A stretch of 64,000 bases of DNA from Nannocystis bainbridge (GCF_028368995.1 NZ_JAQNDL010000003.1:2080001-2144000), one strand, 5' to 3'. Numbered from the stretch's first letter, positions 1 through 64,000 are shown. The notes: generated by a model from the sequence alone, not told the origin. Translations and numbers: made by a program.

Positions 1-42
1 TCACGGGCCGGGGCCCACGCGCCGCTCGCCCTCCAGCCCCGC

Positions 43-1560
43 TCAGCGGACGCGGAGCTCGAAGCCGACCTCGCGCAGCTTCTCCGCCTCCTCGATCAGG
101 TCGGCGAAGGTCAGCGGGTGGGCCTCGATCCAGTCGGGCAGGAACCCCAGCTCGAGCGCCCCGCGGCGGGCCGTCGCCGTGAACGGCGGCAGCGGCGTCG
201 GGCTGCGGCTGCGGGCCAGGCGGAGCGCCACGCGCAGGCAGATCGTCAGCGCTTTGGCCAGCTCCGCCTCGCTGTTCGGCAGGCCCGTGAACACCTCGCG
301 CGTCAGCCGTTTGCGCTGCCCGAGCAGCATCGCCGCCAGCAGCTCCTGGTCCGCGCGCGAGAACCCCGGCATGTCGGAGTTGGCCACCAGGTACGCGCTG
401 TGCTTGTGATAGCCGGAGAACGCCACCGACAGCCCGATCTCGTGCAGGCGCGCCGCCCAGCCCACCAGCTGGTGCCCGACCTCCGCGTCGAGGCCCCACG
501 CGTCGCGCACCTGCTGGAAGCAGTGCAGCGCCAGGCGCTCCACCCGGCCGGCCTGGGCCATGTCTACCTTGTAGCGCTGGCACAGCTGGCGGATCGTCTG
601 GTCGCGCACGTCCTCGTGGCGGATCCGCCCCAGCAGGTCGTACAGCAGCCCCTCGCGCATCGACCCCGTCGAGATCGCCATGTGCTCGATGTTCAGGCTC
701 TCGAACAGCGCCAGCAGGATCGCCACTCCGCCCGGCAGCACCGGCGCGCGGTCCGCCTGCACCCCCGACAGCCCGCCGATCTTGCTGATGTTGCCCGCGG
801 CGATCAGCGCCTTCTTCAGCTGGCGCAGCCCCGCCACCGTGATCCCGCGGTCGCTCCACCCGTTCGCGCGCAGGATCGCGTCGACCGCCGTGATCGTCCC
901 CGACGAGCCGACGCAGTTCTCCCAGTTCGCCTCGAGGTAGCGGCGCTCGATCGGCTCGAGCTTGAGGCGCGCGGCGATCTCGGCCCGGCGGAAGTCCTCC
1001 GCGCGGATCTTGCCGTCGACGAAGAAGCGCAGGCTGTAGCCGACGCAGCCCATGCCGAGGCTGTCCATGCGGATCGGCTCGAAGCGCTCGCCGACGATCA
1101 GCTCCGTGCTGCCGCCGCCGATGTCGATCACCAGTCGGCGGCCGCGGTCGTCGGACATCGAGTGCGACACCCCGAGGTAGATCAGGCGCGCCTCTTCGCT
1201 GCCGGCGATGATGTCGATCGGGAGGCCGAGCGCCGCCTGGGCCCGGGCCAGGAACACCTTTGCGTTGCCCGCCTGGCGCATCGCGCTGGTGCCCACCGCG
1301 CGCACCCGGCCCTCGGGGATCTCCCGCAACCGCTGACCGAAGCGCTCGAGACAGGCCAGCGCGCGCTCCTGCACCTTGTCGGTCAGCTCGTGCTGCGCGT
1401 CGAGCCCGGCCGCCAGGGCCACGCGCTCGCGCAGGCGATCGACGATGTGGAAGTGGGTGTCGTCGACCACCCGCCCCACCACCATATGAAAGCTGTTCGA
1501 GCCGAGGTCGACCGCGGCGACGCTGTCGGAATCCGTGACTGGCGAATCCGGCTCGTTCAT
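43..1560 (-). CDS. ppx: Exopolyphosphatase Ppx/GppA family
   Basis: AAVDLGSNSFHM, IDIGGGSTE and GSSGT ASKHA motifs; C-terminal HD-like domain (LHEIG...YHKHSAY). Confidence 0.93.
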   Translation of the reverse strand: MNEPDSPVTDSDSVAAVDLGSNSFHMVVGRVVDDTHFHIVDRLRERVALAAGLDAQHELTDKVQERALACLERFGQRLREIPEGRVRAVGTSAMRQAGNAKVFLARAQAALGLPIDIIAGSEEARLIYLGVSHSMSDDRGRRLVIDIGGGSTELIVGERFEPIRMDSLGMGCVGYSLRFFVDGKIRAEDFRRAEIAARLKLEPIERRYLEANWENCVGSSGTITAVDAILRANGWSDRGITVAGLRQLKKALIAAGNISKIGGLSGVQADRAPVLPGGVAILLALFESLNIEHMAISTGSMREGLLYDLLGRIRHEDVRDQTIRQLCQRYKVDMAQAGRVERLALHCFQQVRDAWGLDAEVGHQLVGWAARLHEIGLSVAFSGYHKHSAYLVANSDMPGFSRADQELLAAMLLGQRKRLTREVFTGLPNSEAELAKALTICLRVALRLARSRSPTPLPPFTATARRGALELGFLPDWIEAHPLTFADLIEEAEKLREVGFELRVR

Positions 1561-1867
1561 CGCGGTGGGCGACCATACGGCCGCGCATGCCCGCGTGCAA
1601 GCGCCGCGAGCGACGGAGCACCCGGAGCATCACCCCTCGGCGACGCGGGTGCGCTCGGCGCGTCCACCTGCTCATGAACTCCCGGGCGTCACCGAGGACG
1701 ACGTCGTGAGGACGAGTGATTCTCCGACCCCCACGACGAGTGCTCCTCACGGCTCGACGAGGAGCCGCGTGCAGACCACCTCCACGCGGGACACCCCGCG
1801 CCGAGTGATCCTCCCGAGAGGCTCCGCGCGCACGCGCCACCCGCAATCGGGAATCGTGCAGGGCGTG

Positions 1868-2287
1868 TTAGTCCGCCTCGCCGAGCACGACTTCACCCGG
1901 CGTCGGCACCGGGCTCTCGCTGTCCGACTCGGCCGTCGCCTTGGCGGCGGACTCGGCCGCGCCGTCGAGCGGCGGCTCGCCGAGCTCGTCGGGCGCCTCT
2001 GGCGACGGCAACGACTCGGCCGGCCCGATCGTCAGATCGAGGTCGGCGTCGGGCGCCGCGAACTTGCGCCACGACAGCTCGAGCGCCAGCTTTTGCCGCT
2101 TCCCCTTGTCGGACGCCGCCAGCGAGAAGCCCACCACCCCGCGCGGCCCGAGCACCACCTGTTCGGCCCCGCGGTGGACCCGGACCGTCCCGGACTTGAG
2201 GGCCGTCACCAGCTGCTCGAGGTAGGCGATGACGTGAGGCACCTCGACCGCGCCGTCGATCTTCAATTCCTGACGTGAGCTCTTCAT
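1868..2287 (-). CDS. Amphi-Trp domain protein with acidic low-complexity tail
   Basis: ATG at 2287 (MKSSRQELK); amphipathic helix VIAYLEQLVTALKSG, then beta strands ending KLALELSW; acidic tail. Confidence 0.7.
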   Translation of the reverse strand: MKSSRQELKIDGAVEVPHVIAYLEQLVTALKSGTVRVHRGAEQVVLGPRGVVGFSLAASDKGKRQKLALELSWRKFAAPDADLDLTIGPAESLPSPEAPDELGEPPLDGAAESAAKATAESDSESPVPTPGEVVLGEAD

Positions 2288-2432
2288 CTCCGGGGGCTCC
2301 TCCCGGACGATTTTGGCCGGGCAGCTCAACTTGCCACGGCCGATTTGTCGCAGCAAGGCGCCGGCTGCCGGGCCGACCGCGGCGGCCGAAAGCGGCATGA
2401 ATCGGCGGGCGTCTTGTGCGAAGCTCGCGCTC

Positions 2433-4325
2433 ATGGCTGGCTCCCCCGACCCCTCTCCTGACCGTTCCGCGAGCGACCTCGACGTCTTGCGCCGCAGTCA
2501 CCGCGGCAAGTTCGTCGCGCTCGCCGCCTTGCTCGCCACTGCCGGCGGGCTCGTGTGGTGGAACAGTCGCCCGGGGCCGATCGGTAACGACGAGCAGGCC
2601 GAGCGCGTCCTCGTCGTCCCCGCCGCCAACTGGCGCTACAAGCCCTATCTCGAGAAGTGGGGCTTCGTCGCCCAGGAGGGCCGGCTCAAGACCATGGTCG
2701 ACGAGCTCAAGGAGAAGCTCCCCGAGGCCACCGAGGACGGGCCGGCCGCCGTGCTCAAGCTGGCCGACTGGGCCGGCTTCGCCTTTGTCGCCTTCGAGGA
2801 GCCCGCCGCGCTCGACTTCAGCGGCCTCGACATCGAGGGCGGCGTCCCGACCTTCGCCAAGCACCACCGCTTCGCCGTGGTCAGCGCCGGCGACTACGCC
2901 TTCCCGCACAAGCTCACCGTCAACGCCGAGCCCTCGGCGTTCATGAACGGCCCCGAGCTCGACCTCCTCAGCGCCCTCTTCGCCCAGGAGCCGCTCGCCA
3001 GCACCTTGCGCGACGACCCCAAGAACGGCCCCGAGGTCATCGTCCTGCGCACCAAGGTCCAGGAGGGCATCGACGCCGTCGACGCCATCGTCGCCGCCGA
3101 GGCCACCGTCGCCAAGATCGCCGACAAGGCCCGGATCCTCCTCGTCGACAAGGAGCAGGGCCAGCCCAAGCCCACCCTGCTCGGCGGCGTCCAGGAGAGC
3201 GTCCAGCCGATCACCCTCGCCGACGGCGGCACCCTCCTCCTCTCCCGCAAGGCCAACTTCTCGAGCAGCACCGGCTTCAACGCCGACCTCCAGCTCGAGG
3301 GCACCTGGCGCTTCTTCTACGTCCCCGCCGGCGCCGACCCGGTCGCCGGCCGCGTCCCCTGCACCGGCCTGCTCGACGGCAGCCTCGAGGAGAGCGGCCG
3401 CGGCCCGCTGTTCCGCAGCTCGCCGCAGGGCGACGCCCTCCTGATCCACGAAGGCGGGCGCTCGCGCGTGTTCAAGCTCGAGAGCGGCGGCTGCAACTTC
3501 TCTGCGCTCGGCGAGATCGCCGTCCCGCTCGGGCGCGGCGAAGATCCGGGCGAGCCGCACCGCAGCGGCCGGGTCGCCCGCGTCTACGCCAACAACGGCG
3601 AGAGCGCCGTCTCGCTCGTCAAGCCGGGGGACGAGGTCGCCACCGACCTCGTGCGCACCAGCAAGGTCAACTTCTCGCAGCCCGTGTGGCTGGACGACGA
3701 GGTCCTCGCCGGCACCGGCCACGACACCTTCCCCGACAGCACCGGCGTCTACCACCCCTCCATCCTCTTCTACAGCGCCAGCCGCCCCGACCGGGCCCTG
3801 CGCATCGACGCCCAGAACTTCAACGCCGCCGACGACCTGCAGCACGTCGCCTTCGCCCCGCCCGGCCCGCAGGGCGCCCGCCTGCTCGTGCGCGCCTGGA
3901 GCTCCGAGCGCGGCGAGCAGCTGTTCCGCGTCGACGCCCCCGCCCCGGCCACCCAGATGTTCGCCGACGCCATCGCCGAGGCCGAGAAGACCCCGCTGCC
4001 GGCCGAGGTCCGCGACGGCATGGAGCCGCTCATCGTCCCGCTCGACACCCGCGGCTGGAGCTTCACGCCGATCGTCAGCGAGCTCCGCGCCCACGACCCC
4101 GTCGTCACCCCCGACGGCAACCTGGTCGCCTTCGCCAGCGACTCCGAGATCCACACCGTCCCGCTCGCCGGCGGCCCGGTGCGCACGGTGACCCGCAACG
4201 AGCTCGAGGACCACACCCCCATGTTCACCGCCGACGGCAAGACGATCGTGTTCCGCACCCGGTTCCCGATCGAGAAGACCAACTGGACCCTGACCACCGC
4301 CCGCAGCGTCCCCGCCGGCGAGTAA
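2433..4325 (+). CDS. Membrane-anchored protein with C-terminal TolB-like/PD40 beta-propeller repeats
   Basis: N-terminal TM segment (FVALAALLATAGGLVWW); PD40-like motifs DPVVTPDGNLVAFAS and TPMFTADGKTIVFRT; normal codon bias. Confidence 0.7.
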   Translation: MAGSPDPSPDRSASDLDVLRRSHRGKFVALAALLATAGGLVWWNSRPGPIGNDEQAERVLVVPAANWRYKPYLEKWGFVAQEGRLKTMVDELKEKLPEATEDGPAAVLKLADWAGFAFVAFEEPAALDFSGLDIEGGVPTFAKHHRFAVVSAGDYAFPHKLTVNAEPSAFMNGPELDLLSALFAQEPLASTLRDDPKNGPEVIVLRTKVQEGIDAVDAIVAAEATVAKIADKARILLVDKEQGQPKPTLLGGVQESVQPITLADGGTLLLSRKANFSSSTGFNADLQLEGTWRFFYVPAGADPVAGRVPCTGLLDGSLEESGRGPLFRSSPQGDALLIHEGGRSRVFKLESGGCNFSALGEIAVPLGRGEDPGEPHRSGRVARVYANNGESAVSLVKPGDEVATDLVRTSKVNFSQPVWLDDEVLAGTGHDTFPDSTGVYHPSILFYSASRPDRALRIDAQNFNAADDLQHVAFAPPGPQGARLLVRAWSSERGEQLFRVDAPAPATQMFADAIAEAEKTPLPAEVRDGMEPLIVPLDTRGWSFTPIVSELRAHDPVVTPDGNLVAFASDSEIHTVPLAGGPVRTVTRNELEDHTPMFTADGKTIVFRTRFPIEKTNWTLTTARSVPAGE

Positions 4326-4359
4326 CTCTCGTCGTCACCGAAGAGCGCGACCCGTCGCC

Positions 4360-4393
4360 AAGAGCGCGAAGAGACCTGTCTCTTCGCGCTCTT
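4360..4393. terminator. Perfect 16-bp inverted repeat between convergent genes (possible bidirectional terminator)
   Basis: AAGAGCGCGAAGAGAC-CT-GTCTCTTCGCGCTCTT. Confidence 0.55.
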
Positions 4394-4463
4394 CGCTTGC
4401 TCGCAAGACATGTCCTTCCAGCCACTTCCGCTCCGGACCTCGGTCCCGAGCCCGACCGATCGA

Positions 4464-4610
4464 CATGACTCTTGGAACATGTCCTTTCGGCAATGTCCGA
4501 ACCTGCCCGCCGCCGCCGCCTCACCGTCTACTAGAGCGCGGGCGACGTCCTGATGCTCCGCAGCTTCGGCGAAAACACGCTGGGACCATCGACCTGTCCC
4601 TCAGGACATC
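4464..4610. repeat. Cluster of C[AC]TGTC-N6-GACA[GT]G palindromes
   Basis: catgac-tcttgg-aacatg (4464), catgtc-ctttcg-gcaatg (4478), cctgtc-cctcag-gacatc (4593). Confidence 0.7.
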
Positions 4611-4617
4611 TCGACCC

Positions 4618-5589
4618 TCACTCCGTCTCTCCGCGCGCCGGCGCCGAGAAGCCCTCCCCCTTTTTAAAGGCTTTGCCGGCCGCGTAGGCCTGGGCGGGCA
4701 TGCGCTTGGCGCCGGCGGCCTGGACCTCGGCGACCAGCACCACCCCGTCGCCGCAGGCCACGTGCAGGCCCGCGCGGTCGACCGCCAGCACCTCGCCGGG
4801 CGCCGCGTCGTCGGGGCGAGCCAGCGGCGACGGCCGCGGGCGGTACAGCTTGACCGGTGTCCCCTCGCGCCCGGTCACTGCCGCCGGCCACGGGTCCATC
4901 CCCCGGATGTGATTCAGGACATGTCCTGAAGACCATGTCCAATCGACCACCCCTTCTTCTTTGCGCAAGATCGGCGCCAGCGTCACCAGCGTCGGGTCTT
5001 GCGGCGTCGGCGGCGGCACCTCCGGGAACTCGCCGAGGAACGCCGCCAGCAGATCGCCGCCGAGCGTCGCCAGGCGGAGGAACAGCTCGCCGCTCGTCTC
5101 CTCCGGCCCGATCGGCGTCTGCACCGCGCGGAACACCGGCCCCGTGTCGAGCCCCTCCTCCATCCTCATGATCGCCACCCCCGTCTCGCGGTCGCCTGCC
5201 AGCACCGCGCGCTGGATCGGCGCCGCCCCGCGCCAGCGCGGCAGCAGCGACGCGTGGACGTTGATGCAGCCGTGGCGCGGCACCTCGAGGATCGCGCGCG
5301 GCAAGATCCGCCCGTACGCCGTCACCACGATCACGTCGGGCTCCAGCGCTTGCAGCTGCGCCGCCAGCGTCCCGTCGCGCACCTTCACTGGTTGGCTGAC
5401 CGGCACCCCGAGGCGGAGCGCCGCCTCCTTGACCGCCGGCGGCATCAGCTTGCGACCGCGCCCCGCCGGCTTGTCCGGCTGCGTCACTGCCAGCACCAGC
5501 TCGCACGTGCGAGCGACCGCCTCCAGGCTCGACACCGCAAAGTCGGGCGAACCCATGAACACCGCACGAAGCCGCGAAGATCCGCTCAC
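4618..5589 (-). CDS. fmt: Methionyl-tRNA formyltransferase
   Basis: VFMGSPDFA, VTQPDKPAGRG, INVHASLLPRWRGAAPIQRA and EEGLDTG motifs. Confidence 0.96.
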   Translation of the reverse strand: MSGSSRLRAVFMGSPDFAVSSLEAVARTCELVLAVTQPDKPAGRGRKLMPPAVKEAALRLGVPVSQPVKVRDGTLAAQLQALEPDVIVVTAYGRILPRAILEVPRHGCINVHASLLPRWRGAAPIQRAVLAGDRETGVAIMRMEEGLDTGPVFRAVQTPIGPEETSGELFLRLATLGGDLLAAFLGEFPEVPPPTPQDPTLVTLAPILRKEEGVVDWTWSSGHVLNHIRGMDPWPAAVTGREGTPVKLYRPRPSPLARPDDAAPGEVLAVDRAGLHVACGDGVVLVAEVQAAGAKRMPAQAYAAGKAFKKGEGFSAPARGETE

Positions 5590-8500
5590 GTCGCCCCGAT
5601 CTGCGCCAGATAGGCGCTGTGCAGCGCGTCGTCGGAGAGCACGTCGCGCGCCTCGTCGAGGGCCGCCATCAGCTCCTCGATCTCCTCTGCCAGCTCGACC
5701 CGACTGTCGGGCTCGAGGCTCTCGCAGAACGTCGTCGTAAGGTCCGCGTGGGCCCGCAGCACCTCGGCCCGCGACGCCTCCCGCGGCAGCCCGAGCAGCG
5801 CGAAGTAGTCGCTCTCGCGCGCCAGTCGCAGGCGCTCGCGCACCCGCTGGCGGTCGAGCGCCGTCAAGCTCGCCGCCGGATCGTCGATCTCGGGCGCCAG
5901 GTGACCCAGCAGCTCGAGCACGTGCACGATCCCCCGGATCGTCGCCTCGTCGGCCACCGCGGCCGCGACCAACTCCGCCACCCGCGTCTGGCCGTCGAAC
6001 CGCTCCGTCACCGCCACCACCGCTGGCCAGCGCAGCTCCGCCGCCAGCGCCTCCGGCCCCGCGAACGCCAGCCGTGGCCGTCGATCATCATTCACCGCCA
6101 CGCGCAGCTGCGACAGCGTCGCCCCGCGCTGGACCCCGCCGGCGATCATCGCCGCCAGCGGCACCCCCAGCTCGACCGCCACCGCCGGCGTCTCGCCCGG
6201 ATCGAGGCCCCAGGCCACGCTGCCGCTCTCGGCGATCCGCTCGACGATCCGCCGCACCGGCTCCCGCAGCGCCTCCCGCATCTCCTGCGGTTTAATCAAT
6301 GCCGACTGCGCGAGTCGTTCGACGTCACGCCGCGGATCGCCGGTGCCCCAGCGCGCCGCCAGCTCCACGTGTGCCGGGCTGAGCAGCCCGCGCGCGGCCA
6401 GGCGGCCCAGCACCGACTCGCTGCTCGCATCGCTCGCGCCGCCGATGACCTGTCCCTCCGACCACCACAGCCGCCGCGCCGGCGCCCCGCTCGCTACCAC
6501 CCGCAGACAGCCCGTGAACCGCTCGCGCCGCAGCTCGGCCAGCAGCGCCGGAGCCTCCGTCTCACCGCGGCTCTCGGCCCCCGCCAGCGGCGACTCGGTC
6601 TCGGCATCCTCCGCCGCCGCGGGCCGAGCCTGCCGGACGACCTCGGCGATCGGCGAACGAGCGCGCTCCTGGCCACCTGACCCAAGAGACAGACCGGTTA
6701 CCCCGCGCCTCGCCGCCCGCGCGCGTTCATCGCTCCCGCGGACCTCGTGAACCGGCGCGCGATCACGTTCAGACTCGTCGGGAATGTCCCTTCGGGCATG
6801 TCGCTGAGGCCATGTCTCTCGAGACATCTCCGAGCCGACCTCGCCGCGCGGCGACGGACGCCGCGCCCAGTGGCGGGACGGCAACACGATCGTGGCTTCC
6901 TCGGCACCACGAGGGTCCTCACCGGCATCCGCGCTCGGTTCGTCCCTGTCAGCCCGCGTCACGACCGATCTGCGCGACGGGTCCCGCTCCTCGCGCGATT
7001 CCTCGTCCCCGAAGCGCCCCGCACCGCGCGCCTCGTCCCGGTCGCCTCGCGACGCGCCCGGCTCCCTACCGCCGCGCTCCGCGACCCTCCCGCCACCCGT
7101 GATTCGCGCCCGGGGCTCCACCCGGAACCTGCCCTCGCGGGCTTCGTCTCCGGACCGCCCCGACTCGCCGCCCTCACCGTCGGCCGCGAGCTCCGCAGCT
7201 TCGCCGGCATTCGCCTCCGACGACACATCGCCCGTCTCGAAGCGCTGGCTCCGCCCGGGACCTGTCCCTCGAGACAGGCGAACGTCCATCACCGCGAACC
7301 TGCCGCGCCGGCCCTCGAGCTCCGCGGCCTGACTCGCTCGCGTCGCGCCCGACGGCCCGGCGTCCTCCACCGCGAACCGTCCCCGATCCAGACCTGGGGC
7401 GAGCTTCGGCCGCGGCGGGGCCTTTTGCGGCTCCGCATCGACCTCGACCACGAACCGCCCGCGTCGCCTTTCGCTCGCGACCTCACCGCCGGAGCCCTCT
7501 CGCAACGAGCTCGCACCCTCGTGCCGCGGCCGCGCGCGGGGCAGTTCGGTCGTCCCCTCGCCCTCGATCGGGCCTGGCTCCGCGCCGACCCCGACGCCCG
7601 GCCGTTGGCTGCGATCCTCCTTCGGATCTTTCCCCGCGAGCTCGAAGGTCCGCGCCGTCGGCCGCTCACGCTTCAGCTCCACGGTCCGCTCGCGCCTCGG
7701 CTCGACTGTCGGCTCGCCGCGGACCGGAACTGTCCCTTCGGCCAGCCCATCCGCGCGCACCCGCGGCGCCCCGCGATTCGGACCTGCCTCTTCGGCCAGA
7801 TCCTTTGCGCCCCGCAGCCCCACGATCCGGCCTGTCTCTTCGGCCAGCTCGTCCTTCTGCCCCGGCCCCGATCGCGACCGCGCGCGCGGCTCGTCTCCCG
7901 CCGCAACCTGTCGTTTCGGCCATGTCCCTCGGGACAGCTCATTCCCCGCCCCCGCGCGCGGACCCGTCCGCCCCTCGTCCCCGCGGCTCGCCCGGTCCTT
8001 GCGAACGTCCTCACGGGCCGCGGTCGCCACGGACGCCGTATGGTCGCTGTGGGCCTCTGCGGGCCCCTGCGGGCCCGGCTCCGGCGAGATCTCCCCGTCG
8101 CGCGAAAACGTGAGCTCGCTTCGGGTCCCCCGACGACCGATCCGCGATTCGCCAGTCGAGGGCAACCGCTGGGTCGGCTCGCGCAGCAGCTCGAGCTCGC
8201 CGCTGTCGTGCTCCGGATCGACGTCGGGAACGGCGTCCAGGCCCATCGCCTCGAGGTCGATCCCGTCGCGGTGACCATCGACCGACTCTTCGCGGGTCTC
8301 GAGTCGCGCGGCCAGCACCTCGAGCGTGTGATGCAGGCGGCTGAGGACTGGGTCCGCGCGAACGGGGCGCGGAGCGGGTGAGGCCTCGCGAACCTCCGTG
8401 CGCACCGTCCCCGCTGGCGGACCCGCGAGCTCGACCAGCGCAGCCTTGAGCTCGGCCTCGTCGACGGGCGCTTCGAGGAAGCGGTCCGCTCCGAGCTCGA

Positions 8501-8777
8501 GCACGGCGGCCAGATCGGGCGTCTCGCCTTGCAGGCGCCCGTAGAGCAGCACCGGGATGCCCATCGTCTCCGGTCGCTGTCGCAGCGCCTGTACCAGACC
8601 GCTCGCATCCGTCGTGCCGAGGCAGACGATGACCGCCGCGGGGCCCGGGTTTTGCGCCGCACGCGGCACCAGCTCGCGCTCGCGAACCGGCACCACCGTG
8701 TAGCCCAGGTCCTGCACGCGAGGGACCAGCTCGCCCCGGTGGGCACGGTCACCCGTCATGAGGATCTCCGGACCCAC
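5586..8777 (-). CDS. Multidomain protein: receiver-like N-terminus, long charged linker, DUF4388-like region, C-terminal J-like domain
   Basis: IPVLLYG...LELGADRFLEAPVDEAELKAAL (receiver fold); RERFTGCLRV; DYFALLGLPREASRAEVLRAH...EARDVLSDDALHSAY (J-like); stop overlaps the fmt start. Confidence 0.7.
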   Translation of the reverse strand: MGPEILMTGDRAHRGELVPRVQDLGYTVVPVRERELVPRAAQNPGPAAVIVCLGTTDASGLVQALRQRPETMGIPVLLYGRLQGETPDLAAVLELGADRFLEAPVDEAELKAALVELAGPPAGTVRTEVREASPAPRPVRADPVLSRLHHTLEVLAARLETREESVDGHRDGIDLEAMGLDAVPDVDPEHDSGELELLREPTQRLPSTGESRIGRRGTRSELTFSRDGEISPEPGPQGPAEAHSDHTASVATAAREDVRKDRASRGDEGRTGPRAGAGNELSRGTWPKRQVAAGDEPRARSRSGPGQKDELAEETGRIVGLRGAKDLAEEAGPNRGAPRVRADGLAEGTVPVRGEPTVEPRRERTVELKRERPTARTFELAGKDPKEDRSQRPGVGVGAEPGPIEGEGTTELPRARPRHEGASSLREGSGGEVASERRRGRFVVEVDAEPQKAPPRPKLAPGLDRGRFAVEDAGPSGATRASQAAELEGRRGRFAVMDVRLSRGTGPGRSQRFETGDVSSEANAGEAAELAADGEGGESGRSGDEAREGRFRVEPRARITGGGRVAERGGREPGASRGDRDEARGAGRFGDEESREERDPSRRSVVTRADRDEPSADAGEDPRGAEEATIVLPSRHWARRPSPRGEVGSEMSRETWPQRHARRDIPDESERDRAPVHEVRGSDERARAARRGVTGLSLGSGGQERARSPIAEVVRQARPAAAEDAETESPLAGAESRGETEAPALLAELRRERFTGCLRVVASGAPARRLWWSEGQVIGGASDASSESVLGRLAARGLLSPAHVELAARWGTGDPRRDVERLAQSALIKPQEMREALREPVRRIVERIAESGSVAWGLDPGETPAVAVELGVPLAAMIAGGVQRGATLSQLRVAVNDDRRPRLAFAGPEALAAELRWPAVVAVTERFDGQTRVAELVAAAVADEATIRGIVHVLELLGHLAPEIDDPAASLTALDRQRVRERLRLARESDYFALLGLPREASRAEVLRAHADLTTTFCESLEPDSRVELAEEIEELMAALDEARDVLSDDALHSAYLAQIGAT

Positions 8778-8937
8778 GGCGACGGGAGTGTACTCCAGTC
8801 CTTATGCGCGGCGACGCACCCTCGCAGCTGGCGGTCCGGGGCGGCCTTTTCTTCCAGGATGCGTGAAGCGGCGCGCCCAGCGAGCGTCTGCCCGCTGTCA
8901 CCTTCCCGCAACCGCTCAAATCAGCCAGGATCTCCCC

Positions 8938-9408
8938 ATGCAACTCAAGTCCGCTCGCACGTCTCTGCGCCCGCTGAAATTCGTGGCCGCCGCGCTGTTG
9001 GCCGTGGTCATGTCCGCCTCGGCGACCGCCTACGCCTTCTTCTCCGCCAGCGATTCACCGGTCGGGAACTGGAAGACGATCGACGACGAGACCGGCGAGA
9101 CGAAGTCCGTCGTCAAGATCTACGAGGTCGACGGCAAGATCTACGGCCGCATCGATCGCCTCCTCCTCAAGCCCGGCGCGCTGTGCGATGCGTGCGAAGG
9201 CGACGATCACAACAAGCCCATCGAGGGCATGGTGATCATGTGGGGCATGGGCGCCGACGATGGTGAGTGGAGCGGCGGCAAGATCTTCGACCCCCAGAAG
9301 AACAAGACCTACCGCTGCAAGATCTGGCTCGAGGATGGCGGCCGCAAGCTCAAGGTCCGCGGCTACCTCGGCCCGTTCTTCCGCACCCAGACCTGGATCC
9401 GTCAGTAG
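8938..9408 (+). CDS. DUF2147 family secreted protein
   Basis: Signal peptide; PVGNWKTIDD, WSGGKIFDPQKNKTYRCK, LKVRGYLGPFFRTQTWIR. Confidence 0.85.
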   Translation: MQLKSARTSLRPLKFVAAALLAVVMSASATAYAFFSASDSPVGNWKTIDDETGETKSVVKIYEVDGKIYGRIDRLLLKPGALCDACEGDDHNKPIEGMVIMWGMGADDGEWSGGKIFDPQKNKTYRCKIWLEDGGRKLKVRGYLGPFFRTQTWIRQ

Positions 9409-9496
9409 AACCCTCTTGGGGTCCGCACTGCCGGTCGCCCCTCGCGCCTGAGGCCGCCATACGCGGCCTTTGTCGCGACGGGCCGCGGCCCCTACC

Positions 9497-10195
9497 ATGA
9501 TCATCATGGAACACGGCCGAGCGATCAGCTTCACCCGCCCCGACGGACAGGACGCCCCCGGCGTGCTGTTCTCCGCCGCCGACGGCGCCCCTGGCGTCGT
9601 CCTCATTCAAGAGTGGTGGGGCATCAACGACCAGATCCGCGGCGTCGGTCAGCGCCTCGCCGACGCCGGCTACCGCGTCCTGATCCCCGACCTCTACCGC
9701 GGCCGCGCCACCGCCGTCGCCGACGAGGCCAAGCACCTCATGACCGGCCTCGACTTCGGCCAGGCCCTCTCCGACATCGCCGGCGCCCTCGCCTATCTCA
9801 AGGGACAGGACGCTTCGGCCCGGGTCGGCATCATCGGCTTCTGCCTCGGCGGCGCCCTCGCCCTCGCCTCGCTCTGCAACGTCCACGGCTTCGACGCCGG
9901 CGTCTGCTACTACGGCATCCCCGGCGCCGGCGCCGACGCCAGCAACCTGCTCGCCCCGCTTCAGGCCCACTTCGCCGAGTTCGACGACTGGTGCACCCCC
10001 GACGCCGTCCGCGCCCTCGAGGACAAGCTGCGCGCCGGCACCACCGAGTACGAGCTCTACCGCTACAGCGCCCAGCACGCCTTCTTCAACGACGCTCGCC
10101 CCGAGGTCTACGACCCGGTCGCCGCCGCCGAGTCGTGGCGCCGCTCGCTCGACTTCTTCCACCGCCACCTCGGCGGCCCCGACCGCGCCGCCTGA
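9497..10195 (+). CDS. Dienelactone hydrolase family protein
   Basis: VLIQEWWG, GFCLGG nucleophile motif, HAFFND. Confidence 0.92.
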   Translation: MIIMEHGRAISFTRPDGQDAPGVLFSAADGAPGVVLIQEWWGINDQIRGVGQRLADAGYRVLIPDLYRGRATAVADEAKHLMTGLDFGQALSDIAGALAYLKGQDASARVGIIGFCLGGALALASLCNVHGFDAGVCYYGIPGAGADASNLLAPLQAHFAEFDDWCTPDAVRALEDKLRAGTTEYELYRYSAQHAFFNDARPEVYDPVAAAESWRRSLDFFHRHLGGPDRAA

Positions 10196-10226
10196 GCCGG
10201 CGCATCACCCCTGAAGCGGCGACCCC

Positions 10227-10256
10227 GGAGCCTGTCTCTTTGGACAGGCTCCTTTT
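10227..10256 (+). terminator. Rho-independent terminator after the hydrolase gene
   Basis: GGAGCCTGTC-TCTTTG-GACAGGCTCC followed by TTTT. Confidence 0.75.
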
Positions 10257-10262
10257 CATCGT

Positions 10263-12818
10263 TCACAGCAGCGACTGCGGATCGACATCCACGTTCGCCA
10301 TCGTCTTGAATTCCCCGCTGCCTGCGTCGCCGAGCCGCGGTCGCAGCTGCCGCAGCAACCACCGCAGCGGCGGTCGGCTGCTCGCGCGGACCAGCATCTG
10401 CCAGCGCACCCGCCGGTTCACTCGCTCGATCAGCGACGCCTTCGGCCCGAGCAGCTGCAGGGGTGGCAGCGCCTCGGCGGCCCCGGGCTCCTCCGCGTGC
10501 TTGCGCCGCACCTCTTCCGCCGCCGCGCGAATCACCACCGCCAGCTCCTCCGCGCGCCGCTGCACCGCCACCTGATCCGGCCCGGAGATCCGCACCAGCG
10601 CCAGGTGGCCGAACGGCGGGTTGTGGAGCTCGCGCCGCTTGTCGAGCTCCCACGCCGCGAACGCCTCGAAGTCGTGCTGCGCCGCGAACGCGATCGCCGG
10701 GTTGTTGATCCCGTACGCCTGGATCAGCACTCGACCCGACCTGTCCCCGCGGCCAGCTCGGCCTGCCACCTGCGTCAACAGCTGGAACGTTCGCTCCGAC
10801 GCGCGGATGTCCGGCAACCCGAGCCCGTGATCGCCCTGGAGGATCCCCACCAGCGTCACCCCGGGGAAGTCGTGCCCCTTCGAGAGCATCTGCGTCCCCA
10901 CCAGGATGTCCGCCTCGCGGCGACGAAACGCCGACAGCGTCTCGAGCAGGCCCTTGCCCCGACTCGTGTCGCGATCGAGCCGCAGCACCCGCGCCCCCGG
11001 CACGTCCTTCGCCAGCGCCAGCTCGATGCGCTCCGTCCCCGCGTTGCCGTGCAGCAGCTCGCCCTCGCCACAATCCATGCAGCGCTCCGGCGGCGCCTCG
11101 ATGTACCCGCACCAGTGACACATCAAGCGATTGCGCCCGAGGTGATACGTCATCGCCGGCGCGCTGCAGTCGGGGCAGTGATGCAGCGCCCCGCAGCGGT
11201 CGCAGATCAGCGTGGTCGCGAAGCCGCGGCGGTTGAGGAACACGATCGCCTGCTCGCCCGCCGCCACCGTCTCCACCAGCGCCGTGCGCATGCGGCCCGT
11301 CAGCAGCGTCTCCGGGTCGGGACGGTGCACCGCCAGCGACAGCAGCTCCACCTCCGGCAGCGGTCGCGTCGTCGGCCGCGTCGTCATCCGCAGCCACCGG
11401 ATCTTGCCTGCCCGCGCCGACTCGTACGTCTCGAGCGCCGGCGTCGCGCTGCCCAACACGGCCACCGCCGACGCGTCGCGCGCCCGCACCAGCGCCACGT
11501 CGCGCGCGCTGTAGCGGACCCCTTCCTCTTGCTTGAACGACCCGTCGTGCTCCTCGTCGACCACGATCACCCGCAGGTCGGGCACCGGCGCGAACACGGC
11601 CGAGCGGGCCCCGATCACGATCGGCCGCGCGCCCATGCGGATCTGCTGCCACGCGTCCAGGCGCTGACGCGGCGTCAGCCCGCTGTGCAGCACCGCCACC
11701 GTCTCGCCGAAGCGCGCCCGGAACCGGTCCGAGAGCTGCGGCGTCAGGGCGATCTCCGGCACCAGCACGATCGCCCCGCCTCCGCGCGCCCGCGCGTCCG
11801 CGATCAGCTGCAAGTACACCTCCGTCTTGCCGCTGCCAGTCACCCCGTGCAGCAGCGACGCCGCGAACTTGCCCCCCTCGAGGTCCGCGCGCAACGTCGC
11901 CAGCGCCGCCGCCTGGTCGGCCGTCGGCGTCTGCGGCAGCGTCGGCTCGATCGTCCCCGCCGCGAACGGATCCAGCGCCCGCAGCCGCTCCTCGACCGCC
12001 ACCAGCCCCGCCGCGAGCAGCGGCTCCAGCAGCTTCTTGTGGCCCGGGAACGGCCCGCGCAGCTCCCCCGCCGCCACCCACGAACCTGCCCCTTCGAGCA
12101 GGTCGAGCAGCGCCCGTCGCTGCTTGCTGCGACCGATGTGCTCGCGCAGCGTCTCCTCCGCGGTGGCCGCTCCCCGCAAGTAATCCGTGCGGCGGTAGTG
12201 CGCCTCGACGCGCGCCCCCTCGCCGCCGGCGTCCTCCCAGGAGATCGTGCACAGCTCTTTGACCGCGAGGTCGCCGATGAGGCGCAGCACCCCGGGGATC
12301 CGCGGCCGCAGGTCGATGAGCCGCTCGACCGCGAGCTCGCCCCCCGGCGCCGACGCCAGCGCTGCCAGCACCCGCTGCTCCGCCGCCGTCGGCAGCCCCG
12401 TGTCGTCGATCGGCTGCAGCACCACCTCACGCGCGGCCGCCAGCGCCTGCGCACCTGCCTCCGACAACATGACCCTTCGGACGTCATGCCCCGTCAGCAG
12501 ACCCGGCAGCGCCAGGCGATAGACCTCGCCCACCGGCGCCACATAGTAGTCGGCCACCCACTCGCAGAGGCGCGCCAGCTCGAGCGTCAACGACGGCGCG
12601 CCCGGCGGATCGAGCACCTCCTCGAGCAACTTGATGCGCGCCCCGTCCAGCCGCTCCGGCGCCGCCGCGCGCACCACTCCGACCAGCCCGCGGTTGGCGA
12701 ACGGCACCAATACGCGCGCCCCCGGCTCCGGCGCGCTCGGCCACGACGTCGGCACCGCGTACGTGAACCCGCGGTCGAGCGCCACCGGCAGGGCCACCGA
12801 GACCAGCCGCTCGCTCAC
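10263..12818 (-). CDS. priA: Primosomal protein N' (replication restart helicase)
   Basis: GTG at 12818; HGVTGSGKTEVY, DEEHD, Cys-rich zinc region, GTQMLSKGHDFP, QVAGRAGR, DVDPQSLL. Confidence 0.96.
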   Translation of the reverse strand: MSERLVSVALPVALDRGFTYAVPTSWPSAPEPGARVLVPFANRGLVGVVRAAAPERLDGARIKLLEEVLDPPGAPSLTLELARLCEWVADYYVAPVGEVYRLALPGLLTGHDVRRVMLSEAGAQALAAAREVVLQPIDDTGLPTAAEQRVLAALASAPGGELAVERLIDLRPRIPGVLRLIGDLAVKELCTISWEDAGGEGARVEAHYRRTDYLRGAATAEETLREHIGRSKQRRALLDLLEGAGSWVAAGELRGPFPGHKKLLEPLLAAGLVAVEERLRALDPFAAGTIEPTLPQTPTADQAAALATLRADLEGGKFAASLLHGVTGSGKTEVYLQLIADARARGGGAIVLVPEIALTPQLSDRFRARFGETVAVLHSGLTPRQRLDAWQQIRMGARPIVIGARSAVFAPVPDLRVIVVDEEHDGSFKQEEGVRYSARDVALVRARDASAVAVLGSATPALETYESARAGKIRWLRMTTRPTTRPLPEVELLSLAVHRPDPETLLTGRMRTALVETVAAGEQAIVFLNRRGFATTLICDRCGALHHCPDCSAPAMTYHLGRNRLMCHWCGYIEAPPERCMDCGEGELLHGNAGTERIELALAKDVPGARVLRLDRDTSRGKGLLETLSAFRRREADILVGTQMLSKGHDFPGVTLVGILQGDHGLGLPDIRASERTFQLLTQVAGRAGRGDRSGRVLIQAYGINNPAIAFAAQHDFEAFAAWELDKRRELHNPPFGHLALVRISGPDQVAVQRRAEELAVVIRAAAEEVRRKHAEEPGAAEALPPLQLLGPKASLIERVNRRVRWQMLVRASSRPPLRWLLRQLRPRLGDAGSGEFKTMANVDVDPQSLL

Positions 12819-13417
12819 CGCGAACCCTCCTCCGCCTCGCGCCGCGTCTGATACAGCGCCCGTCGCAGCGCCCCGCGCATCAGCGCCAGCTCGAGCACCG
12901 CCGCCACCAGCATCACCCCGCCGGCCGCCAGAAGCACCCGCCGCGACCACTCCACCCACAGCACCAGCAGGCCCGCCTCACCGGCCGCGACCCCGCGCGC
13001 CGCCCCGGCGATCACCCCGCGCACGGCCAGCGCCAGCGCGACCACCACCGCCGCGCCGATCACCGCCGTCACGACGCCGATGCGCACCGCGCCCACGCGA
13101 CCGAGCCGCGAGCGATCGCCCTCGACCCAGCCGAGCGAACCACTCGCCGCCGCGGCCACCAGCGCCGTCACGACCGGCACGCCCACGAACATCGGCCATG
13201 TCCCGAAGAACATGTCCAAAAGACCATGCGCGCTCTCGCCCGACCACGCCGCCCGCAACACCGAAGCCAGCGAGGCATCGAGGTGATGCGGGAGCGCGGC
13301 CGCCAGCGTCAGGCACAGCAGCGCCGGCACGAGACGCGAGGACCTCGGCCGCAGACCGACCCGCCAGGCCAGCGCGACGCGAGCGCGGCTCGGCGGGGTG
13401 GTGGCGTCGAGGTCCAC
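12815..13417 (-). CDS. Degenerate FlhB/SctU-like protein, membrane domain only
   Basis: N-terminal TTPPSRARVALAWRVGLRPRSSRL resembles FlhB TExPTxxRLxxARxxGxVxxSxEL; four hydrophobic segments; C-terminal LELALMRGALRRALYQTRREAEE resembles D..QR...L.MTK.EVK.E; ends before the NPTH domain. Confidence 0.6.
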   Translation of the reverse strand: MDLDATTPPSRARVALAWRVGLRPRSSRLVPALLCLTLAAALPHHLDASLASVLRAAWSGESAHGLLDMFFGTWPMFVGVPVVTALVAAAASGSLGWVEGDRSRLGRVGAVRIGVVTAVIGAAVVVALALAVRGVIAGAARGVAAGEAGLLVLWVEWSRRVLLAAGGVMLVAAVLELALMRGALRRALYQTRREAEEGSR

Positions 13418-13502
13418 TGCGCGAGGCTTTTAGCGCGCCCGCGCCCGCGCGCCAAGAACCTGGGCGGCCGGCGGAGATCCCGGCCGCCGAGGCCTCGGCC
13501 GA

Positions 13503-13880
13503 TCAGCCGCCGACCTCGGGCCGGTTGAACGACAGCTTGAAGCCGGTGAGACAGCGCGTGGCGCCGTTGCCGACCTTGTACGACGGCACGATCTCCACGT
13601 TCGGCTGCGAGCGCAGCGCGTCGAACAGCATGCCGATCGAGTCGGAGCTCACGTTGCGACCGGGGCACAGCGACCCGCCCCACTTGTAGTCGCGCTTGGT
13701 CCCGGTCTTCTCGCGCACCGACACCACGCCGTTGGCCATCGCGTAGTCGTCGCTGCTGCTCTCGTAGAGGGTCACGGAGTCGACGGTCCCCAGCGAACCG
13801 GACGAATCGGCGAACGTGGTGGCGGGGGCGGACACAATCATCAAACCAGCGAGCAGGGACAAACAGGGGCGGAGCGACAT
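13503..13880 (-). CDS. Small secreted hypothetical protein
   Basis: ATG with GGA-rich RBS, signal peptide ending TFA, two cysteines in the mature part. Confidence 0.7.
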   Translation of the reverse strand: MSLRPCLSLLAGLMIVSAPATTFADSSGSLGTVDSVTLYESSSDDYAMANGVVSVREKTGTKRDYKWGGSLCPGRNVSSDSIGMLFDALRSQPNVEIVPSYKVGNGATRCLTGFKLSFNRPEVGG

Positions 13881-14056
13881 GGAGGGTTCCTCGTGCGGAT
13901 TCGGGGGCCTTCAGACCCGGAGGTGCAGGATGCTATTCACGAGCAGAGCCTGTCACGCCGGCGGTTGCGTCCGCATGACCTCGATCGGATCACCGGGCGG
14001 ATCTGCTCGTGCGCACGTCGGTGTTTTCGAGCGATGAATGATGTAGTGGTTGCTTC

Positions 14057-14686
14057 ATGGCTCAGTCCGGGACCTCTGCGGCAGACCTCGGCAACCCGAG
14101 GCGCGCGCAGATCCTCGACGCCGCCGAGCGACTGCTCCACCACTACGGCCACGCCAAGACCACCGTCGCCGAAATCGCCCGCGAGGCCGGCGTCAGCGTC
14201 GGCTCGGTCTATCTCGAGTTCGAGGCCAAGGACGCCATCTGGGTCGAGCTCTCGCACCGCCGTCACGACGCCGTGCTCGCCGCGATTCGTGGCGCCGCCA
14301 ACGCGCCCAAGAAGCTCTACGCCCACCGTCTGCATGCGGCGCTCGTGGCGCGAACCAGAGCCTTCCTCGCCCTCGCCGAGCGCGGCGCGCACGCCGCGGA
14401 GCTCGTTCACGGTCACGCGTGCCCGGCGATCCGCGAAGCGAAGGAGATCTATCACCGCCGCGAACGCGAGATCGTCGCCGAGCTCTTGCAAGCGGGTGAG
14501 GACGCCGGCGAGTTCGCGATCAAGGACGCGACCGCCACCGCCGCGACCTTGTTGCAGGCGTTCGTCGCGTTCGTGCCACCGCTCCTCTTCACGCGCGCGC
14601 CCGACGAGCTCGAGCGCGAGGTCACCGCTCTGCACCAACTCCTCGTCTACGGGCTCTGCCGCGCCGAACCTCGGTCTCGCAGTTGA
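14057..14686 (+). CDS. TetR/AcrR family transcriptional regulator
   Basis: RRAQILDAAERLL...TTVAEIAREAGVSVGSVYLEF HTH. Confidence 0.92.
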   Translation: MAQSGTSAADLGNPRRAQILDAAERLLHHYGHAKTTVAEIAREAGVSVGSVYLEFEAKDAIWVELSHRRHDAVLAAIRGAANAPKKLYAHRLHAALVARTRAFLALAERGAHAAELVHGHACPAIREAKEIYHRREREIVAELLQAGEDAGEFAIKDATATAATLLQAFVAFVPPLLFTRAPDELEREVTALHQLLVYGLCRAEPRSRS

Positions 14687-14771
14687 CGGCGAGTTGAACG
14701 GTTTTAAGTTCGGTTCACGTCATCACGACGTACCCCTGCAGGCTTAGCCGCGGGGAGCGAAAGGAACCGAG

Positions 14772-17156
<2,385 letters not shown>

Positions 17157-17401
17157 GTCGAGCGGGCGCCCACGGTCGACGACGCATCGCCGCTGACCGC
17201 CACGCGCCCGACCCGGGGATCCGCACCACACGGCGCGGATCCTGTTTATTTTCGCGGTTGGACGGCCCGAGCGTGACCGGCGCAAACGGGCGGTCCCGCG
17301 GCCGTCCAGCCTCCGGCTCGTGACATTGAGCTTTCCGGAGAGCGAGCCCGCGCCTCACGGCGAATTGACGAAGTCGGACGCGTCGGCCGAGAATCACCGC
17401 G

Positions 17402-18331
17402 TTGACCACGGCACCCGACAAGATCGGTCCCTACGAGGTGCTCGAGCGCATCAGCGCCGGCGGCATGGCTGAGGTGTACAAGGCCAAGCTGACCGGCGCC
17501 GACAGCTTCGAGCGGCTGGTGGCGATCAAGCGGATCTTGCCGCACATCGCCCGCGACCCGAACTTCATCGCCATGTTCCAGGCGGAGGCCAAGCTGGCGG
17601 TGCAGCTGCAGCACGGCAACATCGCCCAGATCTACCAGCTCGGTCGCCAGGACGAGGCCTTCTACATCGCCCTCGAGTACGTCGAGGGCCGCGACGTCGG
17701 AGCGCTGCTCGACCTGCACCAAAAGGCCGGCAAGGCGCTGCCCCTCGCGCAGGCCTGCTACATCATCACCCGCTGCGCCGAGGGCCTCGACTACGCCCAC
17801 AACAAGAAGAGCGACGACGGCCGGCCGCTCAACATCATCCACCGCGACATCAGCCCGCCCAACATCCTCATCTCGTACGAGGGCGAGGTGAAGCTGATCG
17901 ACTTCGGTCTGGCCAAGGCGACCAGCTCGTCGGTGCAGACCCAGGCCGGCGTGATCAAGGGCAAGCTCGCGTACATGTCGCCTGAGCAGGTCCGCGGCAC
18001 GCCGCTCGACGCCCGCAGCGACGTGTTCGCGCTCGGCATCGTGTTCTTCGAGCTGCTGACCGGCCGCCGCCTGTTCCGCCGCGACAGCGACATCGAGACC
18101 TTCGAGAGCGTGCGTCAGTGCAAGGTGCCGCGCCCGAGCGAGGTCAACCCGGCGATCCCCGCCCAGCTCGAGCAGATCCTGCTGCGAGCGCTGGCCCGCG
18201 GGCTCGACGACCGTTACCCGTCGGCGGCGACCCTGGCCGAGGCGCTGCGCGAGTTCGCGTTCACCCACCAGCTGCGCTACCGCGGCGACCAGCTCGGCGG
18301 GTGGATGCGCCAGATCTTCCGCAAGAACTGA
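17402..18331 (+). CDS. Stand-alone Hanks-type Ser/Thr protein kinase
   Basis: GGMAEVY, VAIKR, HRDISPPN, DFG, YMSPEQ, DVFALG; no sensor or TM region. Confidence 0.93.
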   Translation: MTTAPDKIGPYEVLERISAGGMAEVYKAKLTGADSFERLVAIKRILPHIARDPNFIAMFQAEAKLAVQLQHGNIAQIYQLGRQDEAFYIALEYVEGRDVGALLDLHQKAGKALPLAQACYIITRCAEGLDYAHNKKSDDGRPLNIIHRDISPPNILISYEGEVKLIDFGLAKATSSSVQTQAGVIKGKLAYMSPEQVRGTPLDARSDVFALGIVFFELLTGRRLFRRDSDIETFESVRQCKVPRPSEVNPAIPAQLEQILLRALARGLDDRYPSAATLAEALREFAFTHQLRYRGDQLGGWMRQIFRKN

Positions 18332-18332
18332 C

Positions 18333-19775
18333 TCAGTCGCCGAGCCCGATCCGGCCGATCATCTGCAAGCGGCGCGGCGAGGCGCTGTCGAGCTCGACGA
18401 CGCCGATCGTGCTGGCGAGCGTGTGCACGACGTACAGCTTGCGCCGCGCCTCGTCGACGACCAGCTCGTTGGGCCCGTCGTCGACCGGGATGGTGCCGAT
18501 CACGGTGAACGAGCCGAGCGCGACGGCGGCGATCTCGTCATCGGAGTAACAGCTGACGAACGCGATCGCCTCGGCCTGCTTCGGCCGGTGGACCGCCAGG
18601 ATGTTCGGGTTGTGACACAGCGCGACGCTGTCGATCGGATCGTTGAGCGGCTCGCCCGAGGGGCCGAGGCTGGTATCGACCAGCGACAGCGACGGCGGCG
18701 TGGTGTGGACCGCGAGCAGGCGATCGCCGACCTCCGGATCGATGAACTCGATCTCGCCCATGTACGGGCGGTCGCCGGCGGCGTACGGGTCGGCGACCGG
18801 CAACCAGTGACTGGCGAACCGCACCAGCGTGTCGCGCCCGGTCTCGACGCTGAACAGACGCACGCCGGGCCAGAAGCGGTGCGAGGCGTACAGCAGCGGG
18901 CGCGTGCAACTCTCGGTGCGAGGCGGCGCGTCGGTCGGGTCGCAGGCGCGCTGGGCGACCGCGAAGCCGCCGGCGAGCACGCCCTTGCCGCCCGGCTCGG
19001 GCGCGAAGAAGGCGGCGTTGGGGTCGGTGATGTCGGTGATCTTCGGCCCGTACTCGGCGTCGAGGGCGATGAGGCTCATGCGCGCGCCGAGCAGGTGCGG
19101 CAAGTAGGCGAAGCGATAGCCCTCGCTGTCGACGAAGATCCGCGCCGGGTCGGACGGCAGGCGCGCGCCCGCCGGGTCGTTGCCGAGCCGCTGCAGCGAG
19201 TGCGCCGCGTCGCACTCACCCTCGGCGTCCTGCCCGCACTCGACCTTGATGCCGCCGGCCTCGCGCACGACGTCGATCCACGTCACCGCTCGCTCTTCGA
19301 GGCTCGACGGCACCAGCAGCCGCCACGGGCCGTCGTCGCCGATCGGCCGGTCGAGGGCGATGTTGCCGGCGCCGCTGGTGAACCGGACCGAGTGCGCGCG
19401 CTGGATGAAGTAGCGCTCCTCGCACTCGACGATCTCCTGGTCCTTCGCACCTGTCCCTTCGGACATGGCCTGGGCGACACGACAGGGCGCGGCGGCGCTG
19501 AGCTCGGCGTCGGCCGGCGCGGGCGGCTCGGCGAACGCCTGGTCGAGCGCGCGCAGGTTGAGCACCACGAGGGTGCTCGACTTGACCGCGAGGTCGAGGT
19601 TGCTGTTGGTGACGAACAACCACGCGCCGTCGGGCGACAGCAAGGCGCCGGTCGGCAGCCGCAGCGCCTGCAGGTCGGCCGGCTCGGGCTCGCCGCGCCC
19701 GCAGGTCGCCAGCAGCAGCATCGCGGCGCACCAGCGGTGAGAGACGCGCGGCATTCGACGAGAGGACGGTATCAC
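18333..19775 (-). CDS. Lipoprotein with YncE-like beta-propeller
   Basis: Lipobox LLATC; LSPDGAWLFVTNSN and GPNELVVDEARRKLYVVH blades; start may be ATG 19754. Confidence 0.7.
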   Translation of the reverse strand: MIPSSRRMPRVSHRWCAAMLLLATCGRGEPEPADLQALRLPTGALLSPDGAWLFVTNSNLDLAVKSSTLVVLNLRALDQAFAEPPAPADAELSAAAPCRVAQAMSEGTGAKDQEIVECEERYFIQRAHSVRFTSGAGNIALDRPIGDDGPWRLLVPSSLEERAVTWIDVVREAGGIKVECGQDAEGECDAAHSLQRLGNDPAGARLPSDPARIFVDSEGYRFAYLPHLLGARMSLIALDAEYGPKITDITDPNAAFFAPEPGGKGVLAGGFAVAQRACDPTDAPPRTESCTRPLLYASHRFWPGVRLFSVETGRDTLVRFASHWLPVADPYAAGDRPYMGEIEFIDPEVGDRLLAVHTTPPSLSLVDTSLGPSGEPLNDPIDSVALCHNPNILAVHRPKQAEAIAFVSCYSDDEIAAVALGSFTVIGTIPVDDGPNELVVDEARRKLYVVHTLASTIGVVELDSASPRRLQMIGRIGLGD

Positions 19776-19778
19776 GCC

Positions 19779-20474
19779 TCAGACCCGCGCGAGGGCCTGC
19801 AGCCACGCGTCCGGGTGCACGGCCCAGGCCGCGGCGAGGGCGGTGAGTGCGGCGACGGCGACGAGCCACGGCCGGCTCGCGGCCGCCAGCGCGGCCATGG
19901 GTCCAGGCCTCGCGGCGCACGCGAGCGCGAGCTCGACGACGGCGGCGGTGAGCAGCACGGGCGTGGCAAGACCGAGCGCGAGCACGGTGGCGTCGTGGGC
20001 CGCCGCGCTCACCGCCGCGAGGTCGAGCTGCAACGGCCACGCGCCGGGCTCGCCCACCGGCCAGCGCGTCGCGCACGCGCGCAAGCCGGTCAACAGCGGC
20101 CGATGCAGCCCGGTCGCCAGCGCGAGCGAACCGACCAGCGCCACGTGCAGGGCCGCGAACGCGCGCGCCCCTGCGAGCCCGAGCGCGACCCCCGAGCGGC
20201 GAGCCGCCCCGAGCGCCGCGTCGCCCGGCAAGCTGACGAGCGCCCCGAGCACGGCGCCGAGCAACAGCTCGAAGCCGGCCGCCAGCAGCCACGATGTCCA
20301 CGCCACCGGCGCCAGGCGGATCGGGGCCCACGCGGCCGCCAGGATCGCCGCCAGCCCCGCCGCGATCGCCCACCACATCCCGCCCGCGGCCGCGCGCCAC
20401 AGCGTCTGGGCCTGCAAGACGGCGAACAGACGCAGCGCCAGCCAGGCCCACGCGGCCAGCGGCCCCGCGATCAT
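19779..20474 (-). CDS. FliR/SctT-like export gate membrane protein (degenerate)
   Basis: Very hydrophobic; ELLLGAVLG, TGLHRPLLTGL, LGLATPVLL...VELALACAAR match the FliR pattern; follows fliP/fliQ-like genes. Confidence 0.7.
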   Translation of the reverse strand: MIAGPLAAWAWLALRLFAVLQAQTLWRAAAGGMWWAIAAGLAAILAAAWAPIRLAPVAWTSWLLAAGFELLLGAVLGALVSLPGDAALGAARRSGVALGLAGARAFAALHVALVGSLALATGLHRPLLTGLRACATRWPVGEPGAWPLQLDLAAVSAAAHDATVLALGLATPVLLTAAVVELALACAARPGPMAALAAASRPWLVAVAALTALAAAWAVHPDAWLQALARV

Positions 20475-20496
20475 CGCCGGCCCCGGCCGTGAATCA

Positions 20497-20558
20497 CATG
20501 TCCTCCGGGACAGCCTGTTCGCGCTCTCGCACGAAAATAACATGTCCTCGAGGACAGC
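20497..20558. repeat. Two copies of the 18-bp palindrome in the fliQ-fliR gap
   Basis: catgtc-ctccgg-gacagc (20497) and catgtc-ctcgag-gacagc (20541). Confidence 0.8.
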
Positions 20559-20828
20559 TCATCGCCCGCGCCCGATCTCGGGCAGCAGCGCCCACAGCCC
20601 GCGCGTGTACGTGGTCCCGTCGGCCAGCCATCCCGCGCCGAACCACCACACCACCGCCAGCACCGCCGTCGCACGGGCCAGCAGCACCGGCGCCGGATCG
20701 GTGACGCCGAGGCGGTGGCACAGCCAGCCGATCACCAGCGCCGCCCCGGCCGCGGCCCCGGCCGCAGGTGCGAGCAGCCACGCCGTCTGGACCAGCCCGT
20801 CGCGCATCGCGTCGAGCGCCGGGGTCAC
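20559..20828 (-). CDS. FliQ/SctS-like export gate protein (degenerate)
   Basis: 89 aa, two hydrophobic helices, LVIGWL...GVTDP...WFGAGWL; GTG overlaps the fliP-like stop. Confidence 0.65.
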   Translation of the reverse strand: MTPALDAMRDGLVQTAWLLAPAAGAAAGAALVIGWLCHRLGVTDPAPVLLARATAVLAVVWWFGAGWLADGTTYTRGLWALLPEIGRGR

Positions 20829-21412
20829 GCGTAGCCTTCCACGAGGCCGCGGATCACCGCGTCCCAGCCGCCGACGGCGATGAACAGCAGGACCTTGACC
20901 GGCAGCGCGACCGCGGGCTGCACCTGTCCCGAGAGACCGATGAGCGCCACCAGCTGAGCCAGCACCAGATCGACCAGCACGAACGGGATCAGGATCAGCG
21001 CCGCCATCTGCAGCGCCTCGGCCAGCTCGGTGACGAGGAACGCCGGCACGAGCGCGAGCGGGTGCGCGAGGTCGACGGCGTTGAGCCCGGCGAAGTACTC
21101 GATCTCCGCGGGATCGGCGTGGCGCTCGAGGAACGCCGAGAGCGGCCCGAACAGCGCCGCGACGTCGAGCGGCGCGCCCGAGCCGTACAGCGCCGCCGTC
21201 TCGAACGCGACGGGGCCCATGATCACCGCCGCGACCACCAGCGACAGCGCGAACACGGCGCTCCACGGCAACAGGGACTCGGCGCCGAGCCCGACGCGGA
21301 TCGCCGACAGCACGACGCTCGCCTTGGCGAACGCGGTGCAGCTGACGGCGGCGATCGGCGCCAGCGACAGGGCCGCCCACGTGGCAGCGCCTGCCGGCAG
21401 CTCAGGGACCAT
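20825..21412 (-). CDS. FliP/SctR-like export gate protein (degenerate)
   Basis: CTAFAKASVVLSAIRVGLG, LVPAFLVTELAEALQM, IPFVLVDLVLA, LPVKVLLFIAVGGW are recognisable FliP blocks. Confidence 0.85.
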   Translation of the reverse strand: MVPELPAGAATWAALSLAPIAAVSCTAFAKASVVLSAIRVGLGAESLLPWSAVFALSLVVAAVIMGPVAFETAALYGSGAPLDVAALFGPLSAFLERHADPAEIEYFAGLNAVDLAHPLALVPAFLVTELAEALQMAALILIPFVLVDLVLAQLVALIGLSGQVQPAVALPVKVLLFIAVGGWDAVIRGLVEGYA

Positions 21413-21812
21413 GCGCGCGCCACCCCTCCGTGCGGGGCGTCGCGTCGGTGCGCCACTCCGGGTTCGTGCGCTTGGCGTCGGCCCGCCAATGCTCGGCGCT
21501 GCGGGCGGCGTCGGCGACCCACGGCGGCGCGTCGAGCTCGCCCGGCGCGGCGTTCCACGGCGCCGGCGGCGGGTCGGGCAGCTCCAGGAGCAGCTGCGGC
21601 GGGCCGCCCGGACCTGTCCCGACGACCAGGCGGCGACCGGCGACATCGACCACGTGCAGCGCGTGCGTCGGCGTCAAGCCGATGACCGTCCGCGCCCGCT
21701 CGCGTCGCTCGCCCCGCACCCCGCGCCCCAGCCAGACGAGCAGCAACAGCGCGACGAGCAGCCCGCCGCCGACAGCCACGAGGTGAAGGTACGGTTCGAT
21801 GTCTTCCAGCAC
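21402..21812 (-). CDS. FliO-like protein
   Basis: GTG with GGAGGA RBS; one TM segment, then LTPTHALHVVDVAGRRLVVGTG...LLLEL (FliO pattern). Confidence 0.7.
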   Translation of the reverse strand: MLEDIEPYLHLVAVGGGLLVALLLLVWLGRGVRGERRERARTVIGLTPTHALHVVDVAGRRLVVGTGPGGPPQLLLELPDPPPAPWNAAPGELDAPPWVADAARSAEHWRADAKRTNPEWRTDATPRTEGWRAHGP

Positions 21813-22069
21813 GCGTCCTCCAGCGTAGGGAGGACGACGAGCGCGGGCAAAAAAGCCGCGACGTCGGCCCTGAGCGGCCTGCAGGCCGAATGCACGAAGC
21901 GCGGGCGAGCGCGAGAATTCGTCGCCCGTTCGCTGGCGAGCAACGATTGAGACAGCCCGGCGCGCGCGACGAGGACGAGCCGCCCGGCGCCGCGCGCGAC
22001 GAACGGCGCCCGGCGCACACCTCCCGTCTCGGCGGGCCCGCATGCCTCCCTCCCGGCGCGAACCGACCC

Positions 22070-22102
22070 AAAGCAAAAGGCCCGCGCCGGAGCGCGAGCC
22101 TT
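22070..22102 (-). terminator. Rho-independent terminator of the alpha operon
   Basis: Minus strand AAGGCTCGCG-CTCCGG-CGCGGGCC-TTTTGCTTT just after rplQ. Confidence 0.7.
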
Positions 22103-22139
22103 CATGCTCGGGATTCAGCGGCCGGGTGGCCGCCGGGCG

Positions 22140-22616
22140 TCAGTCGGCCGACTCGGAGCCGGTCGACGACGCGCCGCCGGCGGCCGCGGGAGCGGCGGAG
22201 GGCAGCTTGAAGGTGACGATCTCGAGGATCGCCATCGGCGCGGCGTCACCGGGGCGGGTGCCCACCCTGAGGATCCGCGTGTAACCGCCGGGGCGGCCGC
22301 GGAGCTGCGGGGCGATGTCGGTGAACAGCTTGTGCAGCGCGGCCCGCGAGCGGACCATGCGGCCGGCCATACGGAGTGCGTGCACGTACTTGCCCTGCTC
22401 GGCCGGGGAGCGCTGCTCCTTCGGCTTGGTGAGCAGGTCACCGAGGCGGAGCGCCGTGGTGATCGTGCGCTCGGCCAGGCGCCGGAGCTCCTTGGCCTTC
22501 GGCTCGGTGGTGGTGATGCGCTGGTGCTCGAGCAGCGACGTGACCATGTTGCGGAACATGGCGCGTCGGTGCGACGAGCTGCGGCTGAACTTGCGACCAG
22601 CGTTCTGGTGGCGCAT
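22140..22616 (-). CDS. rplQ: 50S ribosomal protein L17
   Basis: [12 protein letters not shown]...[10 protein letters not shown]...GGYTRI. Confidence 0.97.
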
Positions 22617-22622
22617 GGCGGA

Positions 22623-23636
<1,014 letters not shown>

Positions 23637-23653
23637 TCGTCCCTCCGTTGTGG

Positions 23654-24283
23654 TTACTTCGAGTACAGCTCGACGATGAGCTGCTCGTCGATGTCCGCCG
23701 AGATGTCCGACCGGGAGGGCAGCGCGGTGATCTTGCCGCGCATGTTCTCCTTGTCGAGGTCGATCCACGCCGGCCGCGGGACCCGGTCGACCTGCCCGAG
23801 GGCGGCGACGATGCGCTGGATCTTCTTGCTGGGGTCGCGGACCTCGACGATGTCCCCGGCGCGCACCTGGTAGCTCGGGATGTTGATCCGCTTGCCGTTG
23901 ACCAGGAAGTGGCCGTGACGCACGAGCTGGCGGGCCTCGGCGTGGCTCGTCGAGAAGCCGCAGCGCAGCGTGACGTTGTCGAGCCGACGCTCGAGCAGGG
24001 CGAGCAGGTTCTCGCCGGTCACGCCCTTCATCCGCGAGGCGCGGTAGTAGTAGCCGCGGAACTGCTTCTCGAGCAGGCCGTAGATGCGCTTGACCTTCTG
24101 CTTCTCGCGCAGCTGCTGGCCGTAGTCGCTCGGACGCTTCTTGCGACCCTGACCGTGCTGACCCGGGGGGTACTGGCGCCGCTCGTAGCCGCACTTGTCA
24201 GTGAAGCAACGATCGCCCTTGAGGAACAGCTTGCCATCTTCACGCCGGCAGAGCCGGCACACGGGACCGATGTAGCGAGCCAT
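23654..24283 (-). CDS. rpsD: 30S ribosomal protein S4
   Basis: [29 protein letters not shown]. Confidence 0.98.
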
Positions 24284-24286
24284 GGT

Positions 24287-24691
24287 TCAGACCCTCCTCC
24301 GCTTGGGCGGCCGGCAGCCGTTGTGCGGGATCGGCGTGATGTCCTTGATCGAGGAGATCCGCAGACCCGCAGACTGCAAGCCACGCAGCGCCGACTCGCG
24401 GCCGGCACCCGGGCCCGACACGCGGACCGAAACGGTCTGCATGCCGTGGTCCTGGGCCTTGCGCGCCGCGTCGTCGGCCGCCAGCTGAGCGGCGAACGGC
24501 GTCGACTTGCGCGAACCCTTGAAACCACGCACGCCCGACGAGGCCCACGCGATGGTGTTGCCGTTGACGTCGGTGATGGTGATCAGCGTGTTGTTGAAGG
24601 TCGAGTTGATGTAGACCACGCCGGTCGAGACGTTCTTCTTGGCGCGGCGCTTGGACTTGCCCTTGTCGGCATCTGCCTTGGTGTTCGCCAT
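24287..24691 (-). CDS. rpsK: 30S ribosomal protein S11
   Basis: [28 protein letters not shown]. Confidence 0.98.
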
Positions 24692-24694
24692 GGC

Positions 24695-25069
<375 letters not shown>

Positions 25070-25078
25070 GGTGTTCTC

Positions 25079-25192
25079 CTAGCCCTGTCGCTGCTTGTGC
25101 TTGGGGTTGTCGCAGATCACCCGCACGACACCTTTGCGGCGGATGACCTTGCACTTGTCGCAGATCTTTCGAACGCTGGCTCTGACTTTCAT
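25079..25192 (-). CDS. rpmJ: 50S ribosomal protein L36 (zinc-binding type)
   Basis: Manual translation: [37 protein letters not shown]. Confidence 0.96.
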
Positions 25193-25218
25193 TGTTCCTC
25201 TTGGCGAAGGTCGCTGGC

Positions 25219-25452
25219 TCAGGGCTGGCGCAGTGCCAACCCGGTGATGAGGCCGCGACCTGGATCGAGACTGGCCCTGCGGACCAGCACACGTTGCCCC
25301 GTCCGTATGTGCACGCCGAGGCGACGCGCCTCGGCGGACAAGCTGGCCGTAAGGACAGCCTGCGTCGGCGATTCGGCTTCGAGGCGGTACAGTTGCTGGG
25401 GCAACTCAGCGACCACTGTGGCCTCGAAGGTGTCGGCGTGCGGGGGATTCAC
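25219..25452 (-). CDS. Divergent translation initiation factor IF-1-like protein
   Basis: Occupies the infA position; [17 protein letters not shown]...IRTGQRVLV...DPGRGLIT aligns by eye with the IF-1 OB fold, with key residues changed. Confidence 0.6.
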
Positions 25453-25618
25453 AGAGAAGAGACCTTGGCCCGACGGGCTTGCGACCCGGCGGGTCCGTGA
25501 CGATGCAATACTTAAGCTCAAGGACCCCCAGGGGGGGTCAAGGAAGGGCGAAAAGGTGGCAAAAAGCCCGGCGATAGTCCAGCACGGCACCAGACCGGCG
25601 CGTGCGGCTCCGCGTGAG

Positions 25619-26935
25619 TTAGCCCCGACGTCCGCGGATCCGCGGCCCGCCCGGACCCGCAAAACCCTCGTACGAACGGGTCACCAGATGGCTCTCGATC
25701 TGCTGCGCAGTGTCGAGGGCGACGCCGACGACGATCAGCAGAGAAGTGCCGCCATAGTAGAACGGGACGTTGAATTTGGTCTGCAGCAGGGTCGGCAGGA
25801 CGCACACCGCAGCGATGTACCAGGCGCCGGCGAAGGTCAGCCGCGTGAGGATGAAGTCGATGTACTCGGCCGTCCGCTTGCCAGGACGGATCCCGGGGAT
25901 CGACGCGTTCTGCTTCTTCAAGTTGTCGGCCACGTCGACCGGGTTGAACTGCAGCGACGTGTAGAAGAACGTGAAGAAGATCACGAGCCCGACGAACGCG
26001 GTGAGGTACAGCCAGCCATCGTAACGCAGGGCGTTCGAGAACCACTGCATCGACGAGCTGCCCGTCATGCCGGCGATCTGGCTCGGGAACATGAGGATCG
26101 AGCTGGCGAAGATCGGCGGGATCACTCCGGCGCTGTTGAGGCGCAGCGGCAGGTAGTTGGCGTTGCCGCCGAACATCTGCCGCCCGACCACCCGCTTGGC
26201 GTACTGGACCTGGATCCGCCGCTGGCCGCGCTCCATGATCACGACAAAGGCGATCACCGCGACGACGAGCGCGCCGAGGATGGCGATGAACATCGGCCCG
26301 AAGTTCTCGGGATCGTCCTGGGTCTTCTGCCACAGCTGGTACAGCGCGACCGGAAGGTCGGCGACGATGCCGGCGAAGATGATGAGCGAGATCCCGTTGC
26401 CGATCCCCTTCTCGGTGATCTGCTCGCCCAGCCACATGATGAAGCATGTCCCTGCGGTCAGGGTCAGGATCGTCATCAAGCGGAACGGGAGGCCAGGGTC
26501 GAGCACCAGCGTCTGCCCGGGGGCGTTCTGGGACTCGAGCCAGGTGGCCATGAACCAGCCCTGGACCACCGACAGGAACACGGTGCCGTAGCGGCTGTAC
26601 TGGTTGATCTTCCGCCGGCCCGTCTCGCCTTCTTTGCTCAGCATCTCCAGCCGCGGGATGACGGCGGTCATCAGCTGCATGATGATGCTGGCGCTGATGT
26701 ACGGCATGATGCCGAGCGCGAACACGGACAGGTTGCTCAGGGCGCCGCCGCTGAACATGTTGAGGTAGCCGAGGAAGCCGCCCGCGCCCTGGCGGACGAT
26801 GTCGTCCATCACGGTACGGTCGACGCCGGGCACGGCCACGAACACGCCGAAGCGGTAGACAGCCAGCATCGCCAGCGTGAAAAGCACACGCTTGCGCAGC
26901 TCAGGCAGCTTGAAGATGTTGATGATGACACCCAT
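25619..26935 (-). CDS. secY: Preprotein translocase SecY
   Basis: ATG 26935; [40 protein letters not shown]. Confidence 0.98.
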
Positions 26936-27174
26936 CGGCGATCCCAGCTTGCCCCTTCTCGTGCCCGATCTGACGGCCAGACGGGCGGGCCCTGCGGCCC
27001 CGGGGCTACGGCGACAACTTGTACCCCATGCCGCCCGGCGCCGCAGCCGGCTCGGCAACGAACTTCGGCCGGGCCCCGTGCGGGAGCCCGGCCGACACAT
27101 GAAAGGCCGCGCACCCGGTGACCGGCATCACTGTGCGCGGCCTGCCGGCCCGGACGGCCAGACGAACGACCTGT

Positions 27175-27639
27175 TCAGGCCTCGACGGGCGCCGCGGGCT
27201 CCTGGATGGAGCCGCCGGCCGCCTCGACCTTCTGACGCGCCGACTCGCTGACCTTGTCGACGTTGACCTTCAGCGCGGTCTTGAGCTCGCCCGTGCCGAG
27301 CAGCTTGACCTGCTTGACCCGCTTCGGGATCAGGCGCTTGGCCCGCAGCGTCTCGAGCGAGACCTCTTCGCCGGCGGCGAACTTGCCCTCGAGCAGGCCG
27401 ACGTTGATGCCGTGGTACTCGTCGCGGTTGAGGCTGACGAAGCCACGCTTCGGGACCCGACGCTGGAGGGGGTTCTGACCGCCCTCGAAGTGGTCGGGCA
27501 TCTGGTTGTGACGCGCGAGCTGACCCTTGACGCCGCGGGTCGAGGTCTTGCCGCGGCGCGAGCCGATACCGCGACCGACGCGCTTGCGACGCTTGCGGGC
27601 GCCCGGCGGCGGCGACAGAGTTTCAAGTGTAGTACCCAT
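27175..27639 (-). CDS. rplO: 50S ribosomal protein L15
   Basis: RVGRGIGS, FEGGQNPLQRRVPKRGF. Confidence 0.97.
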   Translation of the reverse strand: MGTTLETLSPPPGARKRRKRVGRGIGSRRGKTSTRGVKGQLARHNQMPDHFEGGQNPLQRRVPKRGFVSLNRDEYHGINVGLLEGKFAAGEEVSLETLRAKRLIPKRVKQVKLLGTGELKTALKVNVDKVSESARQKVEAAGGSIQEPAAPVEA

Positions 27640-27667
27640 CTGGGATGTCCCCTTCGGCCGTATCGGC

Positions 27668-27856
27668 TTACTCGTCGGCCGGCTCGACGGCGACGAGGTG
27701 TTGGATCTTCCGGATCATGCCGCGGATCGACGGCGTGTCGTCGAGCACGCGCGAGTGTTGCAGGCGGCGCAGGCCGAGCCCGCGGACAGTGTCCTTCTGC
27801 GACTGCTCACGGTGGATCGGGCTGCGGACGAGGGTCACTTTGAGCTTGAGGGCCAT
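27668..27856 (-). CDS. rpmD: 50S ribosomal protein L30
   Basis: MALKLKVTLVRSPI...LGLRR...TPSIRGMI. Confidence 0.95.
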   Translation of the reverse strand: MALKLKVTLVRSPIHREQSQKDTVRGLGLRRLQHSRVLDDTPSIRGMIRKIQHLVAVEPADE

Positions 27857-27867
27857 GGCTGTGCCTC

Positions 27868-28365
27868 CTACTGCGTAAGCTCGGCAACCGCGAGGCCGCG
27901 GCGACGCGACACCGATTCGGGCGCGCGCAGCCGCTGGAGCGCGTCCAGCGTCGCGTGGATGACGTTCTGCGGGTTGTTGGTGCCGATGCACTTGCTCAGG
28001 ATGTCGTGGATGCCCGCGCACTCGACGACCGCACGAACCGCGCCGCCGGCGATGACGCCGGTACCCGGCGAGGCCGGCCGCAACAGCACCGTGCCGGCGC
28101 CGTGGTGACCGATGACCTCGTGGGGGATCGTCGCGCCCGCGAGCGGAACCTGGAAGAGGTTCTTGCGCGCGAGGTCGTTGGCCTTGCGGATCGCCTCCGG
28201 GACCTCCTTGGCCTTGCCGTAGCCGATCCCCACCCAGCCGCGCTCGTTGCCGATGACGACCAGCGCGCTGAAGCTGAAGCGCCGACCGCCCTTGACGACC
28301 TTCGCCACGCGGTTGATGTAGACGACGCGGTCGACCAGTTCTCCGAGAGATTCGATGTCGATCAT
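27868..28365 (-). CDS. rpsE: 30S ribosomal protein S5
   Basis: [24 protein letters not shown]. Confidence 0.98.
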
Positions 28366-28374
28366 GACTGGTTC

Positions 28375-28734
28375 CTAGAAGTCGAGCCCACCGGCCCGCG
28401 CGCCGTCAGCCAGGGCTTTGACCCGGCCATGGTAGATGTAGCCGTTGCGGTCGAACACGACCTTGGTGATACCTTTGGCCAGGCAGGCCTTGGCGATGGC
28501 GCTGCCGACGAGCTCGGCCAGCTCGCGCTTGGTCTTCTCGCTCTCGCTCGCCAGCTCCTTGATGAGTGAGGAGGAGGCCACGAGGGTCGCCGACGTGCTG
28601 TCGTCGATGACCTGGGCGTAGATGTGCTTGGCGCTGCGGAACACCGAGAGGCGCGGACGCTCCGTGGTGCCGTGGACCCGCTTGCGAATGCTGCTCTTGC
28701 GACGCAGCCGGATCTGTTCTTTGGGCGAGGGCAT
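28375..28734 (-). CDS. rplR: 50S ribosomal protein L18
   Basis: [26 protein letters not shown]. Confidence 0.98.
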
Positions 28735-28755
28735 GGTCGAACTCCAAGCACGCGG

Positions 28756-29301
28756 CTACTTGCCTTTACCGCGAGCCTTGCCTTCCTTCAGGGTGATTTT
28801 CTCGTTCAGGTAACGCACGCCCTTGCCCTTGTAGGGCTCCGGCGGCCGGAAGCTGCGCAGGTCGGAGGCGACCTGGCCGAGCAGGGCCTTGCTCGCCGAC
28901 TTGACGTGCAGCTTGCCGTCCTTGTCGACCTCGGCCTTGACCCCCGCGGGCAGCTTGTAGCTGACCGGGTGCGAGAAGCCGAGGGTAAGGTCGACGACGT
29001 CGCCCTTGACCGCGGCGCGATAACCGACGCCGACGATGTCGAGCGTGCGCGTGAAGCCGACCGAGACGCCGGTCAGCATGTTGGCCGTCATCGCCCGCGC
29101 GGTGCCGTGCAGCGCGCGCTCGTCCCCGGACTCGCCGGTGCGGGTGAAGGTGATGTCGTCACCCTCGACCTTGAACTGGATCGCGGCCGGGACCTCGAAG
29201 TTGAGGTCGCCCTGGGGGCCCTTGACCGAGAGCGTCTGCCCCTTGGCGGTCACGGTCACCCCTTTGGGGATCTTCACTGGGGATTTGCCGATACGACTCA
29301 T
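28756..29301 (-). CDS. rplF: 50S ribosomal protein L6
   Basis: MSRIGK, RPPEPYKGKGVRY. Confidence 0.98.
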   Translation of the reverse strand: MSRIGKSPVKIPKGVTVTAKGQTLSVKGPQGDLNFEVPAAIQFKVEGDDITFTRTGESGDERALHGTARAMTANMLTGVSVGFTRTLDIVGVGYRAAVKGDVVDLTLGFSHPVSYKLPAGVKAEVDKDGKLHVKSASKALLGQVASDLRSFRPPEPYKGKGVRYLNEKITLKEGKARGKGK

Positions 29302-29331
29302 GGTCTTGTTCCTTCGCGGCGATGGGGCGAA

Positions 29332-29727
29332 TCACCACACGCTGCAGATGAGCTCGCCGCCGATGCCCTGACGCCGGGCGGCGCGGTCGGTCATCAGGCC
29401 GCGCGAGGTCGAGACGATCAGAATCCCGAGCCCGTTGTGGACCTTGGGGATGTCCTTGCCGCGCGAGTAGGCGCGCTGACCGGGGCGGCTGATGCGGCGC
29501 ATGCCCTCGATGGCGGCCTCTTCGCCTTGGTACTTGAGCTTGACCGACAGCAGGCCCTGCTTGTCGTCGTCCTCCCACGAGAAGTCGAGGATGTACCCCT
29601 CCTCCTTGAGGATCTGGCAGATGCGAAGCTTCTGCTTCGAGCCGGGCATCGTGGCGCTCGGGTGCTGGGCGTGCTGGGCGTTGCGGATGCGCGCCAGCAT
29701 GTCGGCGATGGGATCAGTCATGGACAT
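29332..29727 (-). CDS. rpsH: 30S ribosomal protein S8
   Basis: MTDPIADML, ISRPG, GIGGELIC. Confidence 0.98.
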   Translation of the reverse strand: MSMTDPIADMLARIRNAQHAQHPSATMPGSKQKLRICQILKEEGYILDFSWEDDDKQGLLSVKLKYQGEEAAIEGMRRISRPGQRAYSRGKDIPKVHNGLGILIVSTSRGLMTDRAARRQGIGGELICSVW

Positions 29728-29742
29728 GGTTGCGACTCCTCC

Positions 29743-30402
29743 TTAGGCGCGCCGGAACGGCATCCCCAGCTTTTCGAGCAGTGCCCGGCCCTCGTCGTCG
29801 GTACCCGCCGAGGTGTGAATGCAGATGTTCATGCCCGGCACCTTGTCGAGCTTGTCGATATCCACTTCGGGGAAGATCAGGACTTCCTTCACGCCGAGCG
29901 TGAAGTTGCCGCGGCCGTCGAACGCCTTGCGGCTGACGCCCCGGAAGTCACGCGTACGCGGGAGCGCGATCGTCAACAGACGGTCGAGGAACTCCCACAT
30001 GACGCTGCCGCGCAGGGTCACCATGCACCCGATCTTCATCCCCTCGCGGAGCTTGAAGGTGGCGATCGACTTCTTGGCGCGGGTCACCACCGGTCGCTGA
30101 CCGGTAATGTTGCCGAGCACCTCGAACGCCTGCTCGAGCAGCTTCGGCTGGCGAATCGCCTCGCCGAGCCCGATGTTGAGCACGATCTTCTCGACTCGTG
30201 GCACATTGAGGACGTTCTTGTAGCCGAACTCGCTGACGAGAGCTGGCTTCGCGACCTCGCTGTACTTCTGAACGAGCCGGGGGACATACCCCTCCTCGCG
30301 CTTGAGCGGCTCCTCCTGGACCCGCTGAAACTTGAACCCGAAGCCGGCGGCTTCCTTCTTCTTGGCGGGGGGTGCCCCGCCGGCGCGTGCTGCCTTGGCC
30401 AT
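29743..30402 (-). CDS. rplE: 50S ribosomal protein L5 with N-terminal extension
   Basis: KIVLNIG, ITGQRP, FDGRGNF; about 38 extra N-terminal residues. Confidence 0.96.
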
Positions 30403-30417
30403 GACGTCGAATTCCGG

Positions 30418-30735
30418 TTACTTGTCGATCTGCTCGCCCGACTTGACCGCGACGCGGACCTTGCGGCCATCGTCGAGGACCTGGAAGCGCACCCGAGTCG
30501 GGTCGCCCGACTGCGGATCCGCGAGCATCACGTTGGAGAGGTGGACGGGGGCCTCGCGCTTCACGATGCCGCCCTGGGGGTTCTCTTTGCCGGGCTTGAC
30601 GTGCTTGGTGACGATGTTGACACCCTGCACGACCACTCGGTCGGTCTCGGGCACGACCCGCAGCACCTTGCCGCGGCGACCCTTGTGTTTTCCAGCGATG
30701 ACGACGACCTCGTCGCCCGAACGAATCCGCTGCAT
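30418..30735 (-). CDS. rplX: 50S ribosomal protein L24
   Basis: ATG 30735; [16 protein letters not shown] motif, EAPVHLSNV. Confidence 0.97.
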
Positions 30736-31103
30736 CACAGCACCTCCGGCGCCAGCGAGATGATCTTGAGGTAGTTCTTCTGCCGCAGCTCGCGCGCCAC
30801 GGGCCCGAAGATGCGGGTGCCGATCGGCTGCTTCTGGGCGTCGATGAGCACGGCGCTGTTGGTGTCGAAGCGGATCACGCTGCCGTCGACGCGACGCACG
30901 CCCTTGCGCGTGCGGACGATGACGGCCTTCATGACCGAGCCCTTCTTGACCTTGCTGTTCGGCAGCGCGTCGCGGACCGAGACGACGATCACGTCGCCGA
31001 TGGTCGCGTAGCGGCGCTTCGAACCGCCCAGCACCTTGATGCAGAACAGCTTGCGCGCGCCCGAGTTGTCGGCCACGTCGAGGACGGACTGGACCTGAAT
31101 CAT
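30735..31103 (-). CDS. rplN: 50S ribosomal protein L14
   Basis: [22 protein letters not shown]. Confidence 0.98.
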
Positions 31104-31387
31104 ACGAGCGTCGCTTTCTCCACGATCGCCTGGAGCGACCAGCGCTTCTCGCGGGACAGGGGCCGGCAGCTGACGATGCGAACGACATCGCCGACCTTGG
31201 CCTGGTTGGTCTCGTCATGCGCCTTGTAGCGCATCCGCTCGCTGACGTACTTGCGGTAGCGGGGGTGCTTGAAGCGCCGCTGCACCTGGACGACGATGGT
31301 CTTGTCCATCTTGTCCGACACGACGGTGCCGGTAAGGACTCGGCGCTGACGCGTCTCGGTCTCGGAGGTGGTGTCTTGCTCAGTCAT
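31100..31387 (-). CDS. rpsQ: 30S ribosomal protein S17
   Basis: [20 protein letters not shown]. Confidence 0.97.
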
Positions 31388-31390
31388 GGC

Positions 31391-31597
31391 TCATGCCTCT
31401 CCCGCGATGCCGTGAGCGCGCTCGTGGAGGACGGTCTTGATGCGGGCGATGTCGCGGCGCAGAGCGCCGAACTGGGCGAAGTTGGTGGCCCGCTGGGTCG
31501 CCTTGGCGACGCTCAGGCGGACAAGCTTGTCGCGGAGCTGGCCCTCGAGCTCGGTGAGCTCTTCGGTGGTCTTCTCGCGGAGTTCGAGCGCTTTCAC
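31391..31597 (-). CDS. rpmC: 50S ribosomal protein L29
   Basis: KALELR...RRDIARIKT; expected position. Confidence 0.95.
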
Positions 31598-32010
31598 AGG
31601 GCGGTGTCCCTTCGGATGAAGCGGGTCTTGATCGGGAGCTTGTGATGGGCGCGGAGGAACGCCTCGCGGGCGAGCTCCTCGGTGACACCCTCGATCTCGT
31701 AGAGGACGCGGCCGGGACGGACGACGGCGACCCAGTAGTCCGGGGCACCCTTGCCCTTACCCATTCGGGTCTCGGCCGGCTTGCGCGAGACCGGCTTGTC
31801 CGGGAACACCCGGATGTAGAGCTTGCCGCCGCGCTTGACGTGGCGGTTGATCGCGATACGGGCAGCCTCGATCTGGCGCGCAGTCAGCCACCCGCACTCG
31901 ACGGTCTGCAGGCCGAAGTCGCCGAAGGAGACCTCCGACCCGCCCTTGGCCTGGCCGGCCATGTGGCCCTTTTGGACCTTGCGGTACTTGACTCTGGATG
32001 GGGAGAGCAT
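31594..32010 (-). CDS. rplP: 50S ribosomal protein L16
   Basis: [18 protein letters not shown]. Confidence 0.98.
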
Positions 32011-32025
32011 GTTCGGATGCCTCGC

Positions 32026-32700
32026 TTACTTCTGGGGCCGCGGGAAGCGCGGGTCGTTCTGTTGCGTGGCGCGCTGGCCGTAGACCTCGCCCTTGAAGAT
32101 CCAGCACTTGACGCCGATCGCGCCGGCGGTGGTGTGGGCCTCGGCAAAGCCGTAGTCGATGTCGGCGCGCAGGGTGTGCAGCGGCACGCCACCGGCGCGG
32201 TAGGTCTCGCGACGCGACATCTCGGCGCCGGCCAGGCGGCCCGAAGCGGCGACGCGGATGCCCTTGGCGCCGAACTTCATGGCGGTCTGCATGGCCCGCT
32301 TGAGCGCGCGGCGGAAGGCGATGCGACGCTCGAGCTGCTGGGCGATGTTCTCGGCCACCAGCTGCGCGTTGGTCTCGGCCTTGCGGACCTCCTGGATGTT
32401 CAGGAACACCTCGGACTCGGTCAGGCGGGAGACCTTCTTCTTCAGGCCCTCGACGCCGGCGCCGCGCTTGCCGATGATGATGCCGGGACGCGCCGAGAAG
32501 ATGTTGATCTTCAGCTTGTTGGCGGCCCGCTCGATCGTGATGTCGGCGATGCTGGCGGCGTAGAGATCCTTCTTCAGGAAGCGCCGGATCTTGAGGTCCT
32601 CATGCAGCCACTGGCGGTAGCGCGAGTGCTCGAACCACTTCGAGCCCCAGGTACGGACGATGCCGATGCGGAAGCCGATCGGATGTGTTTTCTGTCCCAT
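32026..32700 (-). CDS. rpsC: 30S ribosomal protein S3
   Basis: [22 protein letters not shown]. Confidence 0.98.
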
Positions 32701-33035
32701 TAGCTGCGAACCTCCGCCACCTCGAGGTGGATGTGGCTGGTCTTCTTGAGGATCCGATTGGCGCGGCCCATCGCCCGCGGGCGCCAGCGCTTGAGCGTCG
32801 GGCCCTGGTCGACAGTCACCTTGGTGACGACGAGGTTGTCGACGTTGACGTCGCCGGTGTCTTCGGCGTTGGCGACCGCGGACACGAGCAGCTTGAAGAA
32901 CTGCTTGGCGCCCGACTTGTGCAGGAAACGAAGGTCGTCGATGGCGCGGGCGACCTGCTTGCCACGGATCAGATTGGCGATGATCCGGGCCTTTCGCGGG
33001 GTGATGCGCGCGTGGCTGAGACGTGCGATGGCCAT
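32700..33035 (-). CDS. rplV: 50S ribosomal protein L22
   Basis: ATG 33035; [21 protein letters not shown]. Confidence 0.97.
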
Positions 33036-33048
33036 GGGTACCTCGGGA

Positions 33049-33327
33049 TTACTTCTTGGTGGCCTTGCGGTCGCCGGAGTGACCACGGAAGGTACGGGTC
33101 GGGGCGAACTCGCCGAGCTTGTGCCCGACCATGTTCTCGGTGATGAAGATGGGGATCCACTTGTGACCGTTGTGGACCATCACGTTCGCGCCGACGAACT
33201 GCGGCATGATCGTGGAACGACGCGACCAGGTCTTGACCACGCGCCGGCTGCCCTCCCTGAGGGCGACTTCGATCTTCTCGACCAGGTGAGAGTCCGCGAA
33301 CGGGCCCTTCTTAATGGAGCGTGCCAT
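33049..33327 (-). CDS. rpsS: 30S ribosomal protein S19
   Basis: [23 protein letters not shown]. Confidence 0.98.
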
Positions 33328-33330
33328 GCG

Positions 33331-34155
33331 TTACTTCTTCCTACGGGAGACGATGAAGACGTCGGTGCGCTTGTTGTGCCGCGTGCGGTAGCCCTTCGAC
33401 AGGATGCCCCACGGCGAGCACGGGTGCCGGCCGCCAGAGGTGCGGCCCTCGCCGCCGCCCATCGGGTGGTCGACCGGGTTCATGGTAACGCCGCGGTTGT
33501 GCGGGCGGATGCCGAGCCAGCGGGTGCGGCCGGCCTTGCCGAGGCTGACGCGGCTGTGGTCGCCGTTGCTCAGCGTGCCGACGGTGGCGCGGCACTCGAT
33601 GTGGACGCGACGAACCTCGCCGGAGGGCAGGCGGACCTGCGTCCAGTCGCCCTCGCGCGCCATCAACTGGGCGCCCGAACCGGCGGTGCGGACCAGCTGG
33701 CCACCCTTGCCGATCTTGATCTCGAGGTTGTGGATGATCGTGCCGACCGGGATGTTGCGCAGCGGGAGGCTGTTGCCCGGCTTGATGTCGGCCGCCTGGT
33801 CGCTGATCACCGAGTCGCCGACCTTGAGACCTTCGGGCGCGAGGATGTAGCGCTTCTCGCCGTCAGCGTAGCTGATGAGCGCGATGAAGGTGGTGCGGTT
33901 CGGGTCGTACTCGACCGTCGCAACCTTGCCCGGCACGCCGAACTTGTCGCGCTTGAAGTCGATGACGCGGTACAGCTGCTTGTGACCGCCGCCGCGGAAG
34001 CGCGCGGTCTGACGGCCGTGGTTGTTGCGACCGGTGTGGCGGTCGATCTTCTCGACCAGCGGCCGGTGCGGCTCGCTCGCGGTCACCTGGTCGCGGGTGT
34101 TGACGCTCATGCCGCGTCGGCCCGGGGAGGTCGGCCTGTAGACTTTGATGCCCAT
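33331..34155 (-). CDS. rplB: 50S ribosomal protein L2
   Basis: [24 protein letters not shown]. Confidence 0.98.
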
Positions 34156-34166
34156 GGTGCGCTCCT

Positions 34167-34466
34167 TCAGCCCTTGTCGGCTTGCTCTCCGTAGAGGTCG
34201 ATCGAATCACCGGGGTGAACGGTGACGATCGCCTTCTTCCACGACCGCTGCTTGCCGGTGAACTTGCCGACTCGACGGAGGTCGCCGCGCACGACCATGG
34301 TGCGCACGTCCCGGACGCGGACGCCGAACACCTGCTCGACGGCCTTGCGGATCTCGATCTTGTTCGCGGCCTTGGCGACCTCGAACACGTAGTGGTTGTG
34401 ACGGCCCTGCGCTTCGGTCGACTTCTCGGTCACGACCGGGCGGACGATGATCTGCTGCGGGGTCAT
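34167..34466 (-). CDS. rplW: 50S ribosomal protein L23
   Basis: ATG 34466; [25 protein letters not shown]. Confidence 0.96.
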
Positions 34467-35116
34467 GCGACCTCCTTCGGGGCGTCGGACTTGGTGCCCG
34501 ACAGACGGGCCTCGACCGCGCGCAGCGAGGTCTCCGAGATCAGCAGCTTGGGGAAGCGCAGGATGTCGTAGACGTTGAGGCCGCGGATGTCGAGGAAGCT
34601 CGCCGCTGCCAGGTTGCGCGTGCTGAGACGCAGGTTCTTGTTGTCGCCGGCGTCGACCACCAGGACCTTCGGCGCGCCGAGAGCGGTCAGCGCGTTGGCG
34701 ATGGTCTTGGTCTTGACGGCCTCGAGCTGCAGGTCGCGGACGACGATCAGGTCGCCCTTCGAGGCCCGCACGGTCAGAGCGGTGCGCAGCGCGCTCGCCA
34801 TGACCTTCTTGTTGACGTGGAAGGCGTAGTTGCGCGGCTTGGGCCCGAACACCTGGCCGCCTCCGCGGAAGATGTTGGAGCGGCGCGAGCCGTGACGGGC
34901 GCCGCCGGTGCCCTTCTGCTTGTGCAGCTTCTTGCCGGTGATGGAGACCTCGGCGCGGGTCTGGGTCGAGTGGGTACCAGCGCGGCGAGCAGCCCGCTGG
35001 TAGCGCACGACCTCCCACAGGAGGTGCTCACGCACGGGGACGGCGAACACCGCGTCAGCGACGTCGATCTCGCCGACCTGAGCGCCCGTGAGGTCTTTGA
35101 CGATGAGCTTGGCCAT
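34463..35116 (-). CDS. rplD: 50S ribosomal protein L4
   Basis: [22 protein letters not shown]. Confidence 0.97.
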
Positions 35117-35122
35117 GGTGCC

Positions 35123-35431
<309 letters not shown>

Positions 35432-35474
35432 GGCGATATCCCTTGCGTCTTGGCCGGCGTACTCGAGCGAAGTC

Positions 35475-36674
<1,200 letters not shown>

Positions 36675-36777
36675 GGCTGTGCTTCGCTCGTAGAGGTGTT
36701 GGAGTCTGAGGGGCGGGATCTAGCAGCTAGTCAAGGATTGGAAAAGCCCGATCGCGTCGCCTGAGTGAGAGAAACCG

Positions 36778-38907
<2,130 letters not shown>

Positions 38908-39189
38908 GGCAGGGAGGAAGCCGTTTCGGGAACGAGACGAGGGCCGCTCCGCCGGCCATCCGTCTCCACGCACTCGGGAGGGGTTATGGCAGGCGAGGGG
39001 CCCGGCTCGGGATCTGCTGCGAAGGGACCGGTGGTCCAATCGCGCGGCAGAATCGAGGGTTGTCGCGCTCTTGTCGGCTCAGGTCAGTGGGTCATCGACG
39101 GGTGGCCCGCGAAGGGGCCGGACATCCGGAGCTGAAGGAGAGAGGAGAGACAGATCGAGCGGCCCGCACGGGGCGGGCCGAGGCGCCGA

Positions 39190-39678
39190 CTACCAGCGGT
39201 AGTGGGCGAAGGCCTTGTTGGCCTCGGCCATCTTGTGCGTGTCTTCACGCTTCTTGACGGCGCCGCCGCGGTTCTGGGCCGCGTCGAGCATCTCGTTGGC
39301 GAGGCGCTCGCGCATGGTCTTCTCGGGCCGCGAGCGGGCGAAGCCGATCAGCCAGCGGTACGCCAGGGCCATGCCGCGCTCGGGGCGAACCTCGATCGGG
39401 ACCTGGTAGTTGGAGCCGCCGACACGGCGCGAACGAACCTCGAGGCGCGGGAAGACGTTGGAAATCGCCTTCTCGAACACCTTGACCGGGTCGTCCTTGG
39501 TGCGCTCGGAGATGATGTCGAAGGCGCCGAAGACGATCTTCTCGGCGATCGACTTCTTGCCGGCGCGCATGATGCCGCAGATGAACTTGTGGATGTTCCG
39601 GTTCACGTCCACGGGGTGGTCGGTGTACCGGATGTCGTTCTGCGGGCGCTTCCGCGTGGTGATACCTTTGCGCGACAT
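39190..39678 (-). CDS. rpsG: 30S ribosomal protein S7
   Basis: [27 protein letters not shown]. Confidence 0.98.
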
Positions 39679-39696
39679 GGTCGTCCTTCTAAGTCA

Positions 39697-40068
39697 CTAC
39701 TTGGGCCGCTTGGCGCCGTACTTGGAGCGCCGCTGGCGACGGCCGTTGACGCCGGTGGTGTCGAGGGTGCCGCGCACGACGTGGTAGCGGACGCCGGGGA
39801 GGTCCTTCACGCGACCGCCGCGGATCAGCACCATCGAGTGCTCCTGCAGGTTGTGACCCTCACCCGGGATGTACGTGGTCACTTCCATGCCGTTGGTGAG
39901 GCGGACGCGAGCGACCTTGCGGAGCGCAGAGTTCGGCTTCTTCGGCGTGCAGGTGTACACGCGGACGCACACGCCGCGCTTCTGCGGGCAACCGCGCAGC
40001 GCCGGAGCCGTCGTCTTCTTCTTCTGCAGTTCGCGTCCCTTGCGGACAAGCTGATTGATCGTCGGCAT
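39697..40068 (-). CDS. rpsL: 30S ribosomal protein S12
   Basis: [24 protein letters not shown]. Confidence 0.98.
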
Positions 40069-40431
40069 GCGCCGTGAAGCCTTTCCAGTATTCGAGCCGG
40101 TGGCTCAGGCCCCGGAGGGCCGAGGGGTTTGGGCAGGTCCGAGCCCGAGAGAACCGGACCTGTTCGCTTTTGCCCCCTGCGGCTGGGGGGCTGTTTATAT
40201 AGGGGGGCGCCAGCCAGATCAAGCATCGCCGCCGGCGGGGCGCGCGGGCCCGGACTGCCGTCCGAACCCCTCAGAGCGAGAGAGAACGGCCTGGAGTGCG
40301 AGTCCAGGCCCGGACCGCGGAGGCGGCCACGCGTGGTGCGTGTGCTGCCGCGGCGGGTGGACGGGAGATCACCTCCCGCCCACCGGAGAGACAGGCGCCG
40401 GCGCATCCTGCGCCAGCCCTGTCGAAGTGCA

Positions 40432-44634
<4,203 letters not shown>

Positions 44635-44667
44635 GGCCGTGTCTCCTTGTTCGCTTTCTCCGGTTGA

Positions 44668-48843
<4,176 letters not shown>

Positions 48844-49120
48844 CGCGGTTCCTCAGGGGGGACGAACTGCCGCGGAGGCAGTGGAGCGGGCCGGCAGGTT
48901 GTCTAAGCGCTAAGCGAGGCAATTGCTCAAGACTTCGGGCCTGGCGGCTCGTGAGCCAGCGAGATCGCGAAGCGGCAAAAAGTACTCGAGATTCGATGTG
49001 AGCCAAGGCTCACGGGGGCGCGAAAATGCGCCAATACAAACGCGACATGTGCACGGCACCCAGGGGGCTTCCCCCCTGGCGCCGTACACGCCGGAGCAGC
49101 TTGGGCGGCGGGCCCTGAGA

Positions 49121-49507
49121 TCACTTGATCTCGACCTCAGCGCCTGCCTCCTTGAGCTGCTTCGCCATCTCCTCGGCCTCGGCCTTGGAGATGCCTTCCT
49201 TGATGTTGGCCGGGGCGCCCTCGACGAGGTCCTTGGCCTCCTTGAGACCGAGGGCCGGGTTGAGCACGCGGACGGCCTTGATGACGTTGATCTTCTTGTC
49301 GCCGAAGCCCTTGAGCACGACCGTGAACTCGGTCTGCTCTTCCTTCTTCTCGGCGGCGGGCGCAGCAGCGGCGGGGCCAGCGGCGGCGACCGGCGCGGCG
49401 GCGGAGACGCCCCACTTGGTCTCGAGCTCCTTGACCAGGTTGGCGATCTCGATGACCGGAAGGTTGCTCAGGTAGTTGATGACTTGGTCGCGGGTGATGT
49501 CGGTCAT
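49121..49507 (-). CDS. rplL: 50S ribosomal protein L7/L12
   Basis: [17 protein letters not shown]. Confidence 0.98.
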
Positions 49508-49570
49508 GGTGAATTCCTCGAAGTCTGTCGATGCAAACGGTGACGGGTTGAAGAGGGACGAGCGCCGGCC

Positions 49571-50095
49571 TCAAGCGGCCGCGGCGAGCTGGTCCTTGCG
49601 GGCGTTCAGGAGGTAGAGGAAGCTCTGCGGGCCGGCGTTCAGCACGCGGACGAAGCTCGTCGCCGGGGTGTTGAGCAGGGCCAGGAACTGCGCCTTGAGC
49701 TCGCGCGGCCCAGGCATGTCGGCCAGGCGGCTGACGCCGCTGACGTCGAGCGTCTGGCCGTCGATGATGCCGCCCTTGACCTTGAAGCCCTTGGCGTCCT
49801 TGGCGAAGTTACGCGCCACGCGGGCCGCTGCACCCGGGTCCTCCGGCGAAAACGCGATCCCGGTCATGCCCTTCAGCAGGGCGGCGGCCGGCTCGTGCTT
49901 CGTCCCGGTCACCGCGTAGTGGATGACCGAGTTCTTGTAGACCTGGTAGCGGCAGTTCGCCTCGCGGAACTTGTTGCGGACGTCGCTGGCTTCGGCCACG
50001 GTGATCCCGGTGTAATCGACCAGGATGAACGCGGACACGTCGCTCAGTTCCTCGCGGAGCTTCGCCGATTGTTCGTGTTTGCTCAGGGTGGGCAT
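49571..50095 (-). CDS. rplJ: 50S ribosomal protein L10
   Basis: DYTGITV, VYKN, KVKGG; expected position. Confidence 0.95.
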   Translation of the reverse strand: MPTLSKHEQSAKLREELSDVSAFILVDYTGITVAEASDVRNKFREANCRYQVYKNSVIHYAVTGTKHEPAAALLKGMTGIAFSPEDPGAAARVARNFAKDAKGFKVKGGIIDGQTLDVSGVSRLADMPGPRELKAQFLALLNTPATSFVRVLNAGPQSFLYLLNARKDQLAAAA

Positions 50096-50179
50096 CTGTG
50101 GCTCGTCTCCTCGGCCCTCCGGGTGGAGGACCGCCGAGATGGAGGACGGACGACCCGCCCCCGCTTCCTCTCGTCGCTC

Positions 50180-50250
50180 GCTCCACTCTCGGCAGGCCGC
50201 TTTCGCGTTTACGGTCGGAAGGCCGACCCCCTGCTGTCTTCGAGTGCGTG
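50180..50250 (-). promoter_or_regulatory. L10 leader (ribosomal protein autoregulatory RNA)
   Basis: Minus strand TCGAAGACAGCAGG...CCTGCCGAG, the L10-leader pattern, upstream of rplJ; boundaries approximate. Confidence 0.7.
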
Positions 50251-50327
50251 CGCCCTCGCGGGCGGCTTCTTCACGTCACTACTGCGACAGACTTGGTGAA
50301 CTCCTCGAATGAGAACTCGAGACTCGC

Positions 50328-51029
50328 CTAGCGCTCGAGCAGCGCGGCGACCTCGTTGGTGTCGAGGCGGACCGACGGGCCCATCGTCGACGAGAGCGAG
50401 ATGCTCTTGAAGTACTTGCCCTTGGCCGTCGACGGCTTGAGGCGCTGCAGCGTGTCCAGCAGCGACATGATGTTCTCCCGCAGCTTGTCGGGGCCGAAGG
50501 ACATCTTGCCGACAGGCGCGTGGACGATGCCGGTCTTCTCGGTGCGGAACTCGATGCGACCGGCCTTGATCTCGCGGACCGCCCGGGCGACGTCCATGGT
50601 CACGGTGCCGACCTTGGGGTTGGGCATCAAGTTGCGGGGTCCGAGGATACGACCGAGGCGACCGACGAGGCCCATCATGTCGGGCGTGGCGATCGCGCTG
50701 TCGAAGTCGAGCCAGTTCTCCTTGAGAACGCGATCGACCAGGTCCTCGGCGCCGACGAAATCAGCGCCCGCCTCGCGCGCCTCGTTGGCCCGCTCGCCCT
50801 TGGCGAACACGACCACCCGCAGCGACTTGCCGGTGCCGTGCGGCAGGGCGCACGACGAACGGATCATCTGGTCGGCGTGCTTCGGGTTGACGCCCAGGCG
50901 GGCGGCGACATCGATCGTCTCGTCGAACTTGGTGAACTTCAGCTTCGGCAGCAGTTCAACAGCCTCGGCGAGGGTATAACGCTTGTCGCGGTCGACCAGC
51001 TTGCGGGTCGCCTCGTACTTCTTGCCCAT
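50328..51029 (-). CDS. rplA: 50S ribosomal protein L1
   Basis: [27 protein letters not shown]. Confidence 0.98.
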
Positions 51030-51149
51030 TGTGTCTTGCCTTTCCGGGGTCCAGGCGGCCTGTTCGGCCTCCCCCGGGGTTGTCCCCGGCCGCGATGGGC
51101 CGGGGCTCCTGCCCGCATGTCCTCAGGGGCAGGAAGGAATTCTCGACGC

Positions 51150-51590
51150 TCAGGCCTCGACCACGTCGATGCCCATCGAGCGCGCCGTGCCGGCGATCGT
51201 GCGGGCGGCGGCGTCGATCGACGCGGCGTTCATGTCCTTGTACTTGTACTCGGCGATCTCGCGGACCTCCGCGGTCGTCAGCTTGCCGATCTTCTGCCGA
51301 TTCGGCACGCCCGAGCCGCCCTCGATCTTCGAGTTGGCCGCTTGCACCTTCTTCAACAACAAGATCGACGCCGGCGGGGTCTTGGTGATGAAGGTGAACG
51401 AACGGTCCGAGTAGACGGTGATGACCACCGGAATCACGAGGCCCTGGTCCTTCGCCGTGCGGGCGTTGAACTGCTTGCAGAACTCCATGATGTTGACGCC
51501 CTTGGAGCCGAGCGCAGGGCCGATCGGGGGCGCGGGGTTCGCCAACCCGGCCTTGATCTGGAGCTTGACGTACGCGGTTACCTTCTTCAT
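51150..51590 (-). CDS. rplK: 50S ribosomal protein L11
   Basis: [28 protein letters not shown]. Confidence 0.98.
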
Positions 51591-51714
51591 GGCAGTGCTT
51601 CGTGACGAAAAGGGTGTTCGGTCGGTGCGGCTAGCGCCGACCTTCAGGGACAGTGAGCTTGACGCCGCTCACTGGGCGGGACAGGCGTGCTGGCTTGTCG
51701 CAGATCCGCCGGCG

Positions 51715-52251
51715 TTACACAACCGGCTCGACCTCGGAAAAGTCGACCTCGACGCGCGTGGGGCGGCCGAACAGCGACACCGACAGCCAGATCTTCTGCT
51801 TGTCGTTGTTGATCTCCTCCACCTCGCCGGTGAAGTTGGCGAACGCGCCGCTACGGACACGCACCTGCTGGCCGACCGAATACGTGATGTTCGGCACGAC
51901 CTTCTCGACGGGCGCCTGCTCGTCCGGCGGAGCCTGGCCGAGCATGCGGTTCATCTCGGCCTTGCGCACCGGCTTGGGGTTCTGGCCGCCGAGGAAGCCA
52001 GTCACCTTCGGAGTGTTCTGGACCAGGTGCCAGCTCGCCTTGGTCAGGTCCATGCTGATGAAGATGTAGCCGGGCAGAAGCTTGTTGGTCTTCTGGACGG
52101 TCTTCTTGCCGCTCCGGGTGGTCACCTTCTCCGAGGGGATCAAGATCTCCCCGAACTGCTCCTCGAGCCCGGCATTCTTGATCCGGTCCTCCAGGGCCTT
52201 CTTTACCGAATTCTCGTAGCCCGAGAAGGTGTTGACGACGTACCACTCCAT
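51715..52251 (-). CDS. nusG: Transcription elongation factor NusG
   Basis: WYVVNTFSGYE, PGYIF, TPKVTGF, FGRPT. Confidence 0.97.
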   Translation of the reverse strand: MEWYVVNTFSGYENSVKKALEDRIKNAGLEEQFGEILIPSEKVTTRSGKKTVQKTNKLLPGYIFISMDLTKASWHLVQNTPKVTGFLGGQNPKPVRKAEMNRMLGQAPPDEQAPVEKVVPNITYSVGQQVRVRSGAFANFTGEVEEINNDKQKIWLSVSLFGRPTRVEVDFSEVEPVV

Positions 52252-52272
52252 GGGAATTTGTGCCCCGATCCG

Positions 52273-52701
52273 TCAGAGAGCGTAGAGCCAGTCCGTCACG
52301 TTGGACCAGAACAAGTCCATCATCGCCAGAATGACGGAGCAGACGAGCGTGAGGACGACGACCACCATGGTGGCGACCCGCGTCTCCGCTCTGGTCGGCC
52401 ACGTCACCTGCGAGACCTCGACAGCGACCTCGCTCACGAACGTGAACCAGCGCTTGTTCCGCCAGGCGATGAGGGCGCTGACCAGAGCGACGCCGGTGCC
52501 GAGCGCCGAAGCGATGTTCGGCGCCGGGCGGCCGAGTTGCCGCGGCCAGTACGACCACAGCAACGCCCACATGTCCTCAGTGAGATTGCTGAGGACATAC
52601 GCAAGCAGCAGGAAGCCCAGGAAAAACGCCGCGTGCGCCCACCGACTGGGGTCGAACTCACGGGCGACTACGAGCTTTCTATTGCGCGGCGGGGTCGTCA
52701 T
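52273..52701 (-). CDS. secE: Preprotein translocase SecE (three-TM type)
   Basis: EVSQVTWPTRAET motif; between tRNA-Trp and nusG. Confidence 0.92.
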   Translation of the reverse strand: MTTPPRNRKLVVAREFDPSRWAHAAFFLGFLLLAYVLSNLTEDMWALLWSYWPRQLGRPAPNIASALGTGVALVSALIAWRNKRWFTFVSEVAVEVSQVTWPTRAETRVATMVVVVLTLVCSVILAMMDLFWSNVTDWLYAL

Positions 52702-52747
52702 GGCGGGGGCTCAGAGTGTCCGAAGATCGGCCATCTCTGACAGGAAG

Positions 52748-52820
52748 CAGGGGGTGGGGGACTCGAACCCTCGGCCTGCGGATTTGGAGTCCGCTGCTCT
52801 ACCAACTGAGCTAACCCCCT
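52748..52820 (-). tRNA. tRNA-Trp (CCA)
   Basis: AGGGGGT acceptor stem, GCGGA-CT-CCA-AA-TCCGC anticodon arm, TTCGAGT loop; 3' CCA not encoded. Confidence 0.95.
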
Positions 52821-52837
52821 GTAAGAACCCACTTAAC

Positions 52838-52999
52838 CTACTTGGTCTCCTTGTGATCCGCCTGCTTCCGGCAGTGACGGCAGAACTTCTTGAGGACGAG
52901 CTTCTCGGGCGTCGTCCTCTTGTTCTTGGTCGAGGAGTAGTTGCGCCGCTTGCAGGTCTGGCACTCGAGCTGGATGATGATGCGGTTGCCGGCAGCCAT
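52838..52999 (-). CDS. rpmG: 50S ribosomal protein L33 (zinc-binding type)
   Basis: Manual translation: [53 protein letters not shown]. Confidence 0.96.
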
Positions 53000-53146
53000 A
53001 GGAGCCTCAACAGGCGAAGGGGTCCCGTTCTAGCAAGACCCGTTCCGGTTGACAAGTTCGAGCCCGGGACCGACAGATGCCGGCAAACCGGGGAGTTAGG
53101 GCAAAACAAGGCGGGGGTCACGCCCCCCGCCTCGCCATCTCGAGGT

Positions 53147-54346
<1,200 letters not shown>

Positions 54347-54399
54347 GGCTGTGCTTCTCTGGGGGTGACGGGTTCAGTCGTCGAGAGGGATTCTCTGGG

Positions 54400-54472
54400 A
54401 GCCCATGAGCGGATTCGAACCGCTGACCTCATCCTTACCAAGGATGTGCTCTACCAACTGAGCTACATGGGC
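54400..54472 (-). tRNA. tRNA-Thr (GGT)
   Basis: GCCCATG acceptor, ATCC-TT-GGT-AA-GGAT anticodon arm. Confidence 0.95.
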
Positions 54473-54509
54473 ATAATTGTCAGGATTCACTTGCGCGGGT
54501 TGCGCAGAG

Positions 54510-54582
54510 AGCGGGAGACGAGGGTCGAACTCGCGACATTCAGCTTGGAAGGCTGACGCTCTACCAACTGAGCTACTCCCGC
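54510..54582 (-). tRNA. tRNA-Gly (TCC)
   Basis: GCGGGAG acceptor, CAGC-CT-TCC-AA-GCTG anticodon arm. Confidence 0.95.
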
Positions 54583-54591
54583 GGTAGGCAG

Positions 54592-54676
54592 TGGATGGGG
54601 AAGGATTCGAACCTTCGAAGCGCGGTGCGCGGCAGATTTACAGTCTGCTCCCTTTGGCCGACTCGGGCACCCATCC
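54592..54676 (-). tRNA. tRNA-Tyr (GTA)
   Basis: GGATGGG acceptor, GCAGA-CT-GTA-AA-TCTGC, long variable arm. Confidence 0.95.
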
Positions 54677-54731
54677 TCGTGATCTTGAAACAGTCGCTGC
54701 GCGCGTGGCCCGGAGGGCCGTTCGGTTGGAG

Positions 54732-54804
54732 AGCTGACGATGGGACTCGAACCCGCAGCCGCCTGATTACAAATCAGGTGCTCTACCAATTGAGCTACGC
54801 CAGC
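54732..54804 (-). tRNA. tRNA-Thr (TGT)
   Basis: GCTGGCG acceptor, CCTGA-TT-TGT-AA-TCAGG anticodon arm. Confidence 0.95.
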
Positions 54805-55037
54805 GTGATGGTGAGAAATCCCTCCGGGGTCTTCAGGGCGGTAACACCGCCGGTCGAGTGTCGGGCTTAGGCTAACGAAAAGCTTCAGACCCGGTCGGGG
54901 TCCGAAAGTGGACGCGCTGTATAGCCGCGGATCCGGCAGAGTGTCAAGCCACGTGGGGCGCGGGTCCACCCGGACGAGCGACGACGACGAGAGCCCCAGT
55001 TCGCGGCCCTACGCGGCCTGAACCGGCCATGCGGGCG

Positions 55038-56228
55038 TCAGAGCGGCGTCAGCTCCGGCACGAACAGCTTGCGATCGACAGGGCTGGGCTCGCTGCCGGC
55101 GGAGGCGATCTCCCCGGCCGCGATTTCGCGGCGGGCCTCGGGCGCGAGCGGCGGGTGCGGCTTGCCCAGCGTGGTGTCGCCGGCGAGCAGGACGGCCTGC
55201 AGCTCGCTGAGCTTGGCCTCGGTCTGGGCCGTGAACTCGCTCTCGTAGCCGAGCCGCCGGGCGGTCGCCAGGTTCTTCTCGAACACCCAGATCGCCTTGT
55301 TGACGACCGGCCTGAGCTGACCCTTGAGCTCTTCGTAGTAGACCTGGCGCTGCTTGTCGTCGAGCCAGTCGGGCACGGGGGCGTGCATCATGGCGTCGTA
55401 GAACTCCTCGAACAGGCTGCCCAGCTGGTAGCCGGCGGCCGAGACCCAAAACATGTGCTTGGCCTTGATGGTCTCGTTGTAGGCGTCCTGGGCCTTCTCC
55501 AGCAGGGCGAACTTGCGGGCGAAGTCCTCGGTCATCTGCTTCTCGGGCAGGCGGATCGCCACGTCGCGGAAGCGCCGGTGCCACACGGCGGCGCGGTAGA
55601 AGCGGGCCATGCCGACGAAGTAGTAGTTGCTGAAGCGCTCGCTGTTCTGCTCCTGGGAGGCGACGTAGACCTGGTCGGCCTGCAGCAGGAGGGGCTCGGC
55701 CTGGTCGAGCTGGCCGAGCTCGAAGTGGGCATAACCCTGGCGGGCCAGGGCCTCGACCCGCGCGCTCGGCAAGGTGGCGCGGGTGAAGGCCTCGGCGTAG
55801 CTGTCGGCCGACGCCTTCCACTCGCCGAGTTCGGCGTAACAGGCGCCCCGGCGGGCGAACAGGTCGGCGGGGCCGTCGCTGAAGCGGGCCACGTAGGCGT
55901 CGTAGGCCCGGACCGCCGCGGCGCAGTCGTGCAGGAGCTCCTGGGCGCGCGCGAGGCCGAGGTAGGCCTGGCGCACGCCGGTCTCGTCGGGGTCGCCGCC
56001 GAGGTAGCCGGAGAACAGAGCGACGGCCCGCGCCGCGTCGCCGCCGGCGAGCGCGGCCTCGGCGTCGGGCAAGGTGGCCGGGCCCGTGGGCACCGCTGCG
56101 GCCGCCTCGCCGGGCTGGACGGAGAGGGCCGCGTCCTCGGGGGTGACGACGCCGGCGGACTTGCCGGCGCAGGCGACGGGCGCGCTGGCGAGGGCGACGA
56201 GCGCGAGCCGGACGAGCGGGCGAGACAT
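55038..56228 (-). CDS. Tetratricopeptide-repeat lipoprotein
   Basis: Lipobox PVAC; TPR helices (ARRGACYAELGEWKASADSY, ARQGYAHFELGQLDQAE); start uncertain. Confidence 0.8.
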   Translation of the reverse strand: MSRPLVRLALVALASAPVACAGKSAGVVTPEDAALSVQPGEAAAAVPTGPATLPDAEAALAGGDAARAVALFSGYLGGDPDETGVRQAYLGLARAQELLHDCAAAVRAYDAYVARFSDGPADLFARRGACYAELGEWKASADSYAEAFTRATLPSARVEALARQGYAHFELGQLDQAEPLLLQADQVYVASQEQNSERFSNYYFVGMARFYRAAVWHRRFRDVAIRLPEKQMTEDFARKFALLEKAQDAYNETIKAKHMFWVSAAGYQLGSLFEEFYDAMMHAPVPDWLDDKQRQVYYEELKGQLRPVVNKAIWVFEKNLATARRLGYESEFTAQTEAKLSELQAVLLAGDTTLGKPHPPLAPEARREIAAGEIASAGSEPSPVDRKLFVPELTPL

Positions 56229-56371
56229 CGGCGTGAGCATGGCACACGAGGCCGTGGACATCACGGCCTGATTGTGAGTTGTCGCGTCGGAGATCGCTCC
56301 GGACGGGTTCGCGCAGCGACGCCGGAGTCACCCGCAGCCCGGATGCTGCTGCGGGTCGGCGTCGCCAGGGC

Positions 56372-58102
56372 TCACTCGGTCAGCTTGGCGATCGTGTCAC
56401 GGGCGGTCAGCACGGCCTTCTGGTAGCTGATGTCCGTCGTGCCCTTCTCGCCCTTCATGATGTCCTCGAGCGCGTCGACGCACTTCTGGCAGCGCTTGCC
56501 CTGCATGATGCGCGAGGCCAGCAGCGCCATCGTCACGCGCGCGTCGACCTCGCGGACCTTGTAGGCCTGCGCGATCGCCTCGGCGACGGCGGCGTCGCCC
56601 GGCGCGACGCGGGTCAGCTCCATCGCCGCGTTCTCGCGTGCGACCCAGTTGGCGTTGGTGTCCTTGAGGACCTTGAGGTAGCAGTCCTTGTCGGACTTGC
56701 AGGTCTCGAGGGTGGTGAACGCGGGCTCCCACTGCTTGAGGCCCTCGGCGACCTTGGGGTCGGTGTTGGCGGCGAAGGCCTCGCGGACGGCGGCGACCTG
56801 GTCGGGGCCCGCGGCGAGCACGGCGAAGCGACCGGCCTCGATGCGGATCGACAGCGGCGTCTTGTCGGTCGACGGCAGGGTCTCGGGATCGCTCTCGGCG
56901 GTCTTGATGAAGTTGGTGAGGCACTTCACGGCCTCTTCGCCGCCGACGTAGCCGAGCGCCTCGGCCATCATGAACTGCTCCTCGAAGTGGACCGAGGCCT
57001 GGGTGCACGGACAGATCGCGGCCGCGGCCTTGGGGTCGCCGATCTGGCCCAGGGTGGTGACGATGGCGTTGCGCAGGTTCTCGCTCTCCGCCTTGTCCGG
57101 ATCCTCTTCCTCTTCCTCGGCGGCCTTCTTCTTCTTGTCCTTCTTCTTCGGGTCTTCCTTGACCACGGCCTTGCAGGAGTCGGCCGGGATGTTCTTGACC
57201 AGGGCGTCGACGGCCTGCGGGCTGCCGAGCGAGCCGAGCATCAGGGCGGCGGTGAAGCGGACCACCGGGACGGTGCTGCCGGCCTCGACGACCTTCTTGA
57301 TGACGATGTCGTCTTCCTTGCCGGTGAGCAGCTCGACGAGGCGCGGGACGGCCGGCTCGCCGATGCTGTTGAGGGCCAGCTTGACGCGGTTGCTGAGGTT
57401 CTTGCTGTCGGTCTGGTCGTCGGGGATCGAGAAGTTGGCGATCACCAGCGGCTCGATCGCGGCCGGGTCGCGCAGGCTGCCGAGCGCCTCGGCGACGATG
57501 CGGTGGATCTGCGGCGGCCGCATCTCGGTCGGCTGCTGCAGCGCGGCGATCAGCGCCGGCGCGGCCTTGGGGTCCTTCAAGATCCCGAGCGTGCGCGCGA
57601 GTTCGCGGCGGATCTCACCCTCGGCCTTGCCCTTGTCCTTGCTCGGGTCCTTCGTCAGGCCCTCGAACAGGCCGAGCACCGCGTCGGTCGAGCCGGTGGC
57701 CTTGGCGCGCTGGATGCCCTGCAGGGCGATCAGCACGCGCTTGCGGCCCTCCTCCGAGCCGTCGAGGGTGCTGAGCGCCTTGCTCCACAGCGGGGCGGCC
57801 TCGGGCCGGCCGATGTCGCGGAGCATCTCGAGCATGTTGACCTGGTGCTCCGGCGACGAGTCCCACTGCTCCTCGAACACCGGGACCACCTTCTGCACGA
57901 ACTCGTCGAGCCGCGGCGCGTTGTCGGGCGAGGTGATGACGGTCTTGACCAGCTCCTTCATGCCCGAGAAGCCGATGCCCTTGGCGCTGGTGTTGCGGAT
58001 GTTCTCGATGTGCGTCTCGTAGGCGTAAGGGTCGGGCTCCTTGCAACCAGTGGTCGTGAACACCGACAGGGCGAACAGGGACGAGAGAAGGAGCTTGCGC
58101 AT
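56372..58102 (-). CDS. HEAT-repeat lipoprotein
   Basis: Lipobox TTGC; repeated xALGxLxDPxAxxxL (PBS-lyase-type HEAT) units. Confidence 0.85.
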   Translation of the reverse strand: MRKLLLSSLFALSVFTTTGCKEPDPYAYETHIENIRNTSAKGIGFSGMKELVKTVITSPDNAPRLDEFVQKVVPVFEEQWDSSPEHQVNMLEMLRDIGRPEAAPLWSKALSTLDGSEEGRKRVLIALQGIQRAKATGSTDAVLGLFEGLTKDPSKDKGKAEGEIRRELARTLGILKDPKAAPALIAALQQPTEMRPPQIHRIVAEALGSLRDPAAIEPLVIANFSIPDDQTDSKNLSNRVKLALNSIGEPAVPRLVELLTGKEDDIVIKKVVEAGSTVPVVRFTAALMLGSLGSPQAVDALVKNIPADSCKAVVKEDPKKKDKKKKAAEEEEEDPDKAESENLRNAIVTTLGQIGDPKAAAAICPCTQASVHFEEQFMMAEALGYVGGEEAVKCLTNFIKTAESDPETLPSTDKTPLSIRIEAGRFAVLAAGPDQVAAVREAFAANTDPKVAEGLKQWEPAFTTLETCKSDKDCYLKVLKDTNANWVARENAAMELTRVAPGDAAVAEAIAQAYKVREVDARVTMALLASRIMQGKRCQKCVDALEDIMKGEKGTTDISYQKAVLTARDTIAKLTE

Positions 58103-58376
58103 CAGGCCGACCTTTCAGGAACAGGCCCGCTCGGGCCGAGGAGGAGAGATTGGGAGATCCGGCTTTATGACGGCCGAATACGGGCCGCACGGGCCATGAC
58201 AGAGCTACGCCGATGTTACCAAAGGCGCGCGCGGGATGTTTGCCGCAGTTTCGTCGCGCGTCAAAAAACCCAGGCCCGACGAGGGCCGGCGCCCGAAAGG
58301 AGCACCAGACGTCGGTTGGCCGCCGCGTCGGTCGCGGCGGCGGGCTCGATGACACGAACGCGTCGCGGGGGAGCGC

Positions 58377-59081
58377 TCAGATGCGCTCGACCTTGTGCTT
58401 GCCGCGAGCCAGGATCCGCGGGCGGGCGACCTTCTTGGCCCGCTTGGCGCTGTCGCCCCACTCCGCTTCCTCGCCCTCGCCGTACGGGTCGCTCGCCTGC
58501 TCCTCGAGGCGAGGACGGGCCAGCGACGGCTTGGCGATGGCGCTGTCACGCCGCGGGGCGGTCCGCTGCGGGGGCAGCCGAACGCCGTTCTGAGTGGCGT
58601 ACGGGGCCGCGGGGCGGGCCTGCGCCGGGCGGGCCTGCGCCTGCGCCTGCGTCCACTGGCGACCCTCGCGGCGGTCACGGGCGGCCTCGGCGTCGGTCTC
58701 TTCTTCGTCCTCGTCGGGCGGCTCCATGCTGACCTGGCCGCGGAAGGCGGCGCCGGGAGCGACGACGAGGCGGGGGGCCCGGAGATCGCCGACGACGCGG
58801 GCGCTGGCGGCGAGCACGATGCTGCCAGCGGCGGTCACGTTGCCGACCACGGTGCCGGCGACGACCACGTCATCGGCGTGCACGTCGGCGGCGATGATGC
58901 CCTCGGGCTCGACGTAGAGCGTGGCAGAGAGGTGGATGCGGCCCTCGATCGTGCCGTGGACGCGCACGTCCTCCTGGCCAGAAAGACGACCGACGATGTG
59001 CGTGCCGGGGGCGACGACGGTGGAGGCCTCGTCGGGCGAGCCGACAGCCGAGTGCGTGGAATCCGACTGCGACACCTTCAT
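58377..59081 (-). CDS. Bactofilin with C-terminal extension (BacP-like)
   Basis: TVVAPGTHIVGRLSG...GAAFRGQVSM bactofilin domain plus a disordered tail. Confidence 0.88.
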   Translation of the reverse strand: MKVSQSDSTHSAVGSPDEASTVVAPGTHIVGRLSGQEDVRVHGTIEGRIHLSATLYVEPEGIIAADVHADDVVVAGTVVGNVTAAGSIVLAASARVVGDLRAPRLVVAPGAAFRGQVSMEPPDEDEEETDAEAARDRREGRQWTQAQAQARPAQARPAAPYATQNGVRLPPQRTAPRRDSAIAKPSLARPRLEEQASDPYGEGEEAEWGDSAKRAKKVARPRILARGKHKVERI

Positions 59082-59392
59082 CCCCCCATGTCAACGTTGC
59101 CCTTGAACGAGGCACCGTCGGCGATGAGGATCCGCGGGGCGCGGATGTCACCGATGACGGTGCTGCTCGGGCGCAGCTCGGCGCGCTCGCTGGCGGCGAC
59201 GTCGCCGCGGAGCGTGCCCTGGACTGTGATCGTCGCGGCGTCGACGGTGGCCTCGACGACCCCGCCGTCCTCGATGACGAGGGTGTCCCGGACCTGGATC
59301 CGGCCCTTCACGGTGCCTCGGACGACGAGGTGCTCTTCGCCGGTGATCTCGCCGTCGATGAGGATGCTGGAGCCGATGACGGTGCTGGACAT
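59078..59392 (-). CDS. Bactofilin (BacO-like)
   Basis: ATG 59392; TVIGSSILIDGEITG...GASFKGNVDM. Confidence 0.9.
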   Translation of the reverse strand: MSSTVIGSSILIDGEITGEEHLVVRGTVKGRIQVRDTLVIEDGGVVEATVDAATITVQGTLRGDVAASERAELRPSSTVIGDIRAPRILIADGASFKGNVDMGG

Positions 59393-59423
59393 GGTGTGCC
59401 TGCGAAGTCGGGGAATTGAAACG

Positions 59424-59798
59424 TCAGCGAGGACGCGGTTGCCGGAGGACGTTGCCGGGCAGCGGGACGTCCATCTCGACGGCGCCCTTGAACTGCGCGC
59501 CGTCGGCGATCTCGACGCGCGGGGCGCGAAGGTTGCCGACCACGCGGGCGCCCTCGCGGAGGGTGATGCCCTCGGCGGCGACGACGTCACCCTCGACCTG
59601 GCCGTGGATCTCGACGCTGTCGGCCTCGATGTCGGCAGCGACCATCGCCGGCCCGGCGATGAGGAGGTGCGCGGACAAGGCGATGCTGCCCTCCACCCTG
59701 CCCTGCACTACGACGTCTTCCTCGCCGACGAGAGACCCGCGGACGGTGATCCGTGGGCCGATGACACAGGGTGCTTCGTGGACGGCAGATCCAGCCAT
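59424..59798 (-). CDS. Bactofilin (BacN-like)
   Basis: ATG 59798; VIGPRITVRGSLVG...GAQFKGAVEM. Confidence 0.9.
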   Translation of the reverse strand: MAGSAVHEAPCVIGPRITVRGSLVGEEDVVVQGRVEGSIALSAHLLIAGPAMVAADIEADSVEIHGQVEGDVVAAEGITLREGARVVGNLRAPRVEIADGAQFKGAVEMDVPLPGNVLRQPRPR

Positions 59799-59985
59799 GA
59801 GCGTTACGCCGGCGAAGAGTAACGGCGGGTCTGCGCCGCGGTCAAGCGCAGGTGACGGTCGGGGCCGGCGCCGCGGCGCCTGTGGGCCGATCGCACGCGG
59901 CGGCGGCCTGCAATTCGCTGTCAAGTCGCGCCAAACGCCACGTACACTGACTCCCCGCCAGACCTGGCGACGACCCGGAGCCTCC

Positions 59986-61392
59986 GTGAGCAGCACCCCC
60001 GAGACCCCCGCCTCCAGCGCGCCGCTGCAGCCCGAAGACCTCACGGGGTTCTTCCGCCGCGCCGAACGCCCCGACCGCCGGACCCACAAGATCGGCACCG
60101 AACACGAAAAGTTCGGCGTGTTCGTCGCCGACGGCGAGTACCGCCCGGTCGAGTACGAGGCCCACGTCCTGGCGGTCATGAATAGCTTCATGGAGCGGTT
60201 CGGCTGGCAGCCGGGCGGCGAACGCGGCAACGACGGGGCGCTCATCAGCCTCGTACGCGACGGCGCCTCGATCACGCTCGAGCCGGGCGGCCAGTTCGAG
60301 CTCAGCGGCGCACCCCTGGCCGACGTCCACCTCACCTGCCAGGAGTTCACGCAGCACCAGCGCGAGCTTCACGCGGTGTCGCAGGAGCTGGGGATCGCCT
60401 GGATGGCGTCGGGCTTCCATCCGTTCGCCACCCGCGAAGAGATCCACTGGATGCCCAAGCCGCGCTACGCGGTGATGCGGGCCTACTTGCCGACCGTCGG
60501 CCAGCGCGGCATCGACATGATGCTGCGCACGTGCACGGTGCAGGCCAACTTCGACTTCGCGTCGGAGGAGCAAGCCGGGACCCGGCTGCGCCTGGCGATG
60601 GGGGTGTCGGCGCTGACGACGGCGCTGTTCGCCAACTCCCCTTATAAGGAGGGCGAGGACCGCGGGTTCGCGTCGCTGCGCAGCGACAACTGGACCGACG
60701 TCGACGCCGCCCGCTGCGGGCTGCTGCCGCTGGCGTTCGAGGCGCCGTTCTCGTACGAGCGCTACGCCGCGTGGGCGCTGGCGGTGCCGATGTTCTTCAT
60801 CCGGCGCCAGGGCCGCTACATCCCGCTGCACGTGCCGTTCCGCGAGTACATGGCGACCGGCTACGTCGACCCGGACGGGGTCCGCCACACGGCGACGCTG
60901 GGCGACTGGGAGCTGCACCTCAGCACGCTGTTCCCGGAGATCCGCCTGAAGCCGTACCTCGAGGTCCGCGGCTGTGATTCGGTGCAGCAGAACATCCTCT
61001 GCGCGCTGCCGGCGCTGTGGAAGGGGCTGCTCTACGACGACGACGCCGGCGAGGCAGCGTGGGAGCTGGTGGCCGACCTCGACTTCGGCGAGCGGCTGAC
61101 GCTGTGGTCCGAGTGTCGCCAGGCGGCCCTGGCGTCGCCGCGCGTCCGCGCGCTGTGCCAGCGCCTGCTCACCATCGCGCGCGAGGGGCTCGACCGCGCC
61201 GACATCCGCGACCGTCGCGGCCGCACGGAGGCGTTCTTCCTCGACCCGCTCGAGGCGCTGGTCGCCGCCGGCACGTCGGCCGCCGACGTCGCGCGAGCCA
61301 AGATCGGCCCCCACCCCGGCCGCGACGTGGCGGCCCGCCGCGCGTTCGTCCGCGCGTTCCACTTCGCCGGCGCCGGGCTCGAAGAGGGCTGA
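59986..61392 (+). CDS. gshA: Glutamate--cysteine ligase (plant/alphaproteobacterial GCS2 type)
   Basis: IGTEHEKF, LEPGGQFELSG, MPKPRY, TCTVQANFD, LFANSP, LFPEIRLKPYLEVRG. Confidence 0.92.
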   Translation: MSSTPETPASSAPLQPEDLTGFFRRAERPDRRTHKIGTEHEKFGVFVADGEYRPVEYEAHVLAVMNSFMERFGWQPGGERGNDGALISLVRDGASITLEPGGQFELSGAPLADVHLTCQEFTQHQRELHAVSQELGIAWMASGFHPFATREEIHWMPKPRYAVMRAYLPTVGQRGIDMMLRTCTVQANFDFASEEQAGTRLRLAMGVSALTTALFANSPYKEGEDRGFASLRSDNWTDVDAARCGLLPLAFEAPFSYERYAAWALAVPMFFIRRQGRYIPLHVPFREYMATGYVDPDGVRHTATLGDWELHLSTLFPEIRLKPYLEVRGCDSVQQNILCALPALWKGLLYDDDAGEAAWELVADLDFGERLTLWSECRQAALASPRVRALCQRLLTIAREGLDRADIRDRRGRTEAFFLDPLEALVAAGTSAADVARAKIGPHPGRDVAARRAFVRAFHFAGAGLEEG

Positions 61393-61461
61393 CCTCTCGG
61401 GCATGTTCTCGAGGGCATGTCCGAGAGGGCATGTCCGCAGGAACATGACCTAACAAGCAGG
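61388..61461. repeat. Five overlapping copies of the 18-bp palindrome at 14-bp period
   Basis: gctgac-ctctcg-ggCATGtt-ctcgag-ggCATGtc-cgagag-ggCATGtc-cgcagg-aaCATGac-ctaaca-agcagg. Confidence 0.85.
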
Positions 61462-61541
61462 AGCCGCGCGGGCGAGGAAGCGGACGCTCGCGCCTCCGGT
61501 CAAACAGGGCGCGGCGCGAGGACATGTCCCTCGCGCCGGCC

Positions 61542-63296
61542 TCACTCGTCGTCGTCGCGCAGGTAGGACGGCAGGTCCTCGATCAGCTCGACGCGGCTCA
61601 GCTCCTGGATGTCGTCGTCGACCGGCGGGGGCGGCGGAGGCTTGCGCGCCGGCGGGGGCGGCGGCTTGCGCGGGTTCGGCGGCTTGGGGCTCGGGCCGCG
61701 CGGGCCGACCGCGGCCGCGCCGGAGCCGGCGCGCGGCTTGCCGACCGGGGCGCCGAGCTCGACGACCTTCTTCTTGGGAGTGCGGTGGCGCAGGACCGGG
61801 GCGCCGCTTTCGGCGTCGACGTCGATCGCCGGCAGGCCGGGCATCGGCGGGGTGTCGCGGGTGCGCGCCGGTTGGGCGACCGGCTCGTCGTCGTCGTCGT
61901 CGAAGCCGTGCGCCGGCGGCAGGTTGGGCGCGTCGTCGTCGTCGTCGAGCAGCGCGCCGCGCACGTCCTCCATCGACGAGCGACGCACCGGGGCCTGCGA
62001 GCGCGTCGGCGGCGGCGACTCATCGTCGTCGTCGTCGTGCAGCACGCCGCGTACGTCGTCGATCGACGAGCGACGCACGGGCGCCTGCGAGCGCGGCGGC
62101 GGTGACTCGTCGTCATCGTCGTCGTGCAGCGCGTGGCGCTCGTCTTCCATGGACGGACGGCGCACCGGCGCCTGCGGCGAGCGCATCGGCGGCGGCGCGT
62201 CGTCGTCGTCGTCCAGCACCCTGCGCACGTCGTCGATCGACGAGCGGCGCACCGGCGGCGAGACGGGCCGGCGCGCGTCCTCGACCGCGGCGCGATGCAC
62301 CGGCCGGATGTCTTCGCGGCGCGGATCCTCGGGCGCCGCGTGGCGCACCGGCGGCGCGTCGTCGTCGTCGATCAGGACGCCGCGCGCGTCGTCCAGCGAG
62401 GCCCGCCGCGCCGGCGCGTCGTCGCGGCGGCGCAGGTCGTCGAACGCGGCGCGCCGGACCGGCCCAGCGTCCTCGAACATGCCGCCGCGACCGAGGTCGA
62501 GCGGCGGATCGTCGTCGCGCGGCTCGTCGTCGTCACTCAGGGTGGGCAGCGGCAGGTCGTCGTCGTCGTCCTGGATCGGCATCCGGACGTCGTCGTCGTC
62601 GTCGATGAAGCCCGACGCGTGCGCGCTGGTGTGCGAGGACACCGTCGGCGCGCGCGGTTCGTCGCGGTCGTACCGCATGCTGGGGTAGAACAGGTCGCTG
62701 ACGCCCGAGCCCTCGCTCGCGTCCTCGTCGGGGATCCCCAGCACCAGGGCCGCCGACTCTTCGCTGCTGATGCCGAGCGCCGCGGCCAGCGGCAAGGTCG
62801 CCGAGAGGTCGGCCGGCGGCGAGTGGTTCGACGACGAGTAGTCGCTCTCGCGCTGGGCCGCGAGCGCGAAGCTCCGCAACAGCGTCGGACGCGGCTCCTC
62901 CGCGGCCGGCTCCTGCTGGCGGTACGGGTACGGGCGGCTGAGCTTGAGCATCGACTGGAAGCGGGCGAACCCGCCGAGCCCGGAGTCGGGGTCGTCGTCG
63001 ATCACCGGGGCCGACGGCTGCGACGAGGTCGCCGCCGTGACCGCCTGGCGCAGGTCGGCCGGGATGTCGCCGTCGAGCTCGTCGAACTCGGTGCGGAAGT
63101 CGTCGCTGTCGCGGCGGACCGGCGCGCTGTCCCTCGAGACATGTCCCGAAGGACCGCCGAGGAGCTCGCCCAGCGTCGAGTCAGGGTCGAGGCCCTGGAG
63201 CAGCACGTTGGCCCGCGCGCGCGCCCACGCGAGCAAGGCCGGCACTTCCCTGGGGCCGTAGCCTTCGCGCGCGAGCAGGTCGTCGGGCTGCGGCAT
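61542..63296 (-). CDS. Acidic, Pro-rich low-complexity hypothetical protein with internal repeats
   Basis: ATG 39 bp after the alaS stop; repeated PVRRSS[IM][DE]DVRxxLxDDDDD units. Confidence 0.75.
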   Translation of the reverse strand: MPQPDDLLAREGYGPREVPALLAWARARANVLLQGLDPDSTLGELLGGPSGHVSRDSAPVRRDSDDFRTEFDELDGDIPADLRQAVTAATSSQPSAPVIDDDPDSGLGGFARFQSMLKLSRPYPYRQQEPAAEEPRPTLLRSFALAAQRESDYSSSNHSPPADLSATLPLAAALGISSEESAALVLGIPDEDASEGSGVSDLFYPSMRYDRDEPRAPTVSSHTSAHASGFIDDDDDVRMPIQDDDDDLPLPTLSDDDEPRDDDPPLDLGRGGMFEDAGPVRRAAFDDLRRRDDAPARRASLDDARGVLIDDDDAPPVRHAAPEDPRREDIRPVHRAAVEDARRPVSPPVRRSSIDDVRRVLDDDDDAPPPMRSPQAPVRRPSMEDERHALHDDDDDESPPPRSQAPVRRSSIDDVRGVLHDDDDDESPPPTRSQAPVRRSSMEDVRGALLDDDDDAPNLPPAHGFDDDDDEPVAQPARTRDTPPMPGLPAIDVDAESGAPVLRHRTPKKKVVELGAPVGKPRAGSGAAAVGPRGPSPKPPNPRKPPPPPARKPPPPPPVDDDIQELSRVELIEDLPSYLRDDDE

Positions 63297-63334
63297 GGAA
63301 TTTCACCGTATCACAGCGCGCCCGGGCCAGGCGC

Positions 63335-64000
63335 TCAGCCGAGCTGCGCGGCGAGGGCGCTGCCGGCGGCCTCGATGGCAGCGGGCAAGCCGGCGGCGTT
63401 GGGGCCTCCGGCCTGGGCCAGGTCGGGCCTGCCCCCACCGCGTCCGCCGACGTGCGCGGCGAGGGCGGCGATGAGGTTGCCGGCGTGGACCTTGCCGGCG
63501 AGGTCCTTGGTGACGGCGACCAGCAGCGAGGCCTTGCCGTCCTTCTCGGCGCCGAGGACGATCACGCCCGAGCCGAGGCGATCGCGCAGGGTGTCGGCGG
63601 CTTCGCGCAGGGCCTTGGGGTCGGCGACGCTGACGACCTTGGCGAGCAGCTTGACGCCGGCGACCTCGGCGATCGCGTCGGCGCTGCCGCCTCCGCCGAC
63701 GGCGAGCTTGCGCTGCAATTCGCCGATCTCGCGCTCGCGCTTCTGCGCGCTCGCCTGCAGGCGACCGAGCTTGTCGAGCACGTCGCCGGGGCCGCTGGCG
63801 TGCAGCTCGCTGGCGGCCTTGTCGAGGATCTGCACGGTCTGCTGGAGGTGGTTCAGCGCGTTCATGCCGGTCACCGCCTCGATGCGGCGCACGCCCTGGG
63901 CGATGCCGACCTCGCTGACGATGGCGAACAGGCCGATGTCGCCGGCGCGGTGGACGTGGGTGCCGCCGCACAGCTCGACGCTGTCGCTGCCGATCCGGAC
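63335..64000 (-). CDS. alaS: Alanine--tRNA ligase, C-terminal part (runs off the window)
   Basis: ELCGGTHV, GVRRIEAVTG, GGRGGGRPDLAQAGG (DHHA1 domain). Confidence 0.96.
   Translation of the reverse strand, partial: VRIGSDSVELCGGTHVHRAGDIGLFAIVSEVGIAQGVRRIEAVTGMNALNHLQQTVQILDKAASELHASGPGDVLDKLGRLQASAQKREREIGELQRKLAVGGGGSADAIAEVAGVKLLAKVVSVADPKALREAADTLRDRLGSGVIVLGAEKDGKASLLVAVTKDLAGKVHAGNLIAALAAHVGGRGGGRPDLAQAGGPNAAGLPAAIEAAGSALAAQLG

Follow-up and report, generated by a model that had tools for sequence, protein, structure and literature searches.

Dispersed palindromes described so far

The described systems closest to the repeat analysed here are the REP and BIME sequences of proteobacteria and the HIP1 word of cyanobacteria. 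According to the published accounts, REP and BIME are short clade-specific palindromes present in hundreds to thousands of copies and often in regularly spaced clusters (PMC3733652, PMC2817692); a REP is an imperfect palindrome of 20-40 bp that is oriented by a GTAG or CGTC tag at one of its ends, and most published REPs follow coding regions, where the neighbouring ORFs are unidirectional or convergent, with some in genes (PMC3733652). HIP1 (GCGATCGC), an uninterrupted 8-mer tied to methyltransferases, is a lineage-wide hyper-abundant palindrome spread over genes and spacers, which the available portions of the literature describe as 15- to 300-fold over-represented, conserved beyond neutral expectation and methylated, with a reported boost of transformation efficiency and a function long obscure (PMC5861425, 10.1101/2024.09.10.611283, PMC13756078). 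Finally, the canonical PadR operator combines ATGT and ACAT over a spacer of about 8-10 nt, according to the accessible text of PMC3506622.

We analysed a window of 64,000 nucleotides from Nannocystis bainbridge, the study genome (G000), for which a sequence-only reading had proposed a dispersed palindrome, C[AC]TGTC-N6-GACA[GT]G, unlike the consensus sites of Noc, SlmA, matS, RacA and parS. We found no family matching the core of the repeat, TGTCC-N4-GGACA, in the published literature or in Rfam.

Anatomy, abundance and clade limits of the repeat

The core is a 14-bp dyad with an extended 18-bp form, CATGTCC-N4-GGACATG, and its spacing is strict. The exact core occurs 1,987 times in the 11-Mb genome, against 0-16 times for each of the spacers 0-3 and 5-9; with at most one mismatch it occurs 6,245 times, against 101-330 for the same spacers. 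The shorter TGTC-N6-GACA is present 3,663 times, compared with 79, 66, 48 and 63 times at the codon-phase-matched spacers k=0, 3, 9 and 12, and in the window TGTC-Nk-GACA is found nine times at k=6 and 0-4 times at other k from 0 to 20, so that the proposed N6 preference holds at both scales. The logo drawn from the 3,663 copies is symmetric, (G)AC[A/C]TGTCC-N4-GGACA[T/G]GT(C). Such a symmetric and unoriented 5-4-5 dyad, with fixed arms, a free centre and no GTAG or CGTC tag, differs from a REP, and as a bipartite word with a free 4-bp centre, phased arrays and a 3'-end preference it differs from HIP1. The 18-bp form, cATGTcc-N4-ggACATg, contains ATGT-N8-ACAT and in this is like a PadR operator; unlike PadR operators, it has thousands of sites, with divergent, promoter-bearing spacers the poorest in them.

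Units follow one another directly in head-to-tail order, with a step of precisely 14 bp, an abutment unlike REP and BIME, and the largest arrays hold 8 units. GGACATGTCC-like 10-mers (at most two mismatches) succeed one another 2,655 times at a step of 14 and only 3-21 times at steps of 11-13 and 15-17, which bears out the suggestion that copies chain through a shared CATG. The chaining also shows in the genome-wide counts of GACA-Nk-TGTC at N0, N14 and N28 (2,237, 1,305 and 645); TGTC-Nk-GACA at k=20 (6+14) numbers 984.

In the window, three exact copies of the 18-bp palindrome (7261, 10231 and 19450) stand against 0.06 expected from 100 shuffles, 14 sites with one mismatch against a Markov-1 mean of 0.70 (20 simulations), and 27 sites with two mismatches against 8.5 simulated, while at three mismatches the numbers are 79 and 78.8. 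Thus about 35 copies lie above chance, near the roughly 40 that had been claimed. When 37 start positions from the list in that reading were tested, its ranges being expanded in 14-bp steps, 3 had no mismatch, 13 had one, 14 had two, five had three (7729, 12085, 12468, 61388 and 61444) and two had four (4934 and 6449); the last seven are at chance level alone and were counted solely because they stand in 14-bp phase with adjacent copies. The regional skew is likewise real: of the 44 matches with at most two mismatches, the stretch 4.4-21.7 kb contains 28, that of 22-55 kb contains 7 and the DNA past 55 kb contains 8, the remaining one standing at 665, and the ribosomal/RNAP block is poor in copies. 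The units are collected in the table.

Units of the repeat in the window, with their gene context and their counterparts in five relatives (G031-G034 and G036)
Position	Unit	Mismatches	Context	Relatives and other observations
4464-4495	two chained degenerate units	2 each	convergent intergenic region 4326-4617	orthologous region of 5 relatives holds 1-6 units each, despite a length of 246-1175 bp
4593-4610	single unit cctgtccCTCAggacatc	1	few bases past the stop of fmt (4618-5562, minus)	aligned counterpart in G033, G034 and G036; spacers cgcg, ttca, cgcg
4906-4937	two chained units		within the fmt CDS (methionyl-tRNA formyltransferase; Pfam Formyl_trans_N, Formyl_trans_C)	4920 unit kept in G032, G033 and G036; only the next, more degenerate unit TGTCC-aatc-GACCA remains in G031 and G034
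6783-6828	three-unit array, 14-bp steps		within a 1063-aa ORF of doubtful status (5586-8777, minus; no Pfam match)	array retained, with other spacers, in G031 and G036; flanks no longer alignable
7261-7278	unit cctgtccCTCGagacagg	exact		no alignment at the site from any of the 5 relatives
7907-7938	two chained units	1 each		kept in G034, degenerate in G031
10231-10248	unit at the tip of a hairpin (11-bp stem), then TTTT	exact	convergent intergenic region 10196-10262	
12454-12485	degenerate double unit	2 and 3	priA (Pfam PriA domains), right after the 3' DNA-binding domain	site kept in 5/5 relatives
13197-13228	two chained units	1 and 2	5' part of a 200-aa ORF (12815-13417, minus)	13211 unit kept in G031-G034; 13197 unit closer to consensus in G000 than in relatives
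19450-19481	exact unit and degenerate neighbour	exact (first unit)	inside a 473-aa ORF (18333-19754, minus)	unit with 0-2 mismatches at 19450 in 5/5 relatives
20497-20514	single unit		upstream of gene 19779-20474 (minus), ~25 nt from its start	arms identical in 6/6 genomes; spacers all differ (tccg, gcga, ctgg, ctgc, tcgc, ccgc)
20541-20558	single unit		downstream of gene 20559-20828 (minus), immediately past its stop codon	present in 6/6 genomes; intergenic region 73-268 bp long
26445-26462	single copy	1	ribosomal-protein block, within a 438-aa ORF	
51116-51133	single copy	1	ribosomal block, intergenic region 51030-51149 flanked by two small ORFs	
61402-61447	three-unit array	2, 1, 1	~10 nt past the stop of a GCS2-family gene (59986-61392, plus); convergent intergenic region	
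61520-61529	exact GGACATGTCC between gcgcga and tcgcgc (offset one base)		~12 nt past the stop of gene 61542-63296 (minus)	
63126-63157	two chained units	1 and 2	5' part of a 584-aa ORF (61542-63296, minus; no Pfam match)	

The repeat is present in 11/11 genomes of the genus and as traces in two sister genera; it is absent from 22 genomes of 14 other genera, and 80 further genomes of the phylum contain one copy in total. Its genus-wide retention, together with its abundance, points to a protein reading the word.

Placement relative to genes and along the chromosome

Gene calls came from our own GC3-based caller, by which 14% of the genome is intergenic. The repeat had been described as written over genes and intergenic DNA; both are indeed occupied, but unevenly, with 2,170 of the 3,663 TGTC-N6-GACA copies in the intergenic 14%, and by our own arithmetic the intergenic preference of units is 14-fold. 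The main regularity, which the sequence-only reading overlooked, is the concentration of units at gene 3' ends. A unit is found in 693 of 1,416 convergent intergenic regions (49%), 935 of 4,512 tandem ones (21%) and 212 of 1,427 divergent ones (15%), with densities of 5.48, 2.06 and 0.68 units per kb, respectively. Within tandem regions, 1,238 units are closer to the upstream stop and 476 to the next start, and arrays of at least four 10-mers are distributed as 127 intergenic, 12 in CDSs and 29 at gene edges. This order of densities, with stops favoured over starts, is the placement of REP and BIME, and it points to transcription-unit ends rather than to chromosome-scale organisation.

Along the chromosome, each of the five contigs has a density of ~56 units per 100 kb (10-108 units in individual 100-kb bins), with no shift at the GC-skew switches (C3 ~1.5 Mb, C1 ~4.4 Mb), where the bins are ordinary. 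These data bear on the role in occlusion or segregation that had been suggested, with sites of the Noc, SlmA, MatP, RacA or ParB type marking the nucleoid or a macrodomain. A many-copy dyad tolerated in genes would suit such a role, but occlusion or segregation sites should vary in density with the origin or terminus, which the even density does not support; nor does the marked preference for gene 3' ends, to our knowledge not a feature of those systems; their site consensuses, as far as we know them, do not match the motif either. We consider this explanation very improbable.

About 44% of the near-consensus copies (2,770/6,245) lie inside genes, which sets the repeat apart from REP and BIME. 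Exact copies in CDSs number 858, against 29-33 in four synonymous-codon shuffles, an excess that recalls HIP1. Most in-gene copies stand in the two frames in which the word costs least (1,307 and 1,111, against 352 in the third), and the gene segments bearing them evolve faster, with a flank identity of 0.809 compared with 88-91% for whole syntenic regions. The two units of fmt illustrate this mode of residence: they span the variable peptide WTWSSGHVLNH without any indel relative to 13 orthologues and are written with the codons GAT, ACA, TCT, TCA, GGA, CAT and AAT, which, along with the genome-wide codon shuffles, bears out the claim that copies inside CDSs bring in A/T-ending codons.

Copies written so cheaply into genes could also belong to a self-marking or uptake word of the DUS/USS, Chi or HIP1 type, by analogy with which a clade protein of uptake, recombination, repair or methylation would prefer the dyad, and biased uptake or conversion would slowly write it where the cost is low. 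The restriction to one clade with presence in all 11 genomes of the genus, the even density on contigs, the preference for the two cheapest frames, synonymous choice and faster-evolving gene segments, and gains and losses through point substitution, as seen in the unit differences between relatives, are all in line with such a word, and HIP1 provides a precedent in the available parts of its literature (PMC5861425, 10.1101/2024.09.10.611283, PMC13756078). So is the scarcity of units where GC3 is atypical, low-count 100-kb bins going with low GC3 (Spearman 0.61). The known uptake words, Neisseria DUS and Pasteurellaceae USS, are asymmetric, enriched as single copies, and act singly. The present repeat is like them in being clade-specific, at about 0.5 per kb, in low-cost coding positions and in inverted repeats behind genes, but here the paired form alone is enriched. 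The TGTCC half-site occurs 23,769 times against 14,333 expected, and nearly all of the excess of about 9,400 is in the paired form: 8,232 occurrences have a partner arm at N4 with at most one mismatch. GGACATGTCC-type 10-mers without an N4 partner, such as that at 61520, are rare (33/956 genome-wide). With the half-site hardly enriched alone, and with an intergenic preference and phased arrays that require further explanation, we regard a self-marking word as unlikely, though well worth keeping in view.

Conserved arms, free spacers and a putative reader

Conservation was assessed by comparing the units of the study genome with five relatives, which are not mutually independent, over three 20-kb regions. 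In CDSs the identity is 0.897 for the arms (691/770), 0.809 for the flanks (2,453/3,034) and 0.753 for the spacer (232/308), so that, as for HIP1, the arms in coding DNA are conserved beyond their surroundings; in intergenic DNA the values are 0.774, 0.684 and 0.479, where a possible seeding of the alignments by the motif would inflate that of the arms. Orthologous units that could be aligned have an unchanged spacer in 32 cases, a flipped one in none and a different one in 79. Intergenic regions with a unit in the study genome also have one in the relative in 45/56 comparisons, and those without a unit also lack it in 93/97.

Motif-bearing intergenic regions differ greatly in length among the six genomes (65-2,576 bp), and as hot spots of length change they are again like REP and BIME. 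Together with the high copy number and with some recent tandem arrays in which adjacent units have identical spacers (19 observed, 5.9 expected), this is what a self-inserting miniature element, a MITE or a REPIN moved by RAYT, could produce. Against such an element, the Y1 transposase (PF01797, RAYT) has no match in the study genome (marker completeness 90.5%), compared with 6/14 control genomes positive in the same search; long repeats at four or more copies are almost absent; copies in genes replace sequence without indels, as in fmt; and a 14-bp unit is unable to insert in frame. The variation of the spacer from copy to copy means that the copies do not come from one master sequence. There is hardly any likelihood left for this origin.

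A REP-like hairpin is a closer contender: the unit would be an RNA or single-stranded DNA stem-loop at the 3' ends of transcripts, a terminator or mRNA stabiliser, with arms kept by descent or hairpin recognition. The placement agrees with that of published REPs in the accessible text (PMC3733652), and units do lie close to stop codons. The RNA fold of 10222-10262 reaches -21.2 kcal/mol (z -5.7) around the terminator-like site 10227-10252, and the plus strand of 61396-61452 forms a single long hairpin (-33.6 kcal/mol, z -5.3), weaker on the minus strand (-21.9, z -3.2). The second terminator-like site is the unit at 20541, whose T-rich tail lies on the minus strand. These are the only two window units at such hairpin-plus-T-run sites. 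Among 1,718 tandem-intergenic units oriented by transcript, no T-rich tail of the kind that follows the G+C-rich hairpin of an intrinsic terminator appears (T 0.14-0.29 at +19 to +22, not above upstream), and neither does any strand bias of the spacer (CGAA 88 and TTCG 80; CTCG 80 and CGAG 68). A strand asymmetry pointing to an RNA function is absent, a further difference from REP and BIME. The single units at 20491-20520 (z -0.6) and 4900-4945 (z -0.3) fold no better than shuffles.

Covariation between the arms gives a divided picture. At arm pair 1, 76 Watson-Crick doubles were counted against 6 expected, the intergenic odds ratios are 2.4 for the pair TGCCC..GGGCA and, by our own arithmetic, about 3.3 for flank offset 1; this weak but real covariation across the spacer is the outcome expected from a hairpin or from arm-to-arm templated correction. 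At arm pair 3, however, net Watson-Crick doubles (143) are close to those expected under independence (139), with G..C less frequent than independence predicts, and arm pair 2 (G..C) is invariant: genome-wide, with the other four pairs exact, net 10 and 4 single mutants stand against 1,979 consensus copies, with no compensated doubles. The loop is strictly of 4; spacer positions 1 and 4 have mirror-image compositions (C/T and G/A), yet pair less often than expected (584 against 661); and spacers of adjacent units are independent rather than complementary (mean reverse-complement matches 1.153, against 1.118 +/- 0.044 in shuffles). It is the sequence of the arms that is read, and not merely their pairing. 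Given also the indel-free copies in genes, the lack of a GTAG or CGTC tag and the failure to find a Y1 transposase gene, we give the hairpin a small but appreciable chance.

We read the unit instead as a duplex-DNA site for a putative dimeric protein, REP-like in placement. The strict spacing, the invariant arm pair 2, the conserved arms and the free spacer all argue for the dimeric, sequence-specific binding already proposed for it; a polymerising protein, also proposed, is what one may infer from the 14-bp arrays.

PadR regulators were considered as readers. An exact ACATGTCC-N4-GGACATGT, a 20-bp palindrome, adjoins genes for a PadR-family regulator and a dehydrogenase in 7/7 actinobacterial loci inspected, which indicates that a duplex-DNA reader of such geometry exists elsewhere. 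The study genome has no PF03551 match, a 7-PadR HMM run against 103,554 six-frame ORFs was also empty, no PadR gene was found in G032, and upstream of six PadR genes in the other relatives no unit is present; no PadR reader emerged from these searches.

Our preferred explanation, at a little less than an even chance, is a clade-specific dispersed repeat that a putative dimeric protein of the genus would read as duplex DNA, with a possible boundary role at gene ends. The 18-bp sites overlap their neighbours by CATG and thereby fix the 14-bp step, so that an array of 2-8 units could accommodate several dimers side by side. Arrays, chiefly just past stop codons and above all between convergent genes, would most plausibly be two-way gene-end boundaries, acting as a roadblock to read-through or as a docking site for supercoil-handling proteins, as proposed for REP and BIME. 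Single units would enter weakly constrained coding segments through point substitutions and synonymous-codon choice, and slippage would expand and contract the arrays. Weighing against this explanation are the failure to find the candidate PadR family in the study genome and G032, the arm covariation, the good hairpins that some copies form directly past stop codons, and the two units that coincide with hairpin-plus-T-run sites; a roadblock role also fits badly with about 850 exact in-gene copies unless single units are weak.

In its most far-reaching form, which we consider doubtful and more speculative, the repeat would be a genus-wide gene-end punctuation, an abundant putative dimeric protein on 14-bp phased dyads acting as a two-way roadblock or topological insulator. 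If this were true, the system would replace the intrinsic terminators of other bacteria, with weak single sites in hundreds of CDSs, and would be a bacterial counterpart of protein-mediated termination of the mTERF or Reb1 type.

Spacing and anatomy of the dyad

The sequence-only reading had described a dispersed palindrome, C[AC]TGTC-N6-GACA[GT]G, and had named three tests of it: enrichment over a codon-preserving null, a preference for the 6-bp spacer and distinctness from repeat families already described. In the window (C2:2080001-2144000), this pattern is matched exactly at 3 sites, where 0.06 were expected, with one mismatch at 14 (0.7 expected) and with two at 27 (8.5 expected); it falls to chance level at three (79 against 78.8). 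The sole peak of TGTC-Nk-GACA there is at k=6 (9 sites, other k giving 0-4); in the whole Nannocystis bainbridge genome (11.05 Mb in 5 contigs, 71-72% G+C), k=6 gives 3,663 copies, k=20 (6+14) gives 984 and the remaining k between 0 and 30 give 29-189, with 48-79 at the codon-phase-matched k=0, 3, 9 and 12. The logo of the TGTC-N6-GACA copies refines the motif to TGTCC-N4-GGACA (14 bp, hereafter the unit) with CA/TG extensions. Exact units number 1,987 in the genome, spacers of 0-3 and 5-9 bp giving 0-16; at one mismatch or fewer, there are 6,245, compared with 101-330 at these other spacers. Gene calls contain 858 exact units and 1,446 copies of TGTC-N6-GACA, whereas four synonymous-codon shuffles contain 29-33 and 104-120, respectively. 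A de novo scan of all 5-mer/reverse-complement pairs at spacers 0-12 returned this family as the sole outlier beyond codon periodicity; a maximal-order Markov ranking of 8-mers gave no information, since sub-words of the motif are inflated by the motif itself. Finally, no description of the repeat was found in the full-text literature searched, supplements and subscription journals lying outside the search. The observation is therefore real and came through all three tests. A relation to the MrpC-type site, GTGTC-N8-GACAC, was rejected: TGTC-N8-GACA is unenriched in this genome (29 copies), and the literature search yielded nothing.

The units adjoin head to tail. Successive 10-mers resembling GGACATGTCC (at most 2 mismatches) follow each other at a 14-bp step 2,655 times, steps of 11-13 and 15-17 bp occurring 3-21 times, and the largest arrays hold 8 units; one array spans window 61402-61447, and another, of 6 units, lies at C1:2214415. 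Since 923 of the 956 exact GGACATGTCC 10-mers are accompanied at N4, on one side or both, by a partner arm, the unit is a dyad across a 4-bp centre and the 10-mer is the junction between units. The half-site TGTCC occurs 23,769 times against 14,333 expected, nearly all of the excess being in the paired form (8,232). Tolerance varies sharply from one arm position to another: pair 2 (G..C) is all but invariant, pairs 1 and 4 are well preserved, and pairs 3 and 5 readily accept change. The centres of adjacent units are mutually independent with a slight excess of identical ones (19 vs 5.9), which is a trace of recent slippage, and two young arrays (see the table) show both growth by slippage and a junction sub-variant. 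Folding of a whole array into a single long hairpin was rejected, the centres of neighbouring units being non-complementary, and so was inversion of the spacer in a flip-flop manner: among 111 orthologous unit pairs the centre is the same in 32, different in 79 and reverse-complemented in none.

An element acting as a hairpin in RNA or single-stranded DNA would be expected to keep its arms paired, and some covariation is present, TGCCC..GGGCA reaching an odds ratio of 2.4 and Watson-Crick doubles at pair 1 numbering 76 vs 6 expected. Two window units lie within hairpin-plus-T-run sites, and some arrays fold well. On the other side, pair 2 shows no compensated double mutants, and at pair 3 their number equals the independence expectation; the centre is mirror-symmetric in composition, with no pairing between its positions and no strand preference relative to the transcript; the unit has no T tail, general terminator features were not found across the units, and an Rfam scan of the window returned 5 tRNAs and nothing else. 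We regard the hairpin element as unlikely. Tentatively, and with confidence a little short of even, we favour the reading that the units are duplex-DNA recognition sites of a putative dimer, because the spacing is strict, one arm pair is invariant and uncompensated, the strands are equivalent, and the spacer composition is symmetric yet unpaired, with conserved arms around a neutral centre.

Placement along the genome and inside genes

Genes were called with our own GC3-based caller (8,377 genes, 86% coding). The intergenic 14% of the genome holds 2,170 of the 3,663 copies of TGTC-N6-GACA, and the orientation of the flanking genes matters: convergent, tandem and divergent spacers carry 5.48, 2.06 and 0.68 units per kb, and 49%, 21% and 15% of them, respectively, have a unit. 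Where the spacer is tandem, most units are closer to the upstream stop than to the next start (1,238 vs 476). Of the arrays with at least four 10-mers, 127 are intergenic, 12 lie within CDS and 29 occupy gene edges; 144 small genes preceded by an upstream unit were listed as candidates for carrying DNA-binding domains. This gene-end bias, together with the arrays, would suggest a boundary role, like the one proposed for REP/BIME elements.

The sequence-only reading had inferred sites for a dimeric, possibly polymerising protein of nucleoid organisation, occlusion or segregation. Unit density is even along the contigs, averaging 56 per 100 kb, and does not shift at the GC-skew switches; we consider occlusion or segregation sites very improbable. 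Density follows GC3 (Spearman 0.61), and compositionally atypical DNA is therefore poor in units; the low-unit stretches in the table are candidates for recently acquired DNA.

The intragenic copies are real. Near-consensus units fall within gene calls in 2,770 of 6,245 cases, distributed along gene length and using the three reading frames 1,307, 1,111 and 352 times, and in 1,641 of these 2,770 both flanks are codon-periodic in the frame of the gene. The double unit in fmt, a Pfam-supported gene of GC3 0.91, shows no indel against 13 orthologues, spans a variable peptide and brings seven A/T-ending codons. The gene model of a 1063-aa open frame in the window is doubtful: its GC3 is just 0.85, it has no Pfam hit, and its middle is unalignable to relatives otherwise 88-91% identical, the motif arrays there being still kept. 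It may represent two genes with a repeat-rich spacer between them. Elsewhere in the window, two 399-aa ORFs, one of which comes after a tRNA gene cluster (52748-54804), are presumably duplicated elongation-factor genes.

Locations of individual features (C, contigs of N. bainbridge; L, actinobacterial loci)
Feature	Location	Observation
Young tandem array	C3:1085854-1085951	Seven near-identical 14-bp units (CTGAGGTCATGYCC), between convergent genes
Young tandem array	C3:1054304-1054417	Eight units of GGACAGGYCC variant, junction CAGG in place of CATG, between convergent genes
Low-unit stretch	C1 1.1-1.3 Mb	10-17 units per 100 kb vs ~56; GC3 reduced (0.85-0.91); weaker GC skew
Low-unit stretch	C2 1.8-1.9 Mb	Same ranges; weaker GC skew
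Low-unit stretch	C5 0.4-0.5 Mb	Same ranges
Long sequence, at least 4 copies	C1:4515674-4536530	Near contig end
Long sequence, at least 4 copies	C2:3026590-3033751	Near contig end
Motif-free intergenic spacer	C3:1052733	Length 126-796 bp across genomes
fmt double unit	window 4906-4937
1063-aa open frame	window 5586-8777, minus strand	
Middle of this frame	window, about 6604-7908	
Unit with conserved arms	window 20497	Identical arms in six genomes, different spacer in all six
399-aa ORF	window 35475-36674, minus strand	Ribosomal/RNAP block
399-aa ORF	window 53147-54346, minus strand	Ribosomal/RNAP block
PadR-adjacent palindrome	L012:1011-1061	
PadR-adjacent palindrome	L022:6735-6785	
PadR-adjacent palindrome	L037:1008-1058	
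PadR-adjacent palindrome	L038:2684-2734	
PadR-adjacent palindrome	L017:6261-6310	
PadR-adjacent palindrome	L048:6421-6469	
PadR-adjacent palindrome	L051:6222-6271	

Conservation and clade limits

Three 20-kb regions were compared with five relatives, syntenic at 88-91% identity. For CDS units, 77 of 100 comparisons aligned, with identities of 0.897 in the arms, 0.809 in the flanks and 0.753 in the spacer; for intergenic units, 73 of 165 aligned, with 0.774, 0.684 and 0.479, respectively, these values being subject to possible motif seeding of the intergenic alignments, to relatives that are not mutually independent and to ascertainment of the units in N. bainbridge. Where an intergenic spacer has a unit, the relative also has one in 45 of 56 comparisons; where it has none, the relative also has none in 93 of 97. 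All 7 convergent spacers of the three regions carry units in N. bainbridge. Motif-bearing intergenic spacers range from 65 to 2,576 bp across genomes; motif-free ones are mostly constant within about 10 bp, a few being widely variable.

Such length variation could also come from a mobile miniature element, and we searched for its possible sources. A RAYT/IS200 origin was rejected, the Y1 transposase (PF01797) having no hit in the genome, and so was a high-copy IS or MITE: a 25-mer census found merely 6 blocks of at least 400 bp at four copies or more, and multi-copy insertion sequences are otherwise almost absent. A mobile origin is very improbable. Four of the 6 blocks are no more than about 20 kb from contig ends; this is probably where the assembly breaks.

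The extended form CATGTCC-N4-GGACATG occurs 369 times in N. bainbridge and is found in 11 of 11 genomes of the GTDB genus (180-266 copies in five other large assemblies, 2-50 in fragmented ones). In the family sample, genomes of two sister genera carry 1-6 copies each, and not one copy occurs in 22 genomes from 14 other genera; among 80 other genomes of the phylum there is a single copy, in one genome. A different palindrome playing the equivalent part in other genera was not supported by de novo scans of 200 kb each: a sister-genus genome (G028) gave 5 core units, and a more distant one (G009) gave zero core units and no palindrome family of its own, with no non-codon outlier. Across prokaryotes, at one genome per species, the exact palindrome ACATGTCC-N4-GGACATGT has at least 91 stretches, and among the 80 matches listed 62 are from Nannocystis or Nannocystaceae and 18 from other taxa. 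Dispersal through genes within such narrow limits might mark a HIP1- or DUS-like self-marking word, spread by a drive; this strikes us as improbable.

A winged-helix analogue and the meaning of the repeat

The PadR operator core is ATGT-N8-ACAT (PMC3506622), and the 18-bp form of the motif contains it. At all 7 of the actinobacterial loci that were inspected, ACATGTCC-N4-GGACATGT adjoins PadR regulator genes; in Kribbella, Nocardia and Amycolatopsis records it stands between genes for a PadR-family regulator and a short-chain dehydrogenase. Two copies about 31 bp apart are the usual arrangement, which looks like a conserved PadR operator pair belonging to an actinobacterial regulon. A winged-helix dimer can thus read a dyad of such geometry. 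PadR itself was ruled out as the binder of the units: none was detected in the 11 Mb of N. bainbridge by PF03551 search or by our own HMM over six-frame ORFs, nor by PF03551 in one relative (G032), and the 1-2 PadR genes in each of the other four relatives have no unit upstream. Throughout the taxonomic family PadR is sparse, 15 of 31 genomes giving a match. PadR is thus an analogue and not the binder.

We place the repeat with clade-specific dispersed palindromic repeats. The main text of a broad REP survey (PMC3733652) has no Myxococc*, Nannocystis, Sorangium or Deltaproteobacteria, which its supplementary tables could mention.

Clade-specific dispersed words of the REP, HIP1 and DUS types are common and, to our knowledge, the reader protein and purpose are unsettled for most of them. 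This dyad is unusually clean, with its 5-4-5 form, huge signal-to-noise ratio, exact array step and clear gene-end placement. Apart from traces in two sister genera, it occurs in a single genus of myxobacteria that have large genomes and are rich in natural products. A pull-down with a 46-bp DNA array should therefore make the putative binder easy to isolate, and the purpose of such words becomes directly testable. For practical use, the motif tells native DNA of these genomes from atypical DNA and serves annotation as a marker of gene ends, and it may bear on construct design for these hard-to-engineer bacteria.
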